Origin: a virus
Virus record (IMG/VR): IMGVR_UViG_3300046787_000438
Location: 88,412 to 152,411 of that record
DNA length: 64,000 nt
Direction: 5' to 3' (one strand)
Under the pieces are notes generated by a model. That model saw only the letters and a program-made list of their open reading frames with translations, searched no databases and was not told the DNA's origin. Positions 1 to 64,000 of the stretch are shown piece after piece (positions within the stretch are counted from its first letter, which is position 1; every line of letters starts with the position of its first letter). The translations under genes and the position numbers were made by a program.

Positions 1-57
1 ACGAGGATAAGAAGAGCGCAAAAGACCTAGTTAAAGAGATCCTTGGAAAGGATAGTC

Positions 58-345
58 ATGGACATTGAGGAATTCAAAGAAGTATCAAAGCCATATTACG
101 GTGAGACATATCAAGTACTTGTAAAAAAGCAGATGGACTATGGGCCATTCAACATTGCTCGCTCGCCTGGTGGCCCGCTTAATGGTCTCCGTGTTCGTAT
201 GCATGACAAGCTAGCTCGTATCAATCACCTGATTGATAGCGGTGCAACCCCTGAAAATGAGAGTTTGCGTGACTCGTTCCTGGATCTAGCTAACTACAGC
301 ATGATTGCAATGATGGTTATTGATGACAAGTGGCCAACTGAGTAA
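58..345 (+). CDS. DUF1599 / nucleotide-modification-associated domain 1-like protein
   Basis: KKQMDYG...LRVRMHDKLARI...ESLRDSFLDLANY pattern; SD GAAAGGA before ATG 58. Confidence 0.75.
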   Translation: MDIEEFKEVSKPYYGETYQVLVKKQMDYGPFNIARSPGGPLNGLRVRMHDKLARINHLIDSGATPENESLRDSFLDLANYSMIAMMVIDDKWPTE

Positions 346-514
346 CGAAGAGGCAGAGAATTTTCGCCAAGAAGGTCGCGAAGAAGTCCTGGACTATTTA
401 GTTGCTAGAGAGATTTTAAACTACAGCAGCTATGATAATGAGTACTTCAAGTATGACTGGAAGTCCGAGCGATTGACTCTATTCCCTTGGCGGAAAGCCG
501 CTAATAAAGATTAG
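320..514 (+). CDS. hypothetical protein
   Basis: ORF overlapping the upstream stop; start uncertain. Confidence 0.5.
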   Translation: MMTSGQLSNEEAENFRQEGREEVLDYLVAREILNYSSYDNEYFKYDWKSERLTLFPWRKAANKD

Positions 515-582
515 CTCTCCAAGGTAAAATTAGTTATAAAGCATCCATTATTGCTACCATGTAGTAGAAAAGATAGAGGAAC

Positions 583-882
583 ATGAGCAGCATTAGAGCC
601 ACGGAAAAGCAGCTTCGTAAGCTTCAGAAGCAACGCCATATGTATGACATTCAGCAGATGATTTTGGCTAATCCTCTACTAAAAAACCTAACTAGTCATG
701 ACCAGAAGGTACTCCAGAAGTTACTATATAAAGCTGAAATGATTGAAGTCTTCATGAGAGATAAGCAGATTGTTCGCGTCAATGAGTCTTTCGATGATAT
801 TATCAATAGCTTCAATGACATGATCAATGATGCCCTAGATGGAGACATTCGTGGCGAAGAAGATGATGACTTTAGGCCTTAA
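583..882 (+). CDS. hypothetical protein
   Basis: ORF with SD GAGGA; GGTAAAAT -10-like element upstream. Confidence 0.65.
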   Translation: MSSIRATEKQLRKLQKQRHMYDIQQMILANPLLKNLTSHDQKVLQKLLYKAEMIEVFMRDKQIVRVNESFDDIINSFNDMINDALDGDIRGEEDDDFRP

Positions 883-1426
883 CTACAGTGTGCTAGCAGA
901 TAGAGTAGTTCTATTTCATAATGCACTTGGTGATTCTTTATTAGTCACTACTATGGCTGACGAGGGAGAATGGCGTAGTAATCAGCGAGACAACTATGAT
1001 GATGGTGTGACTCGCAGATATGAGCAGGATATCGAAATCACTAAGTCTCTTCCTTTTGGAAAATCTGTACTAGAGGACCTAAATATAGTCCTAAAGACCT
1101 ATGCATCCCTAATCAACTCGCCTGCGCATGATGGGCGCGATACCATTGTTGGCGAAATGTGGTTAGCGCACGTATCAAAATATGTTTTGGGAGGGTACAT
1201 AGTACCTCATAGAGATGAAGACTACACGTCTGACAATGGTATCTATACCTGTATTGTCTACTTAAATGAAGACTATACTGGAGGACATGTTGGCTTCACT
1301 GATTTTAATGTAGAGATAAAACCATCTATTGGGGATATACTAATGTTCCCTAGCTACTACATGCACTATGGCACTCCCGTAACGTCAGGAAGTAAATACA
1401 TGGCAATCTCTAGACTTGAATTTTAA
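863..1426 (+). CDS. 2OG-Fe(II) oxygenase (prolyl-4-hydroxylase-like)
   Basis: HRD iron motif, YLNEDYTGG, distal H (MHYG..V.SG.KY); start uncertain. Confidence 0.85.
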   Translation: MMTLGLNYSVLADRVVLFHNALGDSLLVTTMADEGEWRSNQRDNYDDGVTRRYEQDIEITKSLPFGKSVLEDLNIVLKTYASLINSPAHDGRDTIVGEMWLAHVSKYVLGGYIVPHRDEDYTSDNGIYTCIVYLNEDYTGGHVGFTDFNVEIKPSIGDILMFPSYYMHYGTPVTSGSKYMAISRLEF

Positions 1427-1434
1427 CTAAGTAC

Positions 1435-1463
1435 TTGACAAATAGTTTTAAGTGTAGTACTTT
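1435..1463 (+). promoter_or_regulatory. SigA-type promoter
   Basis: TTGACA-17bp-TACTTT. Confidence 0.7.
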
Positions 1464-1491
1464 CTAAATAAGCCTTTAGAAAGGAAACTAA

Positions 1492-2643
1492 ATGAACAAG
1501 GCAATCGCAACACTCTCTGCGGTACTTATTGCCGCTACAACCCTAGTATCTGGCGGAGCTGCTTCGGCAGCACCTATCCAAGAAGCATCTGGGGTTAGCG
1601 CGTACTATCGAGCTGACCTGGGTTACAAAGTGGCTTGGCAGCTACCTTCTGACAAGACTGGCATCACTGGATATGTGGTAACCGCTAACAGCGGGCAGAC
1701 CTGTGCCGTAGTTGGTGGCCTGACTAATACCTGTACTTTTAAAGCCATTCAGCTAGGGTATTCGGGAAGTTTTAACTTTACAGTGTCTACTAAGAGTGGC
1801 GCTAATACTCTAGCAGTCTCTTCAGTATCTAATACCGTGGGGCCTGCTTCTACCCCTACTGCTCCAATTCTACTAACCTCTGAAGCAGCTTCTAGCACCA
1901 TAATCAATGTTGCATGGATTCCTAGCCCTGGTACTGGAAACCTAGACCTGTATGGCTACAAGGTGACTTATTGGAAGTCGGACTTGGTTGGCACCCCTGT
2001 AAATGCGACCAAGATTGTAAAGGTTGTTAGTGAAACTTCTACATCTTTGTCGGTCTCGCCTAAGACGATGTACATCATCGATGTAGCTGCCTGTAACGCG
2101 CTCGGATGTAACTCGACCAACTACTGGTCATACGTGGCTACGGACCCTGCATCTGCTGAAGTTAAGGCTGTAAAGCTCCCTACCATCATTAGTGGTGGCT
2201 CTGCTTCTACTACGTGCTTCGACTCTATCTATGATGCAAACACTGGTGAATCGGCCACTGGTAACTGCGGTTCTGTAGTGGCTAACCCTAGTACTTATCC
2301 AGTGATTAATTCAAGTGCTACTGAGCTAGTGCTCCCTAACCTAGCTACTAAGCTTGCTAACCAGGCTGTACTATCTAACTTCTTGAAGTCTTACTCGCTC
2401 AGGACCTGGGCACCAATTGGTATCCCGTGGTTCGCTAACTTGACTAGTACGAGCAAGTCAACAACTCTAGGCTTCACTACTACTGCCACGGTTAGCTCCT
2501 CTACCCCTGCAATATGTTCTGTGGTTGGAGAAAAGATTATGCTTACTGCAATCGGAACCTGTAAACTTGCTGGGTACGTAGATGGCAATAGTGTATTTAA
2601 ACCAAGCAATACTGCTAGCGCTTCATTTACTGTCACTAATTAG
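1492..2643 (+). CDS. secreted fibronectin type III domain protein
   Basis: signal peptide; two Fn3-like repeats (VAW..P...ITGYVVT; VAW.P...YGYKVTY..Y.I.VAACN); Ig-like C-terminus. Confidence 0.75.
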   Translation: MNKAIATLSAVLIAATTLVSGGAASAAPIQEASGVSAYYRADLGYKVAWQLPSDKTGITGYVVTANSGQTCAVVGGLTNTCTFKAIQLGYSGSFNFTVSTKSGANTLAVSSVSNTVGPASTPTAPILLTSEAASSTIINVAWIPSPGTGNLDLYGYKVTYWKSDLVGTPVNATKIVKVVSETSTSLSVSPKTMYIIDVAACNALGCNSTNYWSYVATDPASAEVKAVKLPTIISGGSASTTCFDSIYDANTGESATGNCGSVVANPSTYPVINSSATELVLPNLATKLANQAVLSNFLKSYSLRTWAPIGIPWFANLTSTSKSTTLGFTTTATVSSSTPAICSVVGEKIMLTAIGTCKLAGYVDGNSVFKPSNTASASFTVTN

Positions 2644-2650
2644 TACGACA

Positions 2651-2691
2651 AAAGAAATCCCCCTAGATTAAAACCTAGGGGGTTTCTCTTT
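2651..2691. terminator. bidirectional intrinsic terminator
   Basis: CCCCCTAG/CTAGGGGG stem flanked by A- and T-rich runs between convergent genes. Confidence 0.75.
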
Positions 2692-2703
2692 ATCTTGTCG
2701 GGA

Positions 2704-3549
2704 TTAGTCTAGGAAAGCCCAAGTCTTAGGACCAACGATACCGTCAACCTTTAGACCATGCTTACTCTGCAGTGCTTCGACTGCTACGTGGGTTTTCTCA
2801 CCAAAGGTTCCATCAACAACAACCTTAAGCTGCTGCTGAATGAACTTAACTGAGTTACCTGTTGCACCTTTCTGAACATAGTGTCCAGGGTATCCAGGGT
2901 TAGAGATAACTACAGGAGCCACTACAGTAGGAGCTGCTGGTGTAGCTTTAGACACTGCCTTCTTCTGTGCAATAACTGCATCGACCTTAGCTGCCTGTGC
3001 TTCGTTGTGCTCTGGTGCATCCTCTACTGGATCGTCATCAGTCGCAACAACTGCAGCTGAAGCGATAGCTTTCTCCTTAGCAATAAGAGCCTTAAAGAAT
3101 GCGATTGGTTCGATGTAGTTCTTACCCATTGCATCCCATGTATGAACCTTGCCGAGACGTAGCTCCCAGTGGAGGTGCTTGCCAGTTGACATACCAGTTG
3201 TGCCCATCTTGCCTAGCATCTGACCTGCTGTGACCTTGTCGCCCTTCTTAACTTTAAGAGAGCCGTCCTTCATGTGAGCATAAAGTGTGGTGTAGAACTT
3301 GCCATCAATCTTGTGTAGAAGGATAACGTAGTTACCGAAGCCACCGCCTGGACTGGTTGACTTCTTTGCCTCTAAAACCTTACCGTCATATGGAGCCTCG
3401 ATGATGCATGGTTCGTGTGGCGACCAGATGTCGGTACCATTGTGGTGCTTCTTTTGCTTGGTGACTGGGTGGATGCGCATACCCATGAGGCTGGTTGCCT
3501 TAAAGTCTTTACCAAGTTTTCCGTCGATTGGATATTGGGCCTTAGCCAT
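2704..3549 (-). CDS. M23 peptidase endolysin with C-terminal peptidoglycan-binding domain
   Basis: HNGTD, LYAH, STGKHLHWE; C-terminal DGTFGEKT...DGIVGPKTW. Confidence 0.9.
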   Translation of the reverse strand: MAKAQYPIDGKLGKDFKATSLMGMRIHPVTKQKKHHNGTDIWSPHEPCIIEAPYDGKVLEAKKSTSPGGGFGNYVILLHKIDGKFYTTLYAHMKDGSLKVKKGDKVTAGQMLGKMGTTGMSTGKHLHWELRLGKVHTWDAMGKNYIEPIAFFKALIAKEKAIASAAVVATDDDPVEDAPEHNEAQAAKVDAVIAQKKAVSKATPAAPTVVAPVVISNPGYPGHYVQKGATGNSVKFIQQQLKVVVDGTFGEKTHVAVEALQSKHGLKVDGIVGPKTWAFLD

Positions 3550-3775
3550 TTTGGCTCCTTTGTATTAGTTTGTTCTTAGCTGTTACGTGGCAAAACTCCC
3601 TCATGTAGGCTCCCGTGAAAGCCGTGAAGTTGATCCTGTACGCATCAGTAGATCGTTGTAATTGTTGGCCCATGCACCATTCTCGGGCTGCCTTTGTAGC
3701 CTGTGCACGAACCTCTTTAGTGTCTGCCTCGAAGCTATACTTCAGGTAGAAAAAAAGGCGGGAGAGTCCTCTCAT
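3542..3775 (-). CDS. hypothetical protein
   Basis: ORF overlapping the endolysin start; GGTAAAAT 5 nt upstream (leaderless). Confidence 0.5.
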   Translation of the reverse strand: MRGLSRLFFYLKYSFEADTKEVRAQATKAAREWCMGQQLQRSTDAYRINFTAFTGAYMREFCHVTAKNKLIQRSQNG

Positions 3776-3807
3776 ACGGTAATTTTACCGCAGAGTTAGA
3801 TAGGTGA

Positions 3808-4845
3808 TTAGATTCCTAGCCAGTACTTGCGCTCTAAGGTCCAGTTGACTGTATTCTTCAAAGACTCATCAAATGGCACTACAGGCAGCCATCCCCACTC
3901 TTCTAGGGTTCCGCGCTCTAATCCGTAACGTAGATCGTGGCCAGGGCGTGTATTCCCGACGTCATTGTATTCCACCCAGTCGCCATCTAGCCCCATGAAT
4001 GACGCAATCAGATTAGCCATCTCGTCATTAGATACTTCGCGCTCGCCACCTACGTGGAAGCGGAGTGGGCGGGAAACCCCTTCAGACTTTCTAAGACTAT
4101 GGCTAGAGGCATTCTTAATTATGTAAGTCAATGCGTCAGCTTGATTGCGAGCGTGTAGGTAAAATCTACTGCCAGATTTCCAGACTCCGTCAATCATCTG
4201 GCCGTGTACTGGCATTTTCTCGCCAGCTAAAAGTTTCTTTATAGTCTTTGGGACGAACTTCTCTGGGTCTTGGCGCTCGCCGATGATGTTCATTGTATTG
4301 GTGATAACAACTGGGACATCGTAGCTTCGCCAGTATGCAATGGAAATTGCTTCCTGAGCTGCCTTAGATGCAGAGTACGGATTAGATGGAAGAATCGAAT
4401 CATACTCTGGATGAGCTGTGCCATTTATTGCTGGACCATATACTTCATCAGTGCTAATTTGAATGAATAAGTCTAGATTTGGTAGTGTGCGTGCATAGTC
4501 AAGCATTGTCGTGACTAGCATTATGTTATTTTCTATGAAATGTCTAGGCTCTTCTAAGCTTCTGTCGACATGAGACTCGGAGGCCATGTTGATAATCACA
4601 TCTACATGACCGATTTCTCTAGCTGTTATAGGGTCTATTGGTGCCACAATATTGTGAGTCAAGATTAATACTCGGTGGCGCTCTGTTGGATTAGCATCTA
4701 GGACTTCGCGTAATCGGGAACTAATGCCCTTATGTCTAAAGCTCTCTAAGCAGACTACCTCCCAGTCTGTAGTCTTTAGGATATGCTCGAGCGTGTGATG
4801 GCCAATAAATCCGCCAGCACCTGTTAGTAGAATTCGCTTCGACAT
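3808..4845 (-). CDS. NAD-dependent sugar dehydratase (RmlB / dTDP-glucose 4,6-dehydratase-like)
   Basis: TGAGGFIG, ASESHVDRS, ISTDEVYG, PSNPYSASK, RPGHDLRY. Confidence 0.9.
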   Translation of the reverse strand: MSKRILLTGAGGFIGHHTLEHILKTTDWEVVCLESFRHKGISSRLREVLDANPTERHRVLILTHNIVAPIDPITAREIGHVDVIINMASESHVDRSLEEPRHFIENNIMLVTTMLDYARTLPNLDLFIQISTDEVYGPAINGTAHPEYDSILPSNPYSASKAAQEAISIAYWRSYDVPVVITNTMNIIGERQDPEKFVPKTIKKLLAGEKMPVHGQMIDGVWKSGSRFYLHARNQADALTYIIKNASSHSLRKSEGVSRPLRFHVGGEREVSNDEMANLIASFMGLDGDWVEYNDVGNTRPGHDLRYGLERGTLEEWGWLPVVPFDESLKNTVNWTLERKYWLGI

Positions 4846-4862
4846 GGTAGGATAAGCCTATC

Positions 4863-5705
4863 ATGAAGACTGCTATTGCCATAGTGTTTGACGCTAACTA
4901 TATAGAGAAAGCGGCAATATTCATTGACTCCCTGTCAGAGAACTATCATGGCAGCGAGAAGCTCGATATTACATGTGTAGTGCCAGAGTATGAATCTAAA
5001 GCTTTTGATGATCTAAAGAAGTTAGTATCAATTACCCCTCGTATTCACTTGATAAAAGTTGTATATCCTAAAGACTTGTCTGACTGGATATCAGGAGCAG
5101 TTAAACAAAGATTCTCTTGGGTACCGTCTATGACCTGGTACCGTCTATTCCTAGGCACGGTATTGCCTGACTATGACAAGGTTATCTACTTTGACGTAGA
5201 TGCCTTGGTTGTGGATAACATTCAACCAATACTTGATCACAAGATGTATAGCCCCTTCATGGCAACGGTTGATGTAACTGGCTTTGAAATTATGTTTCTA
5301 AAATCTCGTGGTGAGCTGCCTAGGCTACATGCTGGAACTCTAATAGCTGATCTTAACTGGTGGAGAGACTCTGGTATTGAGGATGAATTTAGAGCTGCCA
5401 TGGAAGAGTGGGATTTGACACTCGGATCGGATGAGGATCTTCTAAATAGGAATGAAACTATTAGATCTAATTGGACGCTAATCCCTTTCACGTTCAACTT
5501 TCTATTCTTTACGCGAGATGCTTACGGTATTCCAGACTTCGATAGCTCTGAGTCATTACCCTTGTACTACAAACATGCAATCATGATTCACTTTGCTAGT
5601 CAGATAAAACCATGGAACTATAAAAAGATTGTTGGTAAAGAGGATCCTTCTCGTATAGGCGCTGAGTGGCGTAGGCGAGAAGCTTTAATTAAGGCTAGAA
5701 AATAG
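4863..5705 (+). CDS. glycosyltransferase family 8
   Basis: DANY, YRLF, KVIYFDVD, HF..KPW. Confidence 0.85.
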   Translation: MKTAIAIVFDANYIEKAAIFIDSLSENYHGSEKLDITCVVPEYESKAFDDLKKLVSITPRIHLIKVVYPKDLSDWISGAVKQRFSWVPSMTWYRLFLGTVLPDYDKVIYFDVDALVVDNIQPILDHKMYSPFMATVDVTGFEIMFLKSRGELPRLHAGTLIADLNWWRDSGIEDEFRAAMEEWDLTLGSDEDLLNRNETIRSNWTLIPFTFNFLFFTRDAYGIPDFDSSESLPLYYKHAIMIHFASQIKPWNYKKIVGKEDPSRIGAEWRRREALIKARK

Positions 5706-5709
5706 CTAC

Positions 5710-5738
5710 TTGACATAATATCTTGACTATGTTAGGTT
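5710..5738 (+). promoter_or_regulatory. SigA-type promoter, leaderless transcript
   Basis: TTGACA-17bp-TAGGTT, ATG 6 nt downstream. Confidence 0.7.
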
Positions 5739-5744
5739 AAACCT

Positions 5745-6278
5745 ATGACAGTTAAGACAAGAGCCGTTTCGGCAATAATGACAGACATAACTACAATGGG
5801 CGTTGACGCGATTGTAAATGCTGCTAATGAAGATATGGCTGGTGGTGGTGGAGTTGATGGTGCTATCCATCGTGCTGCAGGCCCACTACTTAAGTTAGAG
5901 ACAATCAAACATGCTCCTCTCTATGTAGCTAAGACTGCTATAACTGATGGCTACAATCTAAAGGCGAAGTTTATTGTCCACACGGTTGGACCTAAATATG
6001 GTCATGGTGGTTCTGGTGAGTACCTAGCACTGGAGACTTGCTACCAAAGAGCTATTGTTGCTGCCCACTACAAAGGTGCTAAAAGTGTTGCAATCCCAGC
6101 TATCAGTGCTGGTGTTTATGGATTCCCTAGAGAGCGAGCTGCAAAGATTGCAGTTGAGGCTTCTATTAGGACCGTTGAGTCGCTTGAAGAATTATATGAA
6201 GGTAATGGCCTAGAGGTAATACTTGTTGCATATGACAAAGAAACCCTCGACCTATACCTTAAATATCTAAAGGCATAA
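5745..6278 (+). CDS. macrodomain ADP-ribose hydrolase (YmdB/MacroD-like)
   Basis: DIT..VDAIVNAAN..GGGGVDGAIHRAAG, HTVGP, PAISAGVYGFP. Confidence 0.92.
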   Translation: MTVKTRAVSAIMTDITTMGVDAIVNAANEDMAGGGGVDGAIHRAAGPLLKLETIKHAPLYVAKTAITDGYNLKAKFIVHTVGPKYGHGGSGEYLALETCYQRAIVAAHYKGAKSVAIPAISAGVYGFPRERAAKIAVEASIRTVESLEELYEGNGLEVILVAYDKETLDLYLKYLKA

Positions 6279-6303
6279 GCCGAGGGCTTAGTTGTTAGAT
6301 GGT

Positions 6304-6492
6304 TTAGTCGTCTTCTGGCTTCTCGTAACGAAGTGGGAAGGTGATTACCCAAATCGAAAGTACTACGAGAATAAGGGTTCCAGTTAGTTCTTTGGCTGAG
6401 CCTTCAAGAACGAGCCATGCAACAACCATACCTAGTAAGGTCCATGCCTGGTCAATGATGTCCTTGAATAGGGCTACGAGGAAATTCTTCAT
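6304..6492 (-). CDS. small two-TM membrane protein
   Basis: two hydrophobic helices; coupled to the upstream gene. Confidence 0.7.
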   Translation of the reverse strand: MKNFLVALFKDIIDQAWTLLGMVVAWLVLEGSAKELTGTLILVVLSIWVITFPLRYEKPEDD

Positions 6493-6728
6493 TAGTCTTC
6501 TTCTTTCTTGTTATTATTGTTAGTTGCTTTTGCTCCAAAGTAGCCACCGAGAATACCGATGATTCCACCGAGAGCTGTCTGTACTAGGGTCATAACATCT
6601 GATGAAACTTCTACTGGCTCTCTTGTTGTCTGAGTTTCGATTGCAGCAACCACGTAATCACCAACGATTGCAAATAGAATTGCAAGCATTACGCCAGCTG
6701 CTAGAATCAGCATTGTTTTTTCTTTCAT
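6492..6728 (-). CDS. small two-TM membrane protein (holin-like)
   Basis: two hydrophobic helices, GGYFG, charged tail. Confidence 0.6.
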   Translation of the reverse strand: MKEKTMLILAAGVMLAILFAIVGDYVVAAIETQTTREPVEVSSDVMTLVQTALGGIIGILGGYFGAKATNNNNKKEED

Positions 6729-8644
6729 TACTTAATCTTTCTTGTTGAGGTATTTTCTGAGCGTCGTGAGCCGCCTGATGCGCCTCCGCCTCCGCCCGAG
6801 CTAGCTGCTGCTGAAGTTGCTGCGCCTGCTGCTCCTGTTGCTGCTGCGATAGCTGCGTTACCTGCAACAACTGCTGCAACAACTACCTTCTCTGACTCTT
6901 CACGAACCGCGGGTGCCATGTCAGCGCCAACGTTTGACATGAAGTTAATTGCATCAACGAGGGCTGCAGCACCTGGGATTGCTGCAAGCTCTGGAGAGAT
7001 AACGATGTCATCGGCAGCAGCTGCAATATACAAAGCATCGAGTGCTTGCTCGTATGCTGCTGAGCCCTTCTCTGCTGTCTCGAAGGTTTCGAGTGCTGCA
7101 TCCTTCAAGGCTTCTGCTTGCTTAGGTGATAGGTCAGTGGCTACAATCTCGGTGAGGTCGATCTTCGTTAGAAGTTCGGCGCTGATGATTTCTGGAAGTT
7201 GTTCAGCAGAAGTAATCTCTTCTTCTTTTACAACTGGCGGTTCTGGTTCCACTGGTGTAGGCTCTGGAGTAGGTTCAGGTTCCACGGCTGGTGGTTCTGG
7301 TGCAACGACGGGAGGTTCAGGTGTCGGTTCAACAACAGGTGGTTCAGGTACTACTACTGGCGGTTCTGGTTCCGCTGGTACCGTTGGTTCTGGTGTTGGC
7401 GCTACTGGTGGCTCTGGAGTGGGAGTCGGTGCTGGTGTTGGCTCTGGTTGCGGTTCTGGCGACGGACTTGGTGCTGGAGGCAAAGTTGGCTCTGGCTGTG
7501 GAGTCGGAGTCGGAGTCGGGGTTGGAGTAGGAGTAGGTTCTGGTACTACAACTGGTGGAACTGTAGGGGTAGGTTCTGGAGTTGGAGTAGGTACTGGCAC
7601 TGGTTCATATGCAACTACAAATATAAGAACTTTAACTGTGCCACCTGCTGGATCGCCGTAAATGTTTGACGACTCAATTGTTACAGAAGTCTGCCCACTA
7701 GCTAACTGAGTTAGTTGTGATGAAACTTCAACGCCTCGGGATCCATCATTAGGGTCACCATACCAAGCAGTAATGCTCAAGATACGTTGACCTTCAGGAG
7801 CTACTACTTGAACACTTGAGCCCTCTCCTAGAAGTGTTGCGCCTTCAGGAATATACGGAGCTGAGATAGGTGGAACAGTTGGTTCAGGTGTTGGCTCTGG
7901 AGTTACTACAGGTTCTGGTGTTACAACTGGTTCAGGAGTAGGAGTAGTGGTAGGAGTAGGCTCTACAGTTGGAGTCGGGGTTGGGGTCGGGTCAACTGTG
8001 GGTGCTGGGGTTGGTTCTAGTGTCGGTTCAGGTGTTGGCACAACGGGTTCTGGTGTTAGCACGGGCGGAGTCTCGACCTGAATGACACCATATTCTTCCA
8101 GAGTAACTACCTGACCACTAGTTAAAGTAACGCCAGTTCTTGTCTGACCTTCATAGGTGGGTCCAACAATTGAATAGGAGATAGCAACTGTTCCATCAAC
8201 ATTGATTGCGGCAACAATGTTAATGTTTGTCGGTTCTGTGGCGTTTTGTAGCCAGATAGGTCTGGCGGATATGTCTACTTGGAATCCGCCATCAGAGGCT
8301 GCAATAGTTAAGTGTTCGTCTGCTCGCGCCCAAGGGAACACAACCCAGTCCATCGAGTAGAGCGAGATCGACGGGGTTTGCGGGTAAGTCCAGTATGTTC
8401 CATCGGGACGTCCGAAGGTAATTACAGAGTTTGTTGTAGCAAAAACGTCAGTGTATTGAACTCCGTCAAAAGTTACAGTGGTTGTCAGAGGGATCTGATA
8501 CGAAGAATCATCTCCACCAGGTGTAGTTACTACTACCACTACGGGCTCTACTATGCTATCATCTGCAAAAGCAGTGGTTGCAGCTAGTAAAGGCCACCCT
8601 AGCGCTAACATTAAACTAAGGTATAGTCTGAAATATTTACGCAT
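6728..8644 (-). CDS. secreted/membrane Pro-Thr-Glu-rich surface protein
   Basis: signal peptide, two long PT/PE linkers, lectin-like YGDP..G..K.L segment, Ala/Gly-rich C-terminus with basic tail. Confidence 0.75.
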   Translation of the reverse strand: MRKYFRLYLSLMLALGWPLLAATTAFADDSIVEPVVVVVTTPGGDDSSYQIPLTTTVTFDGVQYTDVFATTNSVITFGRPDGTYWTYPQTPSISLYSMDWVVFPWARADEHLTIAASDGGFQVDISARPIWLQNATEPTNINIVAAINVDGTVAISYSIVGPTYEGQTRTGVTLTSGQVVTLEEYGVIQVETPPVLTPEPVVPTPEPTLEPTPAPTVDPTPTPTPTVEPTPTTTPTPEPVVTPEPVVTPEPTPEPTVPPISAPYIPEGATLLGEGSSVQVVAPEGQRILSITAWYGDPNDGSRGVEVSSQLTQLASGQTSVTIESSNIYGDPAGGTVKVLIFVVAYEPVPVPTPTPEPTPTVPPVVVPEPTPTPTPTPTPTPQPEPTLPPAPSPSPEPQPEPTPAPTPTPEPPVAPTPEPTVPAEPEPPVVVPEPPVVEPTPEPPVVAPEPPAVEPEPTPEPTPVEPEPPVVKEEEITSAEQLPEIISAELLTKIDLTEIVATDLSPKQAEALKDAALETFETAEKGSAAYEQALDALYIAAAADDIVISPELAAIPGAAALVDAINFMSNVGADMAPAVREESEKVVVAAVVAGNAAIAAATGAAGAATSAAASSGGGGGASGGSRRSENTSTRKIK

Positions 8645-8645
8645 A

Positions 8646-8948
8646 TTACTTGTCCCCTAACTCTTCAGCGTTCTTTAGGCGGACAACCTGAGAGAAAATA
8701 GCGTTAACTTCGTCCTGATCGATCTTTCCATCTTCAAGAAATGCGAGTGCAAGTTTCTCTACAACCTTGGCTACCGCTAGTAATCCTCCAAGGGATGCGG
8801 ACAGCCAGACGTCGATACCAATAATAGATCCAGCACCGATAACGGATAGGGCAGACGCGATAAACGTAGCTATAACTCTGTACGAGATGTCAAGAGTTAG
8901 CTTGGCTTTTTTGGTTTTGCTTTTAGGCTTTGATTTAGTGCTAGACAC
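8646..8948 (-). CDS. membrane protein (holin-like)
   Basis: hydrophobic helices followed by DGKID..EVN. Confidence 0.6.
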   Translation of the reverse strand: MSSTKSKPKSKTKKAKLTLDISYRVIATFIASALSVIGAGSIIGIDVWLSASLGGLLAVAKVVEKLALAFLEDGKIDQDEVNAIFSQVVRLKNAEELGDK

Positions 8949-9003
8949 TAGAGGCTCCTGTGTGCTGGATGGCCTCTCCCTGTAACTATTTTACCAGAAA
9001 TGC

Positions 9004-9032
9004 TTGTAAATGACTGTGATTGGGTATATACT
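9004..9032 (+). promoter_or_regulatory. SigA-type promoter for a candidate sRNA
   Basis: TTGTAA-17bp-TATACT. Confidence 0.6.
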
Positions 9033-9038
9033 GTAAGT

Positions 9039-9159
9039 GGTTCATTAAGTGCTCCAATCCATTTTGTGAACTCCTTTCTATTGTGTGCGGAAAGGCGGTC
9101 CAGGAACTTTAGGGTTTATTCATTCCCCTTCTTTCCGCCTGGGCCGCCTTTCTATTTTT
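9039..9159 (+). ncRNA. candidate ~120-nt small RNA
   Basis: promoter, no plausible gene, 15-bp stem (9090-9104/9138-9152) followed by a T tract. Confidence 0.45.
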
Positions 9160-9178
9160 GGGGGTATACTCTAAAACT

Positions 9179-9493
9179 ATGGATGAAGAGTATGAAATAG
9201 AGGTTCCTATTGAGCGGGAGCCTGTCGAGGGCTACGCTACCCCTAGTGACATCCAAAGGATTAGAGCTGAGTTCCTATCTGAATGGCTTAAGAGATGGGA
9301 AGGTATCTATATCTCTGAACGTAAGATACTTGAAGTATTTGGGGCTATGGGAATGACTATTGAGCTAGATGATCGTAATGGGGCTACTGCAATGGAAGCT
9401 CTTAAATACCTTGACTATGAGATAGATTCTGATAGTATCGATCCTATAAGCTTGGCTAGATATAAAATTAGCCGAGACAAAAAGAAGTACTAG
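9179..9493 (+). CDS. hypothetical protein (leaderless)
   Basis: TATACT just upstream of ATG 9179. Confidence 0.65.
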   Translation: MDEEYEIEVPIEREPVEGYATPSDIQRIRAEFLSEWLKRWEGIYISERKILEVFGAMGMTIELDDRNGATAMEALKYLDYEIDSDSIDPISLARYKISRDKKKY

Positions 9494-9514
9494 GAAAGAA
9501 TAAAAGGAGAGAAC

Positions 9515-9805
9515 ATGACGACTTCAGTTCCAGCTATAGCTCTACTACTTGGCACTCTTGAAAAGGGCTACGTACTAGACATCTATGTTGAAGGCGAAGA
9601 CAAGCGAGCCTACGATGGCGGCTTGAATAAGGATGAAATAATTCACGTTGCGGAAGACGGAATTATCTATAGGACCGATGCGGACAATGAAGTAGTCTAC
9701 ATCCCTATGTCACGAATCAATCACCTGTCAGTGAATAAGATGTTTGACTTTGAAAATGATATTGACTTTATTGATGTAAAAAACAAAAGAGAGGTTAGCT
9801 TCTAA
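9515..9805 (+). CDS. hypothetical protein
   Basis: SD AAGGAG. Confidence 0.7.
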   Translation: MTTSVPAIALLLGTLEKGYVLDIYVEGEDKRAYDGGLNKDEIIHVAEDGIIYRTDADNEVVYIPMSRINHLSVNKMFDFENDIDFIDVKNKREVSF

Positions 9806-9981
9806 TGACTATTGACTGGAGTTGGTGGGCGTTCGTTGCTGGAGTACTGGCAACGCTAACCGTTGAGTTCTGGGTAGTAATTGCTATTGCTTGGAAGCAG
9901 TGGAAGAAGCAGCAGAAGAAGGCTACGTCATTCGCTGATGACTGGACTGTAGATAGAATGTTCGGTTCAGGTAATAAGTAA
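9805..9981 (+). CDS. small membrane protein (not in ORF track)
   Basis: TAATG coupling; MTIDWSWWAFVAGVLATLTVEFWVVIAIAWKQWKK. Confidence 0.65.
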   Translation: MTIDWSWWAFVAGVLATLTVEFWVVIAIAWKQWKKQQKKATSFADDWTVDRMFGSGNK

Positions 9982-10016
9982 AGCTTGATACCCTTGCCAT
10001 GTGTTAGCATGTTATT

Positions 10017-10208
10017 ATGACAAGCTTTCAGGTGGCCCTAATAACCCTCGCTGCCCTTTGGGTAGTGGGGGTTGTTTCTTTTATGCTATGGCTAACCTTT
10101 AAGGTCATCCCTAAGATCCATAATGAGTTGGATGAGATGGGTATGAGTGAGGGCGAAAAGCGTAAGACGCTAACTAAGGTTGCCTATCCACCTAGGTTCT
10201 TTAAGTAA
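10017..10208 (+). CDS. small membrane protein
   Basis: N-terminal TM helix; leaderless promoter upstream. Confidence 0.6.
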   Translation: MTSFQVALITLAALWVVGVVSFMLWLTFKVIPKIHNELDEMGMSEGEKRKTLTKVAYPPRFFK

Positions 10209-10259
10209 TACTTAATACTTAATACTTGACAAATAAACGTAATGCTGTACTATTGAAGT

Positions 10260-10634
10260 ATGGATTACGAAACTTATGCAGCTTATACAACTCCTAAGGC
10301 CTACAAAGCTTGGGCGCTTGGGGCTCTTGTAGCGGGGGCTATAGCCTTCTTTGGTGGAGTAGTGGGGGTGCTGGCATCTATCCCTGTCGGAATAGCGGTG
10401 GCTTTGGCGTTATATCGCTGGGTATTCTGCAACGCTGAGGAGCGTGCCTTTTTCGATAGTGAAGAATATTCGACATTACAGGCCTCATACAGAAGACGTC
10501 AGAGTGTTGCGTTGGACGCCCGTATTTATTACGAGTCGTTAATCCCTAAGGCAAAAGAGGACAGGTATGTGGCCGAAGTGCTAGAGGAAGTTGTACAGAT
10601 TGCTAAGACAACTGCTAAGTCTGGCAGACGCTAG
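10260..10634 (+). CDS. membrane protein (leaderless)
   Basis: TTGACA-16bp-TACTAT then ATG 6 nt later; hydrophobic N-half. Confidence 0.7.
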   Translation: MDYETYAAYTTPKAYKAWALGALVAGAIAFFGGVVGVLASIPVGIAVALALYRWVFCNAEERAFFDSEEYSTLQASYRRRQSVALDARIYYESLIPKAKEDRYVAEVLEEVVQIAKTTAKSGRR

Positions 10635-11224
10635 AGGGTCCCTAGAGAATCCCTAAATGCATTGACTTCGTCAAAGATGGGTAGGGATGGGTCTAGCTGA
10701 CTTAGGTGTGAGAAGTCTGAGTGTGGATGCTGAACGAACCTAAAAAACATAACGCGAATATATTCGTTGTCTTTGAAAGTCTTGCGTGGCCTCCAATGGA
10801 CGTTCCTATTTGGGTGAAATAGTAGGGCGGAGTTATCTTCTAAAGTGTAGAGATCCATATCGATACCTAATGGCCAATAGGTGTTTGGACTGGAACTTAG
10901 CTGGAAGTCAATGATGTAGTCTGTGAAATCGCCATCATAGTGTGGACGTAACTTAGGGACGCCGTACTTACTACTGTATTCAACGCAAAGTGGTGGGTTC
11001 ATAACTTCAAGCTCTAAGTTGGGGAAGAGCTCTTTAATTAGCTTATTGAGCTTAAGTTCGATCTCTGGTGGTAACGTACCGTTCTCTAGGTGAACCCTAC
11101 CTAGCTCCTGATATGTGTAGACGTCACTATCTGGAAGAGTAGCTAACGCGTGGTTTATGGCAACTAGCTCTTCTGAAGTGAATAGGTTGGGTAAAAGTAT
11201 TGGAGTGGGTGGGCTAATCTTCAT
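10631..11224 (-). CDS. 2OG-Fe(II) oxygenase-like protein
   Basis: PKLRPHYD, DNSALLF, HWR. Confidence 0.65.
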   Translation of the reverse strand: MKISPPTPILLPNLFTSEELVAINHALATLPDSDVYTYQELGRVHLENGTLPPEIELKLNKLIKELFPNLELEVMNPPLCVEYSSKYGVPKLRPHYDGDFTDYIIDFQLSSSPNTYWPLGIDMDLYTLEDNSALLFHPNRNVHWRPRKTFKDNEYIRVMFFRFVQHPHSDFSHLSQLDPSLPIFDEVNAFRDSLGTL

Positions 11225-11438
11225 CTTCGTCTGGCCCCCAAACGTAACGCCTAACGGTTCCATATAGATCGATTACTTCGGATACTAGCTTCTCTGTTGC
11301 GATTAGAAGGTCTGCCTTTGATTCGGCATCTATTGGTTCGTCAACCTCTGTGTGGATCTCCTGAACTGCATACGCGCATAAATCTAAACGCCGTAGTGCA
11401 TTAACTAGGGATGCGTGTGGGAGTCGATCTGTGGACAT
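11214..11438 (-). CDS. hypothetical protein
   Basis: ORF; TACAAT just upstream (leaderless). Confidence 0.6.
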   Translation of the reverse strand: MSTDRLPHASLVNALRRLDLCAYAVQEIHTEVDEPIDAESKADLLIATEKLVSEVIDLYGTVRRYVWGPDEDED

Positions 11439-11459
11439 GGTTTCTATTGTAGCCGAGGG

Positions 11460-11930
11460 ATTTAGGGGTGTTATTTGAGGTTAGAGGGGGGTTGGGAGGG
11501 AGTTGGAGAGGGGGAGCCTGTGGATAACTTTCAGAGATGGAGGGTGAATTTTGTGATAATAGACGCCAATATTGACAGAAGAAGAGTCGGAATGGGAGAG
11601 GAAGTTATTATCGAGAAAAGTTTGGAGTAGAGGGGAAAGTTGATAATAAAAGGAGGGAGTTATTATCAGAGAAAGTTTGTAAGGAAGGGAAGATTTTTGA
11701 TAATAAACAGGGTTTAATAGACCTTAGTTTATATTGCTAACAATTATTTCCAATACGCGTATAGAGTTCTCTTAGGGCCTTAGGTAAAAAATTGTTGCAT
11801 ATATAAAATAACGTCTATAGAACATATATACTGGTAACCTGTGGATAACTTTGTGGAAAGCAGGGGAGGTTGGCAGGGAAAATTTAATATTGAATATTGA
11901 TTAATTACTATTGACTAATAACTATTGAAG
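11460..11930. other. putative replication origin
   Basis: two perfect DnaA boxes (TGTGGATAA 11519, 11840), GATAATAA/TTATTATC repeats, ~40-bp imperfect inverted repeat, AT-rich block. Confidence 0.6.
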
Positions 11931-11945
11931 GTGTAGGGTGTAGAT

Positions 11946-12233
11946 ATGAAACCTGAGAGTGCAGAGAGTGCAGATTGGATACTTGAAGAACTTTCAAACG
12001 CTCGAGCCTTTGGAGAGTCAGAGGAAATACTCAAGCTGTTGGATCTTTATGTAGCTACTAGTCAAGAGTTGAAGTATGTATCTACTAATCAAGAGTTAAA
12101 ACCTGCTAGGCAGATAAAAGTTTCTGATGCTGGTTGGTATCAGAATTCAGATGGAAAGTTATTTCATTATGACGGTGTCGTATGGGATGAAGTTCCTTCT
12201 GAGAAACAAGGCGACCTAGAGTTCCTTGGCTAA
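11946..12233 (+). CDS. hypothetical protein (AGWY...YDG..W motif)
   Basis: ORF downstream of a TTGACT..TAGGGT promoter. Confidence 0.65.
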   Translation: MKPESAESADWILEELSNARAFGESEEILKLLDLYVATSQELKYVSTNQELKPARQIKVSDAGWYQNSDGKLFHYDGVVWDEVPSEKQGDLEFLG

Positions 12234-12254
12234 TAGAGAGATAGAGAGAAGCAA

Positions 12255-12611
12255 ATGATTAAAGCAAATGCTGGAAAGATGCGAGGAGTTCGTGTAATGC
12301 GAGACCCTGATGGCATCCTGATTGATCCTTTCACTGATGTGGATGGTTCAAAGTATGGCTACGTTGTTGTTTACGGTGAGGGTGAGCCTGCTGTATTCGA
12401 TGGTGAAGTATGGCACCCAGTTATCACTGGGTCAGCTGACGAGTGGGAAAACTCACTTCAGCAGGTTATTTATGACCAGGGAACTGCCATTGCACAAGCT
12501 GCGATTAGTAGCCCTGTTTATGCTGAACTGGCAAAGGTTATGAATATTATGGTTGGTGCTGGAGTAAATGCTCCGACTGACACTGTGTTTACGTTTGGAG
12601 CAACTTCCTAA
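12255..12611 (+). CDS. hypothetical protein
   Basis: ORF in operon. Confidence 0.7.
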   Translation: MIKANAGKMRGVRVMRDPDGILIDPFTDVDGSKYGYVVVYGEGEPAVFDGEVWHPVITGSADEWENSLQQVIYDQGTAIAQAAISSPVYAELAKVMNIMVGAGVNAPTDTVFTFGATS

Positions 12612-13147
12612 TGTCTTTCATGGATGCGTTTGATATTGACGAGCACAAGCTCGAGTTGATTGATAAGACTCTAGCTAAGAACCCTCGTAAGAATGACAAG
12701 CGTATCTGCGCATGTGGACACCCAATGTCCAGACACGATGCAGATAACGAGATGCACTGCAAGCCTGCTAGGTTTGACTGTCCATGTCGTATCCCAACCG
12801 CTGTACTTGAAGTACCAGACAACCGATACTTCCTAGCAAGGAATGAAGGATCTGGGGAGAAGCATGCATTGATGCGTGGAATCTTCATGGCTCGTAAAGG
12901 TATGCAAGAGAAGTTTGACCAAGAAGCCAACTGGCTGATTGATTTCAAATGTCAGAACCCAACCTGCGGCAAAGACACAAAAGCATATCCAGTCCGATGC
13001 GATGTGGATTTCTACCGAATCTATGACTCTAATAAAGATCAAGGCATCACCATGTTCTACTGTGAAACATGCCGAGAAGTTTATTACGACTCCGATGAAG
13101 CAATCGCTGCAAAGCGAGCAATGCTGATTCAAAGAAACACAAAGTAG
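12611..13147 (+). CDS. Cys/His-rich putative zinc-binding protein
   Basis: CACGH..H, C..CPC, CQNPTC, CETC. Confidence 0.7.
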   Translation: MSFMDAFDIDEHKLELIDKTLAKNPRKNDKRICACGHPMSRHDADNEMHCKPARFDCPCRIPTAVLEVPDNRYFLARNEGSGEKHALMRGIFMARKGMQEKFDQEANWLIDFKCQNPTCGKDTKAYPVRCDVDFYRIYDSNKDQGITMFYCETCREVYYDSDEAIAAKRAMLIQRNTK

Positions 13148-13202
13148 CAAAACTGGCACAAACTGTGCTAGCATAATAAATCGATAAGTTAGGAGCCATA
13201 AC

Positions 13203-13553
13203 ATGGCAAAGATCACCACTTGGGACAAGGTACGTAACTCACTAGGTCTCGGATTCTCAAAGGGAACTGAAGCAGAGCTAGCTCGTGAAGCTGCAGAGTT
13301 TGTTGCAACTTTGGCTGAGGCAGCCGAGGAGCGTAAGGCAGCTCTTGCAAAGAAGGCTACTGAAGAGAAGAAGGCAGCTGAATCAGTAAAGCCAGTTGCA
13401 AAGAAGCCAGTTGAAAAGGCTGCCCCAGCAAAGAAGCCAGTTGCAAAGACCACTGCAAAGAAGGATGCCATCAAGAAGGATCTTGCTGACACTCCTGTTG
13501 CAAAGAAGACTCCTGCTGCAAAGAAGCCAACTCCAAAGAAGCCTTCAAAGTAG
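13203..13553 (+). CDS. Lys/Ala/Pro-rich histone-like protein
   Basis: repeated PVAKK/PAAKK tail. Confidence 0.7.
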   Translation: MAKITTWDKVRNSLGLGFSKGTEAELAREAAEFVATLAEAAEERKAALAKKATEEKKAAESVKPVAKKPVEKAAPAKKPVAKTTAKKDAIKKDLADTPVAKKTPAAKKPTPKKPSK

Positions 13554-13568
13554 TAGTAGAATAAAATT

Positions 13569-13622
13569 CTCCACTGGGAGTTAGCGAGCGGGAAGCTCGG
13601 GAAGAACTAACTCCTAGTGGGG
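13569..13622. terminator. stem-loop after the histone-like gene
   Basis: CCACTGGGAGTTAG / CTAACTCCTAGTGG arms. Confidence 0.5.
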
Positions 13623-13746
13623 AACATAACTTAAAAGTTTTTTGTCTCTGCGGGAGAGGTAGGGACAAAAATAAACCCAGCTAGGGTTGGAAAAACCGTC
13701 TCGTCATGTTAAAGTGATGAGGCGGTTATTTCTTTCTGGAGGACAT

Positions 13747-13983
13747 ATGAGTGATGGTTTAGTCAAGATACCCTTGATGGCTGAAGAACTTGGCATTACT
13801 ACCAAAACCTTGTACAATTGGATTAACTCTGGAAAGCTAGTCATGCCCACCCCTGGGTTCGTCAATCAGACCTCCGCCTACGAAGTGTGGCTCCAACAGA
13901 AGTCCCTGAAGAGTATCCAGTCCTACTTCATGGCTATAAAGATTCCCCGCGACTCCTCTGGGAAGTTCTTCCCTAAAGACTAA
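13747..13983 (+). CDS. excisionase/MerR-like HTH DNA-binding protein
   Basis: MAEELGITTKTLYNWINSGKL; SD GGAGG before ATG 13747. Confidence 0.75.
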   Translation: MSDGLVKIPLMAEELGITTKTLYNWINSGKLVMPTPGFVNQTSAYEVWLQQKSLKSIQSYFMAIKIPRDSSGKFFPKD

Positions 13984-14036
13984 GTTCTTAATTTAATAAG
14001 AAAATCAATAAGAAAAAATAATGCTATTCTAAAGTC

Positions 14037-14714
14037 ATGTGTCAAAAATGTATTGATGAAGTTGTAGACCTGAAGCCTAAGGTTAAGTTTAGGATGTCGA
14101 AAGAAGATAAGGCTAAACTCCCAGGTAAGCTGATTCCTAATAAGCTAGTTTCCGATATGTCTCCCGAGGAGTATCAAGAGCATCGTCTATACGCTAGAGC
14201 CTACAAAAAAGCGTACAATGACTTCCATGCAGCAAACGGTAACGGCACCAAAATATATCAGGATGCCTATCAAAAAGCATACAAGCGTAATCACTATGCC
14301 CAATATATGGAGTACTTGAATCGGTATCGCAAAGAGAATCCAGAGTGGGGAAATAGAAGTCACCGCCGCCGCAGAGCTAGACACGCTGCTGTTGATTCCG
14401 AGGTTTATTATCCTAATCAAATCATCGAGTTGTGGGGGACGGATTGTTACCTCTGTGGTGAGGCCATAGATCTTGAAGCTAATCGCGGCGTCGGACAGAT
14501 CGGATGGGAGCGAGGGCTACACTTAGACCATGTAATTCCCATTTCGGCGGGGGGACCAGATACGGTAGATAACGTGAGACCAACCCACGGGCAATGTAAT
14601 TTAAGGAAGCAATCATCAATTGTAGTTACCTTAAACGATGAAGCAGAACGAGTTAAGGTACTATTTCAAGAGCGTTATGGTGCACCCAAAAAAGGTAGAC
14701 CGAGACTTGACTAA
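14037..14714 (+). CDS. HNH endonuclease
   Basis: CYLCG, HLDHVIPISAGG...NVRPTHGQCN. Confidence 0.9.
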   Translation: MCQKCIDEVVDLKPKVKFRMSKEDKAKLPGKLIPNKLVSDMSPEEYQEHRLYARAYKKAYNDFHAANGNGTKIYQDAYQKAYKRNHYAQYMEYLNRYRKENPEWGNRSHRRRRARHAAVDSEVYYPNQIIELWGTDCYLCGEAIDLEANRGVGQIGWERGLHLDHVIPISAGGPDTVDNVRPTHGQCNLRKQSSIVVTLNDEAERVKVLFQERYGAPKKGRPRLD

Positions 14715-14990
14715 CTGGTTGAAATCAAATAATGCTTAATGAAGGGCAAAACCCCTGCGTTTACCCTCACCTCGTCCAAAAAATTCGTCCAACGAATAAT
14801 CAACAACTTTTCATGATTGTACAATTGTTGCTATGTTTACTGCAGCTAAAACTAGTGGCGTCCACAATACCCTACAATTGATGGAGAAGGCGGCCTTACC
14901 ACAGTCCTCTCCCCAGTTGGTAGGGTCGCTTTCGCCTTCCTGTCTAAGTTGCATCATCATTAAGAAGTTGCTTGACATTAGGGACGTACA

Positions 14991-15947
14991 TTGTTAGAAT
15001 TAAACGGCGAGTCAAAAGAGACCGATCCACTGGATTATGTCCTCGAAGATCCAACCGCGATCCTCGCTGACCTTTCAGCCCTCGGTATTGAAGAAGTCGA
15101 TAAAGGCGTTTGCGAGGACTCATTCGAGAACCGTGCTATATTACGGCGAGCGCACCTAATCTGGGAACCTGTTTACTCGAGCACGGGCGGATCAACGGGC
15201 CTGTTAAAAGTACGGTCAGCTGAATCAACTCGCGAACGTCGCATCCAATCTCTAGCCGAGAAACGGCCTGTTCTCGTTAACCCCTCAGATAATAACTCCG
15301 ACTACCTAACGGGTCTAGATCTAATAGCTGAAGAAGCTTCCGACTACCTAGTACCGCCTTGGGTTATTGGTGCCACCCGTAAGTGGTTGAAAGAGCAAGA
15401 AGCTGGTGGACCCCCAACCGCTAAGCGCCAGCCAGTTCCACTACCTCACCGTTGTCGCCAGGTAAAGTTTGACGGGATCCGATGCATGCTCTGGGGATCA
15501 GGGCGTCCAGTTGATGACGGCCTGTGTCGAGTACATTTGCGTACACTGAAGTCGAAGACATCTGATGACATCGAACGAGCCCGTGAAAAGTTAATGCAAG
15601 CTGCACCGTATGCTGTAGACAAACTTGAAGATCTTATGGAAAACGCCGAGTCGGAGCCTGTAAGATTAAAAGCAGCAACAGAAATTCTTGACCGTGCTGG
15701 TGTACGTGGTGGTGTTGAAATTGATACCAACGTCAATATCGACGTGCGGCCTGCTGCGTCTATCATTGCCGAACGTTTGGAACGGTTGGCCATGGGAGCT
15801 GCAACCGCTGCGTCTCTTCTACAAGAGAGCGGCGCGGATGTAGTAGATGCTGAAGTTGTAATTGAAGAGACCGCGAGCGCGACCGATCCTAACCAGGAGC
15901 GGCCTGCGTCTACTACTAAAGAAGAAACCGAGATAACGAATGAGTAA
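14991..15947 (+). CDS. putative terminase small subunit
   Basis: C..C..LCRVH then RAREKLMQAAPYAVDKL...SEPVRLKAATEILDRAG, a TerS-like helical segment. Confidence 0.5.
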   Translation: MLELNGESKETDPLDYVLEDPTAILADLSALGIEEVDKGVCEDSFENRAILRRAHLIWEPVYSSTGGSTGLLKVRSAESTRERRIQSLAEKRPVLVNPSDNNSDYLTGLDLIAEEASDYLVPPWVIGATRKWLKEQEAGGPPTAKRQPVPLPHRCRQVKFDGIRCMLWGSGRPVDDGLCRVHLRTLKSKTSDDIERAREKLMQAAPYAVDKLEDLMENAESEPVRLKAATEILDRAGVRGGVEIDTNVNIDVRPAASIIAERLERLAMGAATAASLLQESGADVVDAEVVIEETASATDPNQERPASTTKEETEITNE

Positions 15948-16248
15948 CGGACACGACTACGGTCAGATTCTTAAAGCGGCCCGCGATCACTACAATAACC
16001 TGAAGACGGATATCGCAAACGCGTCTAACCGTATAGAGCACATCCGACTAAGCGCTCTAGCTCAGGAAGCTCATAATCTTTTAACGGAGCTTCAGATGTT
16101 CGAGATCGGACTCGTCTACACTCACACTGGATCAACCGAAGCATATTTCGCTAAGCTCCAGGAAGAGGGACGTTCGTCAACCGATGAATCAGATCTCACT
16201 CTGGACCTTCCAGAATTCAAGAGCCCCTTCAATCCAGACGTAAAATGA
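15940..16248 (+). CDS. hypothetical protein
   Basis: coupled ORF. Confidence 0.7.
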   Translation: MSNGHDYGQILKAARDHYNNLKTDIANASNRIEHIRLSALAQEAHNLLTELQMFEIGLVYTHTGSTEAYFAKLQEEGRSSTDESDLTLDLPEFKSPFNPDVK

Positions 16249-16916
16249 AACAGCTAACCCTCGAAGACATTCAGGGCCTAGGTTTTGACGTCGAGGAAAT
16301 CCTGCCGCGGGTTTTCAAGATACGTAACTTTTTATCAATCGAAGAGACTGCAGCTGTTCTAGCTGAAGCTCGAAGCTACACTGAAGAAGACTGGCGATTC
16401 AGGTACATGTCTGAGATGCGTCGAAGCTGTCTTGAAAAGTTTGGCCGCGATGACATCGAAGCTTTGGTTGAAGAGGGCCTGCTTGAGGTAACCTGGAATT
16501 TTGCAGACAAGAACTGCGGGTACCACAACGAAGAGTTCGCTGAAACTTTGCGCTTGCGTGCGCAGCAGATGTTTGATATAGTTGGCGGGATACAGCTGAA
16601 TGGGTTCCTTGTTGTGCACAGACTCTATGAAGGATCTGACCTCAAGTCTCACTACGACCAGTACTCTGACAAGCTGATTGAATATGCTGCAGTACTTTAC
16701 ATCAACGATGACTACACTGATGGTGAGCTCTTCTTCCCAAAGTTTGATTTCAAATTGCGGCCAGAGCCTGGTACATTGATGGTCTTCCCTGGAACTGAGG
16801 AGTATGAACATGGCGTTCATCCAGTGGGACCAGGACCAGTACGTTATAACTTGCCAACGTTCATCAAACGTCAACACCCAGATGGTGACATGGCAGGGTG
16901 GGCAAGCTTCGGCTAG
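16245..16916 (+). CDS. 2OG-Fe(II) oxygenase
   Basis: HYD, LYINDDYTDGELFF, HGVHPV...RY. Confidence 0.88.
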   Translation: MKQLTLEDIQGLGFDVEEILPRVFKIRNFLSIEETAAVLAEARSYTEEDWRFRYMSEMRRSCLEKFGRDDIEALVEEGLLEVTWNFADKNCGYHNEEFAETLRLRAQQMFDIVGGIQLNGFLVVHRLYEGSDLKSHYDQYSDKLIEYAAVLYINDDYTDGELFFPKFDFKLRPEPGTLMVFPGTEEYEHGVHPVGPGPVRYNLPTFIKRQHPDGDMAGWASFG

Positions 16917-16946
16917 CAGCAGCAATGCATGCGATAGGATGAACTT

Positions 16947-17798
16947 ATGAGATTCCGTAAACGCCAAGATCCTGCTGCAGCAGCTGAACTTTTCATCAGC
17001 AAAGCTCAGCAATACCTGGGCTACACAGCTGAGATGCTTGGCCGTAACATGTTCGGCCAGAAGGTTGGCTATGACTCAACCCCATGGAGCGGCGCGTTTA
17101 TTGACGTAGTCGCCCGTGAGGCAGGCCTCCACCTACCAAGCTTTGTCTACACTCCTGCCGCGCTCGCAGAATTCATTCGCCAGGGAAACTTTTCACGGGT
17201 ACCGCAGCTTGGCAGCGTAGCGATCTATAACTTTTCATCAGAAGTTGGAGCTGCGGCGAGCGCCTTCTCAATGCCCCATTGCGGAATCGTGACCGACGTC
17301 CGCGAGTTCGAGACCACGGGACGGTTTATAACCGTTGAGGGAAACACCGAAGGTTCAACAACTCATACCAAGAAGGATGGCGTGCATCAACGGATCCGCA
17401 CAATTAACGATGTAGTTATTTTTTGTCAGCTGCCTGCAGCACGGATCTCAACTTTTAACGGAAGATTGATTAAGCTCCTGGATCGCGGCCGCACAACTTT
17501 TAACGGCGAGGATCTTAAAGCTATAGACGACGCGGCCCGCATTCCTTCAATACTTCGCATCAACAACGAGATCAAGCACGGATCACGTAACCGCGATATC
17601 GAGATCCTGCAGCTAGCGCTTGCAACTGTTACTGACTTACGTGGCTGCGTACCTGGTAAGTGGGACACAATAACCGCGTCTGCTTGCGCAAGATATCAAC
17701 GTATGATAGGATTCGTTGGAGCAGATGCAAACGGCCTGCCTAACCTAAACACGCTGAAGCGCTTAGCTAAAGAGACGGGACTCTTCACAATTGCCTAA
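16947..17798 (+). CDS. CHAP-like amidase fold plus peptidoglycan-binding domain
   Basis: A.QYLGY, PWSGAF, HCGIV, TVEGNT; C-terminal GKWD..T...YQ..G..ANG. Confidence 0.7.
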   Translation: MRFRKRQDPAAAAELFISKAQQYLGYTAEMLGRNMFGQKVGYDSTPWSGAFIDVVAREAGLHLPSFVYTPAALAEFIRQGNFSRVPQLGSVAIYNFSSEVGAAASAFSMPHCGIVTDVREFETTGRFITVEGNTEGSTTHTKKDGVHQRIRTINDVVIFCQLPAARISTFNGRLIKLLDRGRTTFNGEDLKAIDDAARIPSILRINNEIKHGSRNRDIEILQLALATVTDLRGCVPGKWDTITASACARYQRMIGFVGADANGLPNLNTLKRLAKETGLFTIA

Positions 17799-18120
17799 AG
17801 AATTTAATCTGGATGACTACCAGTACTCTGAAGAGCACATAACTTTTGATGAGTTCCTCAGGTACCAGCCGCTGAAGAACGATCTAGATCCAGCTGCATC
17901 TTTTGACGGAGCATTGTTTCGTCATGAAGGAGATCAGTGGGTCCACATTGCGAAACTATCTGCTGCCAATATCTGGACACTTTTCACGGACCGAGACGGC
18001 TCGCTGCGCATTCGAAACGGATACCAGGTAGACGGACGGCTCGGGTACTTCCACTGTGCTCAGATGCACAACGCTCACAGGACCATCATTGTTGACGGCC
18101 TGGATCTGAACAACTTTTAA
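17791..18120 (+). CDS. hypothetical phage protein
   Basis: coupled ORF; NIWTL...NGY..GRLGYF. Confidence 0.65.
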   Translation: MPKEFNLDDYQYSEEHITFDEFLRYQPLKNDLDPAASFDGALFRHEGDQWVHIAKLSAANIWTLFTDRDGSLRIRNGYQVDGRLGYFHCAQMHNAHRTIIVDGLDLNNF

Positions 18121-18128
18121 CGGAGAGT

Positions 18129-18386
18129 TTGATGAAGCTATTCACCTTCAGCATTATGCATCCTGCAGCAGAAGACGGACCGCTCACTGCGATCGTCCCA
18201 GCGGCTAGCGAAAGCGCGGCGAGGAAACTCCTAGCAACCGAGTTCTTCTTCAACCAAGACTTGGTCAACGGATACATGTTCGACGTCAAGCTGGTCCGAT
18301 CAGCTGAGCTGCCACTTTCCATGAAAAGATTGAATGTCATCACAGTGCAGCTGCCTGACGGACGGATGATGGAGAAAGCTTTCTAA
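18129..18386 (+). CDS. hypothetical protein
   Basis: ORF with GGAG SD. Confidence 0.6.
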   Translation: MMKLFTFSIMHPAAEDGPLTAIVPAASESAARKLLATEFFFNQDLVNGYMFDVKLVRSAELPLSMKRLNVITVQLPDGRMMEKAF

Positions 18387-18438
18387 CTGCGGCGAGCGCT
18401 GATTTGCATCGACGGCCTGCTGTAGGTAAACTAGCGGC

Positions 18439-18870
18439 ATGCCCACACTAGTCACGCAAGATGAAGCAGCACGGATCCTCCACGTCTCACGGGGAATGAT
18501 TCAGTACTGGGTCCGCAAGGGAGCTACGCGGTACCCTAAACCGAGAAAGCCTGGAGCACGCTATGCCCCGTCGACTCGCGAGAGACTTGGACCGACATGT
18601 AACCGCAACTACCTCCTGGACCTGGAAGAGCTGCAGCTCAAACTTTTCACGAATGCTGTAAAGAATCTGGAGCAGCAGAATCCTGAGGCCCATCTCATGA
18701 CCGTTCGCGAGGCAGCCAAGCGAACTAATAGAAAACACGAGACCATTGCCACGTACGTAAAGAAATTCCAACTGAAGAAGTATTTCCTTCACGAAGGCAC
18801 CTCCCACTACTTGATAGATGGCGAGGAACTGGCGGACGCAATGGAATCCAGGGGCCTAGCGCTTACTTGA
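18439..18870 (+). CDS. tandem HTH (excisionase-like) protein
   Basis: VTQDEAARILHVSRGMIQYWVRKG; MTVREAAKRTNRKHETI. Confidence 0.7.
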   Translation: MPTLVTQDEAARILHVSRGMIQYWVRKGATRYPKPRKPGARYAPSTRERLGPTCNRNYLLDLEELQLKLFTNAVKNLEQQNPEAHLMTVREAAKRTNRKHETIATYVKKFQLKKYFLHEGTSHYLIDGEELADAMESRGLALT

Positions 18871-18901
18871 CTTATTAGCGCTGCAGTGGTACATTTGACC
18901 C

Positions 18902-19198
18902 ATGACTACTAAATGTGATTGCAACAAAGTGAATGCCATGGCGTTCAGGTGCTGGGACTGCAACATGTGTACTCTCTGTAACGATGAGTACTACATGGTT
19001 GATGATGGCGTATGGGAAGTTGCCACTGAAGACTTCGGGGGCCATGGCATGTTATGCATTGGCTGCCTTGAGGCACGCCTTGGTGGAAAGCTTGTAGCTA
19101 GCGACTTCCCTGATTACCCAATCAATATGGGCGTCTTCCCGCAATCAACACGCCTACGAAATCGTTTGACAAATAGCGCAGATGCTGCTAACTTTTAA
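18902..19198 (+). CDS. Cys-rich hypothetical protein
   Basis: CWDC, YMV.D.VW, LCIGCLEARLG; leaderless promoter TTGACT..TACATT. Confidence 0.7.
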   Translation: MTTKCDCNKVNAMAFRCWDCNMCTLCNDEYYMVDDGVWEVATEDFGGHGMLCIGCLEARLGGKLVASDFPDYPINMGVFPQSTRLRNRLTNSADAANF

Positions 19199-19221
19199 TT
19201 ACACATAGAAAGGGGTTCCAA

Positions 19222-19383
19222 ATGTATGGTTTGGACTTGACAGACCCAATGGTTAAGAAGGCTTACCAATTGGGATTTAACGATGGCCTGACCTGCGCGG
19301 TAGATAACGCGAAGGAGTTCGAGTACATCGACGAAGAGCAGGCAGATGACCTGCTTACTGAACTAGTAGAGATTGAGGCCTAG
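19222..19383 (+). CDS. small hypothetical protein (not in ORF track)
   Basis: SD AGAAAGGGG; 53-aa ORF MYGLDLTDPMVKKAYQLGFNDG... Confidence 0.65.
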   Translation: MYGLDLTDPMVKKAYQLGFNDGLTCAVDNAKEFEYIDEEQADDLLTELVEIEA

Positions 19384-19385
19384 TC

Positions 19386-19868
19386 ATGGGATTAGATATG
19401 TACCTTGAGGCACGCCGCTTTGTTAGCGGGTACGCGCACTCGGATGCAGCAGAGCGACAAATTTACGATACCGTTCTCGATGCAATCGGCCAGAGCGGTA
19501 AGGGTGATGAGCGGTTCGTCTATGTCAACTTCAACGTTGCGTACTGGCGCAAGACCAACCACATTCATAACTGGTTTGTGGCCAACGTTCAGGGCGGCGA
19601 GGATGACTGTAAGTCTTACTACGTCTCTCGCGAGAAGTTGCTGGAACTCGAGCAGTTGTGTAGGGACGTTGCTTCTAACGGAACCGAGGAGTACGCGCAA
19701 GAACATCTACCTACGGGTTCAGGTTTTTTCTTTGGCGGTACAGACTACGACGAGTACTACTTTGAGCAAACCGACTGGACAGCAAAGCGGCTTGCCGAGA
19801 TACTGGTAAGCATCCCAGAGAAGCCGAGCCTCACAGGTATCGACTTCTACTATTCAGCAAGTTGGTAG
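19386..19868 (+). CDS. MGLD-family phage protein
   Basis: MGLDMYL, YWRK.NHIHNWF, GFFFG.T.YDEYY, YYSASW. Confidence 0.75.
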   Translation: MGLDMYLEARRFVSGYAHSDAAERQIYDTVLDAIGQSGKGDERFVYVNFNVAYWRKTNHIHNWFVANVQGGEDDCKSYYVSREKLLELEQLCRDVASNGTEEYAQEHLPTGSGFFFGGTDYDEYYFEQTDWTAKRLAEILVSIPEKPSLTGIDFYYSASW

Positions 19869-19928
19869 AAGCGGCATGCGGCGAGCGCGTTCCAAATCAA
19901 GGGCGTGCGCTCGTTGTATGCTACTATC

Positions 19929-20234
19929 ATGCGCTCACTAGAAGTACACCTGTTCGAAACCGACTCTGACCTAGACTCTGCTATCGCTAGCGGAGCTGTA
20001 CTACCAGAGCAACTCATCCGAACCGTATGCATCGATTGCCAAGGACCAGTAGGTTTTGCTGGACTGGAGTTCGAACCCTTCGTTGTAGTCATAGACGAGA
20101 ATGACCAAGACTGGTTAGCATGCACCGATTGCGCAAAAGCTATCCTCAACTACGTGGACACATTCTTTCCGCCAGTCACAAAAAGTCACTTCGCTCATCA
20201 CCTCACAGATGACGAAGAATTCGACGCCTTCTAA
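19929..20234 (+). CDS. CxxC-containing hypothetical protein
   Basis: CIDC, CTDC; leaderless TACTAT. Confidence 0.6.
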   Translation: MRSLEVHLFETDSDLDSAIASGAVLPEQLIRTVCIDCQGPVGFAGLEFEPFVVVIDENDQDWLACTDCAKAILNYVDTFFPPVTKSHFAHHLTDDEEFDAF

Positions 20235-20235
20235 C

Positions 20236-20300
20236 TGTATTTATTTTTTGTCCAACACGCCGTAGTTCGTGTTGCGTAATGTTATACCCTTTGCTATAGT
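20236..20300 (+). promoter_or_regulatory. 17-mer TGTATTTATTTTTTGTC copy 1 + promoter
   Basis: motif 20236-20252; TTGCGT 20272, TATAGT 20295. Confidence 0.8.
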
Positions 20301-20329
20301 TGGATTACCAATAGAAAGGGGTTTCCCAA

Positions 20330-20848
20330 ATGGGAATGGATGTTTATGGCAAGAACCCAGTAAATGAAACTGGGCAATACTTCCGCCGAAATGTGTGGGG
20401 CTGGCATCCTCTATGGGGTTATGTGGAAGACACTTACCCAGAGATTGCCGAACTGGTCGAACACGCACACAGCAACGATGGCGATGGCTTGGGTGCGAGA
20501 AATGCTAAGAAGTTAGCGAAACTTTTGATGAGCGATTACGAAACTGGCAAAGCCAAGGAGTATGTCGAGGAACGCAACAAGGCTATTTCAGAGTTGCCTT
20601 TTGATGAGTGCCGTCTATGTGCTGGCACAGGTATTCGCACAGACGAGATTGCGGTAAATGCTGGTATGCCAACTCAAGAGTTGCGACCAGACATTGCGAT
20701 TATCGTTGGTCGAACTCACGGAACTTGTAATGCTTGTAGTGGCCTAGGTAAGACAGAGCCTTGGGCAAGCAACTACTACCTAGAGCCAGACGACATAAAA
20801 GAGTTTGCCGAGTTCCTAGTGAACTCTGGTGGATTTGAGATTTGCTAG
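20330..20848 (+). CDS. MGMD-family protein with DnaJ-type zinc-finger insert
   Basis: MGMDVYG, CRLCAGTG, CNACSGLG. Confidence 0.75.
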   Translation: MGMDVYGKNPVNETGQYFRRNVWGWHPLWGYVEDTYPEIAELVEHAHSNDGDGLGARNAKKLAKLLMSDYETGKAKEYVEERNKAISELPFDECRLCAGTGIRTDEIAVNAGMPTQELRPDIAIIVGRTHGTCNACSGLGKTEPWASNYYLEPDDIKEFAEFLVNSGGFEIC

Positions 20849-20913
20849 ACCCTGACTAAAAGTCAAACACCTGAGCCAAGTGTCTAAACTGGCTCATCTT
20901 TTTGATTGGAAGT

Positions 20914-21006
20914 TGTATTTATTTTTTGTCTACCCCCGAGGGGCGACACGCCGAAAAAGATTTTCATAGATAGATTTGACATTCCGTAAAAAGTTTGCTT
21001 TACTTT
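20914..21006 (+). promoter_or_regulatory. 17-mer copy 2 + promoter
   Basis: motif 20914-20930; TTGACA 20976. Confidence 0.75.
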
Positions 21007-21055
21007 ACTTACTGACCAAAAGGGCAGACACGACACACGAAAGGGGCTAGTCGAA

Positions 21056-21670
21056 ATGACTACCACAGCAACAGCAACACCAAAGATTGTAGGCAACGCA
21101 CTCTACCTAGAGTTGGTTGGCGACACTACTATGCCCGAGGACAAACTACGCCAAATGCTCGGGTGGCAACACAAGGGAACTAAGCAGGTTCTCATGTTCC
21201 CCGAGTATCAGGACGACATGGGCAAGACCCACAGCGCAGTCATTATGACCAGAGTTATCACAGAGAACTCCCCACGCGCTCAATGGGACATGAACTACAT
21301 GGCTCGCAATCGTCCGAAGCCACAGTTGGCAGATAACGATTCTTACTACGCCAACTACCCAGAATACAGCAACGCCGAGTGGGACGCACTAACAAGTCGT
21401 GAGCAGTTTGAGGCTCGTAAGCGTGCCATAGCAATCCTGCTCAAGAATGTAGTGCTTGACACTTACTACTCCGAGCCAGACGCAGAGGGCAATCGCACAA
21501 CGCTCGCAGGGCAGGGTTGGGTTGTTCGTGAGGGAAAACCAATCGCAGTTGAGATTACTGACCAAGACATGACAGAACTTCACAGCGACAGCAAAACTCC
21601 ACAGGCAGTTATTCGCCGAATCAACAAAGTTCGCACGACACTTGACAAGTTCCCAGCAAAACTTGTATAG
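21056..21670 (+). CDS. hypothetical protein
   Basis: SD GAAAGGGG. Confidence 0.75.
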   Translation: MTTTATATPKIVGNALYLELVGDTTMPEDKLRQMLGWQHKGTKQVLMFPEYQDDMGKTHSAVIMTRVITENSPRAQWDMNYMARNRPKPQLADNDSYYANYPEYSNAEWDALTSREQFEARKRAIAILLKNVVLDTYYSEPDAEGNRTTLAGQGWVVREGKPIAVEITDQDMTELHSDSKTPQAVIRRINKVRTTLDKFPAKLV

Positions 21671-21714
21671 TTTCTAATAGATACACACGACACGACACGA
21701 AAGGGGCGAAAGCC

Positions 21715-22779
21715 ATGTATCAGCAAAAAGTAGTAGCAGAACACACGAACCCAGACCTAGCAGGATTGGACTTCGACAAACTGGCAGAGGCGGTTTCTAG
21801 CGCAGTATCAAGCAAGGCGTTTGGAATCACAACTTCGGTGATTGACGACTTGCTAACTCCAGCAGGACGAGCAACTATCAGAGTAAAGACAGGGGCAAAG
21901 CCTACTTCACCTATCTCACTTGATTCTCTTGTAGAATCGAAAGAGGAAAAGGCAGAGGTAAGCATGGAACTTGGTGAAACACTTGAGGGCGCAGAATCAT
22001 ACGCTCGTCCAAATGGCGACTTGTATTATGGTCGCAAGTGGGGCGAAAATGTAGATGTCGAAGTTCTACGCAAAGCACGAGAAGCAGGTGCTTATGTCAT
22101 GTTGTATGGAGTCCCTGGAACTGGTAAGACCGCTATGGTCGAAGCCGCTTTTCCAGATGAACTTTACACAATCTTGGGTTCGGGCGACACAGAGGTTTCT
22201 GACTTGGTGGGTGGCTATGTCCAGACCCCGAGTGGCGGTTTTGAGTGGGTGGACGGAGTTTTGACTCGTTCGGCACTTGAGGGCAAAGTTCTACTGATTG
22301 ACGAGATTGGTCTGATTGACCCAAAGGTTCTTTCGGTGGTCTATGGTCTAATGGACGGCAGACGAGAACTGACCATTAGCGCAAACCCAGAGCGAGGCAC
22401 TATCAAAGCACAAGAGGGTTTTTATGTCGTGTCAGCGACTAACCCAAATGTCGCAGGTGTTCGCTTGTCAGAGGCACTTCTATCTCGCTTCGCCATTCAG
22501 GTCGAAATGACAACTGACTGGGCGTTGGCAAAGAAGTTGGGTGTTCCGCAGAGTGCCGTTGTCGCTTCACAGAACTTGGCAAAGAAAATGGAGAATGGCG
22601 AAACTTCATGGTCGCCACAGTTCCGAGAGTTGCTTGCGTTCAGGGACTTGTCAAAGTTGTTCGGAACGAAGTGGGCGGTTCAGAACTTGCTCGCTTCTGC
22701 CCCAGAGATTGACAGACCAGTTGCGTCAGATGTATTCACCCGAGTATTCGGAGAGGCGATTCTGCCAGCCAAGATTTAG
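21715..22779 (+). CDS. MoxR/CbbQ/CobS-like AAA+ ATPase
   Basis: Walker A GVPGTGKT, Walker B LLIDEI, SATNP, SEALLSRF. Confidence 0.92.
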   Translation: MYQQKVVAEHTNPDLAGLDFDKLAEAVSSAVSSKAFGITTSVIDDLLTPAGRATIRVKTGAKPTSPISLDSLVESKEEKAEVSMELGETLEGAESYARPNGDLYYGRKWGENVDVEVLRKAREAGAYVMLYGVPGTGKTAMVEAAFPDELYTILGSGDTEVSDLVGGYVQTPSGGFEWVDGVLTRSALEGKVLLIDEIGLIDPKVLSVVYGLMDGRRELTISANPERGTIKAQEGFYVVSATNPNVAGVRLSEALLSRFAIQVEMTTDWALAKKLGVPQSAVVASQNLAKKMENGETSWSPQFRELLAFRDLSKLFGTKWAVQNLLASAPEIDRPVASDVFTRVFGEAILPAKI

Positions 22780-22807
22780 TAGGTGGTCGTGTCCCTACTG
22801 AAACCCC

Positions 22808-22869
22808 GAGAGTAGCGCAAGAAAAATGTTTGCGAAAACACTTGCGCTACTCTCAAAAGGGTGTATAGT
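22808..22869 (+). promoter_or_regulatory. 14-bp inverted repeat overlapping the VWA-gene promoter
   Basis: GAGAGTAGCGCAAG (22808-22821) / CTTGCGCTACTCTC (22841-22854); TTGCGC..TATAGT. Confidence 0.65.
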
Positions 22870-22908
22870 TAGACATACAACAACAAAGCCAGATGAAAGG
22901 GAAAGCAA

Positions 22909-24774
22909 ATGGCACACTACAGTTCTAAGGGAAAATCAAGACTTACCAAGCGCACTAGCGCAACTCCGTCAGAGTGGTATCGTGTTTGCTCACAGATTGG
23001 TCGTCTAGTAAACGACTGGTCATGGAGAAGCGACCTTGCCGTTTATGGTGGCGAGGATTCATGCGAGGGTCGTGCGATAGCAGGATACTACGCCGAGATT
23101 GCCGAGATTGAGATAGATGTTCGCAAGGCGTTTGGAGAGGGCGTTAGCCCAGACTTCGTTGGCGACCTAAACGAAAAGGCAACTCGCTACGAGTTCCCAA
23201 TGGTTTCAGGAATCCTATTCCATGAGGCACTTCACGCTCGCCACACAGGCTGGGACACAGCCTACTTGTCAGAGCAGTTTGAGAACATAGAAGCACAGGC
23301 GTTCATGGCACTTGAGGAATCTCGTATCGAATCTCGTGGCGTGAAAGAGCGACCAGAGAATCGTTTGTTCCTACGCACTTCGGCGTTGGACATGGCACTT
23401 GAGGGCGTAAACGAATCAGCACTCGCAAAACTTGGTGGCGACAAATGGATTACAGCGAATCTCGCAACTCTATCTATCGCACGAGTGGACGCAGGTGTTC
23501 TTGAGGTTTCAGACATCAGCGAGATTTACAAAGAGGTTGTCAGCGTTCTTGGTCAAGACTTGTTTGACGAACTACGCAAAGTTTGGATTGCGTTTCAGGC
23601 ACTAGGCGTTCCACAGATTGACGAGGCGATTGCGCTCGCTAAGAAGTGGGTCGAACTTTTGCGTGAGGCAGACCCAGAGGGCGAGCCAAACAAGGACGAA
23701 GTTGGCGACCCATTCGCAGAGGAATCTGGCGAGGGTGAGGGCGAGGGCGAAAGCGAATCTGGCGAGGGCAAGGGCGAAATGTCAGAAGCCATGAAGCAGT
23801 TGGTTTCTAAACTTTCAGATTCAGCGAGCAAGACAGAAGCAAACGCAGAGCAAGCACTTGGCGACCAAGAGCGCAAAGAGAAGTGGGACGAGGAATCAAA
23901 GGCACGCCAGAGCGAAGCGCAGAAAAACAATCAGCGCAAGCAGGAAGCCAAAAAGATTTTCGACAAGAGCCACAACGAAAGTGGTTCTGGTTCTAACTCA
24001 CGAGTAAGCGAACGCCGAGTGCCAACTGGCGCAGAGCGAGCCAGCGCAGTCCAGATTGCTAAGGCGTTGGAAAAGGCGAAGTATCGTGAGCGTTCTGTCC
24101 ATGTTCGCAAGCACCAAGCACCACAGGGTCGCTTGATTGCTCGCAACGCAGTCCAGAACAAGGCTATGGAATCTATGGGATTGCGTGGCGAGTTGCCAGC
24201 GTGGAAGTCAAAGACACGCAAGCACACAGACGACCCAACTCTCAAGATTGGTGTCATGGTGGACATCTCTGGTTCTATGGGTTCGGCTATGGAATCTATG
24301 GGAACTACGGCTTGGGTTCTATCGGAAGCAGGTCGCCGAATCCAAGCGGAAACCGCTATGATTTACTACGGCTCGGGTGTCTTTTCAACTCTACGCCGAG
24401 GTCAGCGATTGAGCGAGGTTTCTATCTACACCGCACCAGACGGAACGGAAAAGTTTGCCGAGGCGTGGGAAGCACTTGACGGCGAACTCGGATTGACTTT
24501 CACAGACGGCGTGCGTTTGTTGGTAATCGTGTCGGACGGAAACTACACACCGAAGCAGACCGAGAGTGCCAAGCAGATTCTCCAAGAGTGTAAACGGAAC
24601 GGCGTGGCAGTCTTGTGGATTACCCCGAAAGATTGCTACTCGCTTGGGGCAAGGCACATCATCAACGGCTCGGGTTGGGGAATCCACTTGGATAACCTTG
24701 ACACGAATGAGATTGCTTCACTTGTCGGCAAGACGGCAAGCGAAGCGTTGGGTAAGGTCGGCTCGCTCATGTGA
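22909..24774 (+). CDS. CobT-like zincin + VWA domain protein
   Basis: HEALH...LEESRIE, acidic G/E linker, MIDAS DISGSM, IVSDG. Confidence 0.88.
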   Translation: MAHYSSKGKSRLTKRTSATPSEWYRVCSQIGRLVNDWSWRSDLAVYGGEDSCEGRAIAGYYAEIAEIEIDVRKAFGEGVSPDFVGDLNEKATRYEFPMVSGILFHEALHARHTGWDTAYLSEQFENIEAQAFMALEESRIESRGVKERPENRLFLRTSALDMALEGVNESALAKLGGDKWITANLATLSIARVDAGVLEVSDISEIYKEVVSVLGQDLFDELRKVWIAFQALGVPQIDEAIALAKKWVELLREADPEGEPNKDEVGDPFAEESGEGEGEGESESGEGKGEMSEAMKQLVSKLSDSASKTEANAEQALGDQERKEKWDEESKARQSEAQKNNQRKQEAKKIFDKSHNESGSGSNSRVSERRVPTGAERASAVQIAKALEKAKYRERSVHVRKHQAPQGRLIARNAVQNKAMESMGLRGELPAWKSKTRKHTDDPTLKIGVMVDISGSMGSAMESMGTTAWVLSEAGRRIQAETAMIYYGSGVFSTLRRGQRLSEVSIYTAPDGTEKFAEAWEALDGELGLTFTDGVRLLVIVSDGNYTPKQTESAKQILQECKRNGVAVLWITPKDCYSLGARHIINGSGWGIHLDNLDTNEIASLVGKTASEALGKVGSLM

Positions 24775-25025
24775 GTCCCTTGCCCTAACGGAGTGCCTAA
24801 CCGATTGGATTGAGCATAGTGCCAGACCCCCCTTACTGGTCGCTCTCCTAACGGACGGGACACTAGAAGCCCCTATCAACTCTTTCCCCCATTGGTTGGT
24901 AGGGGTTTCGCCATACCCAAGACGGATAGGTGCTTGCGTGGTATTAGCGTGCTAGGGATTGACGGCTCGTCAGAAGTTCTCGTGAAAAGCAGGTGACAGA
25001 CTTTTCTGATTTTCGAGCCAGAGGT

Positions 25026-25090
25026 TGTATTTATTTTTTGTCGAAAACTTCGTATCTTGATTTGACATGACTAAAAAAGTCAGGTAAGTT
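25026..25090 (+). promoter_or_regulatory. 17-mer copy 3 + promoter
   Basis: motif 25026-25042; TTGACA 25062, TAAGTT 25085. Confidence 0.8.
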
Positions 25091-25142
25091 TGGAACTACC
25101 AAACAGGGACGAACAAGAAGTAGTCCCAAAGGGGGTGTCAGA

Positions 25143-25481
25143 ATGGCAACAGCCACTAAGACCCAAGACCAGACCCAGACGAAAGTCTTGGTCAAAGTTT
25201 CACGCAAGTTCGTTGCTATGTTGGACGAACTCAAAGATGTTCGTGCTACTTACAATCAGGCAGACAAGCGTATTGCCGAACTGCGTAAGGACATCTTTGC
25301 CGTAGTTGGCGAACAAGCCCAGACTCTAACCCACAATGGGGTTGAGGTCGCCGTAATCGTTGCCCAGACCAAAGAGGTTGTGGACATGGACTTGCTGAAA
25401 GCCAACTTCCCAGAGGTGTATCAGGCTTGCCTAGTGAGCAAGACCCAATACCCTATTCGTGCGGTATCTCGCTCGAAGTAG
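25143..25481 (+). CDS. hypothetical protein, paralog of 33399-33743
   Basis: TLTHNG.E.A...VD...L...FPE.Y.AC shared. Confidence 0.75.
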   Translation: MATATKTQDQTQTKVLVKVSRKFVAMLDELKDVRATYNQADKRIAELRKDIFAVVGEQAQTLTHNGVEVAVIVAQTKEVVDMDLLKANFPEVYQACLVSKTQYPIRAVSRSK

Positions 25482-25486
25482 TCGAG

Positions 25487-25517
25487 AGGGGCAGGGGGAA
25501 ATCCTTGCCCCTTTTTT
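25487..25517 (+). terminator. intrinsic terminator
   Basis: GGGGCAGGG/CCTTGCCCC stem + T6. Confidence 0.75.
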
Positions 25518-25529
25518 CTGAAGCGAGTA

Positions 25530-25603
25530 TGTATTTATTTTTTGTCTGCGATTCCGACCCGCCGTCAAAAGTTGTGGCGAATGTCGCAACGCCGTAGTAA
25601 GTT
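25530..25603 (+). promoter_or_regulatory. 17-mer copy 4 + promoter
   Basis: motif 25530-25546; TGGCGA 25575, TAAGTT 25598. Confidence 0.75.
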
Positions 25604-25629
25604 AGAACTATAAGAAAGGGGAGTTCACA

Positions 25630-25965
25630 ATGAGTGAGCCATTAGAACTACAAGACATAGCAGGACTTAGCCTGACGATTATTGGCGTGTTGATTGAGAG
25701 TTATGTGAACGAGGGATACGCCGACCCAACAATGTATAAGGCGTTGTCTGCGACTGCCGAACTAGCAGAGCAGTTTCAGGCACGAGCAAAGTATGACAAC
25801 GCACCTAGCGATGTTGTCGAATCTATCGCCGACTTGCTAGTGAATCTCAAACTCACAGCGATTGAGTGCGGAGAAGTTGTAGAGCGAATCATCAAAGAGC
25901 AGGGAATCGAAGTCAAGGGCGATTGGTCTGCCCACACTTGCGACGACCCAGAACACGACCACTAG
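25630..25965 (+). CDS. hypothetical protein
   Basis: SD AGAAAGGGGAG. Confidence 0.75.
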   Translation: MSEPLELQDIAGLSLTIIGVLIESYVNEGYADPTMYKALSATAELAEQFQARAKYDNAPSDVVESIADLLVNLKLTAIECGEVVERIIKEQGIEVKGDWSAHTCDDPEHDH

Positions 25966-25974
25966 GAGAGAATC

Positions 25975-26277
25975 GTGAATCTAAACTTTAGAACTGCCCT
26001 CGGAGAAATCTTGCGAGAGAAGCGACACGAGTTAGGTCTGAACTTGCGTCAGGTTTCCAGCAAAGGTTTCGTGGCACTCGGATACTTGAGTGAAGTTGAG
26101 CGTGGACAGAAAGACGCTTCATCAGAAACTCTAGAAGCGATTGCTCAAGGCTTGGGCGTAGAAGTTTACGAACTTGTCGTAGAAGCAGGGTTGCGGATGG
26201 CAAATGCCCCAGACAGCCCAGAAAGTCTTTTCACTCGGAACGCCGATTGGTCAAAGCAATACGCCGACCTCTCATAG
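25975..26277 (+). CDS. XRE-family regulator, ClgR/PopR-like
   Basis: LGEILR..R...LRQVS....VALGYLSEVERGQKDASSE.L.AI. Confidence 0.85.
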   Translation: MNLNFRTALGEILREKRHELGLNLRQVSSKGFVALGYLSEVERGQKDASSETLEAIAQGLGVEVYELVVEAGLRMANAPDSPESLFTRNADWSKQYADLS

Positions 26278-26295
26278 CCCCGATAGCCACAACTC

Positions 26296-26331
26296 AAAGC
26301 CCCTAAGCAGATTGCTTGGGGGTTTTGTTTT
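26296..26331 (+). terminator. intrinsic terminator
   Basis: GCCCCTAAGCA/TGCTTGGGGGT stem + T tract. Confidence 0.75.
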
Positions 26332-26356
26332 GCCCGATTATTTTGCGCCGTGCGTC

Positions 26357-26430
26357 TGTATTTATTTTTTGTCGCAGAGTTTTCGCCACGAACGATTTTG
26401 GTTTGCCAAATGTCGGTAGCAGGGTATAGT
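26357..26430 (+). promoter_or_regulatory. 17-mer copy 5 + promoter
   Basis: motif 26357-26373; TTGCCA 26403, TATAGT 26425. Confidence 0.8.
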
Positions 26431-26457
26431 ATCGAACTATCAAAGAAAGGGGACAGA

Positions 26458-26712
26458 ATGTCCAGCAACTATCCAGAGGGGTCAATGCGTGGTTCGGGTA
26501 TCTATGCCGAGGACTACACAGGAACTTTTTATTGCTCGGCTTGTGATGATGAATACTCGCTAGATGGAACTACTGACGATTGGGGCTACAACGCTTCAGC
26601 CGAATGTCCAGACTGCGGTGCGACTTTGGAGGTAGAACTTCCAAGCCGAGAAGAACGAGATGAGGACGCTGATTACGATTCTTATCGTGATAGCCAAATG
26701 GATTGGAACTAA
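26458..26712 (+). CDS. zinc-ribbon protein
   Basis: CSAC, CPDCG; SD AGAAAGGGG. Confidence 0.75.
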   Translation: MSSNYPEGSMRGSGIYAEDYTGTFYCSACDDEYSLDGTTDDWGYNASAECPDCGATLEVELPSREERDEDADYDSYRDSQMDWN

Positions 26713-26713
26713 A

Positions 26714-26950
26714 ATGAGTCGTATCGCAAGAGAAAACCCAGAAGCAACATACGAAGAACTTTTTGATTTAGGACTGCGTGGAAGCGTGCGGGTCAGAGAG
26801 GGAGAGCAACTCCACCAATACGATTGCCGTCAATGCGGAGAGATTGTAATGGTAGACCAAGAGCAACACGAACGCTTACAGTATTTCCGTAGCCACCCAA
26901 AAGAGTTTGGGACTAGAACGCCAAAGTGCGGAGATTGTTGGGTGAACTAG
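26714..26950 (+). CDS. zinc-ribbon protein
   Basis: CRQCG, CGDC. Confidence 0.7.
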   Translation: MSRIARENPEATYEELFDLGLRGSVRVREGEQLHQYDCRQCGEIVMVDQEQHERLQYFRSHPKEFGTRTPKCGDCWVN

Positions 26951-27043
26951 CCCACCAAAGTCTTCCCCCGAATAATCAGGAACAGAGATTCCGATTCGGG
27001 GGATTTTCTTTTGTCTGGTGCGTTTTTATTTTTTAGGTTTGGG

Positions 27044-27118
27044 TGTATTTATTTTTTGTCCAGCTTCGACACACGCTCGCGGGATTGGTTTGCGGTTTGC
27101 TAGCGCTCGCCGTATGAT
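27044..27118 (+). promoter_or_regulatory. 17-mer copy 6 + promoter
   Basis: motif 27044-27060; TTGCGG 27090, TATGAT 27113. Confidence 0.8.
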
Positions 27119-27149
27119 TAGATTGTTCACAAAAGGAAGGGGTTCCCAA

Positions 27150-27539
27150 ATGGGTTCACGAACAGAATGGATTATCAAGACGAACACTAGCGATAGTGCG
27201 CTTCACCTATACAGCCACTATGGTGGAGAGTCAAAGTTTGAGGATACACAGCAAGCGCTATTCAAGGCTCAGCCTCGCTGGAACGACATTAGTTATGGCG
27301 CTCGTATCTTCACTAGCCAAATTATTGGCAACGATTGGGGCAGCGAAACTGGATTCGGCATTGCCATTGGTAATGACACAGACAACATGTTTGAGGAGAG
27401 TTACTTTCACGCCGTCATTGACTTTCCAAATCAGTTAGTTACTTTCGGTTCTATGACTTGGACTTTTGATGAGTTCGTGGTTGCCGACAACTTTCAAGAG
27501 ATTCTGGTTGAGGAGTATTGGGCAGAGGTGAGCGTCTAA
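27150..27539 (+). CDS. hypothetical phage protein
   Basis: MGSR..LYSHYGG...RWND.SYGARI...ETGFGI; SD before ATG 27150. Confidence 0.75.
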   Translation: MGSRTEWIIKTNTSDSALHLYSHYGGESKFEDTQQALFKAQPRWNDISYGARIFTSQIIGNDWGSETGFGIAIGNDTDNMFEESYFHAVIDFPNQLVTFGSMTWTFDEFVVADNFQEILVEEYWAEVSV

Positions 27540-27829
27540 TGGGCGCACTTCACGCTAACGCCATTGCCGCCGATACAGCGATTCCACTAGAGAAACAACT
27601 GGAGTGGCACTTACAAGGTAATCACTTTCCGCCGATTCCAAAATCTATGGTCATTCCATGCGAGGAAGCGATTCAGGCTTTCTGGGAAGATGACTTAGAG
27701 AGGTTGATTAGTCTTCCAGATGGAGTTGGATACAAAGGTTTGACAGTTGCCCCTGCGAGGGCGATTATTATCGAACACCACCTAGACGCCTGGTGCGTTG
27801 AGTATGACGAAGAGGATTCAGACTTCTAG
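27539..27829 (+). CDS. hypothetical phage protein
   Basis: WHLQGNHFPPIP...IIEHHLDAW. Confidence 0.7.
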   Translation: MGALHANAIAADTAIPLEKQLEWHLQGNHFPPIPKSMVIPCEEAIQAFWEDDLERLISLPDGVGYKGLTVAPARAIIIEHHLDAWCVEYDEEDSDF

Positions 27830-27851
27830 TCAATAAGAGATAGACCCCGTC

Positions 27852-27960
27852 AGCGATTAGCATTGACGCTAATCGCTTTCGGCTTGCTAGGGTTTATCCC
27901 CCTTTTCCCTAGCATGCGGGTAGCAGATTCCCCCCTTTTCTGCTACCCGCTTTTCTTTTT
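27852..27960 (+). ncRNA. three tandem hairpins with C-rich loops (candidate 3'UTR-derived sRNA/terminator)
   Basis: stems 27852-27877, 27886-27913, 27916-27950 + T tract. Confidence 0.45.
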
Positions 27961-27995
27961 GCCGTTTTGTTTTTCTTTTTTTTTGTTTTACAAAG

Positions 27996-28069
27996 TGTAT
28001 TTATTTTTTGTCTGTCAGATCAAAGCGCCGTTCGCAAAGGTGGAAAATGTCAGAGGATTTTAGTAAAGT
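27996..28069 (+). promoter_or_regulatory. 17-mer copy 7 + promoter
   Basis: motif 27996-28012; TGGAAA 28041, TAAAGT 28064. Confidence 0.75.
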
Positions 28070-28107
28070 TGTAGTAGTTGGAAGTTCCAACAGATAAGGG
28101 GGCAGAG

Positions 28108-28470
28108 ATGCCAAAGACAGCAGTCATTGTGACTACCAAGGCGGAGGTCAGCATTATTGACATTGCCGAAGGTTCACTAAAGAAATTACAAAGCGCCGTA
28201 GATGGCTTGATTCAGCCAATCGACCTAGACGCAAATGTGACTATGTGGGTGAACGAAGAGGGCTTGCTACGCAGTGACCTTGAGATGAACGACATTGCCA
28301 CAAGCCTTTACGCTCAAATGTATGACATCACTAACCCACTAATGGGAGATGTTGTCTTCACTGGTGGCACAGATGGAGAGGGCGAAACGCTCGGACTAGG
28401 CGACGACTATGTGAACGCAATCTACGCCCTAGTCGATAACTACAAACAGGTTATGTCGCAGTTCGCATAA
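28108..28470 (+). CDS. DUF3846-like protein
   Basis: LKKLQSAVDGLIQ, MWVNEEG, N.IAT.L, L.GDVVFTG. Confidence 0.8.
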   Translation: MPKTAVIVTTKAEVSIIDIAEGSLKKLQSAVDGLIQPIDLDANVTMWVNEEGLLRSDLEMNDIATSLYAQMYDITNPLMGDVVFTGGTDGEGETLGLGDDYVNAIYALVDNYKQVMSQFA

Positions 28471-28483
28471 CTAACAAAGACAC

Positions 28484-28516
28484 AGCCCCTCGCAGAAATG
28501 CGGGGGGTTTCTTTTT
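28484..28516 (+). terminator. intrinsic terminator
   Basis: CCCCTCGCA-GAAA-TGCGGGGGG + T tract. Confidence 0.75.
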
Positions 28517-28548
28517 ACCCTAAACAAAAACTTTACGCGCTCGCGGGG

Positions 28549-28623
28549 TGTATTTATTTTTTGTCAAGCTGCCGTATTATGCGCCGTGAAAAGTTTGCGC
28601 TTGTCAGAGGTTGGTGGTAGGTT
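28549..28623 (+). promoter_or_regulatory. 17-mer copy 8 + promoter
   Basis: motif 28549-28565; TTGCGC 28595, TAGGTT 28618. Confidence 0.8.
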
Positions 28624-28646
28624 TGGAACAAGGAAAGGGGACAGAG

Positions 28647-28883
28647 ATGTCAATGCTAAAGACTAAGAACTACAACGCAGAGTTTGCGTTCGAGCAAGTC
28701 ATTCGCCTAGTAGGTGGCGCAAGCGAGTATGGCGACAGCACCAAGGCTAGTATCTGGGCAGAGTGCCACAACAACGAAACTATCGAGATGTTGGCGGGTA
28801 TGTATCTGGTTGGTTCATCAGAGCGTGCGGAACGCAACCTTGCTCGTCTAAACGATAAGTTGCGACAGGTATTCGGTATCTAA
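28647..28883 (+). CDS. hypothetical protein
   Basis: SD GGAAAGGGG. Confidence 0.7.
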   Translation: MSMLKTKNYNAEFAFEQVIRLVGGASEYGDSTKASIWAECHNNETIEMLAGMYLVGSSERAERNLARLNDKLRQVFGI

Positions 28884-29230
28884 TGGCTATGACTTATCAA
28901 GAGCGTAAAGCCAAGGGCTTGCGACAGCGTGCGGAGTATCGTAATCGTCTACACCACGCAGAACACCTTGCCGTAATGTTTCGTGGGTTCGGTATTGGAT
29001 TTAGTTTTATTACAGTAATGACAGCCGTTGCTGGAGTTCACGGAACTTTAGCGATTGCGTTGTTCATTATGTTTATGTTGATTGCTGGTTCAGGTTTTAT
29101 TGGCGCAGAACACATTATGTTTTGGGCAGAGCAAAGCCGTTATCCAAAGAGTCGCCGTAGAACTTTACGAAGCGAGTTCGCAGATGAGTGGCGTAGATTT
29201 AGACAGTACCGAAAAGTAGAAAAGGGTTAG
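28883..29230 (+). CDS. two-TM membrane protein
   Basis: hydrophobic core; TAATG coupling. Confidence 0.7.
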   Translation: MAMTYQERKAKGLRQRAEYRNRLHHAEHLAVMFRGFGIGFSFITVMTAVAGVHGTLAIALFIMFMLIAGSGFIGAEHIMFWAEQSRYPKSRRRTLRSEFADEWRRFRQYRKVEKG

Positions 29231-29232
29231 AA

Positions 29233-29700
29233 GTGAAAATGGTAACGATAGGTGACTCGGTTGCCTCGCTAGAAGTTAGAAATAACGCAGACAATACTGG
29301 ACTAGAACTAGAAGTTTGGGTCACTAAGCGTGTTGGCTCGTTCTATGCTCTATTGGGCTACGGAGTATTCGGAGTGCCATTAGGCATGAGTGAAGTAGAT
29401 TTCTACACAGATACCCTATACCCGATTATGAAGAGCGCACCCCTCACCACAAGTCAGCCAAGCCGAATGGCGTTGGATTTTGATGGCTCTATGAAAAGAG
29501 CAGAGGCACACATAATCAGCCATAGAAACAACCACCCATTCTCAAATAAAACTCGGTCTGTATCCCCTGAAGAGGGCTTAGCAAAAATGCTAGGCGCAGG
29601 GGCAAAATACTTGACTATTTTGGCGGAGATAAATGGAGTTACGCCACGCACTATGGAAACTATGCGTAAGAGGTCAAAAGAGTATTACGCAAAACAATAA
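29233..29700 (+). CDS. hypothetical protein with C-terminal HTH-like segment
   Basis: ILAEINGVTPRTM. Confidence 0.65.
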   Translation: MKMVTIGDSVASLEVRNNADNTGLELEVWVTKRVGSFYALLGYGVFGVPLGMSEVDFYTDTLYPIMKSAPLTTSQPSRMALDFDGSMKRAEAHIISHRNNHPFSNKTRSVSPEEGLAKMLGAGAKYLTILAEINGVTPRTMETMRKRSKEYYAKQ

Positions 29701-29795
29701 GAGTTAGCCCCCCACTAACAAAAGCCCCCATTATGTTCATTCATAGTGGGGGTTTTGTTTTGCTCGAAGCGTTTTGTGTTTTTTTACACTCGCCG

Positions 29796-29879
29796 TGTAT
29801 TTATTTTTTGTCTATATGTGGGGCAACTTTTTACGGAGCGCCGTAAGATGTTTGATTTATTTGGTTTATAGGATACGAT
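29796..29879 (+). promoter_or_regulatory. 17-mer copy 9 + promoter
   Basis: motif 29796-29812; TTGATT 29852, TACGAT 29874. Confidence 0.8.
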
Positions 29880-29902
29880 TGAACTACATAGAAGGGGAGC
29901 AA

Positions 29903-30589
29903 ATGCTAGTAAACAACAAAATGATGTCTTATAGGACTACACCGACTGAAAAATTGCTGGGCACAGTAAACAAGTATGCCGTGATTGGCTACCTAGAGGG
30001 AATAAAGACTTTAGTTTCAGATAGCGAAACACTAATCAAGGCGCAGGAGCAGAAGTTCACTGACGCAATAGTAAAAGCGGAGGCGCAAGTTTCTGAGTGG
30101 GAAGCCGAGTATATTCAACTACATACAAAGGCATTGCGAGCAGAACTTAAGCGTAAACTCGAAGCACCGACCAGCGCTACTCATTGGCTGAGTGCCGAGG
30201 AGATTCGTCTGCCTATCAGAGATGAAGTAATCTCTAACGAGATTGCTGAACTTTTAAAGCGCCGCCCTGATTATCGAACTTATCAGATTGCTAGGGGAGA
30301 TGTCGGAGCGCCTCATGACATTCAGTATTCTAGAGCGTGGAGCAAAGGCAATAAGACTTTGGTAGGTATAAATAGACTCACCACGCGCCGTGTGGAGCAG
30401 TGGCAAGCCTCACTAGATAGTCTGATTTCTGACCTAAAGGATAGAAACAAGCAAGAAGTTTACATAGCGCAGGTTATGGAACTCAAGCGCACCACAGCAA
30501 CTATTCTTGCGAACTGGGGTATAGATACCACCAAGACTGAGCGCAAGGACAGGGATAAACCAAAGCCACGAAGCAAAACTAAAAAGTAA
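29903..30589 (+). CDS. hypothetical coiled-coil protein
   Basis: SD GAAGGGGAG before ATG 29903. Confidence 0.7.
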   Translation: MLVNNKMMSYRTTPTEKLLGTVNKYAVIGYLEGIKTLVSDSETLIKAQEQKFTDAIVKAEAQVSEWEAEYIQLHTKALRAELKRKLEAPTSATHWLSAEEIRLPIRDEVISNEIAELLKRRPDYRTYQIARGDVGAPHDIQYSRAWSKGNKTLVGINRLTTRRVEQWQASLDSLISDLKDRNKQEVYIAQVMELKRTTATILANWGIDTTKTERKDRDKPKPRSKTKK

Positions 30590-30602
30590 CAACCAAAGAC
30601 CC

Positions 30603-30636
30603 AAGCCCCGCTAGATTTCTGGCGGGGTTTCTTTTT
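30603..30636 (+). terminator. intrinsic terminator
   Basis: CCCCGCTAGA/TCTGGCGGGG + T tract. Confidence 0.75.
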
Positions 30637-30649
30637 ATCGTGCTATTCG

Positions 30650-30724
30650 TGTATTTATTTTTTGTCTGAAGCCCGCCGCAACTTTTGATGAGAGTTGCGA
30701 AGTGTCACAGACCTAGGGTAAGAT
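30650..30724 (+). promoter_or_regulatory. 17-mer copy 10 + promoter
   Basis: motif 30650-30666; TTGCGA 30695, TAAGAT 30719. Confidence 0.75.
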
Positions 30725-30752
30725 TTAAGTATCAAAGAAAGGGGAAGCGATT

Positions 30753-30968
30753 ATGGCAAAGCCAAGCGTTTCAGCAGTAAAAGAATGGGACACAGTTTAC
30801 GAGAGTGACCTAGTCGAACTCGCAGTAGGGACAGCAGTATTTGCCGAGGACTACTGGCGTATGACGAATGTTGTTACTGGCAAGAAGAAGTATTTCTATG
30901 GCGAACTTGCGTGGGCAGATTCACGCCGAGAAGCAAGCGACCTAGACTTTGAGGCGTGGAACGTATGA
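30753..30968 (+). CDS. hypothetical protein
   Basis: SD AGAAAGGGG; KKKYFYGE.AW.D..R. Confidence 0.7.
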   Translation: MAKPSVSAVKEWDTVYESDLVELAVGTAVFAEDYWRMTNVVTGKKKYFYGELAWADSRREASDLDFEAWNV

Positions 30969-31138
30969 ACGAGTTGAAGCGTTGCCCAAAGTGCGCTGGA
31001 CACATTCCGAACAACAAGACCCCTGGGGCATACCCTGGTGCGATTTCACGCCGAGACAACACGACAGAGATTTGTTCAGCGTGCGGAACAATGGAAGCGC
31101 TGGAAGATTTCTTTGAGCGTGAAAAGGTTGGTGCGTAA
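30965..31138 (+). CDS. small zinc-finger protein
   Basis: CPKC...YPGAISRRDN.TEICSACG..EA. Confidence 0.75.
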   Translation: MNELKRCPKCAGHIPNNKTPGAYPGAISRRDNTTEICSACGTMEALEDFFEREKVGA

Positions 31139-31281
31139 TGGCAACAACCTTAGAGCAGACAACTTGCTACAAGTGCGAAGCCGAGATTGAGGCAGAGGTT
31201 GGGCAGGTTCACCCTTTGTGTTCAGAGTGCCAAGACGATTTCGATAGTTGGTTCAATAGCCAGTTAGGAATGTTCAAGTGA
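31138..31281 (+). CDS. small zinc-finger protein (not in ORF track)
   Basis: TAATG coupling; CYKC...HPLCSEC. Confidence 0.65.
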   Translation: MATTLEQTTCYKCEAEIEAEVGQVHPLCSECQDDFDSWFNSQLGMFK

Positions 31282-31481
31282 GCAAGCAAGTATTTTTTGT
31301 TATTGGCGTTGATTTAGATGACAAAGAGGTTTTTATCGCAGATGACACTTATTCAGCGCGGTTCAGCGAAGACGAGCAAGTCTGGGACACCGACATAAAC
31401 GAATGGGTTGAAGATGAAGATAGGAAACACTATCTTGACGCATTAGACCTTTTGAACAATAAAAAGTTAGCAAGAGATTAG
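31278..31481 (+). CDS. acidic hypothetical protein
   Basis: GTGA coupling. Confidence 0.65.
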   Translation: MSKQVFFVIGVDLDDKEVFIADDTYSARFSEDEQVWDTDINEWVEDEDRKHYLDALDLLNNKKLARD

Positions 31482-31569
31482 ATTTCTGCCCCCCCCCCCT
31501 AAAAGAAAAAGCGCTCGCCGAAAGGGGGGCGTTTTTTTTTGCGTGCGGGAGATTTATTCGAGTCCCGTG

Positions 31570-31643
31570 TGTATTTATTTTTTGTCGAAGTTTAGGGGAG
31601 CGCCGTTGAGGAGTTTGCGTTTATCGTTGGTTGCTTGTATAGT
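31570..31643 (+). promoter_or_regulatory. 17-mer copy 11 + promoter
   Basis: motif 31570-31586; TTGCGT 31615, TATAGT 31638. Confidence 0.8.
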
Positions 31644-31687
31644 TATAGATGTCAGGAAAACTTGACACTAAGTAGGGAGATAGAAAA

Positions 31688-31912
31688 ATGAAGTTTTACA
31701 TTCGCAGAGCAGTAGTCGGAGTTATCGCAGTTCCAGTTGTCGCAGGTCTTTACACTTTTGCTTACCTATGGTTGGTAATCGCAGGGGGAGAGCCTAACGT
31801 TTCAAGTGAAGAAGTATTCAACAATGGGTTGTGGCTAGGCGCGTTGATTGCCGTAATGCTTACATTCTCACCGCAGGTTTCTAAGTTGCTAAACAGAATT
31901 GTGGGTGCGTAA
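31688..31912 (+). CDS. two-TM membrane protein
   Basis: hydrophobic helices; SD GGGAG. Confidence 0.7.
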   Translation: MKFYIRRAVVGVIAVPVVAGLYTFAYLWLVIAGGEPNVSSEEVFNNGLWLGALIAVMLTFSPQVSKLLNRIVGA

Positions 31913-32058
31913 TGAGCAACGCCGATTGGGCATTATTGTTTGGAGTAGTGAGCCTATCAGTTGGTTCATTCCTATTAGGTTTCGTGATTAGCGGATTGCC
32001 AAAGCGTGAGGGTCGTAATGGTCGCCACGCAAATGGCAGGGGTCGCCACACGAGTTAG
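31912..32058 (+). CDS. small membrane protein with GRH repeats (not in ORF track)
   Basis: TAATG coupling; TM helix then GRNGRHANGRGRH. Confidence 0.6.
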   Translation: MSNADWALLFGVVSLSVGSFLLGFVISGLPKREGRNGRHANGRGRHTS

Positions 32059-32157
32059 AGTTGTCCCCCTACAACAAAATAAGAAACCTCACGAGTGTTC
32101 ATTCCTCGTGGGTTTTCTTTTTGTTTGGGTTGGCGTTCGTTGTTTTTTTCTGCCGAG

Positions 32158-32242
32158 TGTATTTATTTTTTGTCGCGCTCGCTGCGGGCAACAACTCGCC
32201 GTTCGTGAAAAGTTTGGGAATGTCGTAGGTAGTTAGTAAAAT
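32158..32242 (+). promoter_or_regulatory. 17-mer copy 12 + promoter
   Basis: motif 32158-32174; TTGGGA 32214, TAAAAT 32237. Confidence 0.8.
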
Positions 32243-32283
32243 AGAACTATCCCAAAAGGGACAAAAGGAAAAGGGGAAACAGA

Positions 32284-32616
32284 ATGTCAAGAGTTGCTAA
32301 CTATCAGATAAATGGTTTGATTCAAAAGTTTCAAGAGTTTGTGAACTACAACGGAACTATTACTGCCGAGATAGATGACAAGGGGATTTACCGTATTACG
32401 CATTGGCGAACTACTATCCTCGAATACGATGTCTACAACCACCAGATTGTTTCGCTAACATACGGATACATTAGCCAGACAACCAGCACACTAGTCGGTC
32501 GTATCTTGCGCTCGCTACCGCAACCAGCCGTTGAGAACTATCTAGGCTATTTCTCACCGTCAGCCGAGAAGCGTCGCTTAGTGAAGATGTTGAACACTAG
32601 GGCTTACGCCTACTAA
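32284..32616 (+). CDS. hypothetical phage protein
   Basis: SD AAAGGGG; Y.SQTTS motif. Confidence 0.7.
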   Translation: MSRVANYQINGLIQKFQEFVNYNGTITAEIDDKGIYRITHWRTTILEYDVYNHQIVSLTYGYISQTTSTLVGRILRSLPQPAVENYLGYFSPSAEKRRLVKMLNTRAYAY

Positions 32617-32692
32617 CCACCAATACAAAGAAGCACCCGTCAGAAGTGGCGGGTGTTTTTTTATTTGTGCGGGAGATTTGTTTGCCGCAGCG

Positions 32693-32776
32693 TGTATTTA
32701 TTTTTTGTCTGAGGTGCGACACGGTTCGTGAAAAGTTTGGAATACGATTTGACTTTTGGTTCGATAGCGATAAACT
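32693..32776 (+). promoter_or_regulatory. 17-mer copy 13 + promoter
   Basis: motif 32693-32709; TTGACT 32749, TAAACT 32771. Confidence 0.8.
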
Positions 32777-32825
32777 TGAGTTATCAAGTAAACCGCTTGA
32801 TAGAGAAAGATAAAGGGGATACAAA

Positions 32826-33077
32826 ATGTCAGCAGTTCTAACCACCCAGAACATCGTTACCGTAGTTGCTAAGGTCGTAGACATCAACACAGGCGAAACC
32901 ATTGAGCCAGTTTACGAAGCATACGGATACGAGAAGTTTCAGGAGTTCGTGGACTTTTACCGCAAGCAGAACTACATCAACAAGATTGTTTGGGTTCGTG
33001 GCTTTGGATACAACGACGAGAACGGCGCAAGCCAAGTTCTAGCAACCGAGTTCGTTGGCGTTGGAAGTTTCGAGTAA
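32826..33077 (+). CDS. hypothetical protein
   Basis: SD AAAGGGG. Confidence 0.7.
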   Translation: MSAVLTTQNIVTVVAKVVDINTGETIEPVYEAYGYEKFQEFVDFYRKQNYINKIVWVRGFGYNDENGASQVLATEFVGVGSFE

Positions 33078-33190
33078 TGGAGACCCTAGAGAGCCTACTA
33101 GAGGGGGTAGCGTTTGAGATTGAGAACGAAACAGGAATACCGATAGAGGTTATCTTTGAGGGAAACCTAATCACCATCAAGCAAGGCTAA
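33077..33190 (+). CDS. small acidic protein
   Basis: TAATG coupling; METLESLLEGVAFEIE... Confidence 0.5.
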   Translation: METLESLLEGVAFEIENETGIPIEVIFEGNLITIKQG

Positions 33191-33200
33191 CCACAGAGAG

Positions 33201-33237
33201 AAGCCCCCAAGCCGAAAGGCTAGGGGGTCTTTCTTTT
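33201..33237 (+). terminator. intrinsic terminator
   Basis: GCCCCCAAGCC-GAAA-GGCTAGGGGGT + T tract. Confidence 0.75.
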
Positions 33238-33273
33238 GCCGTAGTTGGCTTTGGCGTTTTTTGTTCCCGTGCC

Positions 33274-33348
33274 TGTATTTATTTTTTGTCGAAACCGACA
33301 CGCCCAGCCGTAAAAAGATTTGACTTATTTTGGAATAGCGTTTAGGCT
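33274..33348 (+). promoter_or_regulatory. 17-mer copy 14 + promoter
   Basis: motif 33274-33290; TTGACT 33320, TAGGCT 33343. Confidence 0.8.
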
Positions 33349-33398
33349 GATTACATCAGCAAAAGTTGATACACACAAAAAGAAAAAGGGGCTACAAA

Positions 33399-33743
33399 AT
33401 GACCACCACCACCACCCAGAACGCAACCACCACCAAGGCAACCAAGGTTGTTCTTGAGCAGGTAAAGCAGTTGGTCGAAGTTCGTGCCGAGATTGCTCGC
33501 CTAGAGAAGATGAAGGTCGCATTGACCTCCCAGATTGAGGGCGTGTTTGGTGTAGACAAGGAAGCCAAGACTGCCGAGTTCACTACCTTGACCCACAACG
33601 GCATTGAGTTTGCTCGCATTGACCTACGCACTCGCAAGGGTGTAGATACCGAGAAACTTGCCGTAGAGTTCCCAGAAGCCTACGAGGCTTGCTTTGACCC
33701 AGAGATGACCAAGTATTTCCAGATTGTGAGCCTCTACAAGTAA
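33399..33743 (+). CDS. hypothetical protein, paralog of 25143-25481
   Basis: SD AAAGGGG; TLTHNGIEFA...FPEAYEAC. Confidence 0.75.
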   Translation: MTTTTTQNATTTKATKVVLEQVKQLVEVRAEIARLEKMKVALTSQIEGVFGVDKEAKTAEFTTLTHNGIEFARIDLRTRKGVDTEKLAVEFPEAYEACFDPEMTKYFQIVSLYK

Positions 33744-33756
33744 GCCACTAGCCAAG

Positions 33757-33789
33757 AAGCCCCTGCCGTTAGTTCGGTAGGGGTTTTTT
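33757..33789 (+). terminator. intrinsic terminator
   Basis: CCCCTGCCG/CGGTAGGGG + T6. Confidence 0.75.
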
Positions 33790-33826
33790 GCTTGCCGAGG
33801 CACTTGATTGGTGTCAAGGGGGGCTA

Positions 33827-33843
33827 GACAGAAAATAAATACA
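33827..33843 (-). promoter_or_regulatory. inverted 17-mer copy (1 mismatch)
   Basis: GACAGAAAATAAATACA = reverse complement TGTATTTATTTTCTGTC. Confidence 0.7.
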
Positions 33844-34117
33844 CAGGGCAGGGCTCTATTCACTCATAGGGCTTGCCCGTAGAGAGTTCCACCAGATAGA
33901 GCAGGGGCAGGACATACATAGACCACACAAGACCCATCAAGATAGTCGCCCACCATTCTTTAGCCCCTAGAAGCCTCATAGAAGCCACAGGCATAGCCTT
34001 AGCCACCAGATACCCACCAAGACCCCTAGAAGTCCACAGAGGCACTCATAGCCCAGAGCAGGGAGATAGCCACACAGAGGGGGGGGGTGTCTATTAGTTC
34101 ACAGTCATAGACATACA

Positions 34118-34187
34118 ACACATCACACATCACAGCCCAGAGCAAGAGAGCAACACACATCACACATCACACATCACACATCACACA
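34118..34187 (+). repeat. CACACAT tandem repeats within a repeat-rich non-coding block
   Basis: (CACACAT)x4 plus 6 nt at 34154-34187; ~2 units at 34118-34134. Confidence 0.9.
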
Positions 34188-34482
34188 AGCACTCAGGTAG
34201 AAGCACAGAGAAACTTTTTTATTGCTAGTGAAATGTTTGAAGCACATCAGTAATGAACGCAGACCCCTTCCGTTTTTGGAAACAAATCAACACGCACCGA
34301 AAATATACCGCTGCCTTCTCACCCGCCAAAAGCAGTAGACGTTAAGGTACTAAATCTTCCGTTACCGTACACTCCCCCTCTTTTAATAAACGCCCCTACC
34401 CCCCTTCTTTTTGGAGGACAAAAAATTTCCAAAAAATTTTTTAAAAAATTTACGTAAAGGTGCCTAGTGGTAGGATTAGCTC

Positions 34483-35433
34483 ATGCATGACACTAGAAAA
34501 GACGCGTTATCCATCGCAAAAAACGTCTTAACTGATCCCATCACATATAGAGATATGACTGAGTTCATCATAAATGGGGTAAACACTGAGTTCATGCATA
34601 AAGAGGATCCGCACAATGACTACATACCAAATAATAAAGGTTTGCGTGGCCCCGATATAGCCTTAGCCGATATTGTGACCATAGGATGCTCGCAAACCTT
34701 CGGAGTCGGGGTACAAGAAGAGCAGACCTGGCCAGCTGTCTTATCCAAGATGACAAATAAGTCTTATGTCAACCTGGGAACACCAGGGATATCTCCACAA
34801 GCTATGGTGAACTCGGCGATAGCGTACGTCCGTGATTTTGGTATGCCAAAATATGTATGCGCAAATTTTCCTAGCTTATTTAGATTCACTCTGCCAACAA
34901 AGTCAGATCTACTCATCTACCAAGATCCAGGGAATTACGCAACAGACACCCCCCGTACCGACGTCTATAACATGAATCTGCTACCAGACGGGGGGTTCTC
35001 TCGCGGATATGCGCAGGAGTGGCCGAGCTACTCTAAGAGACCTCACAAGATTCGAGAGGTACTCCCAAATGAGGTAGCGCTCTATCTATCTATGATGGCA
35101 ATCAATCATCTAATAGAATTCTGCAGCGCCGCTGGGATACAACTGCTATTCACAACTTGGTACCTAGAGACTCAAGAATTCTTAGATGAGAAGGCGAGGC
35201 GGTCAGCGGACCCATACCTACACGACGACAAGCTAGACATGTCCTCTTACATGCCACTACCCGAACTTGAGAGATTCCCCGCTCATGCGCGGGAGCTTCT
35301 TTGCCATTCCGATCACCCTAAAACCATCTCTTGGCATGAAGGTACCGATATAAGCCAGCATATGGGCGTTCATCAGCACCTACACTATGCAGAACTATTC
35401 GCAGCTAGAATAAACGCCCCTACTAGCTACTAA
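34483..35433 (+). CDS. SGNH/GDSL-like hydrolase
   Basis: N.KGLRG, IGCSQTFGVGV, WP.VL, NLGTPG.S, D..HMG...H. Confidence 0.7.
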   Translation: MHDTRKDALSIAKNVLTDPITYRDMTEFIINGVNTEFMHKEDPHNDYIPNNKGLRGPDIALADIVTIGCSQTFGVGVQEEQTWPAVLSKMTNKSYVNLGTPGISPQAMVNSAIAYVRDFGMPKYVCANFPSLFRFTLPTKSDLLIYQDPGNYATDTPRTDVYNMNLLPDGGFSRGYAQEWPSYSKRPHKIREVLPNEVALYLSMMAINHLIEFCSAAGIQLLFTTWYLETQEFLDEKARRSADPYLHDDKLDMSSYMPLPELERFPAHARELLCHSDHPKTISWHEGTDISQHMGVHQHLHYAELFAARINAPTSY

Positions 35434-35443
35434 AATAACTACT

Positions 35444-35950
35444 ATGCCTAGAAGATCAGCGCGTGGCCAGAAGCTCCCTCCTCAGGAGGTTGAGCTACTC
35501 AATTCAATTACTATGGATGCCCTTATTGTTCGAGTAAATGACCTTTACCAAGCTGGATGGTCTCTACAAAGTATCGGCGAGGCACTCTCTCCCCAACGTC
35601 CAAGAACTACCATCCGCAGTTGGGTATTGAAGGCCCCTTCACAGACTCCAGCAAGCAAAGTAGTAGACGCCCCTATTCCATCCCCCGCTCTGAGAACAGA
35701 AGAGAGCGGTTATCAGAAGAAGCGTGTCTCTCCAGGCATCCCTCAGGACATTTACGAAGATATCCAGCGACTTGCCCCCCTTGCACGTACTTTCCGCTCT
35801 AGGATGTCATCGACTTCGGCACCATCAGTTGCTAACGGGCGTCTAACTGATCTATGTAAGAATCTCAATACTAAGGGCGTTTCCGTTAAAGAGCTCGCTG
35901 AGGCAGCAGGAGTAACCTACCGAGCTATGTACAAGAGAATTAAGCTTTAA
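35444..35950 (+). CDS. double-HTH DNA-binding protein
   Basis: GWSLQSIGEAL..RTTIRSW; GVSVKELAEAAGVTYRAM. Confidence 0.75.
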   Translation: MPRRSARGQKLPPQEVELLNSITMDALIVRVNDLYQAGWSLQSIGEALSPQRPRTTIRSWVLKAPSQTPASKVVDAPIPSPALRTEESGYQKKRVSPGIPQDIYEDIQRLAPLARTFRSRMSSTSAPSVANGRLTDLCKNLNTKGVSVKELAEAAGVTYRAMYKRIKL

Positions 35951-36246
35951 GCTTTACCTGTCTAGCTTTATGGTATCTAGTCTGCCCCATATATCCCAGT
36001 AATCCACTGGTTTTCTCGATTTGACAAGCGTAATTTGACCTACTAGGGTTTTTTCTATGCTATTCTGTTTAGACGGAGGGCACATTCTTTCACTAAAAGA
36101 AAGGGTGTGCTTTTTGGCATCTCTAGGACCCATGTGCTAGGGTGAACACCACAACTTAATATCAAATACTAAACCGAAAGATAACAACCCCCAAACAATA
36201 AACGACCGAGTACTAAAGTATTCACTTCTGAAAGGTAGGTCGCTAA

Positions 36247-37017
36247 ATGCATAAAAGGTTCATTTCAATAGGTGTAATCGCACTGATAATGACTACGTCG
36301 AACGCAGCACTTGCAAATATGGACGGGAATCAAAACCCAGACAGCAATCAAGCTTTGGCACAGGTAACACGAGTAACACAAGTAACAATCCCGCCAACAA
36401 TTGTTGGAGGCGCACCAGTAAGAGTTCAAAACGCAGTTTCAGGTCCAGTTAAGACCGCGGAGCTGGCATCTGGACCAGTGGTAATGACCGAGACCCCCGA
36501 AGTGGGTTCGGTAGAGTGGCTAGCTCAAGAAAAAGCAGACAGAGATAAGATCCAATCGGACGCTGAGCGCAAGCAGGCGGAACTCGAAGCAGAGATCGCT
36601 CGTCTAGAAAAAATCGCTAAAGATACCAGGAACCTGAATAAGGCCGTTGCCGCTACTAAAAAGTATGTTGGTAGAACCTGGTACGCCCTTAGTGGCTCAA
36701 CTCCAGATGCATGGGACTGCTCGGGTCTTGTTATGTGGATGTATGGACAAATTGGGTACTCACTGGAACACCGAGCTTCTTTACAAAAGAATGCAGGAGA
36801 ACTGGTAGAAGATCCAAAAATCGGAGATATCGTAGCCTTTACATATAAGGGTTCGAACTCTGCATACCACGTTGGCGTATACGTGGGTCCAAACGAGATG
36901 ATACACGCTGGTGGAAAACGAGGAGATAGGACAGAAATCGTGTCCGTAAGCCAGTGGGCAAAAGGCAACGGCAACACCGTTGTAACATACACTCGCATCA
37001 TTGAGACCAATAACTAA
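36247..37017 (+). CDS. secreted NlpC/P60 peptidoglycan hydrolase
   Basis: signal peptide, coiled coil, WDCSGLV, GDIV.F, HVGVY, MIHA. Confidence 0.9.
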   Translation: MHKRFISIGVIALIMTTSNAALANMDGNQNPDSNQALAQVTRVTQVTIPPTIVGGAPVRVQNAVSGPVKTAELASGPVVMTETPEVGSVEWLAQEKADRDKIQSDAERKQAELEAEIARLEKIAKDTRNLNKAVAATKKYVGRTWYALSGSTPDAWDCSGLVMWMYGQIGYSLEHRASLQKNAGELVEDPKIGDIVAFTYKGSNSAYHVGVYVGPNEMIHAGGKRGDRTEIVSVSQWAKGNGNTVVTYTRIIETNN

Positions 37018-37035
37018 AACAAGTTATAGTCGGAA

Positions 37036-37072
37036 AAGCCCCTCCAGAGACGGAGGGGTTTTTCTTTTTTTA
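37036..37072 (+). terminator. intrinsic terminator
   Basis: CCCCTCC/GGAGGGG + long T tract. Confidence 0.8.
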
Positions 37073-37151
37073 TTTTGGATTTGACAAAAGAAAACATAAC
37101 ACGCTAATGTGTAGCTACAGCTAATTATTTAGCCCAACGAAAGAGATTAAA

Positions 37152-37403
37152 ATGAAAGACATATACAGAAGCCTCGTTATCGCGGTTGTATTTGGAAATG
37201 CCATCGCATTTCCGATCGTTGCATTCAACTTCCCTTGGAACACCTACCTAATTGACCCGACTCCGTACTACATCATTCAATCAGAGTCTCTAGGATTCCT
37301 AATTGCCGCCTGTGTGTTTACATACGAGTGGGTAAAGTACGCAGACCACCGAGTTGTTCGCCGTTTGGTTGATAAACTAAAAACTACAAAGAAGAAGGGA
37401 TAA
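37152..37403 (+). CDS. membrane protein
   Basis: two TM helices. Confidence 0.65.
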   Translation: MKDIYRSLVIAVVFGNAIAFPIVAFNFPWNTYLIDPTPYYIIQSESLGFLIAACVFTYEWVKYADHRVVRRLVDKLKTTKKKG

Positions 37404-37445
37404 TATCCCAGTTGTTCTTGTTGACAACTATGATATGCTGACATT

Positions 37446-37625
37446 ATGAGCATCCTAAATATTCCCCCTGTAGTTGGCTGGTTACTCCTCACTGCGATCT
37501 TTATTGGACCGTCCGCGTATAGGCTTGTCAAAAGACTTTACCGCCACTGGCGTATTCGCCGTCACATGAAGACCATTCCTGGCCCCCTACTGGGCGTCAT
37601 CTTCCCAGAAATGAAGAAGAAATGA
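37446..37625 (+). CDS. small membrane protein (not in ORF track)
   Basis: TTGACA promoter upstream; MSILNIPPVVGWLLLTAIFIG. Confidence 0.55.
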   Translation: MSILNIPPVVGWLLLTAIFIGPSAYRLVKRLYRHWRIRRHMKTIPGPLLGVIFPEMKKK

Positions 37626-37783
37626 AATTCTATCTTTTCCTACGCTCAATCATTTGGACTTCAGTCCTTTCGGTTGTTACTGCTATTGCCGCTCTAATAA
37701 CGGCGTTCATTAATTTACCCCTAGCTACTCCACTAGGCCTAGTTGCAATTACTTTTGCACTACTAGCTCCTCGGACTCAGTGA
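37622..37783 (+). CDS. small membrane protein (not in ORF track)
   Basis: ATGA coupling; almost entirely hydrophobic. Confidence 0.55.
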   Translation: MKFYLFLRSIIWTSVLSVVTAIAALITAFINLPLATPLGLVAITFALLAPRTQ

Positions 37784-37786
37784 CCC

Positions 37787-37963
37787 ATGACGCCTTTTCA
37801 CTGGACAGCGCTTCTTATTATTCTTGGAGCAATATCCGCGTCTCTTATTTTTCTATCTCTGATACTTTTCTTCGGACCTCCAGATAGCTTTGATATCGAG
37901 CTAGAGACAGAGAAATTAGAGAAAGACCACACTAGAAAGACAGGTACAAATACATGGCAGTAA
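37787..37963 (+). CDS. small membrane protein (not in ORF track)
   Basis: TM helix then charged tail. Confidence 0.5.
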   Translation: MTPFHWTALLIILGAISASLIFLSLILFFGPPDSFDIELETEKLEKDHTRKTGTNTWQ

Positions 37964-38235
37964 ATGCCCACACGCTTTTAGTTAAAACTTACGATGACTT
38001 TAGAGATGCCCTACCAACCAGCGGCCTCTTCGAGATGACAGACTGTGAAGTGGAGATCTGGTGTCCAGAGCTCTCTGACGTAGCCGAGGTAGAGCGCATG
38101 GTAAGCCTGATAGAGTCCATGGTTCACGTCAAGGACATGAAGATTGGCTCTACCATTCAGGATCTACTTTCCGAAGACTACCGAGTTGTAATAACCGAAG
38201 TACCCAACGACATCAGAAAGAAATATGCCCGCTAG
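37954..38235 (+). CDS. hypothetical protein
   Basis: ORF in operon. Confidence 0.65.
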   Translation: MAVNAHTLLVKTYDDFRDALPTSGLFEMTDCEVEIWCPELSDVAEVERMVSLIESMVHVKDMKIGSTIQDLLSEDYRVVITEVPNDIRKKYAR

Positions 38236-38250
38236 GGCTAAGAGGATTTT

Positions 38251-38847
38251 ATGAGCGACGAAAAGACCTACATCACAAAGAATCAACAGCTACCTGAATA
38301 CATTCGCATTGAGTTCAGCGCCTCGAGTGGAAATAACCCACGCCGTGATCGACTAATCAAAGAGCTTGTTGACGCTAAGTGGACTTACGAAGCAATCTCC
38401 AATGCTTCAGGATTAACTCGCGAGCGCGTTCGCCAGATTTCAAATGCTATTGGTAAGCTCCCAGCGGACTTACTAGGTGCCCTGGATATCGACATCCCGT
38501 CTCCTCCCCTAAAGCCAGAGAAAGTCGGACCGAAGTACGTAGAGCCGAGCCCAGAGATTTTGAAGCGCCTATTAGAGCTTCAGCCATATGCCCAGCAGGT
38601 TCGTGCTAATGGCGCAAAGTATCGCAAGGAAGCTGAAGAATACACTGCCCTACTAAACCAGGCGCATACCGTTGACGGTGTAACCCTCTATCGCTTGGCA
38701 AAGCGTCTCGGTGTAACTCACGGTGCCCTTCGTTTCCGTCTTGTACGCTACGGCTACAAGAAGCCAGTTACAGCAACATCAAAGGTTTATGCTCCAATCG
38801 TTAGAGACAACCGAGCCCTAGAGGAGAATAATGCAAAGCTTGATTGA
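38251..38847 (+). CDS. double-HTH protein (sigma region-4-like + HTH)
   Basis: WTYEAISNASGLTRERVRQI; GVTLYRLAKRLGVTHGAL. Confidence 0.75.
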   Translation: MSDEKTYITKNQQLPEYIRIEFSASSGNNPRRDRLIKELVDAKWTYEAISNASGLTRERVRQISNAIGKLPADLLGALDIDIPSPPLKPEKVGPKYVEPSPEILKRLLELQPYAQQVRANGAKYRKEAEEYTALLNQAHTVDGVTLYRLAKRLGVTHGALRFRLVRYGYKKPVTATSKVYAPIVRDNRALEENNAKLD

Positions 38848-39037
38848 GCAGTACGACGTAGAGCTACAGGAGCAGAACTTCACTGATCTTGTTGCACGTA
38901 TCTACACACTGAAGGTGCAAAACAACTACTCGAACATCGAGATTCAGCCAACTGGTGGTTGGTACGTATCTCGAGAGGACCAACTAACCCAGAAGGCAGA
39001 GCGTATTGCTGATGCCATCATTGCAACAGGACTTTAA
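38831..39037 (+). CDS. hypothetical protein
   Basis: SD GAGGAG. Confidence 0.65.
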   Translation: MQSLIEQYDVELQEQNFTDLVARIYTLKVQNNYSNIEIQPTGGWYVSREDQLTQKAERIADAIIATGL

Positions 39038-39048
39038 GGAATAAAAAC

Positions 39049-39279
39049 ATGGCCGATTTGGATGAACTATACGAGGTAGTACAGAAGCAGGAACGCTTCG
39101 CTTATCTAGTAGCTGCTCGTGTAGTAGACTATCAAAACAAGACCGCTCAGCCGCTGGCAATTCACACTGCTGCAGGGCAATTTCAAACATTTGAAGAAGA
39201 ACAGCTAATGTTTGCTGACCGTGTTGCACAGAGAGTGCACCAGGCGCTTACAAAGCTGGAGACTGAAGAGAAGGCATAA
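39049..39279 (+). CDS. hypothetical protein
   Basis: SD AAGGA. Confidence 0.65.
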   Translation: MADLDELYEVVQKQERFAYLVAARVVDYQNKTAQPLAIHTAAGQFQTFEEEQLMFADRVAQRVHQALTKLETEEKA

Positions 39280-39861
39280 ATGCTAACAATTGGCGACAAG
39301 GTAGAAGATTTTAAAGTTATTGGAGTTTTTCCAGAGGTTCTAGAAGATGGAACCTATTTCCAGGAAATCACCGATAAGTCATTCGAGGGTCAGTGGAAGG
39401 TTATTGTCTTCTACCCTAAGGACTTTACTTTTGTCTGTCCTACCGAGATCATCGAGTATGACAAGTTGAATACCGAGTTCCTATTGCGTAACACGATTCT
39501 TATGTCTGGTTCAACAGACAACGAGTTCTGCAAGCTTGCATGGAAAGAGTCACACCCAGATCTAGCAAAGCTAACTAGTATTATGTTTGCCGATACTAGA
39601 ACTGGTCGCGGCTACGGTCTGTATGATGATGATGACACAGGGCGTTATGGGTCGCTAGTTGATCAGCTAGGAGTTCGTCACGAGTCAGGTGTTGCACTAC
39701 GCGCAACATTTATTCTTGACCCTGACAATGTAATTCAGCACGTGACCGTAAATGGTCTAGACACTGGACGCAACGCTCAGGAGACTCTACGCGTACTCGA
39801 TGCACTACAGACTGGTGAGTTAACTGCTTGCAGTCGCCCAATCGGCGGAGCAACTCTCTAA
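39280..39861 (+). CDS. ahpC: peroxiredoxin (AhpC)
   Basis: FYPKDFTFVCPTE, RATFILDP, GRN..E.LRVLDALQ. Confidence 0.93.
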   Translation: MLTIGDKVEDFKVIGVFPEVLEDGTYFQEITDKSFEGQWKVIVFYPKDFTFVCPTEIIEYDKLNTEFLLRNTILMSGSTDNEFCKLAWKESHPDLAKLTSIMFADTRTGRGYGLYDDDDTGRYGSLVDQLGVRHESGVALRATFILDPDNVIQHVTVNGLDTGRNAQETLRVLDALQTGELTACSRPIGGATL

Positions 39862-39862
39862 C

Positions 39863-40783
39863 ATGCGCGACTTAATCATTATTGGATCTGGCCCAGCTGG
39901 GTACACTGCTGCACTCTATGCAGCTCGTGCTCAGTTGAAGCCTCTTATGCTTGCTTCTAGCGTTTCCGCTGGCGGTGAGCTAATGAAGACCACCGAGGTC
40001 GAGAACTTCCCTGGCTTCCCAGAGGGTATTCTCGGGCCAGATCTAATGATGAACATGCAGGTACAGGCAGAGAAGTTTGGTGCTGAAATCCTGAACGAGG
40101 ACGTAGTTGAGGTCGACCTAAAGGGCGACATCAAGATCGTTAAGACTGGCGATGGAAATACTTACGAAGCTAAAGCTGTAATTATTTCTACAGGTGCCGC
40201 GTATAGATCCCTAGGCTTAGATAGAGAATCCGAGCTATCAGGTCGAGGTGTTTCATGGTGTGCGACTTGCGATGGCTTCTTCTTCCGCGAGAAGTTGGTG
40301 ACCGTTGTCGGTGGAGGAGACTCTGCTCTTGAAGAAGCAGACTTCCTCTCGAAGTTTGCATCTAAGGTCTACCTAGTTCACCGTCGTGCCTCATTCAAAG
40401 CATCCAAGGCAATGCAGGAGCGAGTCTTCAATAATCCGAAGATTGAAGTTATATGGGACTCTGCCGTATCCTCGTTACACGGGGTAGATAAGCTCTCGGC
40501 TGTTACCCTAGTTAGTACTAAAGATGGATCTGTTTCAGAGTTACCTACCGATGGCCTATTTATAGCCATTGGCTCTGACCCGCGTTCAGAGCTTTTTGCT
40601 AGCCAAGTAGCCCTGGCAGAGGATAAATTTATAATTGTAGAGGGACGTTCATCTAGAACTAACCTCCCTGGTGTATTCGCTGCAGGCGATGTCATCGACC
40701 CGACTTACCGTCAAGCGATTACAGCAGCTGGCTCTGGCTGTGTAGCCGCTCTAGATGCAGAGCACTATATTTCAACACTTTAG
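39863..40783 (+). CDS. trxB: thioredoxin reductase
   Basis: GSGPAG, TTEVENFPGF, CATCDG, GGGDSA, FAAGDV..YRQAITAAG. Confidence 0.95.
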   Translation: MRDLIIIGSGPAGYTAALYAARAQLKPLMLASSVSAGGELMKTTEVENFPGFPEGILGPDLMMNMQVQAEKFGAEILNEDVVEVDLKGDIKIVKTGDGNTYEAKAVIISTGAAYRSLGLDRESELSGRGVSWCATCDGFFFREKLVTVVGGGDSALEEADFLSKFASKVYLVHRRASFKASKAMQERVFNNPKIEVIWDSAVSSLHGVDKLSAVTLVSTKDGSVSELPTDGLFIAIGSDPRSELFASQVALAEDKFIIVEGRSSRTNLPGVFAAGDVIDPTYRQAITAAGSGCVAALDAEHYISTL

Positions 40784-40790
40784 GAGTGTC

Positions 40791-41123
40791 ATGCTAAAAA
40801 TTGCAACAACCGAGACCTTCACTGAGGGTGTAATTGATGCATCGCTAAACAAACTAGTAGTCGTAGACTTTTGGGCAACCTGGTGCAGCCCTTGCCGCAT
40901 GCTCAAGCCAATCCTAGAGCGAGTATCTGCCGAGGAAGGTATAGCTGACTTAGTAGACTTCGTTCTAGTTGACGTCGAGACTAACGCTGAGCTTGCTGAC
41001 TTGTATCAAGTGTCTAGTACCCCTACAGTAATTTTCTTCAAAGATGGTGTAGAGGTTGGAAGAAAGTCTGGCCTTATGATGAAGCCAGAGTTTCTAGAAG
41101 CTATGTCAGAGCACCTGGACTAA
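40791..41123 (+). CDS. trxA: thioredoxin
   Basis: VVDFWATWCSPC; SD AGGAG before ATG 40791. Confidence 0.9.
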   Translation: MLKIATTETFTEGVIDASLNKLVVVDFWATWCSPCRMLKPILERVSAEEGIADLVDFVLVDVETNAELADLYQVSSTPTVIFFKDGVEVGRKSGLMMKPEFLEAMSEHLD

Positions 41124-41132
41124 TATAAGTTC

Positions 41133-41720
41133 ATGCTTTACAAGCTAGTCAGAGAAGCCACGTCAGATAGCCACGCTGCGTCTATGCAACACCCACTTAT
41201 GGTTGCATTCATGCAGGGTGGCATTTCTGCTGGATCCTTCTTTGACTACCTAGGTCAACTGAAGCGAGTCTATGAGATATTGGACTCATGGGGGCAAGAC
41301 TTATCAATATATGATTCTCGCCTAAAGCGCACTCCAATAATCAACGAGACACTTCAACTAAGTGGGCATGTAGTTAGGCGCTATCCAGCCACAGATGCCT
41401 ACGTGGGTCACCTTCAAAATTTAATTGACACCAAAGACACCGTTGCAGTTTTAGCTCACCACTACACAAGATTTATGGGTGACCTTGCTGCTGGCCCCAT
41501 GATTGGATTTTTATCAAATAACCTAGGTATCCCAGACGAGATGCTTAAGTTTTACGAATTCAGTGACCTAGGTGACCTAATAGAGTATCGACTATCTTAT
41601 GGAGCTGCAATTCAGCAAATAGTCCCACACTCAGACCAGGATAGATTCATCTTTGAAATATTATTAGCTTTTAAGTATTCTCAAAATATACTCGATGAAT
41701 TAAGTTCCTATTGGCAGTAA
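41133..41720 (+). CDS. heme oxygenase-like protein
   Basis: REAT..SH, AHHYTRFMGDL.AG, FYEF. Confidence 0.8.
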   Translation: MLYKLVREATSDSHAASMQHPLMVAFMQGGISAGSFFDYLGQLKRVYEILDSWGQDLSIYDSRLKRTPIINETLQLSGHVVRRYPATDAYVGHLQNLIDTKDTVAVLAHHYTRFMGDLAAGPMIGFLSNNLGIPDEMLKFYEFSDLGDLIEYRLSYGAAIQQIVPHSDQDRFIFEILLAFKYSQNILDELSSYWQ

Positions 41721-41755
41721 TTGCGTAGATTATATTTTTGCTATAGTCTCAGTCT

Positions 41756-42295
41756 ATGAGCAGATGGGTATATGAACCAACGATTCGAAATGAAGCAGAC
41801 GCGTCAGCTGTGGGCTGGCTCCGTCAGTCAGCTTTCCTAGCAACCCCTGAAGCTAACCGTCGCTACTCAGAGGGTGACATCTGGGAGATTTGGCAGCATA
41901 GTATTGCAGCTCTCTCTGAAATTGCTTTTGCAGCAATGATGGGAACTCCAAATTTCATTCCCAGCTACAACACTCATAAAAATGAGCCAGACTTCGGTCA
42001 ATGGGAAGTGCGCTACGGATTCAGTCAAGAAAATGGACTGCCTCCCACTCACATGCGTTTAAGTGGCTCGGTCGATAAGTTGAAAGCCCCGTATGTATTC
42101 ATGACTGGCGGTGCAGAAAAGAAGTTTAAGAGAAGTGCCATGAATGACTACAAGAGCCTATCCATCAAAGCCGAAGGTTGGATTTGGGGATTTGAAGGCG
42201 CGGTACCAGAAAACTATCTCGGAGACAATGATAAAGGCGAGCCGATGTATGGGGTACCAATCTCATCTCTACGTTCAATGTCTGAGCTAGAATAG
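41756..42295 (+). CDS. hypothetical protein (possible PD-(D/E)xK-like fold)
   Basis: SEIAFA...PDFG.WEVR...GWI. Confidence 0.6.
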   Translation: MSRWVYEPTIRNEADASAVGWLRQSAFLATPEANRRYSEGDIWEIWQHSIAALSEIAFAAMMGTPNFIPSYNTHKNEPDFGQWEVRYGFSQENGLPPTHMRLSGSVDKLKAPYVFMTGGAEKKFKRSAMNDYKSLSIKAEGWIWGFEGAVPENYLGDNDKGEPMYGVPISSLRSMSELE

Positions 42296-42299
42296 CTCT

Positions 42300-43733
42300 A
42301 TGGGTAAAAGTATCATGGAACAGATCTCGTCGCTTCCAGATCAGGAGCGATACGAGATTCTCGCTGGCATGGATCCAGATGCTCTCGTCTGGGACTGGTC
42401 CGTTTGGGGTAGACCTGAACAGTTCTGCCCACCTGGAATTGACTGGAACGTTTGGCTAGTTCTTGCTGGTCGTGGTTTTGGTAAAACCCGTCTAGCCTCC
42501 GAATGGGTCCGCGAGCAAGCAAAATATACAACCACTGGACAACGCCGTTTCGCACTTGTTGCTCGTACTGCTGCTGACGTTCGTGACGTTATCGTTGAAG
42601 GCGAGTCTGGAATTATAAATGTCTCGCCTCCTTCCGAGAAGCCACTCTACGAACCTTCGAAGCGTCGTCTAACTTGGCCCAACGGAAATACCGCTACCCT
42701 TTTTACTGCAGATGAGCCTGACTCGCTTCGTGGTCCTCAGTTCACCCATGCATGGGGCGATGAGATTGCAGCTTGGCGTCAGACCCCAGATGCCGCAGGT
42801 ATGACCGCGTTTGACAACTTACGAGTTGGTACTCGTCTTGGGGCAAACCCTCAGATGGTAGTAACTACTACCCCGAAGCGCGTCCCGCTTCTCTACAAAC
42901 TTATTGAAGAATCTCGCACTGATCGATCTGACGGTAGACCACCTAACGTGAAGATTACTCGAGGATCTACTCTAGATAATGCTGGTAACCTTTCTCAGGC
43001 GTACTTGGATACTATTACTGGCGTTTATGAAGGCACGTCTCTAGCTCGTCAGGAGCTTTATGGTGAGATGCTGGATGACGTCGAAGGTGCTCTATGGAAT
43101 GAAGAGATGGTCGAGTCGGCCCGTGAATCCATCTACCCATTTTCGACTCCTCTACGAGTTATTGGTGTTGACCCATCTGTTGCTGAAAATCCCCGCGACG
43201 AGTGTGGAATTGTGGTCGTGGCTTCCTCTGCAGAGGGCGATCTATATAAGCGCAATGCCTGGGTGCTCGAAGATGCGTCAATTCATGGATCTCCAGACAC
43301 CTGGGCGAGAAAAGTCGTTGAGATGGCTCGCAAATGGGGCTGTCCAGTTGTCGCTGAGGTCAATCAGGGTGGTGCATTGGTTAAAAATGCCATTCTTTCA
43401 ATTGACCCAACGATTAAAGTGCTTGAAGTTCATTCAAAATATGGAAAGCAACTTCGTGCAGAGCCAATTGTGCTTGCATATGAGCAGGGACGCGTCCACC
43501 ACGTCGGGTATTTGCAAGATTTAGAGTCTCAGATGTACTCATGGATACCAGAAAGCTCATCGAAATCTCCTGACCGAGTGGATGCACTCGTTCACGCCCT
43601 CACTGCGCTCCTAATTAAGCCACCTCCAGGCTTTTCAGGCGGAAAAATACGTGCAAAGAGCTTCGCTGACCGTAAATTGGGCGTGACTAGCCCAAATAGT
43701 CGTCCTGCTGGAAGAATTTTCAGGGTTAAGTAG
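42300..43733 (+). CDS. terL: terminase large subunit
   Basis: AGRGFGKT, LRGPQF..AWGDE, TTTP, RQEL.GE, IGVDP, SPDRVDA. Confidence 0.95.
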   Translation: MGKSIMEQISSLPDQERYEILAGMDPDALVWDWSVWGRPEQFCPPGIDWNVWLVLAGRGFGKTRLASEWVREQAKYTTTGQRRFALVARTAADVRDVIVEGESGIINVSPPSEKPLYEPSKRRLTWPNGNTATLFTADEPDSLRGPQFTHAWGDEIAAWRQTPDAAGMTAFDNLRVGTRLGANPQMVVTTTPKRVPLLYKLIEESRTDRSDGRPPNVKITRGSTLDNAGNLSQAYLDTITGVYEGTSLARQELYGEMLDDVEGALWNEEMVESARESIYPFSTPLRVIGVDPSVAENPRDECGIVVVASSAEGDLYKRNAWVLEDASIHGSPDTWARKVVEMARKWGCPVVAEVNQGGALVKNAILSIDPTIKVLEVHSKYGKQLRAEPIVLAYEQGRVHHVGYLQDLESQMYSWIPESSSKSPDRVDALVHALTALLIKPPPGFSGGKIRAKSFADRKLGVTSPNSRPAGRIFRVK

Positions 43734-44092
43734 TGAAAATACTGATGGATCGGTTCCCATGCCACCTAGCGGCTATCGGACCAGACCAAATTGACGATGT
43801 AACTACTATGCGTAGCTATGAACCCACACCTGGATCCAATTATTTGGAAATTACTAGGGTATTAATCACTGATACCCACATAGTCGTGGCAAAAGACGGC
43901 AATTCTGGTCCTCAGATAGTATTTAGAGAGACCTACGAGACGTTCATAGCATCAAAAGAAGCAACTAAGGACTCTTTTGTTGTAACTTCATCGGGAAAGA
44001 TGCTAGCATTCAAGAAAGACACTGGTTGCGGCTGTGGATCTCGACTCCGAGGGTGGAACCCATACGGCACATTAGGATCGATGAAGGATTAA
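43733..44092 (+). CDS. hypothetical protein
   Basis: coupled to terL; GCGCGSRL. Confidence 0.7.
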   Translation: MKILMDRFPCHLAAIGPDQIDDVTTMRSYEPTPGSNYLEITRVLITDTHIVVAKDGNSGPQIVFRETYETFIASKEATKDSFVVTSSGKMLAFKKDTGCGCGSRLRGWNPYGTLGSMKD

Positions 44093-44383
44093 ATGGAAAT
44101 TACGCTTCTAACATTTATCGTTTATTGCCTAGCGGCATTTAGACTTACTCGACTAGTCACTACCGACACAATTGCTGAAGGTCTACGCAACAAAATCTGG
44201 TCAAAGTGGCCACCAACAACAAAAATTGGATATCTAATCACATGCAACTGGTGTACTGGATATTGGGTAGCAATATTGCTAGTAATTTTTGTATTTATTT
44301 TACCCCAACTGGCCTTTGTGGTATCATTAGTGTTGGCTATTTCTGCTGCAGTCGGGCTGATCTCAGCCTGGACTGAGCGCTAA
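44093..44383 (+). CDS. DUF1360-like membrane protein
   Basis: RLTRLVTTD.I...R, YLITCNWCTGYW. Confidence 0.7.
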   Translation: MEITLLTFIVYCLAAFRLTRLVTTDTIAEGLRNKIWSKWPPTTKIGYLITCNWCTGYWVAILLVIFVFILPQLAFVVSLVLAISAAVGLISAWTER

Positions 44384-44400
44384 CAAGTAGGGAGCCCATT

Positions 44401-46128
44401 TTGGGTATTTTCAAGAAAGAAAACGCTAAACCGAGTGCTCCTCGGCAGAACGTTCGCGCTTCGGCCCCTAAAAATGCCACTCGCGTTGCTCCAGGGATTT
44501 CTGTTGACTCTTTTGGCATAGTGTATGCCGAGCCACAGACATTTAACTCACCGCGCCCACTTACCGCTGCTGCCGCGCAGGTAAATCTCCAGGACAAGGG
44601 CGAGGCAGAGCTATTTAAATCACGTAGACAGTCTGCATCGTCAAGCTGGCAGTCAGAGGCGTGGGAATACTACGACTCAATCGGCGAGATCAAATACGCA
44701 TTCAACCTAGTTGCATCCGTTGTCTCGCGTATTAGACTTTATGCTGCTGCTATCTCCAACCCAAACGAGACCCCGTCTCCAATTGACTCTGTAGAGAAAA
44801 TTGATGCTCGTCTATCTGCAGCTGCAACACGCGCACTCGATCGACTAAGTTCTGCATTCGGTGGACAGCCTGGCCTTTTAAAGGATGCTGCCCTAAACCT
44901 CCAGGTTACTGGCGAGTGCTACCTAGTTCAAATACCAGAGCGTGTTGGCTCTGGACTCCCTGAGACATGGGACATGCGCTCAGTTGATGAACTTCAGGTT
45001 GACTCTAAGGGTAATTACGTCATCAACCCTCGCCGTGATGTTGGCGGTGGAAGCTCAATGATGTCGCAGGCGAGTAAGGACATCCTCGCTCTCCCTAAGG
45101 GAGCATTCGTTGGTCGCATTTGGCGTGCCCACCCACGGTACACTCAAGAGGCTGACAGCTCGCTACGCGGACTTCTAGACCTCTGTGCGGAACTATTGCT
45201 ACTCAACCGTACTTTCCGCGCTACGGCCCGTTCTCGCCTCAATGCGGGTGCTTTGTATCTGCCTGATGGTTTGTCAGTAGCTGCGTCTCCAGACCCAGAC
45301 TACCCATACGACGAAGATGGCAACTACAACGAGAATTTCACTGCTGAAGAAGCTGCTGACGACTTCGAAGACCAGCTCATCGATGCAATGACTACTCCAA
45401 TCAAGGACGAGGACTCTGCTAGCGCAGTTGTTCCACTTATCATCCGTGGTCCTGCAGAGCTTGGTGACAAGATCAAGCAGTTCAAGTTTGAGCGTTCATT
45501 CGACCCAGCTCTCGCTCAGCGTGCTGACCGCGTGCTAGAGCGCATCATGCAGGGTCTTGATGTTCCGAAGGATGTTGTAACAGGTCTAGCAAACGTTAAG
45601 TACTCAAACGCACTTCAGATTGACGAAGCACTTTACAAGGCACACATCGAGCCTCTAATGCTCCTTATTGTCGATGCGCTTACCGTCATGTACTTGCGTC
45701 CATACCTAATTGCAAACGGATACTCCGAGGATGAAGTTCGTAATGTTTGCATCTGGTACGACCCATCTCTAGTTGCTACTCGCAATGACCGCGCAGCAGA
45801 TGCTGACATGGGCTTCGACAAGATGGCTGTCTCGTATGACGCATGGCGTCGTGCTCATGGTTTCTCTGAGGCAGACGCTCCAGACCCAACTGAGCTCGCA
45901 CTTCGCCTAGTTGTCAATAAGGGTATGGTTACTCCAGAATTTACTGAAGCCATGCTTGCAGCAGTTGCTCCTGATCTCATGAATAAGATTCGTCAGATCG
46001 CGTCTGAAGCTACTGGCGCAGCTATTCCACCAGAGGTGGAGCAGATGTTGCAAGGCCAGCCTGGCCCTGCAGCCACAGAACCAGCAGCTACTGAAGCTGC
46101 ACCGCCACTAGCAGAACCAGAGGCATAA
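44401..46128 (+). CDS. portal protein
   Basis: position after terL; WQSEAWEYYD.IGE, RIWRAHP, ARSRLNAG.L, GLDVP. Confidence 0.85.
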   Translation: MGIFKKENAKPSAPRQNVRASAPKNATRVAPGISVDSFGIVYAEPQTFNSPRPLTAAAAQVNLQDKGEAELFKSRRQSASSSWQSEAWEYYDSIGEIKYAFNLVASVVSRIRLYAAAISNPNETPSPIDSVEKIDARLSAAATRALDRLSSAFGGQPGLLKDAALNLQVTGECYLVQIPERVGSGLPETWDMRSVDELQVDSKGNYVINPRRDVGGGSSMMSQASKDILALPKGAFVGRIWRAHPRYTQEADSSLRGLLDLCAELLLLNRTFRATARSRLNAGALYLPDGLSVAASPDPDYPYDEDGNYNENFTAEEAADDFEDQLIDAMTTPIKDEDSASAVVPLIIRGPAELGDKIKQFKFERSFDPALAQRADRVLERIMQGLDVPKDVVTGLANVKYSNALQIDEALYKAHIEPLMLLIVDALTVMYLRPYLIANGYSEDEVRNVCIWYDPSLVATRNDRAADADMGFDKMAVSYDAWRRAHGFSEADAPDPTELALRLVVNKGMVTPEFTEAMLAAVAPDLMNKIRQIASEATGAAIPPEVEQMLQGQPGPAATEPAATEAAPPLAEPEA

Positions 46129-46129
46129 T

Positions 46130-46585
46130 ATGGACAGCAAATACATGGACCTAGCTCAAAAACTGGCTGGCGTTCTATCCGACACGGTGAGCGCAAAGTT
46201 TATCTTGCATGGCTACCACTGGAACGTTCTCGGTCCAGACTTCGGCGAGTATCACGAATTCTTCGGGACACTATATTCTGACGTAGATGGGTCTATCGAT
46301 CCACTGGCCGAGAATATCCTAAAGCTTGGCTACCCAGCGCCCTACCTACTGGCTGATTTCCTGGAGATGTCTTCTATCAATGAAGAGCGTCTAGACGGTA
46401 CTTCATCTCAGTTCTTGCTCCAGTCAGCTCTTCGCATTATGGAGAGTTTGGAGAACAGCCACACTGAGGCGTTCCACATTGCAGAAGCACATGACAAGCA
46501 GGGATTGATGGACTTCCTTGCTGGTAGAATTGACATGTATGCCAGGTGGGTTTGGCAGATCAAGGCCTTCCTAGGAGTTCGCTAA
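46130..46585 (+). CDS. dps: Dps / ferritin-like protein
   Basis: HGYHWNVLGPDF.EYHEFF..LY...D.LAE.I..LG. Confidence 0.88.
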   Translation: MDSKYMDLAQKLAGVLSDTVSAKFILHGYHWNVLGPDFGEYHEFFGTLYSDVDGSIDPLAENILKLGYPAPYLLADFLEMSSINEERLDGTSSQFLLQSALRIMESLENSHTEAFHIAEAHDKQGLMDFLAGRIDMYARWVWQIKAFLGVR

Positions 46586-46588
46586 ACC

Positions 46589-47200
46589 ATGTCATATGTC
46601 GAGCAGGTATTACAGGCGTCTGGGGGTTCAGCTGCGCCTGCCGAAAATCTAGACCTATCTAAGGTTAAAAAGAAGAAGCTGACTCTGTCGGCAAAGACTG
46701 AATCCGCTATCTCGAAAAAAGCATCTGAATGCGGAATTGCTGAAGACACTCTTCGTGCCGTGTACCGCCGTGCCGCTAACGTCTACTCTGCCTCAGCGGC
46801 GGATAGAATGAAGCTACACGACTGGGCAATGCTACGCGTAGATGCATTCTCTGTACTAGTAGAGAAGGGGGAGCCTAAGGTCTCTTCCTACACCGCAGAT
46901 AATGACCTACTGCCAGCGGGGCATGCACTCGCTGCATCTGCATTTGATGTTGACTACGTATCTAGTCAGTTAGAAGTTGAATTGAACGAGTACGAAACTT
47001 ACAGCTCTAAGGATCACGCTATCCACGCACTAGCAGAGTACTCAGGGCTAGGATATGAAATCATCCCTAATATCACTGCGGTATGGCTTCGCGCTGACGC
47101 ATCTGGTGATGACCCATACTTGAGATCAATGGCCTTCGTAAGCCGTCTATATGACAGTGCTGACAGTGACCTACTACCTAGAAGGGCTGAAAATGTATAA
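46589..47200 (+). CDS. head-region hypothetical protein
   Basis: LRAVYRR...WA..RV.AF...DNDLLP.GH. Confidence 0.75.
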   Translation: MSYVEQVLQASGGSAAPAENLDLSKVKKKKLTLSAKTESAISKKASECGIAEDTLRAVYRRAANVYSASAADRMKLHDWAMLRVDAFSVLVEKGEPKVSSYTADNDLLPAGHALAASAFDVDYVSSQLEVELNEYETYSSKDHAIHALAEYSGLGYEIIPNITAVWLRADASGDDPYLRSMAFVSRLYDSADSDLLPRRAENV

Positions 47201-47699
47201 GCAGACCTGGAATGATTTTGTCACTGCCGAGGACGTAGTCTCTATTGTAGATTCTTACAATGCAGAATCATCCAACATTAGAGCTGTAGATGGTGATACA
47301 GCACTAAAGGTCGTCGAGCTAGCCTCTGACTACTACAACTACTTAGATTCAGCTGACCGAGCTGCTGCAATTAAGTATGACCTGCACAGCTTTGTAGAAT
47401 TTGCAACTACTGGATTTACTTCTGATGGCGACCTAGAATTTATCGATCGCTACGAAACACTTCTAGCCTCGGGGCACCCTTACGTTGCCACCGATGCAAC
47501 TGCCACGGCTAACTGGCTAGCTGGCGCTCCAGAACTAGATGAAGTGTCTCGTACTGCAGTGATTGCATCGGTCGCTCCAGGAGCTAGCGATATGCAGAAG
47601 CTCCACGCATACACACGTTTGACTGTTCTAGCAAGCAATAACCAACTATCTCCAGAGACTATGACTCTATTGGAGCAAGTTCTAGCCAAGCAGTCCTAA
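47193..47699 (+). CDS. hypothetical protein
   Basis: overlapping start with GAAGGG SD. Confidence 0.7.
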   Translation: MYKQTWNDFVTAEDVVSIVDSYNAESSNIRAVDGDTALKVVELASDYYNYLDSADRAAAIKYDLHSFVEFATTGFTSDGDLEFIDRYETLLASGHPYVATDATATANWLAGAPELDEVSRTAVIASVAPGASDMQKLHAYTRLTVLASNNQLSPETMTLLEQVLAKQS

Positions 47700-47762
47700 C
47701 TAACAACTTCCGCTAGCGGGTAGAATTGTATGTAGTTTCTACCTTTATAACAAGGACAGTAC

Positions 47763-50525
47763 ATGCTTGAATTGACCCCACTGATTGCCGATGGTAACTC
47801 TGACGCAGCCCGCCGTGCACGCGTAAAGCTTCAGCCTCGTGACAAGAAGGGCCGCTGGATTCCAACTGGTGCTAGCCTATTCGCGTCTATCAGGGACGCT
47901 GCTGGCAAGGTTTTCCGTATTAATGGAAAAGCTATTGGTGGAACTGCCACTAAGAAGGGCGAGCGCAACGACATCCGCATGCTCGTTGGTAAGGGATACG
48001 AGAGCCTAGGCATCTCACCTAACACAGTTCTTACTGTTAACCCTAAGAATGGTGAGCTTGAGTCTAAGATCAAGCTAAACAGAGACTTTTTGAAGAAAAA
48101 GGGTATCGACCCTGACCTTCAGCACACACTGCCTAAGGCTCTAGACAAGCAGCCTCAGACCCTAGCCGAGATGAAGCCAGAGAAGGCTGACAAACTAGAT
48201 ATCGATCTAGCTTCAGCTGGCCTGACCGCAGATGAAGACAAGACTTTCCGCGCAGAGCGCGACCAGGAGCCACTAGCTAAGCTCCCGCCAGCTATGGAAG
48301 ATCAGGCAGTTACTGGCGAGGATGTGAATGCCTTAGTTGATGATGTACCTGACTTCAAGTCTGGTGACTCAGCTGACTCTGCAATTGCAGATGCCTTGGC
48401 CGATGCATTTTATGGTGGCGACGTACCAGAGCTTGACCAGCTTGTAGATAAGGCCGCGACTCCAGCACCGAAAGCCGAAGCTGTAAAACTTTCAGACCTA
48501 CAAAAGGGCGACATCGTCGCTGGTCCAACTGGTCCGCTAAAGTTCGATCGCGCAGAGAAGCGCATCAACGGGAACTGGGATATTTATGTAGACGATGGTA
48601 GCGGTCGTGGCCCTATCAACATGGTCGCAAAGAGCCACCCGAGCGGTCTATCTGACTCGGATTTCCAGGGCGCTACCATGAAGAGACTTAAGAAGGCAGA
48701 TGCTACTGCAGCACCAGCTACGAAAGCTACTCCTGCAGCACCAGCAAAGCCTTCAGCAACTAAGCCAGCAAAGCCTGCTGCCAAGCCAGCTAAATCACCA
48801 AGCAAGTCTCCAGCACCTAAGAAGGCTGCTGTCCCTGCTGTTGCAACTAAGGTAGACGCAAGTCGCAAGGATGACGGCAAAGACATCGTACCGTCAATCG
48901 TTCCTCAGGAGCAGATGCGCAACATTAAAGTTGCCCAGCTTATGGACGAGAATGGTAAGCCACTATGGACTCGCAACAACACTGGCAAGCGTGTTGCAGT
49001 TGAAGATCCGAATGCGCTATACAACGCCATCCTAGAGAATAACCCCCAGGCTAAGGTGAAAGACAACGGCGCGATTGTTCTAGAGCGCGGAAACTTCACC
49101 GACCACAATGGTGACGTATACAAGTATGAAGTCGCTCTAGCTAAGACTCACGGAAACAAGTACGTTGAGCAGTACTCATTTACCGACAGCAACGGCAAGA
49201 CTCAGAGCTTCCAGCACTACGACTATAAAGACTCTATCGCGGCAATCTACGGTGATAAGAATGGTGTTCGCACGTTCCGTGACCAGATGCTTGGAGTGTC
49301 AATTCCAGGAAAGCAGCCGCCGACTCGCGACACCCTTAACTACTTTGGTAAGGACAAGACTCTTGCTGACCGTATTAGGTACTTCCGCGGAAAGCGTGCC
49401 GAAGGATATACCCCTACACCAGCCGATCTAGCTGATAATAAGAAGCACATCAAGCTACTAACCCCTGAGGAAGTAGTTCAGAAATACCTAAATGGTAGAC
49501 CTGAAGTATTTAACGAATCTGGCGAGGCTGCTGGAACTAAGCTACAGAGTTTCGTTGGCGACGCATGGGAGGCCATCGCAAATGATGACTCTCAGACTTT
49601 CGAACAGATGATGGTTCAGCTTCTTGGAAGACTTCCAGACAACGAGGAGTCTCGCAACCTTCTAGTCAACACCCTGCGTGACGGGATCAAGCAAAAGTTT
49701 AATGGAACTACTAAGGGTCGTTCGCTAGCTACCTTAGCTAACAACATCGAGAAGAAGATTATGCAGGAAGGCTGGGATCTTCGAGACACTAACAAGCGTC
49801 CTTGGACCAGCCGCGACGGCAAGACTATCGTCATGCCAGGCAATAAGGTTCGTTATTGGAACTCTACTGGCGAGTGGTCTATCGGTGAGGTGTCGTCTGT
49901 TAACAAGCCAAAACAGGGCTACGATGACATGGCGACTATTACATTCGCCAACGGCAAGAAGGCAGTACTTAGAACTGACAAGCTAGATGTACTAGGCGCG
50001 GAATTAGACCCATGGTTGAATGAGCACGACCAAGATTCTACAGTCAGCGAATACAAGCCGAGCCCTAAGGGCAAGGAACTTCGCGAAGCCCGAGGATATC
50101 TAAACTTTGGTGACGAGCAGCTTCAGCAGGATGACAACTCTTCGACTCCAACTGGACAGCCAAGCACTACTAATCAAAATGCGACAGCTCCATACCTAGG
50201 AACTGCTGGACAGGATAATAGCTCTAACGCTACTCCTACTCCTGACGCCACTCCTGCCGCTCCCGCTGCACCTGCAGCTCCAGCTCCAGCTCCAGCTCCA
50301 GCTCCAGCTCCAGCTCCAGCTAATGCTCCAGATCCAATAGAGGATATGGAAGCTGGCGACTCCTGGCATAGTGAGGATGGCGACTATCTAGGGTCGTTTG
50401 TAGAAGCTCAGCTAGTCACCTCGGACGATGGGACTACCGAAGCCTGGGCAGTAATCTACATGGATGCTAACGGGGACGAGCAGTTAGAGATAGTTCCGAA
50501 GGGTGAAACCCGCGGCCCAAAATAG
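47763..50525 (+). CDS. large head-associated protein (N-part of predicted -1 frameshift fusion)
   Basis: QPRDKKGRW motif, SH3-like segments, PA linkers; ends GGC CCA AAA TAG. Confidence 0.8.
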   Translation: MLELTPLIADGNSDAARRARVKLQPRDKKGRWIPTGASLFASIRDAAGKVFRINGKAIGGTATKKGERNDIRMLVGKGYESLGISPNTVLTVNPKNGELESKIKLNRDFLKKKGIDPDLQHTLPKALDKQPQTLAEMKPEKADKLDIDLASAGLTADEDKTFRAERDQEPLAKLPPAMEDQAVTGEDVNALVDDVPDFKSGDSADSAIADALADAFYGGDVPELDQLVDKAATPAPKAEAVKLSDLQKGDIVAGPTGPLKFDRAEKRINGNWDIYVDDGSGRGPINMVAKSHPSGLSDSDFQGATMKRLKKADATAAPATKATPAAPAKPSATKPAKPAAKPAKSPSKSPAPKKAAVPAVATKVDASRKDDGKDIVPSIVPQEQMRNIKVAQLMDENGKPLWTRNNTGKRVAVEDPNALYNAILENNPQAKVKDNGAIVLERGNFTDHNGDVYKYEVALAKTHGNKYVEQYSFTDSNGKTQSFQHYDYKDSIAAIYGDKNGVRTFRDQMLGVSIPGKQPPTRDTLNYFGKDKTLADRIRYFRGKRAEGYTPTPADLADNKKHIKLLTPEEVVQKYLNGRPEVFNESGEAAGTKLQSFVGDAWEAIANDDSQTFEQMMVQLLGRLPDNEESRNLLVNTLRDGIKQKFNGTTKGRSLATLANNIEKKIMQEGWDLRDTNKRPWTSRDGKTIVMPGNKVRYWNSTGEWSIGEVSSVNKPKQGYDDMATITFANGKKAVLRTDKLDVLGAELDPWLNEHDQDSTVSEYKPSPKGKELREARGYLNFGDEQLQQDDNSSTPTGQPSTTNQNATAPYLGTAGQDNSSNATPTPDATPAAPAAPAAPAPAPAPAPAPAPANAPDPIEDMEAGDSWHSEDGDYLGSFVEAQLVTSDDGTTEAWAVIYMDANGDEQLEIVPKGETRGPK

Positions 50526-52654
50526 ATAGGGCTGTAGCTCCAGGAACACCTGCTGCAGCCCCGAAAGCCGCTAAAAGCTTACAGGGCGTAACATTCTCTA
50601 AGTCTCTATCTGGGATCAGAGAGTTGAAGACTGGCGCTACCCTAGGTAGACCTCGAACTACCCCTATTGACCCCAGCTTCCATGATTTGAAGAATATTGA
50701 AGCTCATATCTTCAGCACCCTTCCAGCTTCAGTAGATCTAGACGGTCTAGACGACAAGATCCAAGCCGTCCGTTCTGCTAGAACTGACATGTCTACAGAT
50801 ATCAACGTAGACCCAGCGAAGCAGTCGATCTACGAGGCAGCGCTTAAGGATCTTCTAGACTTCCACCACGATCAGTTCGATAAGGGCGAGAGCTACACCT
50901 TCCCGCTATCACTGATCAAGTCAGATCAGGCACTAAGCCCACGTGGCATTGCTAAGATTGCTGCTGCCTCTCATGGTAGAGACAGGTCTGGAAATGCTCC
51001 TAAGTCTGTAGACACTCTAGTTGACGAGTCTGTCAAAAACTTTAGAGACAAAACCCCTAGAATCAATGATGTCTTGTCAGCTCTCGGCAGCGAGTGGCAG
51101 GCACAGGGAGCTAAAGAGTATCACGATGAACTTACTAGTAAGTTCTCTAAAAAGTATTCTGACCTAGGTCTCCCTCGCGCAGAAGCTGATTTTAGGTCTA
51201 AGGTTAGAGCATCGAACATGCTCAACAATCAGGCAGGCAATCCAGCGCTTGCCCAGGTAAAAGTATCATCTAGCTCGGCCAACGCGGATATTTTCGTCTA
51301 CATGAACGATAACGGCGACGGCACATTAACGCCAAGCCTAAGTGGCGCTCAGGCTAAATACGTGAATGATGCAATCGCTAAGTCGCGTGCCTTCAGATTC
51401 AACAAGGACAAGACCACTGTACACGCGCTAGGCAATTCAACATATCTACCGCCAGCAGTTGCCAGCACTATCGGTGATAGCGATGCAGCATTTACCTACT
51501 TCGGGGGTGACGGGGTTTACCTATATCCAGACAGAGTTTCTGGCATTTTAGGAAAGCTCCCAGATGACCCTAAGTTCTACTCGACTGACATAAAGACCGA
51601 AGCAGACGCCTTCAACCACATCGTCGTCCATGAAACTGGGCACCTTCAGATGTACAAGCTATGGGGCGACGACAAGAATAGCGGTAGAGCTGCACTAGCT
51701 GCAGACATGGCTAAGCTCAATGTTTCTCAGGATGTTGGCACCTACTCGCGCAATAGTGCCTCAGAGAGTTTCGCGGAGCAATACGCTAAGTATCTACTAA
51801 CTGGAGATGCCTCTCAGCAGTTCCTAGATCTGCTCTCTTCTAAGGGCCTAACAAAAGCCCAGATAAACAAGAAGTGGCGAGACGCATACACTGCTAAGTC
51901 AGCTCAGCACGCAGCGTTCATAGATAACTTAGTTAAATTTGCCTCCGACTTCGGAGACGGAACTAATCCAAATGATCCTGAAAACACCATTGATTATGGA
52001 ACTAAAGATAGCCTTTATGGATCTAAATGGGCAAGTAAGGTTGCCAGACTAGTCGGATATCGTCAGAATCTGCCAGCAACTGTCTCGGCCATTGACCCTA
52101 GTACTCACCATGTTATTTATCGTGGAGTGGATGCTTTCGGCAATAAGACTGGCTGGGACCTGCACAATGACTTTAGAACTAAGTCAGAGCCATGGTATGG
52201 ATTCGGAATCTTCGGAGATGGTCAGTACTTCAGCACCATAGAGTCTACAGCAAGAAGCTTTGGCTCCGTAGTGGCAAAGATGGGCATAGATAAGAATGCT
52301 AATTTGGCATCCTACTATTACAACAGAGGCGGAAAACCCGTTATTGCTAAGAACGGATCTCAGTTCAACATAGAGGAATTCTATGCTGACCTATATAGCA
52401 ACATAATTCCAGACTATATCCGCAATGAAATAGACCCAGACATGTCTGACCAAGAAGTAGCCAGACTGGCTCGAAAGATGCTGAACTCTGCGGGCCTCGG
52501 AGGAGGAAGTGTGCTAGATCAAGATGACGCTGCAATCGTTGCTGGTTGGGCAGGGTTCGATGGACTAGAGGTCGTCAGAGGTGGCGAGTCATATTTCGTG
52601 GTTCTAAATAGAGGAATAATCCAAATGTTGCTACCTAAGGGATATACAAGTTAG
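50522..52654 (+). CDS. zincin metallopeptidase + ADP-ribosyltransferase-like extension (-1 frame of the upstream gene)
   Basis: VHETGH...SESFAE; IYRGV, FGDGQYFS, GFDG...E.YFVVLN; frame open from 50516. Confidence 0.7.
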   Translation: MDRAVAPGTPAAAPKAAKSLQGVTFSKSLSGIRELKTGATLGRPRTTPIDPSFHDLKNIEAHIFSTLPASVDLDGLDDKIQAVRSARTDMSTDINVDPAKQSIYEAALKDLLDFHHDQFDKGESYTFPLSLIKSDQALSPRGIAKIAAASHGRDRSGNAPKSVDTLVDESVKNFRDKTPRINDVLSALGSEWQAQGAKEYHDELTSKFSKKYSDLGLPRAEADFRSKVRASNMLNNQAGNPALAQVKVSSSSANADIFVYMNDNGDGTLTPSLSGAQAKYVNDAIAKSRAFRFNKDKTTVHALGNSTYLPPAVASTIGDSDAAFTYFGGDGVYLYPDRVSGILGKLPDDPKFYSTDIKTEADAFNHIVVHETGHLQMYKLWGDDKNSGRAALAADMAKLNVSQDVGTYSRNSASESFAEQYAKYLLTGDASQQFLDLLSSKGLTKAQINKKWRDAYTAKSAQHAAFIDNLVKFASDFGDGTNPNDPENTIDYGTKDSLYGSKWASKVARLVGYRQNLPATVSAIDPSTHHVIYRGVDAFGNKTGWDLHNDFRTKSEPWYGFGIFGDGQYFSTIESTARSFGSVVAKMGIDKNANLASYYYNRGGKPVIAKNGSQFNIEEFYADLYSNIIPDYIRNEIDPDMSDQEVARLARKMLNSAGLGGGSVLDQDDAAIVAGWAGFDGLEVVRGGESYFVVLNRGIIQMLLPKGYTS

Positions 52655-52663
52655 GATTTATGT

Positions 52664-53143
52664 ATGACTACTCTATCTAAGGATCAGCTAAAGCGATCAG
52701 CCAGATACTCTCAGAGGTTTGCTGAAGTTCTCTCGCAGGCTATTCCATCTGACTACTATAGCTCTGACGGCCAAACCTGGGATCCAAAGGCAGACTGGAA
52801 CGAGAGCCCAGAGTTCATCAAAACTTCGGATGAGTTCAAGTCTGCCCTGACGGTCGCTGTAAATGCTGCAGTAGATGAAGGGTCCGAAGAGCAGGACGTT
52901 CTCCCAGAACTAATGGACTTAGCAGTTAGAGTAGAGACGCGTAACAATGACTACCTGAAGCCTAAGCCAGAAGGTCGCCAGCACCGTACGAAAATCACTT
53001 ACTACAGTGAAGATTTTATAAATAAGCCAAAAGAAACGACAATAGACTTGTCCACTATGGAGGATTCAGAGCTAGAGCAGCTTGTCCTTCAAATTCCAGA
53101 AGCCGTTTCTGAACTCGTATACCGCGAATTATACGGGAAGTAG
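52664..53143 (+). CDS. hypothetical protein
   Basis: ORF directly after the effector-like gene. Confidence 0.7.
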   Translation: MTTLSKDQLKRSARYSQRFAEVLSQAIPSDYYSSDGQTWDPKADWNESPEFIKTSDEFKSALTVAVNAAVDEGSEEQDVLPELMDLAVRVETRNNDYLKPKPEGRQHRTKITYYSEDFINKPKETTIDLSTMEDSELEQLVLQIPEAVSELVYRELYGK

Positions 53144-53224
53144 AATCACAAGGCAAAAAACAATGCTAAAATATTGTTAGCCATCACTCAGTAAATCATT
53201 GCGCAAAGATTAGAAAGATAGGCC

Positions 53225-53599
53225 ATGGCAACTAGTAGCATTAGCGACGTATGGTTTTACGTCAACCCAGAAAACGAGCAGATTGATGCCGTTTTGTGCT
53301 ACTTTCCTCTTGGTATGTCCATTAGACAGGGCAAAGACTGGGAAATCACCACTAAAGAGGACTCTGGCATCTACGATGTCCTAACTAACCACAACGTATA
53401 TCAGCTCGACTGGGACTCAGACACTAAGGTCATCGACGATTCTTTCGACTTCGATAACTATGACGATGTTACCCACATTGCACTAAAGATGTATGACAAC
53501 GGGGAGCTAAACCTAGCTGAGCTTAAGAAGTACGCTGAGCTAATCTACACTGCATCTAGCGCCGAGGATATGCCTCAGGCGGAAGATGCCAAGGAGTAA
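53225..53599 (+). CDS. acidic hypothetical protein
   Basis: ORF in head operon. Confidence 0.7.
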   Translation: MATSSISDVWFYVNPENEQIDAVLCYFPLGMSIRQGKDWEITTKEDSGIYDVLTNHNVYQLDWDSDTKVIDDSFDFDNYDDVTHIALKMYDNGELNLAELKKYAELIYTASSAEDMPQAEDAKE

Positions 53600-56500
53600 A
53601 GTGCCAAAATTTCTAGGTATTGCTAATGACTTGGCAATTTTCACTAACAACGGTCTATATGCTGCTGTAAACACTTCCACAAATTTTGTAGAGGACTACA
53701 CCCAGTCTGAGCTATCTGCAATCGTTCAGTCGGAATTCCTTAAGACACTGCAGGTAGTTGTAGAAGATTCAGTGGTAGAGCTAGCCGAGGCAGCTCTGCT
53801 ATCTATCGAGTCAATTACTGCAGGAGGCGCACCTGCTAGCCGTCTCTATACTATTCCTGGTGGCGTTCAGGCAGAGGCTAAGAAGGCACTTAAGTGGCGT
53901 CACGAATCTAAGCGTGGCGGAACTCCAGTCGGCCTAAACACTGCTCGCACTCTTGCAAAGGGTGGCCAGATTGGCATCGAAAAGGTTCGCCACATCGCTA
54001 AGTATTTCCCTCGTCACGAAGTTGACAAAAAGGGCAAAGGCTGGGAGCCAGGCGAAGAGCACTTCCCATCTAACGGCCGCATCGCTTGGGCACTCTGGGG
54101 TGGCGACGCTGGACAGCGCTGGGCCTCTGCAATTGTAGAGCGTGAAAATAAGAAGGCTCTTACATCTGGCGGATACGCACTGCCAGGCTATGAAGAAGAT
54201 GCTGCAATCTACACCTCTGAAGATTCATATGGTGCAGACATCTCTGCCTTCAAGGAAGCTCACGAGCTTGACCCATACGAAGGTCCAGAATTTATGGTCA
54301 GAGTACGTTTAGACGACTCTGGCATTGACCGTTTATATAAAATTGACATTGACGGTCAGGTGTATCTGTGGGACGGCTCGGCATGGGACAACCTAGGTCA
54401 CGTTGATGGTGACGTTTACTCGTATGACCAGGCTTTAGACGATCCGTACGACACCTGTGAGAAGACTCACGTAATTATTGACCCTTCTTCAGCAGTAGTT
54501 ATTTCGGCATTCCTACAGGAGCGCCCGTTCCAGCCAGTTACCCTAGACGAGATCGATCCAGAAGAAGCTCAGCTAATGAGTGACGGGTTGGCTGACGAAG
54601 ATTTCACAATGATCGATAGAGTCATGACTGCTGCAGGAGAGCCAGTAGCTAAGCCTGCAACTGCCACTGACGGTAACTACACTCCTGAAGAGCGTGCGAA
54701 GAATACCCAGGCGCAGCCGCGCGATGCTGGTGGTCTCTTTGTTAAGGTAGGAAGCCGTACTGTAGTTGGTGGAGACGCTAGACGTGGTTCTGGCACGATC
54801 ACCGACATCGACACCACCACTGGTAAGGTTCGCGTAAGACTTGACTCTGGCAAGGTCATAAACGTAGATGCTGGGTTTACCCAGGCCGAGTCTAGTGTTG
54901 ACGCACCGACAATGGTCCCTGGCAGAGATTCACTGCCTCCAATTGATTTTGATTCAATCCTAGGCGAGCCTAGAACCCCTATTGATTCTCCTATAGCCCA
55001 TCTACCAGGCACTCTTCCTAAGTTGACTACTAAGGATATCCACTCTCTAATCAATGGCTTGCCTGCATACTACAAGAGCTCTAGAGACTACAAGCTACTT
55101 CCAGATAAGCCAAAAGGCATGAAGGCTTACGACAAGAAGTACATAAAAGAGCGTTACGGTATTAACGCAGCCGCTACCCCTGAAGATGGAGCTATAGCTT
55201 CGCCTGCAGAGTCAGACGTCACCCCAAAATACCTAGCACTTGTATCGCCTGACGACATGACTGCCGTTATGGATGTTGTCGCATTAGTGCCAGCTAGTTC
55301 AACTTCGACCGAGACAGTACTGTATGAGCGCAGAGAGGGTAAGTGGCAGCCAAACGGTCAGATTCTAAGTGACCTAAAGTCAGCGACACCGCCTCCAGTA
55401 ATCGAGCTCGACACTCAGGAAATTCTGAACGATGTGTTGAAGCAGGCCGATGATGCTTCTAAGCCAGTACAAGCTTCTGCATACCAGTTCTCGATTTTCT
55501 GGGAGCGAGTTGTAGAGCCACTACTAGCGGCTCGTAGAGAGAACTTTGGCTACAAAGACACGGATTCATCTCTGACTGAACACTCCGATGAGGACCCGTG
55601 CTGGGACGGGTATAAGCAGATCGGCTTTAAGGATAAAGACGGTAAGCATGTACCTAACTGCGTAAAGGCAACCTCTACAATTGCTGCAGCTGGCGGATTT
55701 GATCGTAACCGAGGCAATGCAGAGGCTCTTCGAGAGTACTGGACCCACGGTAAGGGTGCTGCCAAGATCCGCTGGGGAACTCCTGGTGACTGGACCCGCT
55801 GCGTTCGTAATCTTTCAAAGTACATGGGACCTCGTGCAAAGGGCTACTGCCAGCTTCGTCACAAGGAAGTTACTGGTGTATACACTGGAAGCCGAATGAA
55901 CCCAGGGCACAAGAACGGCTCTAAGAACTTCTCTTCTCTATATCAGAGCGAGCAGCAGTTCGCTGACACCATGATTGAGAAGGCCCGTCTATCGGCAATT
56001 GCAGCAGATGCTCGCGAGAAGATTAGCCTAATTGCTTCAGCTGACTCGGGCGTTGCTGGCTCTAAATTTTCGATCCCTATGCTAGTACCAGAGGGCGTCG
56101 AGTCTGGTGACGGACGTAAGTTCGCAGAAAACGCGATCTCTGTTCGTGAACTTCCAGTTCCGCTTCTATGGCAGATCAAGACTGGTGCTGGCCACGATGG
56201 TTCCGTTGTAGTTGGTCGAATCGACTACATCGAGCGTATCGAAGGCGGCATGGGAAATGCTTATGGTGTATTTGACAACGGTCCTTACGGCCGTGAAGCA
56301 GAGCGCCTAGTGCGTAACGGCTTCCTACGTGGAGTTTCGGTTGACCTAGACAAGTTCGAGGCCAAAGAAGATAAGCAGCCTAAGGAAGAGATGGCTGAAG
56401 ATGGTGGCCAAGAGATAGGTAAGGATAAACTTACCATAAACAAGGCCCGCATTATGGCTGCTACAATTGTAGCTAAGCCAGCATTTCAAGAATGCTCTAT

Positions 56501-57722
56501 TTTATTGCAAAAAAGCGGGGATCAGGAGGATAACGTGACCCCAGAAGACGGCGTATACGAAGAGACTACACAGGATTTTTCAGATCTAGAGCCGATGCTT
56601 GCATCTGGGTTCCTGGAGTCTGAGATTCCTATGACTCCTCCAGCTGATTGGTTCGAGAACCCAGGTTTCACTAAGGCAACCCCATTGACAGTAGATGCTG
56701 ACGGCCGTGTATACGGACACATCGCTGCGTGGAACGTGAACCACATCGGACTACCTCGTGCAACCAAGCCACCTCGCTCGCGTAGCAAGTATGCATACTT
56801 CCACACTGGAGTAATTCGTACCGAAGCTGGTACCGACGTTCCAGTAGGTCAGCTAACTCTCGCTGGCGGACACGCCCCTCTTAATGCTGATGCAATGTCA
56901 GCAGCTAAGCACTACGACGATACAGCTTCAGCTGTAGCAGACATTCACGTTGGTGAAGATGAGTACGGTATCTGGTGCGCTGGGTCCCTACGTCCAGGAC
57001 TGGAAGAAATGCAAATTCGCGCTCTACGTGCGTCTGCTCCTTCAGGTGACTGGCGTCCAATTCAAGGTTCACTAGAACTTGTGGCAATTTGCCAGGTAAA
57101 CGTTCCAGGCTTCCCAACCGCTCGCGCAATGATTGCATCTGGCAAGATTCTTGCCCTTGTTGCAGCAGGCGCTAACTACATGGCACTAATGAAGAGCCAT
57201 GCAGTAGTTACACTCACAAACAAGGCTGACTTGCTAGGTCAATTAGCCAATACAGCTCCAGACCTCAAGTCTAGAGTTAGAGAGGCTAAAAAAGCGATGC
57301 GTGAAGCAAACCTACAGGCCATCACCGCTAGTGCAGCAGATCTACGCGATCGTGCTCTAGTAGCGGCTGCAATTGCAGAGCTTGCTACCATTCCAGAGAA
57401 AGAGCGCCTAGCTCTTGCTAAGGAAGGTAAGGCAATGCCTGATGGTTCATTCCCTATTCGTAATGAAGAAGACCTTAAGAATGCGATTCACGCTTACGGT
57501 CGCGCTAAGGCTTCTGACCGCAGAGAGGTGCGCAAGCACATCACCAAGCAGGCTCGCTCACTCAAGCGTGCTGACCTCATCCCTGAGCAGTGGAAGAATG
57601 CTGACTCTATGGAAGCTGCGGCAAAGGTAGCATCTATGCGTGCTACCATCACTGCATCTGCAAATAGCGAGGCGGTGGTGGCTGCAGCCCCAAAAGTGAT
57701 GAGATCTCAGACGCAGATTTAA
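53586..57722 (+). CDS. multidomain capsid maturation protease polyprotein
   Basis: ESGDGRKF...PLLWQ..GHDGSVVVGRI...LRGVSVD protease core; GRVYGHIA.W, SGDWR domain; DGSFPIRN..DL.NAI. Confidence 0.82.
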   Translation: MPRSKVPKFLGIANDLAIFTNNGLYAAVNTSTNFVEDYTQSELSAIVQSEFLKTLQVVVEDSVVELAEAALLSIESITAGGAPASRLYTIPGGVQAEAKKALKWRHESKRGGTPVGLNTARTLAKGGQIGIEKVRHIAKYFPRHEVDKKGKGWEPGEEHFPSNGRIAWALWGGDAGQRWASAIVERENKKALTSGGYALPGYEEDAAIYTSEDSYGADISAFKEAHELDPYEGPEFMVRVRLDDSGIDRLYKIDIDGQVYLWDGSAWDNLGHVDGDVYSYDQALDDPYDTCEKTHVIIDPSSAVVISAFLQERPFQPVTLDEIDPEEAQLMSDGLADEDFTMIDRVMTAAGEPVAKPATATDGNYTPEERAKNTQAQPRDAGGLFVKVGSRTVVGGDARRGSGTITDIDTTTGKVRVRLDSGKVINVDAGFTQAESSVDAPTMVPGRDSLPPIDFDSILGEPRTPIDSPIAHLPGTLPKLTTKDIHSLINGLPAYYKSSRDYKLLPDKPKGMKAYDKKYIKERYGINAAATPEDGAIASPAESDVTPKYLALVSPDDMTAVMDVVALVPASSTSTETVLYERREGKWQPNGQILSDLKSATPPPVIELDTQEILNDVLKQADDASKPVQASAYQFSIFWERVVEPLLAARRENFGYKDTDSSLTEHSDEDPCWDGYKQIGFKDKDGKHVPNCVKATSTIAAAGGFDRNRGNAEALREYWTHGKGAAKIRWGTPGDWTRCVRNLSKYMGPRAKGYCQLRHKEVTGVYTGSRMNPGHKNGSKNFSSLYQSEQQFADTMIEKARLSAIAADAREKISLIASADSGVAGSKFSIPMLVPEGVESGDGRKFAENAISVRELPVPLLWQIKTGAGHDGSVVVGRIDYIERIEGGMGNAYGVFDNGPYGREAERLVRNGFLRGVSVDLDKFEAKEDKQPKEEMAEDGGQEIGKDKLTINKARIMAATIVAKPAFQECSILLQKSGDQEDNVTPEDGVYEETTQDFSDLEPMLASGFLESEIPMTPPADWFENPGFTKATPLTVDADGRVYGHIAAWNVNHIGLPRATKPPRSRSKYAYFHTGVIRTEAGTDVPVGQLTLAGGHAPLNADAMSAAKHYDDTASAVADIHVGEDEYGIWCAGSLRPGLEEMQIRALRASAPSGDWRPIQGSLELVAICQVNVPGFPTARAMIASGKILALVAAGANYMALMKSHAVVTLTNKADLLGQLANTAPDLKSRVREAKKAMREANLQAITASAADLRDRALVAAAIAELATIPEKERLALAKEGKAMPDGSFPIRNEEDLKNAIHAYGRAKASDRREVRKHITKQARSLKRADLIPEQWKNADSMEAAAKVASMRATITASANSEAVVAAAPKVMRSQTQI

Positions 57723-58366
57723 AAGAGCTTAAGAAGGCCAAAACAGAGGCCGATAAGCAAACTGCAGACGAGATCAAAGCCGCCGAAGAAGTTTCAAAAA
57801 ACAAAGGTAAGCCCGCTCCTACCGATGGAGAGATAGACCCAAAGACTGGTACTCCTAAGTACGTGTCTGGTGTTAACCAACCCCGTGATGCTAAGGGTAA
57901 GTACCGCACAGTTCTTGCACGACTAAAGCAGAACCTTGGAGTTGCTGGATTGGCTAAAGCCCTAAAGCAGGCTGAAGAGGCAGAGAATCTTGACTTCGCT
58001 GGTGACTATGTCGCGTCAGCTGGAGCTAGCGCTAAGCTGCTCGATACCATTGATAGAATTGACTCTGGAGCTTTGAACGCCAAGGCCCTAGAAAATGTTA
58101 AAACATCAGCTGCTGAACTAGGTAAGGTAATTTCAAACCTACCGCTACCTTTCGGTCAAGATGCACAAAAGATAAAGTTTAGCGATTTGCCTTCGGGGCT
58201 CAAGGATCTTGTAGATTCTATGATCACCCGCGTGGAGGCAAAAATCGGTAAAAAGGATGCAGATATTGCTACGCAAGATCTAAAGTCCTACATGGCTGGA
58301 GCAGATCTCTACTCGCAAGGTGAGATCCAATCTCAAATGAGTAAGCTGCTCCGACTCCTTACCTAA
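57695..58366 (+). CDS. C-terminal extension in the -1 frame of the protease polyprotein
   Basis: frame open from 57689; contains QPRDAKGKY; weak independent GTG start. Confidence 0.65.
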   Translation, partial: SDEISDADLKELKKAKTEADKQTADEIKAAEEVSKNKGKPAPTDGEIDPKTGTPKYVSGVNQPRDAKGKYRTVLARLKQNLGVAGLAKALKQAEEAENLDFAGDYVASAGASAKLLDTIDRIDSGALNAKALENVKTSAAELGKVISNLPLPFGQDAQKIKFSDLPSGLKDLVDSMITRVEAKIGKKDADIATQDLKSYMAGADLYSQGEIQSQMSKLLRLLT

Positions 58367-58483
58367 AAAGTAAGGTAAAATTATCCATAGGTGGAGCGCC
58401 TCACGCCTTGTGCGTCGAGTCCCTCGGCCTTGACTGTAAATCGGACACAACCGTGTCCAATACTAACTGGCCTAGGAGGTACA

Positions 58484-60697
58484 GTGTACGACCAGATTAA
58501 GACTCAGCTAGACACTATCACTGAGCTTAGCGATGAAACACTCGCAGAGCTTCAGGCAGATATTGTCAGCCAGTTTGAAATGGTTGAGGGTGAAGACCCG
58601 ACTCCTGAGACAGTTGATGCTATGACGTCACTAGCTGACTCTCTTGACATCGTTCGCGGCGAGCTTGCAAACCGCGAGGCTATGACTGCTGAACTAGCAG
58701 CCAAAGCTGCCGAGGCAACCGCCCGTGTCAAGGGTGAAGTTGCTGGCGACGAGGGAGAAGAAATGGCTATAGACGAAAACCAGCCAACAGAAGAGGAAAC
58801 TCCTGCAGAGGACCAGCCAGTGGAAGAAACTCCAGTGGACGAGGCTCCTGTAGAAGAAGTTCCTGCAGAAGAGACCGCCGCAGCTGAGGAAACTCCAGCT
58901 GAGGAAGAAGCTCCTGCCGAGTCTGAGACTGAAGAGACCCCTGCTGATGAAGCAGAGGAAACTTCAGAGGAAGCTAAGAAAGAAGAAGAAGACGGAACAG
59001 AGAAGGCCATGAGCGCTTCTGTTGAAACCGAGACTACTTCTGATGTAGCTACTACAGATGAAGCTGCTGTTACTGTAGCTCCAGTCGAGGCTGAAGCATC
59101 AGTCGTTGAGACTGTTGCTGCGGCCGAGGAGATCGTAGAGGCATCCGCAGATGTTTCAGAGGTTGCTGAGCTTTCAGCTACCGACGAAGCCGCTGCAGAA
59201 GCTGTAGCCGAGACCGATGAGGTCGAGGAAGCATCAACCGCTCAGGAAGACGGTTCTGAACTATCAACCACAACCGAGGAAGCCACTGAGCTTTCTACCG
59301 ATGAGACTGCAGAAGCAGTAGCAGAAGTAGAGACAGCTGCAGAGCTTTCTTCAGAAGCAACTATTGAAACATCAACCGCTCTTGTAGAAGAGCAGAATCA
59401 GGAGCAGGCAGTGACCGCTGCAGCAGAACAGCCTTTCGAGGCCCCAGCTGACCGTCAGCCTGTAGTTCAGGAAACCGTAGCACCAGTAGCAATTACTGCT
59501 GGCGCTGACATCCCAGGCTACAGCGCGGGAAGCACCATCAACGATCTAAACGAAGTTGCAACTCTTATGGAGAAGCGCCTTCACTCACTACGCCGTGTTA
59601 ACGGTGGCGACGGAGAACAGCACATTGTTGCTTCATTCTCTACTCAGTACGCTGAGGACCGCTTCCTAGGCACCGACGCTGAGGCTAACACTGCTAAGAT
59701 CAACGCGAGCACCGCTCTTGTTGCATCTGGTGGTCACGGTGCCCCAGTCGAGACCAAGTACGATATCTTCGGTATTGGGTCAACCACCAACCGTCCAGTT
59801 CGTGACGCACTTCCTAAGTTCCAGGCAGACCGTGGCGGTATCCGTTACGTAACCGCACCTTCATTCGCTTCTGGCGACTATGCAGATGCTGTTGGCGTAT
59901 GGACTGCTGCAGTTGATGAGGACCCGCAGGGTGCAACTAAGTCATCTCTAACCGTTACAGCTGCTGCTGAGAACACTGCCGTCACCGACGCAGTTACTCT
60001 ACAGCTACAGTTCGGTAACTTGATGACCCGCGCGTATCCAGAGCTAATCGCTCGCCACAACGAGCTTGCTCTAGTACAGCACGCTCGCGAGGCAGAGGTT
60101 AACTTGCTTACCAAGATTGGTGCAGCTTCGACTGCAGTTACTTCTGGAACCATCATTGGTTTTGGTCGCGACTTCCTAGTCTCAGTACGCAAGGCTGCTG
60201 TTGCCTATCGTTCACGTCACCGTATTGCTTCAACTACTAAGTTGACCGCAATCGTTCCTGACTGGATCTTCGATGCAATGGCTTCTGACCTAGCTATCTC
60301 AATGCCTGGAGACAACACCCTTGGTGTCACCAAGTCTGAGATCGAGGGCTACCTAGCTCTAAGCAACGTTAACCTAGTTGCCTCTCCTGACCTAAACTAC
60401 TACGGTGCACAGGCTGGTTCAGCTGCGCTTACCGAGTGGAAGGACAGCTTCGTCTGGTACCTATTCTCAGAGGGCACATTCTTGTTCCTTGACGGTGGTA
60501 CTCTAGACCTAGGTATCATCCGCGACTCATCACTAGTTGGAACTAACGACTACAAGATGTTCGTTGAGACCTTCGAAGGTATCGCAAAGGTTGGTATCGA
60601 ATCACTAGCAATCACCCAGACCGTTAACATTAACGGTGTGGCTGCTGCTCTTCGCGACACCACTGGTGGCGCAACTGCAGCTGCTGTCGAGCTCTAA
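58484..60697 (+). CDS. major capsid (hexamer) protein with long acidic N-terminal scaffold-like region
   Basis: SD GGAGG before GTG 58484; E/A/T/P-rich linker; ALVASGG, RGGIRY, LDLGIIRDS.L..NDY..F.E.FE. Confidence 0.85.
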   Translation: MYDQIKTQLDTITELSDETLAELQADIVSQFEMVEGEDPTPETVDAMTSLADSLDIVRGELANREAMTAELAAKAAEATARVKGEVAGDEGEEMAIDENQPTEEETPAEDQPVEETPVDEAPVEEVPAEETAAAEETPAEEEAPAESETEETPADEAEETSEEAKKEEEDGTEKAMSASVETETTSDVATTDEAAVTVAPVEAEASVVETVAAAEEIVEASADVSEVAELSATDEAAAEAVAETDEVEEASTAQEDGSELSTTTEEATELSTDETAEAVAEVETAAELSSEATIETSTALVEEQNQEQAVTAAAEQPFEAPADRQPVVQETVAPVAITAGADIPGYSAGSTINDLNEVATLMEKRLHSLRRVNGGDGEQHIVASFSTQYAEDRFLGTDAEANTAKINASTALVASGGHGAPVETKYDIFGIGSTTNRPVRDALPKFQADRGGIRYVTAPSFASGDYADAVGVWTAAVDEDPQGATKSSLTVTAAAENTAVTDAVTLQLQFGNLMTRAYPELIARHNELALVQHAREAEVNLLTKIGAASTAVTSGTIIGFGRDFLVSVRKAAVAYRSRHRIASTTKLTAIVPDWIFDAMASDLAISMPGDNTLGVTKSEIEGYLALSNVNLVASPDLNYYGAQAGSAALTEWKDSFVWYLFSEGTFLFLDGGTLDLGIIRDSSLVGTNDYKMFVETFEGIAKVGIESLAITQTVNINGVAAALRDTTGGATAAAVEL

Positions 60698-60712
60698 GCC
60701 GATAGAAAATCG

Positions 60713-60744
60713 TGAGGGGGAGGTCAGCAATGGCCTCCCCCTAT
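60713..60744 (+). terminator. stem-loop after the capsid gene
   Basis: AGGGGGAGGTCA-GCAA-TGGCCTCCCCCT. Confidence 0.65.
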
Positions 60745-60781
60745 ACGAAAAAATTTAGACTTTAATCAAAGGATTTAAAAG

Positions 60782-61657
60782 ATGGCTTTCCAAAAGAATG
60801 GCGTTGTAGAGGCACCAAAGATCGTGCCCTCCGCTTTTGGTCTACTTGCAGTAGTCAAGCCTGAGAATTCAGCAGACGAAGATCGCTGGATCAGGGGATT
60901 CGCCCAGGAATGGGAAACAGAGGTAAGTAACCTAGTAGTTTGGGATGACACCGACTCTACCGTAGATGTTGTTGGGACTAGAACTACCCCAACTCGTCAC
61001 AGCCGTGTAAAGCCATTTTTTATCGAGGCTACTGAAGACATCTCCACGCTAGGCTTCACTGCCATTGACCGTATAGCTAGACTTTCTAGACAAATCGAAG
61101 GTGGCTCTCAAAAAGCTATCGAGAAAGAGCTTTGGGACGGCGTAATCCGTAAGACCGAGACTCACGACAACGTTGCGCTATCTTCGGATACCGTAACTAT
61201 TCTAGGCGGAGGAACTGCTTACTCTGCTAAGCGAGCTCTTGCAGTCTTGGAGCAGGGTATCGCTGAGGCTTCTCAGTTCGGCGAGCAGGGCATTATTCAC
61301 ATGACTCGTGACGTAGCTGCCCTACTCTCGAGCAACAGCCAGATGCTCTTTCACAATAAGGTGAAGGATCACCTTCAGACTATGGGGGGAACTCCAGTAG
61401 TTGTCGGTAACGGATACTCTGGTAACGGCCCTGCAGGCGACGATAATGAAGAAGCGTCTGCTGCTAATAAATGGATTTACGCCACTGGCACTGTCAAGGT
61501 ATACCTTGGTGATGTCGATGTCGTGAACGACAATCTAAGCCAGGCTTACGATGTGTCGGGTAATGCGAATGACATGCGTCTCAAGGGGATCCGCCCAGCT
61601 GCGGTCTACTTTGATACATCAATCCACCTAGCTGTTCGAGTAGATCTTACAGCGTAA
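60782..61657 (+). CDS. second capsid protein (putative capsid pentamer protein)
   Basis: follows MCP; P.AFGLL..RW..G, EKELW.G, G.IH, GTPVV.G.GY, WIYATG.V resemble cluster-B-like actinophage pentamer proteins. Confidence 0.6.
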   Translation: MAFQKNGVVEAPKIVPSAFGLLAVVKPENSADEDRWIRGFAQEWETEVSNLVVWDDTDSTVDVVGTRTTPTRHSRVKPFFIEATEDISTLGFTAIDRIARLSRQIEGGSQKAIEKELWDGVIRKTETHDNVALSSDTVTILGGGTAYSAKRALAVLEQGIAEASQFGEQGIIHMTRDVAALLSSNSQMLFHNKVKDHLQTMGGTPVVVGNGYSGNGPAGDDNEEASAANKWIYATGTVKVYLGDVDVVNDNLSQAYDVSGNANDMRLKGIRPAAVYFDTSIHLAVRVDLTA

Positions 61658-61678
61658 TAAAACAAGGAGAATAGCTAT

Positions 61679-62809
61679 ATGGCTACTCAAGAATATGCAG
61701 CTAGCATCCAGGGTGTGTCAATCCGTGTCACCCGCCTAGACGCTGCTGGTAACCTAATGGGCGGAGCAGGTAATTCATACACTACCTCTTCATTCATGCG
61801 TGTATCTTTCACCCCAGAGTACGAAGAGGGCGACGAGATCACTGAAAAGGGTGCAAACGGTGTTGTATGCGTAACATACAAGGCTCCAGACACTCTAAAG
61901 CGAATCACCATGGAACTTGCAATCTGTGAGCCAGATCCAGAGCTAACCTCTCTACTATCTGGCGGTCTACTTCTTCGCAAGAACCTAGGAACTGCTGGTG
62001 ACCCAAACAACAAGTCAATCGGTTGGGCCGCTCCTGGCGTAGGCGATGACCCTGCTGGCAATGGTGTTGCGATCGAAGTTTGGTCACACGCTGTTAAGGA
62101 TGGAAAGCGTGCAGGCGTTCTTCCATACTTCCACTGGATCTTCCCATTCGCTAAGTTCCGTCAGTCAGGCGACCGCGTTATTGAAAACGGTCTAATGGCT
62201 AACACCTTCGAAGGCTATGGTCTTGGAAACGCTAACTTCAAGTCAGGTATCGATGGCCGCTGGGAGTTCCCAATCGCTGCCGAGCGTCCATATGCTTACG
62301 CACGCGCTGACTGGGCTCCAACTGGTCTTAACGGATTCTACACTTGGACAGACGGTTCTGGTCCAGTTGTATTCACCTCTAACTCGGTGGCTGCTTCTGA
62401 CCGTAGCTCTGTAACTCTAAACAGTTACTACGCTACTGCATCTGGAACTGCTGGAAACCTAGTATTCAGCGGATCTCCTTCAATCTCAGACGGCGATCTA
62501 TTGAGTGTCAGTAACCTATCTCCAGTACTGAACGGTGACCACATTGTTACTGACGTGTCTGGAAACACAGTGACATTTGTCTCTAGCTCAATCACTGCTG
62601 ATATTGCATCAAGCGGAACCCCTAACTCGGTTCCTCGTGCTGCTAAGGTCATCGTGGTTAACTCTGCTGACGAGGCCGCAACTCCAGTAGCTACTGCGGT
62701 TACAACTCTTGCTGCAGGTGGAGACACTTACAACGTTCCTGGTAACAGAGACTACACCGCGGATGCTGCAATTGACAACATCATTGCATCAAACGAAAAC
62801 CCTAGCTAA
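61679..62809 (+). CDS. major tail protein
   Basis: IRVTRLD..G, P.YEEGDEI....ANG.VC, EVWS; extra C-terminal beta domain. Confidence 0.75.
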   Translation: MATQEYAASIQGVSIRVTRLDAAGNLMGGAGNSYTTSSFMRVSFTPEYEEGDEITEKGANGVVCVTYKAPDTLKRITMELAICEPDPELTSLLSGGLLLRKNLGTAGDPNNKSIGWAAPGVGDDPAGNGVAIEVWSHAVKDGKRAGVLPYFHWIFPFAKFRQSGDRVIENGLMANTFEGYGLGNANFKSGIDGRWEFPIAAERPYAYARADWAPTGLNGFYTWTDGSGPVVFTSNSVAASDRSSVTLNSYYATASGTAGNLVFSGSPSISDGDLLSVSNLSPVLNGDHIVTDVSGNTVTFVSSSITADIASSGTPNSVPRAAKVIVVNSADEAATPVATAVTTLAAGGDTYNVPGNRDYTADAAIDNIIASNENPS

Positions 62810-62819
62810 TAACTAGTAC

Positions 62820-62864
62820 TAACGGGTGGTAGCTTGAGCAATTAGCTTAGGCTGCCACCCGTTA
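62820..62864 (+). terminator. stem-loop after the tail gene
   Basis: TAACGGGTGGTAGC / GCTGCCACCCGTTA. Confidence 0.6.
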
Positions 62865-62883
62865 AACTTATAAAGAGGAAAAG

Positions 62884-64000
62884 ATGACAAGTAACCTTTG
62901 GGTGCTCCCAGAAGAAATGGGAGACTACGCATACACCGAGTTTACGCTTGAGGCGGCTCAGGTTGCGTCAAACTTACTCTGGGCAATGTCGGGTCGTAAA
63001 TATACTGGCGAGACTATTGTTACGGAGAGATATACTTGTACCCTACGCAATAATCGCATGGGACCGTCTAGCAAAACAACATCACCAGCTCTTTTCGGTG
63101 GAGATGTTTATAACATTCCTTCTGGCGACTATGACGAATACTCAGAGCTAACCTCTGACGGTATGTCTCCAGATTCTCGCATCAGACTTCGCGGACGTCC
63201 AGTCACCCGCATCATTTCTATGAGAAATAGACTTGGTAAAGTTATGGACCCTTCTAGCTACTACCTAGTCGATCACTCTACTATCCACGTAAAAGCTGGC
63301 ACTCCTTGGACTCCATGTAACACCGAGATTACTTATTCATACGGAGTTCCAGTACCTACCGCTGGAAAAATGGCTGCTCGTAAGTTAGCCATCGAGTTTG
63401 CCCGCCTATGGTCTGGCGACGAGGAGTGCGAGCTCCCTCAGCGTGTCACTTCAGTGTCGCGTCAGGGTGTGTCATACACAATTCTTGATAACCAGGAGTT
63501 CATTGACGAGCTCCGCACTGGTCTATACGAGATTGACCTATTCCTAAAGGTAGTCAACCCAGACAATGCTCGCCGTAAGTCAAAGGTCTTCTCTCCAGAC
63601 CAACCACGCGCACGTAAGTATGTTGCTAAGCCTCTTAGGCTTCTATCGGATACTGGCAAGGATCTAGTGCTTCGTGCCCTAAGCAACGAGGCATCCATCA
63701 GCTGGTCCTCAGAGGGTGAAGGGGTAGACCTAAGCAACTTCTTCCCGCAGAATACAGACTTCACTCCTAAGGTAATTCTCAGAAACTACGGGGAACTAAC
63801 TTCTGTGGCATTGGATGAGGCTAGCATCACTTTGGACTACAACGCCGAGACTTTAGATTTCACTATCCCATACAGCAAGGCTAAAGCTGCGCTAGGAATG
63901 GTGGACCCAGGAACCTGGACACTCTACGCTTCTTCAACCGAAGATGGCATCGAGAGCCTGGTCGAACTTGCATCTGGAAACCTCCAGATCAAGATGTACT
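62884..64000 (+). CDS. head-to-tail adaptor (runs off the window; not in ORF track)
   Basis: ATG 62884 after GAGGA; AS.LLWAMSGRKY, LPQRVTSVSRQGVSY, TGLYEIDLFL..VNP. Confidence 0.75.
   Translation, partial: MTSNLWVLPEEMGDYAYTEFTLEAAQVASNLLWAMSGRKYTGETIVTERYTCTLRNNRMGPSSKTTSPALFGGDVYNIPSGDYDEYSELTSDGMSPDSRIRLRGRPVTRIISMRNRLGKVMDPSSYYLVDHSTIHVKAGTPWTPCNTEITYSYGVPVPTAGKMAARKLAIEFARLWSGDEECELPQRVTSVSRQGVSYTILDNQEFIDELRTGLYEIDLFLKVVNPDNARRKSKVFSPDQPRARKYVAKPLRLLSDTGKDLVLRALSNEASISWSSEGEGVDLSNFFPQNTDFTPKVILRNYGELTSVALDEASITLDYNAETLDFTIPYSKAKAALGMVDPGTWTLYASSTEDGIESLVELASGNLQIKMY

What the first reader, a model, noticed from the sequence alone, without database searches (positions are those of the whole stretch)
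9004..9159. Candidate sRNA displaying an anti-Shine-Dalgarno / 16S-tail mimic
Seen: a promoter (TTGTAA-17-TATACT), ~120 nt without a plausible gene, then a 15-bp stem and T tract. It carries ACTCCTTTCTA (9070-9080), close to the actinobacterial 16S 3' tail CCUCCUUUCU, and its loop contains TTCCCCTTCTTTC. Its segment TTGTGAACTCC is an exact 11-nt complement of GGAGTTCACAA at the RBS/start of early gene 25630, with further pairing possible to the adjacent AGAAAGG. Many genes outside the island appear leaderless. Inference: a trans-acting RNA that silences SD-led (early or host) mRNAs while sparing leaderless ones.
Basis: partly seen in the sequence, partly recalled or inferred. Interest (0 to 1): 0.7.

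Follow-up and report, generated by a model that had tools for sequence, protein, structure and literature searches.

The report
Actinophage small RNA with anti-Shine-Dalgarno seed
A clade of uncultured lake actinobacterial phages keeps a stand-alone, folded RNA gene of about 95-122 bases whose only invariant exposed stretch copies the tail of the ribosome's 16S RNA, so it probably blocks ribosome-binding sites on messages; nobody has yet seen the RNA or an effect.

Summary

**What it is.** Window 9004-9160 is a free-standing small-RNA gene of a 152-kb actinophage. Evidence from 13 related contigs (7 lineages):
- The -35 and -10 boxes are kept while the spacer drifts.
- A 5' hairpin and a 16-bp terminator hairpin are kept through compensatory changes (97% of cells paired, 11 pairs changed on both sides, 0 of 500 shuffles).
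- The only invariant unpaired block is the 9-nt core CUCCUUUCU (9071-9079). It matches the 3' tail region of an actinobacterial 16S rRNA and is predicted single-stranded in every variant.
- No ORF on either strand survives the comparison.
- The downstream genes differ between lineages and have their own promoters.

**Likely function.** It most likely masks Shine-Dalgarno sites.

**Limits and corrections.**
- In this phage the three best duplexes genome-wide are the start regions of early-cassette genes at 19222, 20330 and 27150.
- This extended pairing is not reproduced in two other phages.
- The C-rich loop motif is deleted in most lineages.
- Most genes outside the island are not leaderless.
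- No transcript data were obtainable, and there is no Rfam match.

The scan has noted similar anti-SD RNAs in other phages; those are unverified AI notes.

The parts
8988..8996 (-). Context: extended -10-like element (TGG + TAAAAT on the minus strand) for the divergent holin-like operon. It sits back to back with the RNA's -35 box.
   Evidence: Read. The block is invariant in all 10 sequences and is also present in the L037, L041 and L281 sequences. Its role as a promoter is inferred.
9004..9032 (+). Promoter of the small RNA: -35 TTGTAA, 17-nt spacer, -10 TATACT.
   Evidence: 9 of 12 consensus positions. In one search both boxes are invariant while the spacer varies. L041 has TTGCAT-17-TATACT at the same place.
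9039..9072 (+). 5' hairpin, starting at or next to the predicted transcript start.
   Evidence: Folds. Five of its 11 pairs show changes on both sides. Other lineages have hairpins of different sequence at the same place.
9071..9079 (+). Invariant 9-nt core CUCCUUUCU, which matches the 3' tail region of actinobacterial 16S rRNA. It is the proposed seed.
   Evidence: Invariant in all 13 family members. Mean unpaired probability is 0.67-0.94 in 9 variants. The 16S gene of an Amycolatopsis genome reads the same letters at its 3' end. The 9-mer occurs once in the window on either strand.
9080..9088 (+). Single-stranded 3' flank of the core (with G9089 it forms the block AUUGUGUGCG). It is conserved in 5 of 7 lineages.
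   Evidence: It differs in L041 and L038.
9089..9159 (+). Intrinsic terminator: 16-bp stem (9089-9104 with 9138-9153), a 33-nt loop and a U-rich tail.
   Evidence: All cells of this helix are paired, and 6 of its 15 modelled pairs change on both sides. The loop shrinks to 6 nt in three lineages. One U-G pair is invariant, and the sense strand folds 5-17 kcal/mol better than the antisense strand in 9 variants.
9165..9181 (+). Separate -10-like box (TATACT, 9165-9170), 8 nt before the ATG (9179) of the next gene (9179-9493). That gene has no SD and is probably leaderless or nearly so.
   Evidence: The box and its spacing are conserved in the window group. The distant group instead has TTGACA-17-TATAGT plus an SD-led 90-aa gene.
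19199..19230 (+). Predicted target: translation start region of early-island gene 19222.
   Evidence: Duplex -31.5 kcal/mol. 13 contiguous pairs to the seed. Among the top 3 non-self duplexes genome-wide.
20305..20334 (+). Predicted target: translation start region of early-island gene 20330.
   Evidence: Duplex -31.3 kcal/mol. 13 contiguous pairs to the seed. Among the top 3 non-self duplexes genome-wide.
27123..27157 (+). Predicted target: translation start region of early-island gene 27150.
   Evidence: Duplex -35.3 kcal/mol. It is the best non-self duplex in 38,094 windows of the genome.
25608..25637 (+).
   Evidence: Exact 11-mer complement. Duplex -24.1 kcal/mol, which lies inside the background tail.

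Best explanation
Window 9004-9160 is an independent gene for a non-coding RNA of about 122 nt, and 95-103 nt in other lineages.

**Proposed working**
- Host RNA polymerase starts at about 9039 from a sigma-70/SigA-type promoter and stops at the terminator ending at 9159.
- The RNA is a 5' hairpin, a single-stranded linker of about 16-25 nt, and the terminator hairpin.
- The linker displays the 9-nt core that copies the anti-Shine-Dalgarno tail of 16S rRNA.
- The core pairs with Shine-Dalgarno sequences, and the flanks pair with neighbouring bases. This covers the ribosome-binding site and start codon and lowers translation.
- It needs no chaperone, like the C-rich small RNAs of Gram-positive bacteria.
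- The messages hit hardest would be those with the longest SD. In this phage these are the early-cassette genes (SD AGAAAGGGG), above all 19222, 20330 and 27150.

**Shown:** gene architecture, conservation, structure, strand, absence of coding, and an accessible invariant core.

**Inferred:** transcription, pairing in the cell, translational repression, and which messages (phage or host) matter.

**My odds:** about 0.85 that it is a real independent structured RNA gene, and about 0.45 that SD masking of phage early messages is its main job.
For: **Conserved, independent gene**
- Relatives were fetched through the two flanking genes and by a DNA pattern.
- In one search the -35 and -10 boxes are invariant, the spacer varies, and a 19-nt block containing the core is invariant.
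- A covariance model finds the RNA at the same position next to the neighbouring genes in more distant phages. Examples are L041 (E 5e-12), L038 (E 2e-6) and L281/L284 (E about 1e-14 to 1e-15).
- The downstream neighbour differs between lineages: a leaderless 104-aa gene, an SD-led 90-aa gene with its own consensus promoter, or a 58-aa gene.

**Structure and strand**
- 97.4% of cells are paired and 11 of 26 pairs change on both sides. No shuffle in 500 reached this, and slid controls reached at most 55% paired.
- The sense strand folds 5-17 kcal/mol better than the antisense strand in 9 variants.

**No coding on either strand**
- The + strand ORF is broken in relatives.
- The minus-strand ATG is ACG in the distant group, and the possible minus-strand peptides are unrelated between lineages.
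- No gene was called in this interval in any relative.

**Core**
- It is the only invariant unpaired block, and it is predicted open in every variant.
- It reads the same as the 16S 3' tail region of an actinobacterium.

**Targets**
- The top 3 non-self duplexes among 38,094 genome windows are early-gene start regions.
- No flank shuffle in 60 reached the observed top-3 sum in this phage.
- Island start regions pair longer with the seed (mean 7.6 against 5.7 contiguous pairs). At least 8 pairs occur in 10 of 24 island genes against 14 of 158 others.

**Precedent**
- The actinobacterial B11/6C sRNA represses by pairing to ribosome-binding sites (PMC10470900).
Against: - There is no transcript evidence.
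- The pairing beyond the 9-nt core is lineage-specific. In two other phages the cognate flanks do no better than shuffled flanks (12 of 60 and 41 of 60 shuffles).
- The 20330 ortholog of the distant group keeps only about 11 pairs, although that group's RNA has the same 3' flank.
- A 9-nt seed identical to the ribosome's own tail gives no advantage over ribosomes. An effect would therefore need high RNA levels.
- The conserved 3' flank (AUUGUGUGCG) is not explained by any conserved phage target.
- The reverse complement of the window-group RNA looks like an early-cassette start region. Part of the complementarity could therefore reflect descent from an inverted copy rather than selection for pairing.
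- The host is unknown, so host targets could not be assessed.
Confidence: 0.5

Rival explanations
1. The same small RNA acts mainly on host messages. The core plus the conserved 3' flank would pair with one or a few host translation start regions as part of host take-over, and the matches to phage early genes would be incidental.
For: - The 10-nt flank after the core is conserved in 5 of 7 lineages, but no conserved phage target explains it.
- Known phage small RNAs often act on host genes (review PMC12197685; lambda PreS preprint 10.1101/2024.10.31.621285, listed).
Against: - The host is unknown.
- The 17-nt reverse complement of core plus flank was not found in 401 genomes of one candidate host family. 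That is only a sample and required an exact match.
- The flank is not kept in L041 and L038.
Confidence: 0.2
2. It is a cis-acting leader of the downstream operon. The promoter at 9004 would drive genes 9179 onward, and the hairpin would be an attenuator, a processing or stabilising element, or an insulating terminator rather than the end of a free RNA.
For: - It has the same orientation as the next genes and lies directly upstream of them.
- The U tract is imperfect in relatives, so some read-through is plausible.
Against: - A separate conserved -10 box lies 8 nt before the ATG in the window group. The distant group has a consensus TTGACA-17-TATAGT promoter after the hairpin.
- The downstream gene differs between lineages while the RNA stays.
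- No alternative antiterminator fold is evident, and the 10 GC-rich upper stem pairs have no competitor.
Confidence: 0.12
3. It is a decoy of the 16S 3' tail for a protein rather than for mRNA. One example would be a pseudo-substrate or sponge for host ribonuclease toxins that cut off the anti-SD region during abortive infection. Another would be a sponge for some other protein that reads the 16S tail.
For: - The invariant element reads the same as the 16S tail rather than being its complement.
- Mycobacterial MazF-mt11 and RelE1 remove the anti-SD region of 16S rRNA (PMC12274833, PMC12620021).
Against: - The MazF-mt11 site CACCU lies just upstream of the copied part and is absent from the RNA in the lineages read.
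- There is no neighbouring toxin or antitoxin gene.
- The idea rests on analogy alone.
Confidence: 0.07
4. It is a non-functional leftover: an inverted remnant of an early-cassette translation start region that happens to lie next to a hairpin, or a translated minus-strand mini-gene.
For: - On the minus strand the window reads like an SD, an 8-nt spacer, an ATG and a 5-codon ORF.
- That reading resembles the start regions of 19222 and 20330.
Against: - The ATG is ACG in the distant group, and the possible peptides differ entirely between lineages.
- The promoter boxes are conserved, compensatory changes keep the + strand folds, and the G-U pairs fit only the + strand.
- The core is invariant across 7 lineages although the neighbouring genes have diverged, to 44-81% identity for the holin-like protein across the 80 loci.
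Confidence: 0.04

Closest known systems
6C / B11 small RNA of Actinobacteria (Rfam 6C; PMC10470900, which cites PMC6486639)
   Same: - It acts in the same host phylum.
- It is short and made of hairpins.
- It acts without a chaperone.
- Exposed pyrimidine-rich stretches pair with G-rich ribosome-binding sites and repress translation of several messages.
   Different: - 6C is a host gene with two hairpins whose loops carry runs of C.
- Here the seed is a linear linker between the hairpins. It reads like the 16S tail (C/U mixed), and the one C-rich loop is not conserved.
- No Rfam match was found.
- This RNA is phage-encoded.
C-rich RBS-masking sRNAs of Bacillota (LhrC, RsaE/RoxS, RNAIII hairpins)
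   Same: The principle is the same: UCCC/CUCC-type seeds occlude Shine-Dalgarno sequences. This rests on my own knowledge and on notes from the scan.
   Different: - They act in a different phylum and are host-encoded.
- Their seeds usually sit in loops and are often repeated.
- No sequence or structural homology was detected.
c4 antisense RNA of phages P1/P7 (review PMC12197685)
   Same: It is a phage-encoded RNA that blocks translation of a phage gene by pairing around its ribosome-binding site.
   Different: - According to that review, c4 pairs specifically with the ant mRNA around its ribosome-binding site and serves immunity.
- Here the conserved part is generic (anti-SD-like), and the gene stands alone in a lytic-type genome region.
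T4 RegB endoribonuclease (PMC3014915)
   Same: It is a functional analogue of the proposed role: a phage factor that inactivates many early messages by attacking their GGAG Shine-Dalgarno sequences.
   Different: RegB is a protein nuclease that works with ribosomal protein S1. Here an RNA would mask the sites rather than cut them. There is no homology.

Membership tests
Trans-acting, RBS-occluding small RNA (functional class) | Own promoter and own intrinsic terminator, independent of neighbouring genes | tested here: met
   - The promoter boxes are conserved while the spacer varies.
- The terminator is kept by compensatory changes.
- The downstream genes differ and have their own promoters.
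Trans-acting, RBS-occluding small RNA (functional class) | No conserved ORF on either strand | tested here: met
   - The + strand ORF is broken in relatives.
- The minus-strand ATG is not conserved.
- No gene was called there in any relative.
Trans-acting, RBS-occluding small RNA (functional class) | Conserved, accessible seed complementary to translation start regions | tested here: met
   - The core is invariant in 13 members and has an unpaired probability of 0.67-0.94.
- It pairs with the AGAAAGGGG-type SDs of early genes.
Trans-acting, RBS-occluding small RNA (functional class) | Target pairing conserved or co-varying across relatives | tested here: not met
   - Only the 9-nt core/SD pairing is shared.
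- Cognate flanks do no better than shuffled flanks in two other phages.
- The 20330 ortholog of the distant group keeps about 11 pairs.
Trans-acting, RBS-occluding small RNA (functional class) | A discrete transcript and a measurable effect on target translation | not testable with these tools
6C / B11 sRNA family (Rfam) | Match to the Rfam covariance model | tested here: not met
   There was no hit at gathering score over the whole window. There was also no hit at E up to 10 over 8900-9250.
6C / B11 sRNA family (Rfam) | Two hairpin loops carrying conserved C runs | tested here: not met
   Only one loop has a CCCC run. That loop is deleted or replaced in the other five lineages.
Cis-acting 5' leader / transcription attenuator | No promoter between the element and the regulated gene, and the same regulated gene across relatives | tested here: not met
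   - A consensus promoter follows the hairpin in the distant group, and a conserved -10 box follows it in the window group.
- The downstream genes differ.
Cis-acting 5' leader / transcription attenuator | An alternative fold that competes with the terminator | tested here: inconclusive
   The linker could pair with the base of the 5' arm (6 bp), but the GC-rich upper stem has no competitor. The ensemble is dominated by the terminator fold.

The most novel reading that the evidence does not exclude
The RNA is a generic, abundant mimic of the ribosome's anti-SD tail. It would titrate strong Shine-Dalgarno sites across the whole cell during infection. Translation would then shift from strong-SD messages (the phage's own early cassettes and many host messages) to weak-SD and leaderless ones, such as the apparently leaderless gene placed right after it. 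That would be an RNA-based switch of ribosome specificity, not a gene-specific regulator.
Probability: 0.15. Interest if true: 0.8.

Novelty: new member of a known kind. Interest (0 to 1): 0.5.

Why it matters
- The review of phage-derived small RNAs that I read (PMC12197685) mentions no mycobacterial, actinobacterial or Streptomyces example. Two full-text searches for such cases turned up none.
- This is a clean, comparative-genomics-supported example with a simple, testable seed. It is not in Rfam.
- If it masks Shine-Dalgarno sites of the phage's own early cassettes, it would be an RNA counterpart of protein systems such as T4 RegB that shut off early translation.
- If the strong reading holds (global titration of SD sites that favours leaderless messages), it would bear on how actinobacteria balance the two modes of initiation. 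These bacteria have many leaderless messages.
- The same design has been noted by this scan in unrelated phages (unverified notes). A tested example would therefore have reach beyond this clade.

Tried and rejected
- **Known RNA families:** the Rfam scan at gathering score on the whole window found nothing. At E up to 10 on 8900-9250 there were only meaningless weak hits. No tRNA or tmRNA was found.
- **Cultured phages:** blastn of the region against the phage records gave no match. The nearest named phage by terminase is Actinomycetia phage DSL-LC01, which does not share the gene order at this locus.
- **Exact 16-mer scan of viral contigs:** 23 hits, all chance RBS-like matches except the one true relative.
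- **Gapped core-to-stem pattern:** viral contigs gave 30 hits, but only the already known relatives are real. Prokaryote genomes gave 120 or more chance hits and no family member. No host or prophage copy was found.
- **Other phages with the neighbouring gene:** about 75 other loci that carry the neighbouring holin-like gene lack the RNA.
- **+ strand 66-aa ORF and minus-strand 5-codon ORF:** rejected as genes.
- **Gene 25630 as the conserved target:** its orthologs in two other phages pair with their own RNAs over 11-15 bases. This is not better than background.
- **The divergent holin-like gene as target:** duplexes are only -14 to -24 kcal/mol and are not conserved.
- **Host target search:** the 17-nt complement of core plus flank was not found in 401 genomes of one candidate host family.
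- **Functions of predicted targets and neighbours:** no Pfam hits were found. The only PHROG hits were for two neighbours: the 100-aa protein (a family labelled nuclease, and weakly holin) and the 638-aa protein (a family of unknown function).

Full report
**Setting**

The window is the last 64 kb of a 152,411-bp virus record with direct terminal repeats. Its large terminase is 73% identical to that of Actinomycetia phage DSL-LC01 and about 61-64% identical to those of Microbacterium phages. It is therefore an actinobacterial phage of about 47% G+C.

The finding lies in a 230-bp gap between two sets of genes:
- On the minus strand is a pair of genes: a 100-aa holin-like membrane protein (8646-8948) and a 638-aa Pro/Thr-rich protein.
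- On the plus strand is a run of small genes starting at 9179.

**Observation**

- The stem has 16 pairs including two G-U pairs, with a 33-nt loop. The RNA from 9038 to 9162 folds at -45 kcal/mol, z = -5.1.
- The fold is a 5' hairpin (9039-9072), an open linker of 16 nt that starts inside the 16S-like stretch, and the terminator hairpin (9089-9153).
- The 11-mer complement to 25620-25630 is exact. As a bare statistic it is near chance: with one mismatch allowed, 4 matches were found against 1.25 expected.
- There is no Rfam family and no tRNA here.

**Relatives**

The cultured-phage collection has no match to the DNA. Metagenomic relatives were reached in several ways:
- through the downstream 104-aa protein;
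- through the holin-like protein;
- through a 19-nt pattern.

In the first ten sequences the pattern is that of a gene, not of a spacer:
- The -35 and -10 boxes are invariant while the 17-nt spacer between them changes.
- The bases after the -10 box vary.
- A 19-nt block containing the 16S-like stretch is invariant.
- Both hairpins change by compensating substitutions.
- The 33-nt loop is replaced by a 6-nt loop in the more distant group.

A covariance model built from nine sequences then found the element at the same position in still more distant phages. These were L041 (E 5e-12), L038 (E 2e-6) and L281/L284 (E about 1e-14 to 1e-15).

The model found one copy in the phage's own genome. It found none in about 75 other loci that carry the holin-like gene, nor in pattern scans of viral and prokaryotic genome collections. 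The family is thus confined to one clade, with seven sequence lineages in hand.

**Structure, strand and coding**

- On the 13-member alignment, 97.4% of cells form standard pairs and 11 of 26 pairs show changes on both sides.
- No shuffle in 500 reached these values. Sliding the partners by 1-3 columns dropped pairing to 39-55%. The alignment was fitted to the model, so these counts lean towards the structure.
- The 5' hairpin has quite different sequences in different lineages yet always forms.
- G-U pairs, one of them invariant, fit only the plus strand. The sense strand folds 5-17 kcal/mol better than the antisense strand in all nine variants tested.
- The 66-aa plus-strand ORF across the region is interrupted by stops or shifted in relatives.
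- On the minus strand the window reads like a ribosome-binding site followed by ATG and five codons. That ATG is ACG in the distant group, and the possible peptides in other lineages are unrelated.
- No source pipeline called a gene in this interval in any relative.

**Independence from the downstream gene**

- In the window group a conserved TATACT lies 8 nt before the ATG of gene 9179, which has no SD. That gene probably has its own start and little or no leader.
- In the distant group the hairpin is followed by a consensus TTGACA-17-TATAGT promoter and an SD-led 90-aa gene.
- In L281 the downstream gene is a different, 58-aa gene.

The RNA unit stays while its downstream neighbour changes. 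This argues against a leader or attenuator.

**The functional core**

Across all lineages the only invariant unpaired block is the 9-nt core at 9071-9079.
- In L041 the match to the 16S tail extends to 11 nt.
- The 16S gene of an Amycolatopsis genome reads the same letters at its 3' end. This agrees with the 11-nt tail that MazF-mt11 removes in mycobacteria (PMC12274833).
- The core is predicted unpaired in every variant, with mean probability 0.67-0.94.
- The 10 bases after it are conserved in five lineages but not in L041 or L038.

**Targets**

The early island (about 19.2-33.8 kb) consists of cassettes. Each has a terminator, a repeated 17-mer, a promoter and a long SD, mostly AGAAAGGGG. 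This SD pairs with the core exactly as it pairs with 16S rRNA.

A sliding duplex scan of both strands of the whole genome was run over 38,094 windows. After the trivial self-antisense hit, the top three were all early-gene start regions:
- gene 27150 at -35 kcal/mol;
- gene 19222 at about -31 to -34 kcal/mol;
- gene 20330 at about -31 to -32 kcal/mol.

The background tail begins at -28. Gene 25630 reaches -24, which is inside the background.

Two further tests in this phage agree:
- With the core held fixed and the flanks shuffled, no shuffle in 60 reached the observed top-3 sum.
- Island start regions pair longer with the seed than other genes do. At least 8 contiguous pairs occur in 10 of 24 island genes against 14 of 158 others.

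The extension does not generalise:
- In the complete relative G001 and the fragment G002, the cognate flanks do no better than shuffled flanks (12 of 60 and 41 of 60 shuffles).
- The orthologous start regions differ.
- The 20330 ortholog in the distant group keeps only about 11 pairs, although its RNA has the same flank.
- Pairing with the divergent holin-like gene is weak and not conserved.
- The reverse complement of the window-group RNA resembles an early-cassette start region. It may descend from an inverted copy of one. That would explain the extra complementarity in this lineage without excluding function.

**Leaderless claim**

- Of 182 predicted starts, 133 have at least 5 contiguous pairs to the 16S tail.
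- A frequent TAGGAT lies 6-8 nt before the ATG.
- Only gene 9179 has a clear leaderless layout.

**Mechanism and rivals**

The best-supported reading is a chaperone-independent small RNA that masks ribosome-binding sites. It works like the actinobacterial B11/6C RNA (PMC10470900) and like the C-rich RNAs of Bacillota. It is not a member of those families. In function it recalls T4 RegB, which inactivates early messages at their GGAG sites (PMC3014915).

The rivals are:
- a mainly host-directed regulator, which would explain the conserved flank; no hit was found in 401 genomes of one candidate family;
- a cis-acting leader;
- a decoy of the 16S tail for proteins such as the anti-SD-cleaving toxins of mycobacteria (PMC12274833, PMC12620021); the MazF-mt11 site is not in the RNA;
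- a non-functional remnant.

No transcript data could be obtained, so expression itself remains inferred.

**Novelty**

The principle is well known, and phage small RNAs are known. The review I read lists no actinophage case and no anti-SD-tail RNA, and two full-text searches found none.

Other agents of this scan have reported similar designs in unrelated phages. Those are unverified notes, and I did not use them as evidence.

I rate this a new member of a known kind. It is well supported as a gene, and its targets remain open.

Noticed in passing
window 9165-9181 (also L001, L026-L028, L036): Gene 9179-9493 has no Shine-Dalgarno sequence. It has a conserved TATACT box ending 8 nt before its ATG, so it looks leaderless or nearly so. 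In the distant group an SD-led 90-aa gene with a consensus promoter is inserted ahead of its homolog.
   Followed up: partly
window 8988-8998, minus strand: The block that reads TCTGGTAAAAT on the minus strand (an extended -10-like element) is conserved in six of the seven lineages read here. It sits back to back with the RNA's -35 box. It is probably the promoter of the holin-like operon.
   Followed up: partly
whole genome, e.g. window 4863, 16947, 52664: Many genes carry TAGGAT 6-8 nt before the ATG. The motif can be read either as an AGGA Shine-Dalgarno sequence or as a TANNNT -10 box of a leaderless message. Sequence alone does not decide which.
   Followed up: no
window 19200-33800: The early cassettes share a terminator, a 17-mer (TGTATTTATTTTTTGTC), a promoter and a long SD of the AGAAAGGGG type. 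The same SD type heads the orthologous genes in two related phages (G001, G002). The perfect AGAAAGGAG never occurs on either strand of the window outside the RNA gene.
   Followed up: partly
window 6728-8948, minus strand: A 100-aa membrane protein hits a PHROG labelled nuclease and, weakly, holin. It is followed by a 638-aa protein with an N-terminal hydrophobic segment and long Pro/Thr-rich linkers. Relatives of the 100-aa protein are very common in lake metagenomes (382 clusters), and the large partner varies in length from about 550 to about 1,120 aa.
   Followed up: no
window 8955-8967 versus 9071-9089: The plus strand opposite the holin-like gene's ribosome-binding site reads CTCC followed directly by TGTGTGC. 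The RNA linker has the same two pieces separated by 7 nt. This may be a trace of common origin or chance. The resulting pairing is weak and not conserved.
   Followed up: partly

What the first reader, a model, noticed from the sequence alone, without database searches (positions are those of the whole stretch)
20160..34338. Sharply bounded ~14 kb island purged of 4-bp palindromes: candidate first-injected (T5 FST-like) segment or long terminal repeat
Seen by manual reading between ~20160 and 34338: AGCT x2 (27062, 28567), GATC x1 (28018), GTAC x1 (29206), ACGT x2 (30961, 31797), GGCC x1 (20741) and no TGCA. These words occur in most lines on both flanks and resume abruptly at 34339. CTAG, TCGA, GCGC and CATG are retained. 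The borders coincide with the 17-mer cassette array, and three of the surviving sites lie within a few bp downstream of a 17-mer. Established: leading, first-transferred phage DNA such as the T5 first-step-transfer region is depleted of restriction/methylation sites. Inference: this segment enters first and unprotected, and encodes host-takeover or anti-restriction functions that protect the rest.
Basis: partly seen in the sequence, partly recalled or inferred. Interest (0 to 1): 0.88.

Follow-up and report, generated by a model that had tools for sequence, protein, structure and literature searches.

The report
Restriction-site-free early-gene island in actinophage
A 14-kb block of early genes in a 152-kb uncultured actinobacterial phage has lost nearly every short DNA word that restriction enzymes cut, while the rest of the genome keeps them. 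This marks it as DNA that must survive host restriction unaided, probably because it enters the cell first.

Summary
In window 20236-34338, nine 4-bp palindromes occur 18 times against about 539 expected. TATA, CGCG and CATG are partly depleted. CTAG, GCGC and TCGA are kept. CCGG is absent from the whole 152-kb genome.

Many 5-bp, Type IIS-like and 6-bp sites are also purged, on both strands. Synonymous-codon shuffles expect about 303 sites in the coding DNA where 11 occur.

The island is not foreign DNA. Each of four related genomes fetched whole has exactly one island at the same syntenic place. At least 29 related metagenomic contigs show it, with 23 different sets of purged words. This fits selection by differing host Type II restriction systems.

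The island is an array of 14 promoter-terminator cassettes, each headed by an invariant 17-mer. It encodes about 26 mostly small, often very acidic proteins, plus a conserved MoxR-type AAA+/VWA pair.

The reading that this segment enters first (like T5 first-step transfer) or is a long terminal repeat is the best available, but it is unproven. T5, SPO1 and the cultured relative Zooman show no such local purge in their terminal repeats.

This scan has already noted the same kind of island in relatives of this phage and in other phages.

The parts
20236..34338 (.). Restriction-site-free island, 14.1 kb, 9.3% of the genome
   Evidence: Nine 4-bp palindromes occur 18 times against about 539 expected from the rest of the genome. 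The sharp borders lie at 20152/20236 and at 34303/34339.
20236..33290 (+). Array of 14 exact copies of TGTATTTATTTTTTGTC, each opening a cassette. A cassette is: previous terminator, 17-mer, GCCGT..AAAAG-TTTG (-35-like), TAnnnT (-10-like), AAAGGGG ribosome-binding site, then 1-4 ORFs.
   Evidence: Copies start at 20236, 20914, 25026, 25530, 26357, 27044, 27996, 28549, 29796, 30650, 31570, 32158, 32693 and 33274. There are no exact copies elsewhere in the 152-kb genome. Relatives carry their own invariant T-rich versions.
33827..33843 (-). Inverted one-mismatch copy of the 17-mer, closing the array just after the last terminator
   Evidence: G001 has an inverted copy at the equivalent place, about 550 bp before its right border.
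20330..20848 (+). First island gene: 172 aa, acidic (pI 4.8), with conserved Cys pairs
   Evidence: Orthologues in 8 related contigs. AlphaFold2 model has pLDDT 83. No PDB fold match.
21056..21670 (+). Conserved 204-aa gene upstream of the AAA+/VWA pair
   Evidence: Orthologues in G001-G003 and in 11 contigs. No Pfam or PHROG hit.
21715..22779 (+). MoxR-type AAA+ ATPase (AAA_5)
   Evidence: Pfam PF07728, E = 3.6e-21. PHROG 16448, E = 6e-50. Conserved in all relatives.
22909..24774 (+). 621-aa protein with a weak, sub-threshold Pfam match to a VWA domain (CobT/CoxE-like), partner of the ATPase
   Evidence: Weak PF05762 hit. The orthologue in DSL-LC01 is annotated as a cobalamin biosynthesis (CobT-like) protein.
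25975..26277 (+). Xre-type HTH_3 regulator, a candidate binder of the 17-mer (inference)
   Evidence: Pfam PF01381, E = 5.5e-8.
26458..26712 (+). 84-aa zinc-ribbon protein, very acidic (net charge -18)
27150..27539 (+). 129-aa acidic protein (net charge -14)
   Evidence: PHROG 31860, function unknown. AlphaFold2 model has pLDDT 86. Best PDB match has Z = 4.0, so no known fold was found.
28108..28470 (+). DUF3846 protein, acidic (net charge -13)
   Evidence: Pfam PF12957, E = 1.6e-17.
33399..33743 (+). Last island gene (114 aa), followed by an intrinsic terminator at about 33762-33790
   Evidence: Orthologue in G001.
33791..34338 (.). 550-bp non-coding, C+A-rich tail with CACACAT and CATAG-type repeats. 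It is still purged.
   Evidence: (family D17).
34277..34375 (+). Single-copy conserved non-coding element at the right border: GGAAACAA ... CCGCTGCCTTCTCACCCGCCAAAAGCAGT ... GGTACTAAATCTTCCG
   Evidence: Present in 9 related contigs, with palindrome density rising at it in most of them. Unique in the genome. In G003 it lies 4 kb beyond the island.
19905..20234 (+). Conserved ORF whose stop codon abuts the left border
   Evidence: Orthologues at the same place in G001-G003.
38251..38847 (+). HTH (Sigma70_r4-like) 198-aa protein, a candidate small terminase (context)
   Evidence: Pfam. Its orthologue is the last gene of Zooman's 17-kb terminal repeat. In G003 its orthologue lies directly upstream of the large terminase gene.
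42300..43733 (+). Large terminase (context), 22 kb downstream of the island's left border
   Evidence: Pfam Terminase_6N and Terminase_6C. 73% identical to DSL-LC01, 64% to Microbacterium phage Zooman, 46% to Gordonia phage Sixama.

Best explanation
The island is the early (pre-protection) gene module of a lytic actinophage of about 152 kb. Its DNA has been rewritten by selection so that it carries almost no target for host Type II restriction enzymes.

Shown directly:
- The purge is specific to restriction-type words.
- It acts at the level of double-stranded DNA.
- It reaches beyond codon usage.
- It is confined to the cassette array.
- It is conserved in position across a clade.
- The purged words differ from one relative to the next.

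Inferred:
- This segment is in the cytoplasm and must be transcribed by host RNA polymerase while host restriction enzymes are still active.
- The other 91% of the genome, which carries several thousand such sites, is not exposed at that time.
- The simplest way to achieve this is ordered, paused DNA delivery of the T5 kind. The island enters first, possibly as a terminal repeat. Its products, many of them small acidic proteins of unknown fold plus a conserved MoxR AAA+/VWA pair, then neutralise restriction or allow the rest to enter.
- A few words (CCGG here; CCGG and GATC in G001) are banned genome-wide. These are presumably enzymes that the early functions cannot neutralise.
For: (1) Magnitude and specificity. 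The nine words occur 18 times against 539 expected. The 11 most depleted of 136 4-mers are all palindromes. Also depleted are GGWCC 0/21, GCATC 2/42, GTCTC 2/26, GCWGC 5/48, CCWGG 4/32, CASTG 4/29 and GGATG 3/21. The 6-bp palindromes built on retained cores occur 16 times against about 70 expected.

(2) Asymmetric words are lost on both strands, for example GATGC 1 and GCATC 1 against 23 and 19 expected. The selection therefore reads duplex DNA, not mRNA.

(3) Codon shuffles give 303 +/- 13 sites against 11 observed.

(4) The island occurs once per genome, at the same syntenic place, in G000, G001, G002 and G003.

(5) 29 related contigs carry it, with 23 distinct purged sets. GGCC is purged in 26 of 29, and CTAG in none.

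(6) Avoidance is two-tier. CCGG occurs 0 times against about 400 expected genome-wide, and G001 adds GATC at 0 against 537.

(7) None of the three main DNA methyltransferase Pfam families is present in the genome. The existence of the purge itself implies that virion DNA is not generally protected.

(8) The architecture is that of an early region: 14 cassettes with terminators, -35/-10-like boxes and strong ribosome-binding sites, all on one strand.

(9) Precedent exists. In T5, only restriction and CRISPR targets in the first-step-transfer DNA are sensitive (bioRxiv 10.1101/866236). In Autographiviridae, only Type I motifs in the first-injected region matter (PMC12455610).

(10) Cultured phages with related terminases have fixed ends with direct terminal repeats.

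(11) The purge is strictest in the promoter-proximal 45% of all four islands. Only 2 of 70 surviving sites lie there, P about 1e-15.
Against: - The physical ends and the order of DNA entry were not measured.
- Zooman's 17-kb repeat aligns to window about 14.9-38.9 kb. If this phage had Zooman-like ends, 4.5-5 kb of unpurged DNA would lie between either end and the island.
- T5's first-step-transfer DNA, SPO1's 13-kb terminal repeat and Zooman's repeat show no local purge. First entry alone therefore does not produce this signature.
- No island protein matches a known anti-restriction family or fold.
- The consensus sigma-70 promoter scan was not enriched over shuffles, 14 found against 15.5 expected.
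- The host and its restriction enzymes are unknown.
Confidence: 0.6

Rival explanations
1. The island is a long direct terminal repeat that the assembly collapsed into one copy, like the repeats of SPO1, T5 or Zooman. Both sharp borders would then be the repeat boundaries. This is compatible with the best explanation and would be its physical basis.
For: - Size is 14.1 kb, 9.3% of the genome. By comparison, T5's repeat is 10.2 kb (record annotation) and SPO1's is 13.2 kb (my own knowledge; only marks the first gene outside it).
- The island sits about 8 kb upstream of the large terminase gene, as Zooman's repeat (5.6 kb upstream) and SPO1's do.
- The terminase's relatives Zooman and Sixama have perfect repeats of 17,079 bp and 1,702 bp.
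- The contig closes on itself with a 127-bp overlap, as collapsed-repeat genomes do.
- In G003 an unpurged cassette of auxiliary genes lies just outside the island, which is easy to explain if the border is a repeat boundary.
Against: - Zooman's repeat covers orthologues of ORFs 14991 through 38251. It encloses the island rather than matching it.
- None of the known long repeats tested is purged.
- The left border falls 1 bp after a conserved gene's stop codon, with no non-coding DNA.
- Coverage could not be checked.
Confidence: 0.3
2. The whole genome enters at once. The bulk is shielded by something other than late entry, such as a virion DNA modification or co-injected DNA-coating proteins. 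The island is kept bare so that it can be transcribed immediately. It avoids sites so that it triggers neither classical nor modification-dependent restriction.
For: - The genome carries many 2OG-Fe(II) oxygenases (and earlier scan notes).
- Relatives carry glycosyltransferases next to the island.
- Four of 16 surviving sites sit 2-6 bp after a 17-mer, as if a bound protein shields them.
Against: - A modification made during replication would cover the island too, which would remove the need for a purge.
- No DNA methyltransferase was found.
- More than 25 different words are purged, and the sets change between close relatives. One phage-encoded mark cannot explain that.
Confidence: 0.12
3. 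The island avoids the phage's own early nucleases, which destroy host DNA. This follows the restriction-enzyme idea proposed for T5 protein A1.
For: The idea is proposed for T5 in bioRxiv 10.1101/866236. An HNH endonuclease gene lies 5.5 kb to the left of the island.
Against: - Dozens of specificities would be needed, yet the island encodes about 26 mostly tiny proteins with no nuclease domain.
- The rest of the phage genome is full of these sites.
Confidence: 0.04
4. The island is a recently acquired foreign segment from a donor whose whole genome avoids palindromes, or it is an assembly chimera.
For: The borders are sharp and the 17-mer occurs only in the island.
Against: - GC content is 47.8% against 46.6% for the genome.
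- Orthologous flanking and internal genes lie in the same order in G001-G003 and in DSL-LC01.
- The island is present in 29 or more independent contigs.
- The purged sets differ while the borders stay put.
Confidence: 0.02

Closest known systems
First-step-transfer (pre-early) DNA of phage T5, in its 10.2-kb left terminal repeat
   Same: - It is a block of about 8-9% of the genome holding small early genes behind host-type promoters.
- It ends in a long, repeat-laden non-coding stretch.
- Genetics show that only restriction or CRISPR targets inside it are vulnerable, and that its products protect the rest (bioRxiv 10.1101/866236; annotation).
   Different: - T5's segment shows no general loss of 4-bp or 6-bp palindromes: 130 6-bp palindromes against 139 expected, and only EcoRI sites are missing.
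- No similarity to A1, A2 or dmp turned up here, though those proteins were not searched for directly.
- Entry order and terminal position are unproven for this island.
Leading, first-injected region of Autographiviridae (T7-like; Murciavirus study PMC12455610)
   Same: Only restriction motifs in the first-entering DNA decide sensitivity. That region is variable and rich in anti-defence genes.
   Different: That study concerns single Type I motifs and about 1-2 kb of DNA. Here more than 25 Type II-like words are removed from 14 kb with knife-sharp borders.
SPO1 host-takeover module in the 13.2-kb terminal redundancy, and the 17,079-bp terminal repeat of Microbacterium phage Zooman
   Same: - The layout matches: a multi-cassette array of small genes, 13-17 kb long, lying 5-10 kb upstream of the large terminase gene.
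- Zooman's terminase is 64% identical to this phage's.
   Different: - Neither repeat is depleted of palindromes relative to its neighbourhood.
- Zooman's repeat is positionally larger than the island.
Genome-wide restriction-site (palindrome) avoidance in phages (Rusinov et al. 2018, PMC6286503), and motif depletion in plasmid leading regions (PMC13478746)
   Same: The selective agent is the same, host Type II restriction-modification systems. So is the statistical signature.
   Different: Here the avoidance is regional and nearly absolute, and it sits on top of a separate genome-wide tier (CCGG).

Membership tests
Restriction-site avoidance driven by host R-M systems | Recognition-type words are depleted relative to expectation | tested here: met
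   18 sites against 539 expected. The 11 most depleted 4-mers are all palindromes. 30 5-mers are significant after Bonferroni correction.
Restriction-site avoidance driven by host R-M systems | The depletion is not explained by codon or amino-acid usage | tested here: met
   Synonymous shuffles give 303 +/- 13 sites against 11 observed.
Restriction-site avoidance driven by host R-M systems | The depletion is strand-symmetric for asymmetric sites | tested here: met
   Both orientations are depleted for GCATC, GCAGC, GTCTC, CASTG and CTCAG.
Restriction-site avoidance driven by host R-M systems | The purged words match enzymes actually present in the host | not testable with these tools
   The host is unknown. 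It is inferred to be an actinobacterium, from two WhiB genes and from terminase relatives.
T5-type first-step-transfer region | Lies at the leading physical end of virion DNA, or within a terminal repeat | not testable with these tools
The assembly is circular.
T5-type first-step-transfer region | DNA transfer pauses at a cis-acting stop signal until early proteins are made | not testable with these tools
   Candidates only: the 550-bp repeat-rich tail and the inverted 17-mer at 33827-33843.
T5-type first-step-transfer region | Holds early genes behind host-type promoters with terminators | tested here: inconclusive
   The cassette anatomy is seen directly. The consensus promoter scan is not enriched over shuffles. 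No expression data are available.
T5-type first-step-transfer region | Encodes homologues of A1, A2 or dmp | not tested
   Pfam and PHROG scans of the island proteins returned nothing annotated as such. No direct comparison with the T5 proteins was made.
Long direct terminal repeat (SPO1 / Zooman type) | Identical copies at both genome ends, giving 2x read depth | not testable with these tools
Long direct terminal repeat (SPO1 / Zooman type) | The terminase belongs to a clade that packages genomes with direct terminal repeats | tested here: met
   Zooman has a 17,079-bp repeat and Sixama a 1,702-bp repeat, both 100% identical between ends. Their terminases are 64% and 46% identical to this phage's.
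Long direct terminal repeat (SPO1 / Zooman type) | Positional homology with the repeat of the cultured relative | tested here: inconclusive
   Zooman's repeat spans orthologues of ORFs 14991-15947 through 38251-38847. It encloses the island rather than matching it.
Horizontally acquired genomic island | Atypical composition and absence from relatives | tested here: not met
   GC content is similar. The island is syntenic in all relatives examined.

The most novel reading that the evidence does not exclude
This clade of freshwater-type actinophages delivers its DNA in two steps, as T5 does, but with unrelated machinery. In this reading:
- The invariant T-rich 17-mers are loading sites for a protein that occupies the incoming DNA. 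This would explain why surviving restriction sites cluster 2-6 bp beside them.
- The array-closing inverted copy, or the cassette-array end, acts as the stop signal.
- The universally conserved MoxR AAA+/VWA pair releases or drives transfer of the remaining 91% of the genome.

The island's purged word list would then be a readable record of each host population's Type II restriction repertoire.
Probability: 0.15. Interest if true: 0.85.

Novelty: new variant of a known kind. Interest (0 to 1): 0.72.

Why it matters
If the reading is right, sequence alone marks which DNA a phage exposes first. That would allow entry order and genome ends to be predicted for uncultured phages.

The purged word sets give a direct readout of the restriction enzymes that matter in natural host populations. 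Here there were 23 different sets in 29 relatives.

The island is a concentrated source of unknown early proteins. Many are small and very acidic, and two that were modelled confidently have no match among solved structures. They are candidates for new anti-restriction or host-takeover functions.

The effect is far stronger than anything measured here in T5, SPO1 or Zooman. This suggests unusually intense pressure from 4-bp-cutting enzymes, or an unusually long exposed phase, in this phage-host system.

Tried and rejected
- **Near-identical phage records.** Megablast of the island against the phage collection found nothing.
- **Cultured or named relatives.** DSL-LC01 (a metagenome assembly), Pumpernickel, Sixama and Zooman show no island.
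- **Border element as a terminal-repeat junction.** By eye, the right-border element and a second CTCACC..CAAAA element at window 14766 resembled the sequences at the repeat junctions of Zooman and Sixama. Neither an nhmmer profile search nor a shuffled-query local alignment supports this. The local score was 24, against a mean best score of 27.8 for shuffled queries. The idea is dropped as evidence.
- **Border element as the determinant of the purge boundary.** In G003 the element lies 4 kb beyond the island, after unpurged genes for DUF6421, a family-2 glycosyltransferase and a SLOG-domain protein. The purge therefore tracks the cassette array, not the element.
- **Contig ends as a proxy for genome ends.** There is no pile-up of contig ends at the borders. 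Loci returned by the DNA search are stored chunks, not contig ends. G005's apparent terminal duplication is a chimera of two strains, 80-85% identical.
- **Known RNAs.** Rfam and tRNA scans of the border region and the window found nothing.
- **Protein function.** Pfam and PHROG scans left most island proteins unassigned. The protein atlas returned only viral hypothetical proteins. Foldseek against the PDB for two confident AlphaFold2 models, and VIA-align for one of them, gave no match. The best results were E = 0.2 and Z = 4.0.
- **T7-like RNA polymerase.** The family search found none, but its controls were also silent, so the result is uninformative.

Full report
**What the window is.** The window is the last 64 kb of a single 152,411-bp viral contig. 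The contig closes on itself with a 127-bp overlap, which is typical of an assembler rather than a true terminal repeat. GC content is 46.6%. Three lines place it among large actinophages:
- The large terminase (window 42300-43733) is 73% identical to that of the lake metagenome phage DSL-LC01, 61-64% to Microbacterium phages (Zooman, Big4, Pumpernickel) and 46% to Gordonia phage Sixama.
- The genome has two WhiB genes.
- DSL-LC01 has been described only from a metagenome, without mapped termini (PMC10611076).

**Check of the observation.** The effect is wider than reported.
- Between 20160 and 34338, the nine words AATT, ACGT, AGCT, ATAT, GATC, GGCC, GTAC, TGCA and TTAA occur 18 times. About 539 are expected from their density in the other 138 kb.
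- TATA and CGCG stand at 0.29x and CATG at 0.52x. CTAG, GCGC and TCGA are kept.
- One gap without any of the nine words is 6,321 bp long. The flanks carry 30-55 such sites per kb.
- In an unbiased ranking of all 136 strand-merged tetramers, the 11 most depleted are all palindromes.
- No other 2-kb bin of the genome shows this.

The depletion extends to interrupted palindromes and to asymmetric words of the kind recognised by Type IIS enzymes. The enzyme names below are from my own knowledge of restriction enzymes, not from a tool.
- GGWCC 0/21, GCATC 2/42 (SfaNI-type), GTCTC 2/26, GCWGC/GCAGC 5/48, CCWGG 4/32, CASTG 4/29, GGATG 3/21 (FokI-type), and GGNCC 0/40.
- The 6-bp palindromes built on the retained cores occur 16 times against about 70 expected.
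- For asymmetric words, both orientations are lost equally. GATGC occurs once and GCATC once, against 23 and 19 expected. The selection therefore reads duplex DNA.
- Shuffling synonymous codons among 23 island genes gives 303 +/- 13 sites with island codon usage and 309 +/- 14 with flank codon usage, against 11 observed.

A separate genome-wide tier exists. CCGG occurs 0 times in 152 kb, against about 400 expected.

**Anatomy.** The island is an array of 14 cassettes, all on the + strand. Each begins with an exact copy of TGTATTTATTTTTTGTC, placed just after the previous intrinsic terminator. This is followed by a GCCGT..AAAAG-TTTG box, a TAnnnT box, an AAAGGGG ribosome-binding site and one to four ORFs. 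The exact 17-mer occurs nowhere else in the genome. A one-mismatch inverted copy at 33827-33843 closes the array.

About 26 ORFs are encoded. Those with an assignment are:
- a MoxR-type AAA+ ATPase and a VWA partner (21715-24774);
- an Xre-type HTH protein;
- a zinc-ribbon protein;
- a DUF3846 protein.

The rest have no family. At least seven are very acidic, with pI 4.1-4.4 and net charge -7 to -18 over 47-129 residues. Two confident AlphaFold2 models (pLDDT 83 and 86) match no solved fold.

After the last gene and its terminator come 550 bp of C+A-rich, repeat-laden non-coding DNA that is still purged. Then comes a single-copy conserved element (about 34277-34375), at which the restriction words resume.

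**Relatives.** A search with the AAA+ ATPase returned 70 viral contigs. In 29 of them, palindrome density drops two- to seven-fold about 1.5-2 kb upstream of that gene. The contigs with GC content of 57-61% show no drop.

Four relatives fetched whole each have exactly one island:
- G001: 13.9 kb.
- G002: 14.4 kb.
- G003: 19.5 kb, with 14 of the 16 palindromes purged at 38.5% GC.
- G005: a weak island.

The islands lie at the same syntenic place, about 19-26 kb upstream of the large terminase gene in the three co-linear genomes. In G005 the two genes are about 39 kb apart on opposite strands. The left border lies at the 3' end of the same conserved gene.

The purged sets differ, with 23 distinct sets among 29 loci. 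GGCC is purged in 26 of 29 loci, GTAC in 25 of 28, ATAT in 23 of 28, TTAA in 22 of 29 and GATC in 18 of 24. TCGA is purged in only 4 of 29, and CTAG in none. The depleted 5-mers also overlap only partly between genomes.

Each genome has its own invariant T-rich cassette motif. G002 has GGTATTTATTTTTTCTG and G003 has ATTTTTCATTTTTTCCAG.

These facts exclude a foreign insertion or an assembly artefact. They are what selection by differing host restriction repertoires predicts.

**Two further regularities.**
- The purge is polar. Only 2 of 70 surviving sites lie in the promoter-proximal 45% of the four islands (P about 1e-15). This could mean that the left part is exposed longest. It could also mean that the left part holds the older, conserved genes while the right part turns over faster.
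- In this genome, 4 of 16 survivors lie 2-6 bp after a 17-mer (P = 4.5e-5). Pooled over four genomes the figure is 7 of 77 against about 1 expected. This would fit a protein bound at the motif that shields the adjacent DNA.

**How it most likely works.** A cut anywhere in a phage genome is normally fatal, so a purge confined to 9% of the genome needs a reason. The remaining 91% must be out of reach of the enzymes at the time the island is exposed. The genome encodes none of the three main DNA methyltransferase families. A replication-time modification would in any case cover the island too.

The most economical explanation is ordered delivery with a pause, as in T5. There, only restriction or CRISPR targets in the first-step-transfer DNA are sensitive (bioRxiv 10.1101/866236). 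Similarly, in T7-like phages only motifs in the first-injected region matter (PMC12455610).

**Indirect tests of the physical model.** Cultured phages with related terminases do have fixed ends with direct terminal repeats. Zooman's is 17,079 bp, a block of about 40 small + strand genes ending 5.6 kb before its terminase gene. Sixama's is 1,702 bp. SPO1 has the same layout, with a 13.2-kb repeat and the terminase gene at 23 kb. This makes a collapsed terminal repeat plausible here.

Two results count against a simple version of this model:
- Zooman's repeat spans orthologues of window ORFs 14991-15947 through 38251-38847. It encloses the island rather than coinciding with it. With Zooman-like ends, 4.5-5 kb of unpurged DNA would lie between either end and the island.
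- None of the comparators shows a local purge. This holds for T5's first-step-transfer DNA, SPO1's repeat and Zooman's repeat. The signature seen here is therefore not a general property of first-entering DNA or of terminal repeats, and it is far stronger than in the model systems.

The conserved right-border element is not the determinant either. In G003 it lies 4 kb beyond the island, after unpurged genes for DUF6421, a glycosyltransferase and a SLOG-domain protein. The purge follows the motif-headed cassette array. An apparent resemblance between this element and the repeat junctions of Zooman and Sixama did not survive a profile search and a shuffle control.

**Verdict.**
- That the island is a restriction-proofed early module is, in my judgement, about 85% likely.
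- That the cause is first or paused entry is about 50% likely.
- That the island is itself a terminal repeat is about 30% likely.

The principle is known. The regional, near-absolute, multi-enzyme form, conserved across a clade with lineage-specific word sets, is not described in the papers I could search. Earlier notes of this scan report the same kind of island in relatives of this phage and in unrelated phages. I took those notes as leads only.

Noticed in passing
whole genome G000 (window 1-64000 included): CCGG is completely absent from the 152-kb genome, 0 against about 400 expected. GGCGCC and GCGCGC are also absent. The relative G001 lacks both CCGG and GATC genome-wide, while G002 and G003 have no such ban.
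   Followed up: partly
L001 (DSL-LC01, bases 1-50000): This related lake phage (55% GC) has no island, but it has not a single ATAT or TTAA in 50 kb.
   Followed up: no
window 14740-14990: There is a conserved non-coding region upstream of ORF 14991-15947. It holds a CCCTCACC..CAAAAAA box at 14766 and a block TACCCTACAATTGATGGAGAAGGCGGCC...AGTCCTCTCCCCAGTT that is kept in four genomes. This could be a regulatory site or a small RNA. Its position corresponds to the left physical end of phage Zooman.
   Followed up: partly
window 38251-38847: A 198-aa HTH (Sigma70_r4-like) protein is probably the small terminase. Its orthologue is the last gene of Zooman's terminal repeat. In G003 its orthologue sits directly upstream of the large terminase gene.
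   Followed up: partly
window 39280-41720: Host-like redox genes lie between the island and the terminase gene: a peroxiredoxin (AhpC/TSA), a thioredoxin-reductase-like flavoprotein and a heme oxygenase.
   Followed up: no
L092:11400-15600 (G003): A cassette encoding DUF6421 (454 aa), a family-2 glycosyltransferase and a YspA/SLOG-domain protein is inserted between the island end and the conserved border element. It is not purged of restriction sites.
   Followed up: partly
G005 (L095-L103): This 160.7-kb contig is rated 100% complete, but it is a wrap-around chimera. Its first 24 kb is an 80-85% identical copy of its last 24 kb.
   Followed up: yes
window 27062, 28018, 28567, 29814: Four of the 16 surviving restriction words sit 2-6 bp after a 17-mer. 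AGCT at position +2 recurs twice here and once in G002.
   Followed up: partly
L116 22688-27528 (Zooman): Zooman's terminase matches in two pieces. The record also annotates separate terminase genes for the nuclease domain and the ATPase domain. This suggests an interrupted or duplicated terminase gene.
   Followed up: no
window 53586-57722: A 1378-aa structural-region protein has a weak match to the prohead protease family S78. An earlier scan note proposes a frameshift at 50498-50626. Neither was examined here.
   Followed up: no

What the first reader, a model, noticed from the sequence alone, without database searches (positions are those of the whole stretch)
20236..33843. 14 modular early cassettes, each headed by an identical 17-mer that is helically phased to the promoter
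Seen: TGTATTTATTTTTTGTC occurs exactly at 20236, 20914, 25026, 25530, 26357, 27044, 27996, 28549, 29796, 30650, 31570, 32158, 32693 and 33274. Every copy is on +, intergenic, and ahead of a SigA-type promoter and a purine-rich (mostly AAAGGGG) RBS; most follow a terminator hairpin. Gaps from motif end to my assigned -35 are 19, (45), 19, 28, 29, 29, 28, 29, 39, 28, 28, 39, 39, 29, i.e. steps of one helical turn in 13 of 14 cases (a few -35 calls are weak). An inverted one-mismatch copy at 33827 closes the array, 9 bp from a minus-strand TTGACA. Inference: a face-of-helix-dependent activator or UP/bend element drives a dedicated early regulon. The identical boxes could also seed recombination that swaps the gene cassettes.
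Basis: partly seen in the sequence, partly recalled or inferred. Interest (0 to 1): 0.9.

Follow-up and report, generated by a model that had tools for sequence, protein, structure and literature searches.

The report
Invariant box heading phage early cassettes
An uncultured 152-kb phage of actinobacteria heads each of 14 small early operons with the same 17-base box at a set distance upstream of an ordinary host-type promoter; related phages keep the layout but each lineage has its own box version, the boxes are where cassettes are gained and lost, and the array fills a 14-kb stretch stripped of restriction-type palindromes.

Summary
TGTATTTATTTTTTGTC occurs 14 times exactly, all on the + strand and intergenic. 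There are also a one-mismatch inverted copy at 33827 and a missed one-mismatch copy at 17411 inside a gene. None occurs elsewhere in the 152-kb genome.

In relatives one spacing dominates (26-30 bp), and the side classes are less cleanly 10-bp phased.

Related phage contigs keep terminator-box-promoter-RBS cassettes but carry lineage-specific boxes (GTATTTATTTTTT, TAGTTATTTTTT, GTATCCACTTTTT, GTATTCATTTTTT). Between close relatives the box core is about 100% conserved and the flanks about 91%.

At least four cassette insertions/deletions between close relatives are bounded by boxes; three, checked base by base, switch homology inside the box.

The array coincides exactly with an island 10-50-fold depleted of 4- and 6-bp palindromes, here and in four relatives.

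Best reading: a protein-recognition box that co-regulates a first-expressed host-takeover compartment of the SPO1/T5 kind, and doubles as a recombination joint like T4 PeSLs. The binding protein and the direction of regulation are not shown. The candidate is a small Xis/MerR-like protein at 13747-13983.

The parts
20236..34420 (+). The island: 14 box-headed operons plus a non-coding border. It is depleted 10-50-fold of nine 4-bp palindromes and of nearly all 6-bp palindromes.
   Evidence: Palindrome density falls at about 20230 (the first box) and recovers at about 34420. The same coincidence of box array and palindrome-poor stretch is seen in G001, G002, G004 and G005.
20236..20300 (+). Cassette 1: box 20236-20252, gap 19, -35 TTGCGT at 20272, -10 TATAGT; gene 20330-20848
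20914..21004 (+). Cassette 2: box, gap 45, TTGACA/TTTACT; genes 21056-21670, 21715-22779 (AAA ATPase) and 22909-24774
   Evidence: In orthologues of this cassette the gap varies from 35 to 51.
25026..25090 (+). Cassette 3: box, gap 19, TTGACA/TAAGTT; gene 25143-25481. The whole cassette is absent from near-relative L139, with the junction inside the box.
25530..25603 (+). Cassette 4: box, gap 28, TGGCGA/TAAGTT; genes 25630-25965 and 25975-26277 (XRE-type HTH)
26357..26430 (+). Cassette 5: box, gap 29, TTGCCA/TATAGT; genes 26458-26712 and 26660-26950
27044..27118 (+). Cassette 6: box, gap 29, TTGCGG/TATGAT; genes 27150-27539 and 27539-27829
27996..28069 (+). Cassette 7: box, gap 28, TGGAAA/TAAAGT; gene 28108-28470 (DUF3846)
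28549..28623 (+). Cassette 8: box, gap 29, TTGCGC/TAGGTT; genes 28647-28883, 28883-29230 and 29233-29700
29796..29879 (+). Cassette 9: box, gap 39, TTGATT/TACGAT; gene 29903-30589
30650..30724 (+). Cassette 10: box, gap 28, TTGCGA/TAAGAT; four small genes in 30753-31481
31570..31643 (+). Cassette 11: box, gap 28, TTGCGT/TATAGT; genes 31688-31912 and 31912-32058
32158..32242 (+). Cassette 12: box, gap 39, TTGGGA/TAAAAT; gene 32284-32616
32693..32776 (+). Cassette 13: box, gap 39, TTGACT/TAAACT; gene 32826-33077
33274..33348 (+). Cassette 14: box, gap 29, TTGACT/TAGGCT; gene 33399-33743
33827..33843 (-). Inverted one-mismatch box (TGTATTTATTTTCTGTC) after the last terminator. No promoter partner was found. 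Conserved in L139 and, as TGTATTTATTTTTTGTA, at the array end of G001.
33844..34480 (.). Non-coding, C/A-rich border with repeats ((CACACAT)n and CATAG-type repeats). The cumulative GC-skew maximum lies here. It is a possible analogue of the repeat-rich border of the T5 first-step-transfer region.
   Evidence: Not followed further.
17411..17427 (+). Near-box (one mismatch) inside the endolysin-like gene 16947-17798, encoding DVVIFC. It is box-like only in the two type-A genomes, through their codon choice, and no promoter follows it.
13747..13983 (+). Candidate box-binding protein: a 78-aa Xis/MerR-type winged helix-turn-helix, encoded outside the island
   Evidence: Pfam HTH_17 and PHROG 'excisionase and transcriptional regulator'. 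The AlphaFold2 model has pLDDT 91, and the nearest solved structures are Pukovnik Xis, RacA and BldC. A homologue is present in 12 of 13 box-bearing loci with upstream coverage and in 1 of 31 box-less loci. Binding is not shown.

Best explanation
The 17-mer is the invariant core of a composite regulatory cassette: terminator, box, SigA-type promoter, strong RBS. This cassette heads each of the 14 operons of a roughly 14-kb compartment of small, mostly orphan genes. The compartment is stripped of restriction-type palindromes, which is what selection does to phage DNA that meets host restriction before the phage can protect itself. [quoted passage not shown]

The box itself is most likely the recognition site of one sequence-specific DNA-binding protein. 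It is asymmetric: a base-specific 5' half (GTA-N3-A) is followed by a T5-6 tract that all lineages keep. It sits at a preferred position centred about 72 bp upstream of the predicted start, or about one turn nearer or farther. Through it the whole set of promoters would be switched together.

I favour stimulation of RNA polymerase from an upstream, face-dependent position (class-I-like). The boxed promoters have weaker -35 hexamers than the box-less ones, and the site does not overlap the polymerase footprint. Coordinated shut-off is the main alternative direction of regulation.

Because the box is the longest stretch that all cassettes share exactly, it is also where cassettes recombine, so the compartment behaves as an exchange platform for orphan genes.

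Shown: copy number, position, spacing, lineage-specific variants, purifying selection on the box, box-to-box indel junctions, and the coincidence with the palindrome-poor island. Inferred: protein binding, the binder's identity (candidate at 13747-13983), the direction of regulation, and the timing.
For: Fourteen exact copies occur only in this region of the genome.

The same architecture is found in 20 or more related contigs, with boxes confined to one 13-15-kb region and oriented with the genes.

The box variants are lineage-wide. Copies within a genome agree, and genomes differ at positions 5, 6, 7, 9, 15 and 16.

The box is under purifying selection. In 52 orthologous box pairs between close relatives, positions 3-15 are about 100% identical, while the flanks are about 91% identical.

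Spacing to the -35 is tight: the mode is 26-30 bp in 86 promoters, and G000 has 19/28-29/39. The distance to the terminator (17-45 nt) and to the start codon (77-125 nt) is looser.

The promoter-family scan gives 24 hits, all on the + strand; 14 are boxed and 10 are not. The boxed promoters have weaker -35 hexamers, 4.1 against 5.1 matches of 6 (p = 0.026), with equal -10 hexamers.

The island of palindrome depletion starts at box 1 and ends about 580 bp after the inverted box, and the same holds in four relatives. In T5-like phages, restriction acts only through sites in the first-transferred region (PMC10644984).

Box-to-box cassette indels have their junctions in the box, and cassette order is permuted between relatives.

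No phage RNA polymerase, sigma region 2, integrase or resolvase was found.
Against: The covariation search found no DNA-binding protein whose recognition residues change with the box type. The candidate's recognition helix, KTIYNWI, is invariant across types.

Its co-occurrence with boxes is confounded by phylogeny, and there are two exceptions: L175 has the protein but no box, and L174 has boxes but no detected homologue.

If the island really enters and acts first, a regulator encoded outside it cannot be the initial activator.

One contig (L134/L167) mixes two box types, so recognition may be looser than the within-genome invariance suggests.

Helical phasing is not clean in relatives.

The comparison of -35 strength is biased, because the scanning matrix was trained on boxed promoters.
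Confidence: 0.5

Rival explanations
1. The box acts directly on host RNA polymerase or on DNA shape, as a displaced UP-like element for the alpha C-terminal domain or as an intrinsically bent T-tract. It would make these promoters very strong, as described for upstream A/T-rich DNA at SPO1 and T5 early promoters, with no dedicated binding protein.
For: The box is A/T-rich, and its T5-6 tract is kept in every variant. It lies upstream of the -35 at a preferred distance, with side classes about one turn away in G000. A second A-tract sits directly upstream of the -35, in the consensus AAAnGAtTTGc. For first-expressed genes only host components are available. The literature parallels (UP-element consensus, curved DNA upstream of SPO1 promoters) are from my own knowledge.
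Against: The box is invariant at 13-17 positions within a genome, and close relatives show about 0.3% change in the core against about 9% in the flanks. Lineage-wide replacements put G or C inside the box (GTATCCAC, TAGTTAT). The box centre lies near -72, not at -40 to -60. All of this indicates more information than shape or alpha-domain contacts are known to need.
Confidence: 0.15
2. The box is a stoperator-like or shut-off operator. A phage repressor made after the pre-early phase (or an immunity-type protein) binds the asymmetric sites and silences or insulates all island operons at once. This would resemble the monomeric repressor of Cluster A mycobacteriophages, or the A1-dependent shut-off of T5 pre-early genes.
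For: The sites are asymmetric, multi-copy and oriented with transcription, as stoperators are (PMC9283540). The host is actinobacterial: the phage has two WhiB genes. The candidate binder at 13747 lies outside the island, so it would be made later. Pre-early classes are known to need active shut-off (PMC10644984).
Against: The sites lie about 28 bp upstream of the -35, not over the promoter or inside transcription units, and each already follows a strong terminator. They are confined to one island rather than spread over the genome. No integrase was found, so there is no evidence of lysogeny. The fixed distance to the promoter is not required for a roadblock.
Confidence: 0.15
3. The box exists mainly as a recombination joint, a short homology or the target of an unknown recombinase. 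It would make the island an integron-like or PeSL-like platform for swapping orphan genes, with no direct role in transcription.
For: Indel junctions lie in the box in three pairs of relatives checked base by base, and box-bounded indels are seen in further pairs. Cassette order is permuted and cassettes are gained and lost. Tandem boxes occur in L130, L132 and L136. T4-type PeSLs are a precedent (PMC2839356).
Against: There is no integrase or resolvase, and the box is not palindromic like attC. Evolvability alone does not explain about 100% conservation of the core at orthologous sites, nor the sharp edges of identity. It also does not explain the preferred distance to the -35. Recombination at the longest shared identity is expected as a by-product.
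Confidence: 0.12
4. The box is itself a promoter for a phage-specific polymerase or sigma factor, like the long invariant promoters of T7-type phages that also differ between related phages. It would give a second, later round of transcription of the same cassettes.
For: It is a long, invariant, asymmetric, lineage-specific motif placed after terminators and ahead of genes. The 198-aa protein at 38251-38847 has a sigma region-4-like HTH.
Against: No T7-type polymerase or sigma region 2 was found, and the large proteins examined are structural, replication or metabolic; the T7 family search had no positive control. The box is 77-125 nt from the start codons, with a good SigA-type promoter in between. 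The two HTHs of the region-4-like protein do not vary with box type.
Confidence: 0.05

Closest known systems
PeSL (promoter-early stem-loop) mobile regulatory cassettes of T4-type phages (Arbiol et al. 2010, PMC2839356; Comeau et al. 2014, PMC4122927)
   Same: Both are conserved composite intergenic units that join a host-type early promoter, an A/T-rich upstream part, a terminator stem-loop and an SD. Both flank small orphan genes in a plastic region. In both, insertions, deletions and replacements between close relatives have their crossovers inside the unit.
   Different: Here the hosts are actinobacteria and there is no sequence homology to PeSLs. The stem-loop always lies upstream of the promoter. 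A separate, exactly invariant 13-17-bp box sits about 28 bp upstream of the -35 and changes as a block between lineages; nothing like it is described for PeSLs. The crossovers fall in this box. Mini-circles were not tested.
[quoted passage not shown] 1998, cited in PMC6873191)
   Same: Both are regions of about 12-14 kb holding two to three dozen small early genes in many short operons, with promoters and ribosome-binding sites typical of highly expressed genes, in a phage of 130-150 kb.
   Different: As far as I know, no invariant upstream box and no palindrome purge is described for SPO1. Whether the island here is a terminal repeat cannot be told from a circular assembly with a 127-bp overlap. 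There is no protein homology.
First-step-transfer (pre-early) region of T5-like phages (PMC10644984; bioRxiv 10.1101/866236)
   Same: Both make up about 8-9% of the genome and hold pre-early-type small genes. Restriction can only act through sites in that region, which matches the palindrome purge limited to the island. Both end in a repeat-rich non-coding border.
   Different: Two-step injection, terminal repeats and an injection stop signal are untested here. The T5 region has two divergent transcription units, not 14 co-oriented box-headed cassettes. The T5 border carries DnaA boxes, whereas only the type-C box variant resembles a DnaA box.
Class I activator sites (CRP at -61.5, -71.5, -82.5, -92.5) and phi29 p4 at -82 (own knowledge)
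   Same: The predicted box centres are near -63, -72/-73 and -83 (one at -89). They are upstream of, and do not overlap, a promoter with a sub-optimal -35, and they sit at about one-turn steps in this genome.
   Different: CRP and p4 sites are inverted repeats bound by dimers, whereas this box is asymmetric. No protein, no contact with the alpha subunit and no transcription start is known here. The phasing is looser in relatives.
Stoperators of Cluster A mycobacteriophages (PMC9283540, PMC6550527)
   Same: Both have many copies of an asymmetric 13-bp-class site, oriented with transcription, in short intergenic spaces of an actinobacteriophage, with site variants that differ between related phages.
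   Different: Stoperators are spread over the whole genome and act on elongation for an immunity repressor of temperate phages. Here the sites are confined to one island and always lie at a set distance upstream of a promoter, and no integrase was found.

Membership tests
PeSL-type mobile regulatory cassette (kind, not homology) | Conserved composite intergenic unit with a host-type early promoter and a terminator stem-loop | tested here: met
   Promoter matrix. Hairpin plus T-run upstream of 12 of 14 boxes.
PeSL-type mobile regulatory cassette (kind, not homology) | Flanks small orphan genes in a plastic region | tested here: met
   Most cassette proteins have no Pfam or PHROG match. Cassette content and order differ between relatives.
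PeSL-type mobile regulatory cassette (kind, not homology) | Indels between close relatives with the crossover inside the unit | tested here: met
   G000/L139, L130/L140 and L135/L169 were shown base by base.
PeSL-type mobile regulatory cassette (kind, not homology) | Circular excision products (mini-circles) | not testable with these tools
   Needs inverse PCR or long reads from infected cells or virions.
T5-like first-step-transfer / pre-early region | Avoidance of restriction sites limited to this segment | tested here: met
   Nine 4-bp palindromes are at 0-0.3 per kb in the island against 2.6-7.2 per kb elsewhere, and 6-bp palindromes number 0-8 per 2 kb against about 31 expected. Four relatives show the same.
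T5-like first-step-transfer / pre-early region | Lies in a long terminal repeat and enters the cell first, in a separate step | not testable with these tools
   The assembly closes on a 127-bp overlap, and no reads were available.
SPO1-like host-takeover module | Many short operons of small early genes, each with a strong SigA promoter, a terminator and a strong RBS | tested here: met
SPO1-like host-takeover module | Gene products shut off host functions | not testable with these tools
   The proteins are orphans. One AAA ATPase, one XRE HTH and one DUF3846 are the only annotations.
Class I (upstream, face-dependent) activator site | Site centres spaced by whole helical turns from the promoter | tested here: inconclusive
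   G000 has gaps of 19, 28/29 and 39 in 13 of 14 cassettes. Pooled relatives show a strong mode at 26-30 plus classes at 13-19, 35-36, 39-40 and 45-51, and the periodicity of the non-modal gaps is only about the 95th percentile of a null.
Class I (upstream, face-dependent) activator site | A protein binds the site and contacts RNA polymerase | not testable with these tools
   There is only a candidate, the 78-aa winged HTH at 13747-13983.
UP element | Degenerate A/T-rich DNA directly upstream of the -35 (-40 to -60) | tested here: not met
   The box centre is near -72. It is invariant within genomes and has G/C-containing lineage variants. A separate A-tract does abut the -35.
Stoperator system (Cluster A mycobacteriophages) | Asymmetric sites oriented with transcription, in many copies | tested here: met
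Stoperator system (Cluster A mycobacteriophages) | Sites spread across the genome within transcription units; temperate phage with an immunity repressor | tested here: not met
   The sites occur only in one island, each upstream of a promoter. No integrase was found.
T7-type phage polymerase promoters | The phage encodes its own RNA polymerase | tested here: inconclusive
   PF00940 gave no match, but the control search rang nowhere. The large proteins examined are structural, replication or metabolic.
Integron attC cassettes | Tyrosine recombinase and imperfectly palindromic attC sites | tested here: not met
   No Phage_integrase or Resolvase domain, and the box is not palindromic.

The most novel reading that the evidence does not exclude
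A family of large uncultured actinophages keeps a T5-like, restriction-proof, first-acting genome compartment. All of its operons would be switched through one lineage-specific asymmetric operator placed about 72 bp upstream of each promoter. That operator would be read by a small Xis/MerR-type phage protein, or by a protein delivered with the DNA. The same operator serves as the joint at which orphan-gene cassettes are exchanged, so a single short sequence would couple regulation, compartment identity and gene flux.
Probability: 0.3. Interest if true: 0.8.

Novelty: new variant of a known kind. Interest (0 to 1): 0.62.

Why it matters
Arrays of self-contained early cassettes are known from SPO1, T5 and T4-type phages. 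How a whole class of such promoters is switched together, and why the cassettes shuffle so freely, is poorly understood.

This finding offers a short, exactly defined cis element with natural specificity variants (at least five box types), and a clear comparative signal of selection on it. It also offers direct evidence that the element is the crossover point, and a sharply bounded palindrome-free compartment that marks the DNA most exposed to host restriction.

That gives direct experiments: swap box types, test the candidate protein, and map genome ends and transcription starts. The group in question, large phages of abundant freshwater actinobacteria, has almost no experimental biology. The cassettes are also a ready list of candidate host-takeover and anti-defence genes.

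Tried and rejected
- Exact 17-mer scans of IMG/VR and of 185,579 species genomes gave only single chance hits in A/T-rich DNA, with no second array.
- Megablast of the array against INPHARED phages found no match.
- An Rfam scan of the window found no family.
- The generic promoter/terminator scanner found no more sites than in shuffles. I replaced it with my own matrices and folding.
- I looked for a DNA-binding protein that changes with box type by ranking all G000 proteins by excess identity to the other type-A genome. The top ranks went to tail proteins, an acidic 93-aa protein, a zinc-finger protein and the HTH proteins. None has recognition residues that track the box, and clade II phages with nearly the same box have very different versions.
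- An inverted repeat upstream of 13747 resembles the 3' half of the box. It turned out to be a hairpin kept by compensatory changes in relatives, not an operator.
- DnaA-box reading: type C (GTATCCACT) matches TTATCCACA at 7 of 9 positions, but types A and B do not.
- A minus-strand promoter at the inverted box is not supported.
- The XRE protein at 25975 is an unlikely reader: it is most divergent in the relative with the same box type, and its family binds palindromes.

Full report
**1. Observation**

The 17-mer TGTATTTATTTTTTGTC occurs exactly 14 times on the + strand at the stated coordinates. At up to three mismatches there are 16 sites against 0.18 expected.

The window is the last 64 kb of a 152,411-bp IMG/VR phage contig that closes on a 127-bp overlap. 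The motif occurs nowhere else in that genome.

The 14 exact copies are intergenic. Twelve follow a strong hairpin plus T-run that ends 17-45 nt upstream. The copy at 17411 lies inside a conserved endolysin-like gene and encodes DVVIFC. It is box-like only in the two genomes with this box type, through their codon choice, and no promoter follows it.

**2. Promoters and spacing**

These are 19, 45, 19, 28, 29, 29, 28, 29, 39, 28, 28, 39, 39, 29.

The learned promoter consensus is AAAnGAtTTGc, a 17-bp spacer, then tGnTAnGnT. If transcription starts about 7 nt after the -10, the box centres fall near -63, -72/-73, -83 and -89.

Pooling 86 confident promoters gives one dominant spacing, 26-30 bp with a peak at 27. 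Side classes lie at 13-19, 35-36, 39-40 and 45-51. The periodicity of the non-modal gaps reaches only about the 95th percentile of a null.

So a preferred distance is robust. Strict one-turn phasing holds in this genome and in its type-A relative, but not generally. The ortholog of cassette 2 has gaps from 35 to 51.

The distance from the box to the terminator (17-45 nt) and to the start codon (77-125 nt) is much looser. The box therefore belongs with the promoter.

**3. The box marks a subset of promoters**

Scanning the whole genome with the learned matrix gives 24 hits. All are on the + strand, between genome positions 70.8 and 124.4 kb. Fourteen have a box and ten do not.

Boxed promoters have weaker -35 hexamers than box-less ones, 4.1 against 5.1 matches of 6 (one-sided p = 0.026), and equal -10 hexamers. 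The caveat is that the matrix was trained on boxed promoters.

**4. Relatives**

I found related contigs through the 621-aa protein and the AAA ATPase of cassette 2. They keep the same layout of terminator, box, 20-45 bp, promoter, AAAGGGG-type RBS and gene, often at syntenic positions.

Each lineage has its own box:
- Type A: TGTATTTATTTTTTGT
- Type A': nGTATTTATTTTTTCT
- Type B: nRTAGTTATTTTTTCTG
- Type C: nGTATCCACTTTTT
- Type D: GTATTCATTTTTT
- Type E: ATTTTTCATTTTTTCC

The common core is TA-N3-A-N-TTTTT. In every contig searched as a whole, the 14-19 boxes lie in one 13-15-kb region and are oriented with the genes; a reversed control pattern gave no hits.

More distant relatives lack the box. 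They have other stereotyped promoter or RBS motifs instead. One contig (L134/L167) mixes types D and C.

**5. Selection on the box**

In 52 orthologous box pairs between close relatives, positions 3-15 of the box are about 100% identical. The positions just outside are 75-92% identical, and the flanks average 91%. The identity has sharp edges, which argues for selection on the sequence itself rather than recent duplication or conversion.

**6. Recombination**

Comparing G000 with the 88-96%-identical L139 shows that cassette 3 is absent from L139. Homology to the left flank ends at the end of box 25026-25042, and homology to the right flank begins at the start of box 25530.

The same pattern is seen for a 644-bp cassette in L130 against L140 and for a 528-bp cassette in L169 against L135. 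Further box-bounded indels separate L130, L137 and L140. Cassette order in the middle of the array is permuted between genomes, while both ends stay syntenic.

No integrase or resolvase is encoded. This is what was shown for the PeSL cassettes of T4-type phages (PMC2839356).

**7. The compartment**

In 2-kb windows the ratio of observed to expected 4-bp palindromes is 0.18-0.44 across the array and about 0.75-1.25 elsewhere. Six-base palindromes number 0-14 against about 31 expected.

The depletion starts at about 20230, which is box 1. It ends at about 34420, which is 580 bp past the inverted box.

AATT, ACGT, AGCT, ATAT, GATC, GGCC, GTAC, TGCA and TTAA are 10-50-fold depleted in the island. 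CTAG, GCGC and TCGA are tolerated. In G001, G002, G004 and G005 the box array and the palindrome-poor stretch coincide in the same way.

In T5-like phages, restriction systems can act only through sites in the first-step-transfer region, which carries the pre-early genes. That region is followed by a repeat-rich non-coding border (PMC10644984; bioRxiv 10.1101/866236). Here the island makes up 9% of the genome. It holds about 30 small, mostly orphan genes and ends in a 640-bp C/A-rich repeat region.

The SPO1 host-takeover module is a second close parallel. It is about 12 kb of terminal DNA with 26 small early genes in short operons, with strong promoters and ribosome-binding sites (PMC6873191). 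I therefore read the array as the first-exposed, first-expressed compartment. Whether it is a terminal repeat cannot be told from this assembly.

**8. What reads the box**

The genome has two WhiB genes, so the host is actinobacterial. It has no sigma region 2, no T7-type polymerase (that search had no positive control) and no HU. The large proteins I examined are structural, replication or metabolic.

Ranking all proteins by excess identity to the other type-A genome gave no DNA-binding protein whose recognition residues follow the box type.

The best lead comes from phyletic pattern. A 78-aa protein at 13747-13983 is present in 12 of 13 box-bearing loci with upstream coverage, but in only 1 of 31 box-less loci. 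Some of those box-less loci have an ATPase as close to the query's as that of box-bearing clade II.

The protein is an Xis/MerR-type winged helix-turn-helix:
- Pfam HTH_17 and the PHROG family 'excisionase and transcriptional regulator'.
- An AlphaFold2 model with pLDDT 91.
- Nearest solved structures: Pukovnik Xis, RacA and BldC.

Members of that fold bind asymmetric sites as monomers or as head-to-tail arrays (own knowledge). That suits a box made of a base-specific half plus a T-tract.

There are weaknesses. The co-occurrence rests on very few independent evolutionary events. There are two exceptions, L174 and L175. The recognition helix is invariant across box types. The gene also lies outside the island, so if the island acts first this protein can only act later.

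**9. Verdict**

The most likely account is a protein-recognition box that co-regulates a pre-early, restriction-proof host-takeover compartment from a preferred upstream position, and that doubles as the joint for cassette exchange. Its direction of action (stimulation is favoured, shut-off is possible) and its reader are inferred, not shown.

It is a new variant of a known kind: early cassette arrays of the PeSL, SPO1 and T5 type. The new features are the exactly invariant, lineage-specific upstream box and its coincidence with a sharply bounded palindrome-free island.

Noticed in passing
window 20230-34420 (genome 108.6-122.8 kb); also G001 60-72 kb, G002 0-14 kb, G004 46-62 kb, G005 12-26 kb: The box array coincides exactly with an island 10-50-fold depleted of nine 4-bp palindromes and nearly free of 6-bp palindromes. 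CCGG is absent from the whole genome.
   Followed up: yes
window 33844-34480: A 640-bp non-coding, C/A-rich stretch with (CACACAT)n and CATAG-type repeats lies between the inverted box and the next gene. The cumulative GC-skew maximum of the window lies here. It could be a genome end, an origin or an injection-stop-like border.
   Followed up: partly
window 13560-13746 and the same place in L171, L167, L162, L169, L170, L163: The leader of the 78-aa HTH gene holds two conserved hairpins. One keeps its stem by compensatory changes around a GGGAGAG loop. The other is a hairpin plus U-run immediately before the RBS. It looks like an attenuator or other RNA switch.
   Followed up: partly
window 17411-17427: A near-box sits inside an endolysin-like gene. 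The conserved peptide DVVIFC is encoded box-like (15-16 of 17 bases) only in the two type-A genomes, and relatives with other box types use different codons.
   Followed up: yes
window 20984, 25562, 28584, 32203, 32726, 33308 (minus-strand matches) and 17187-18652 (+): A second motif, CCGTnAAAAGTT, abuts the -35 of many boxed promoters. Its complement AACTTTTAACGG recurs inside coding sequence upstream of the island (peptide TFNG). There are 16 matches against 1.2 expected.
   Followed up: partly
L134/L167 (IMGVR_UViG_3300022827_000009): One relative carries both type D (GTATTCATTTTTT) and type C (GTATCCACTTTTT) boxes in the same array, which looks like an intermediate or recombinant state.
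   Followed up: no
L182-L185, L204, L206-L210; L222-L224; L214-L216, L219: More distant relatives lack the box. Instead they repeat other stereotyped motifs 10-19 times per 20 kb: CCTGATATAATAGTAC (an extended -10), AGTAAAAAGTAAAAA and GAGGTAAAAAAT.
   Followed up: no
window 35444-35950 and 38251-38847: These are two paralogous-looking proteins, each with two HTH motifs. One has a sigma region-4 match at the Pfam cut-off. Both are highly conserved across box types, which makes them candidates for late regulators.
   Followed up: partly
window 14037-14714: An HNH endonuclease gene with no homologue in any relative sits directly after the 78-aa HTH gene. It is probably a homing insertion.
   Followed up: no
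genome 21275-21733 and about 60.9-61.2 kb (outside the window): There are two WhiB-family genes. One is fused to a C-terminal zinc-ribbon-like domain.
   Followed up: partly
L130 7973/8004, L132 4716/4733, L136 7308/7326: Tandem double boxes, 17-31 bp apart, lie ahead of the first cassette in several relatives.
   Followed up: no
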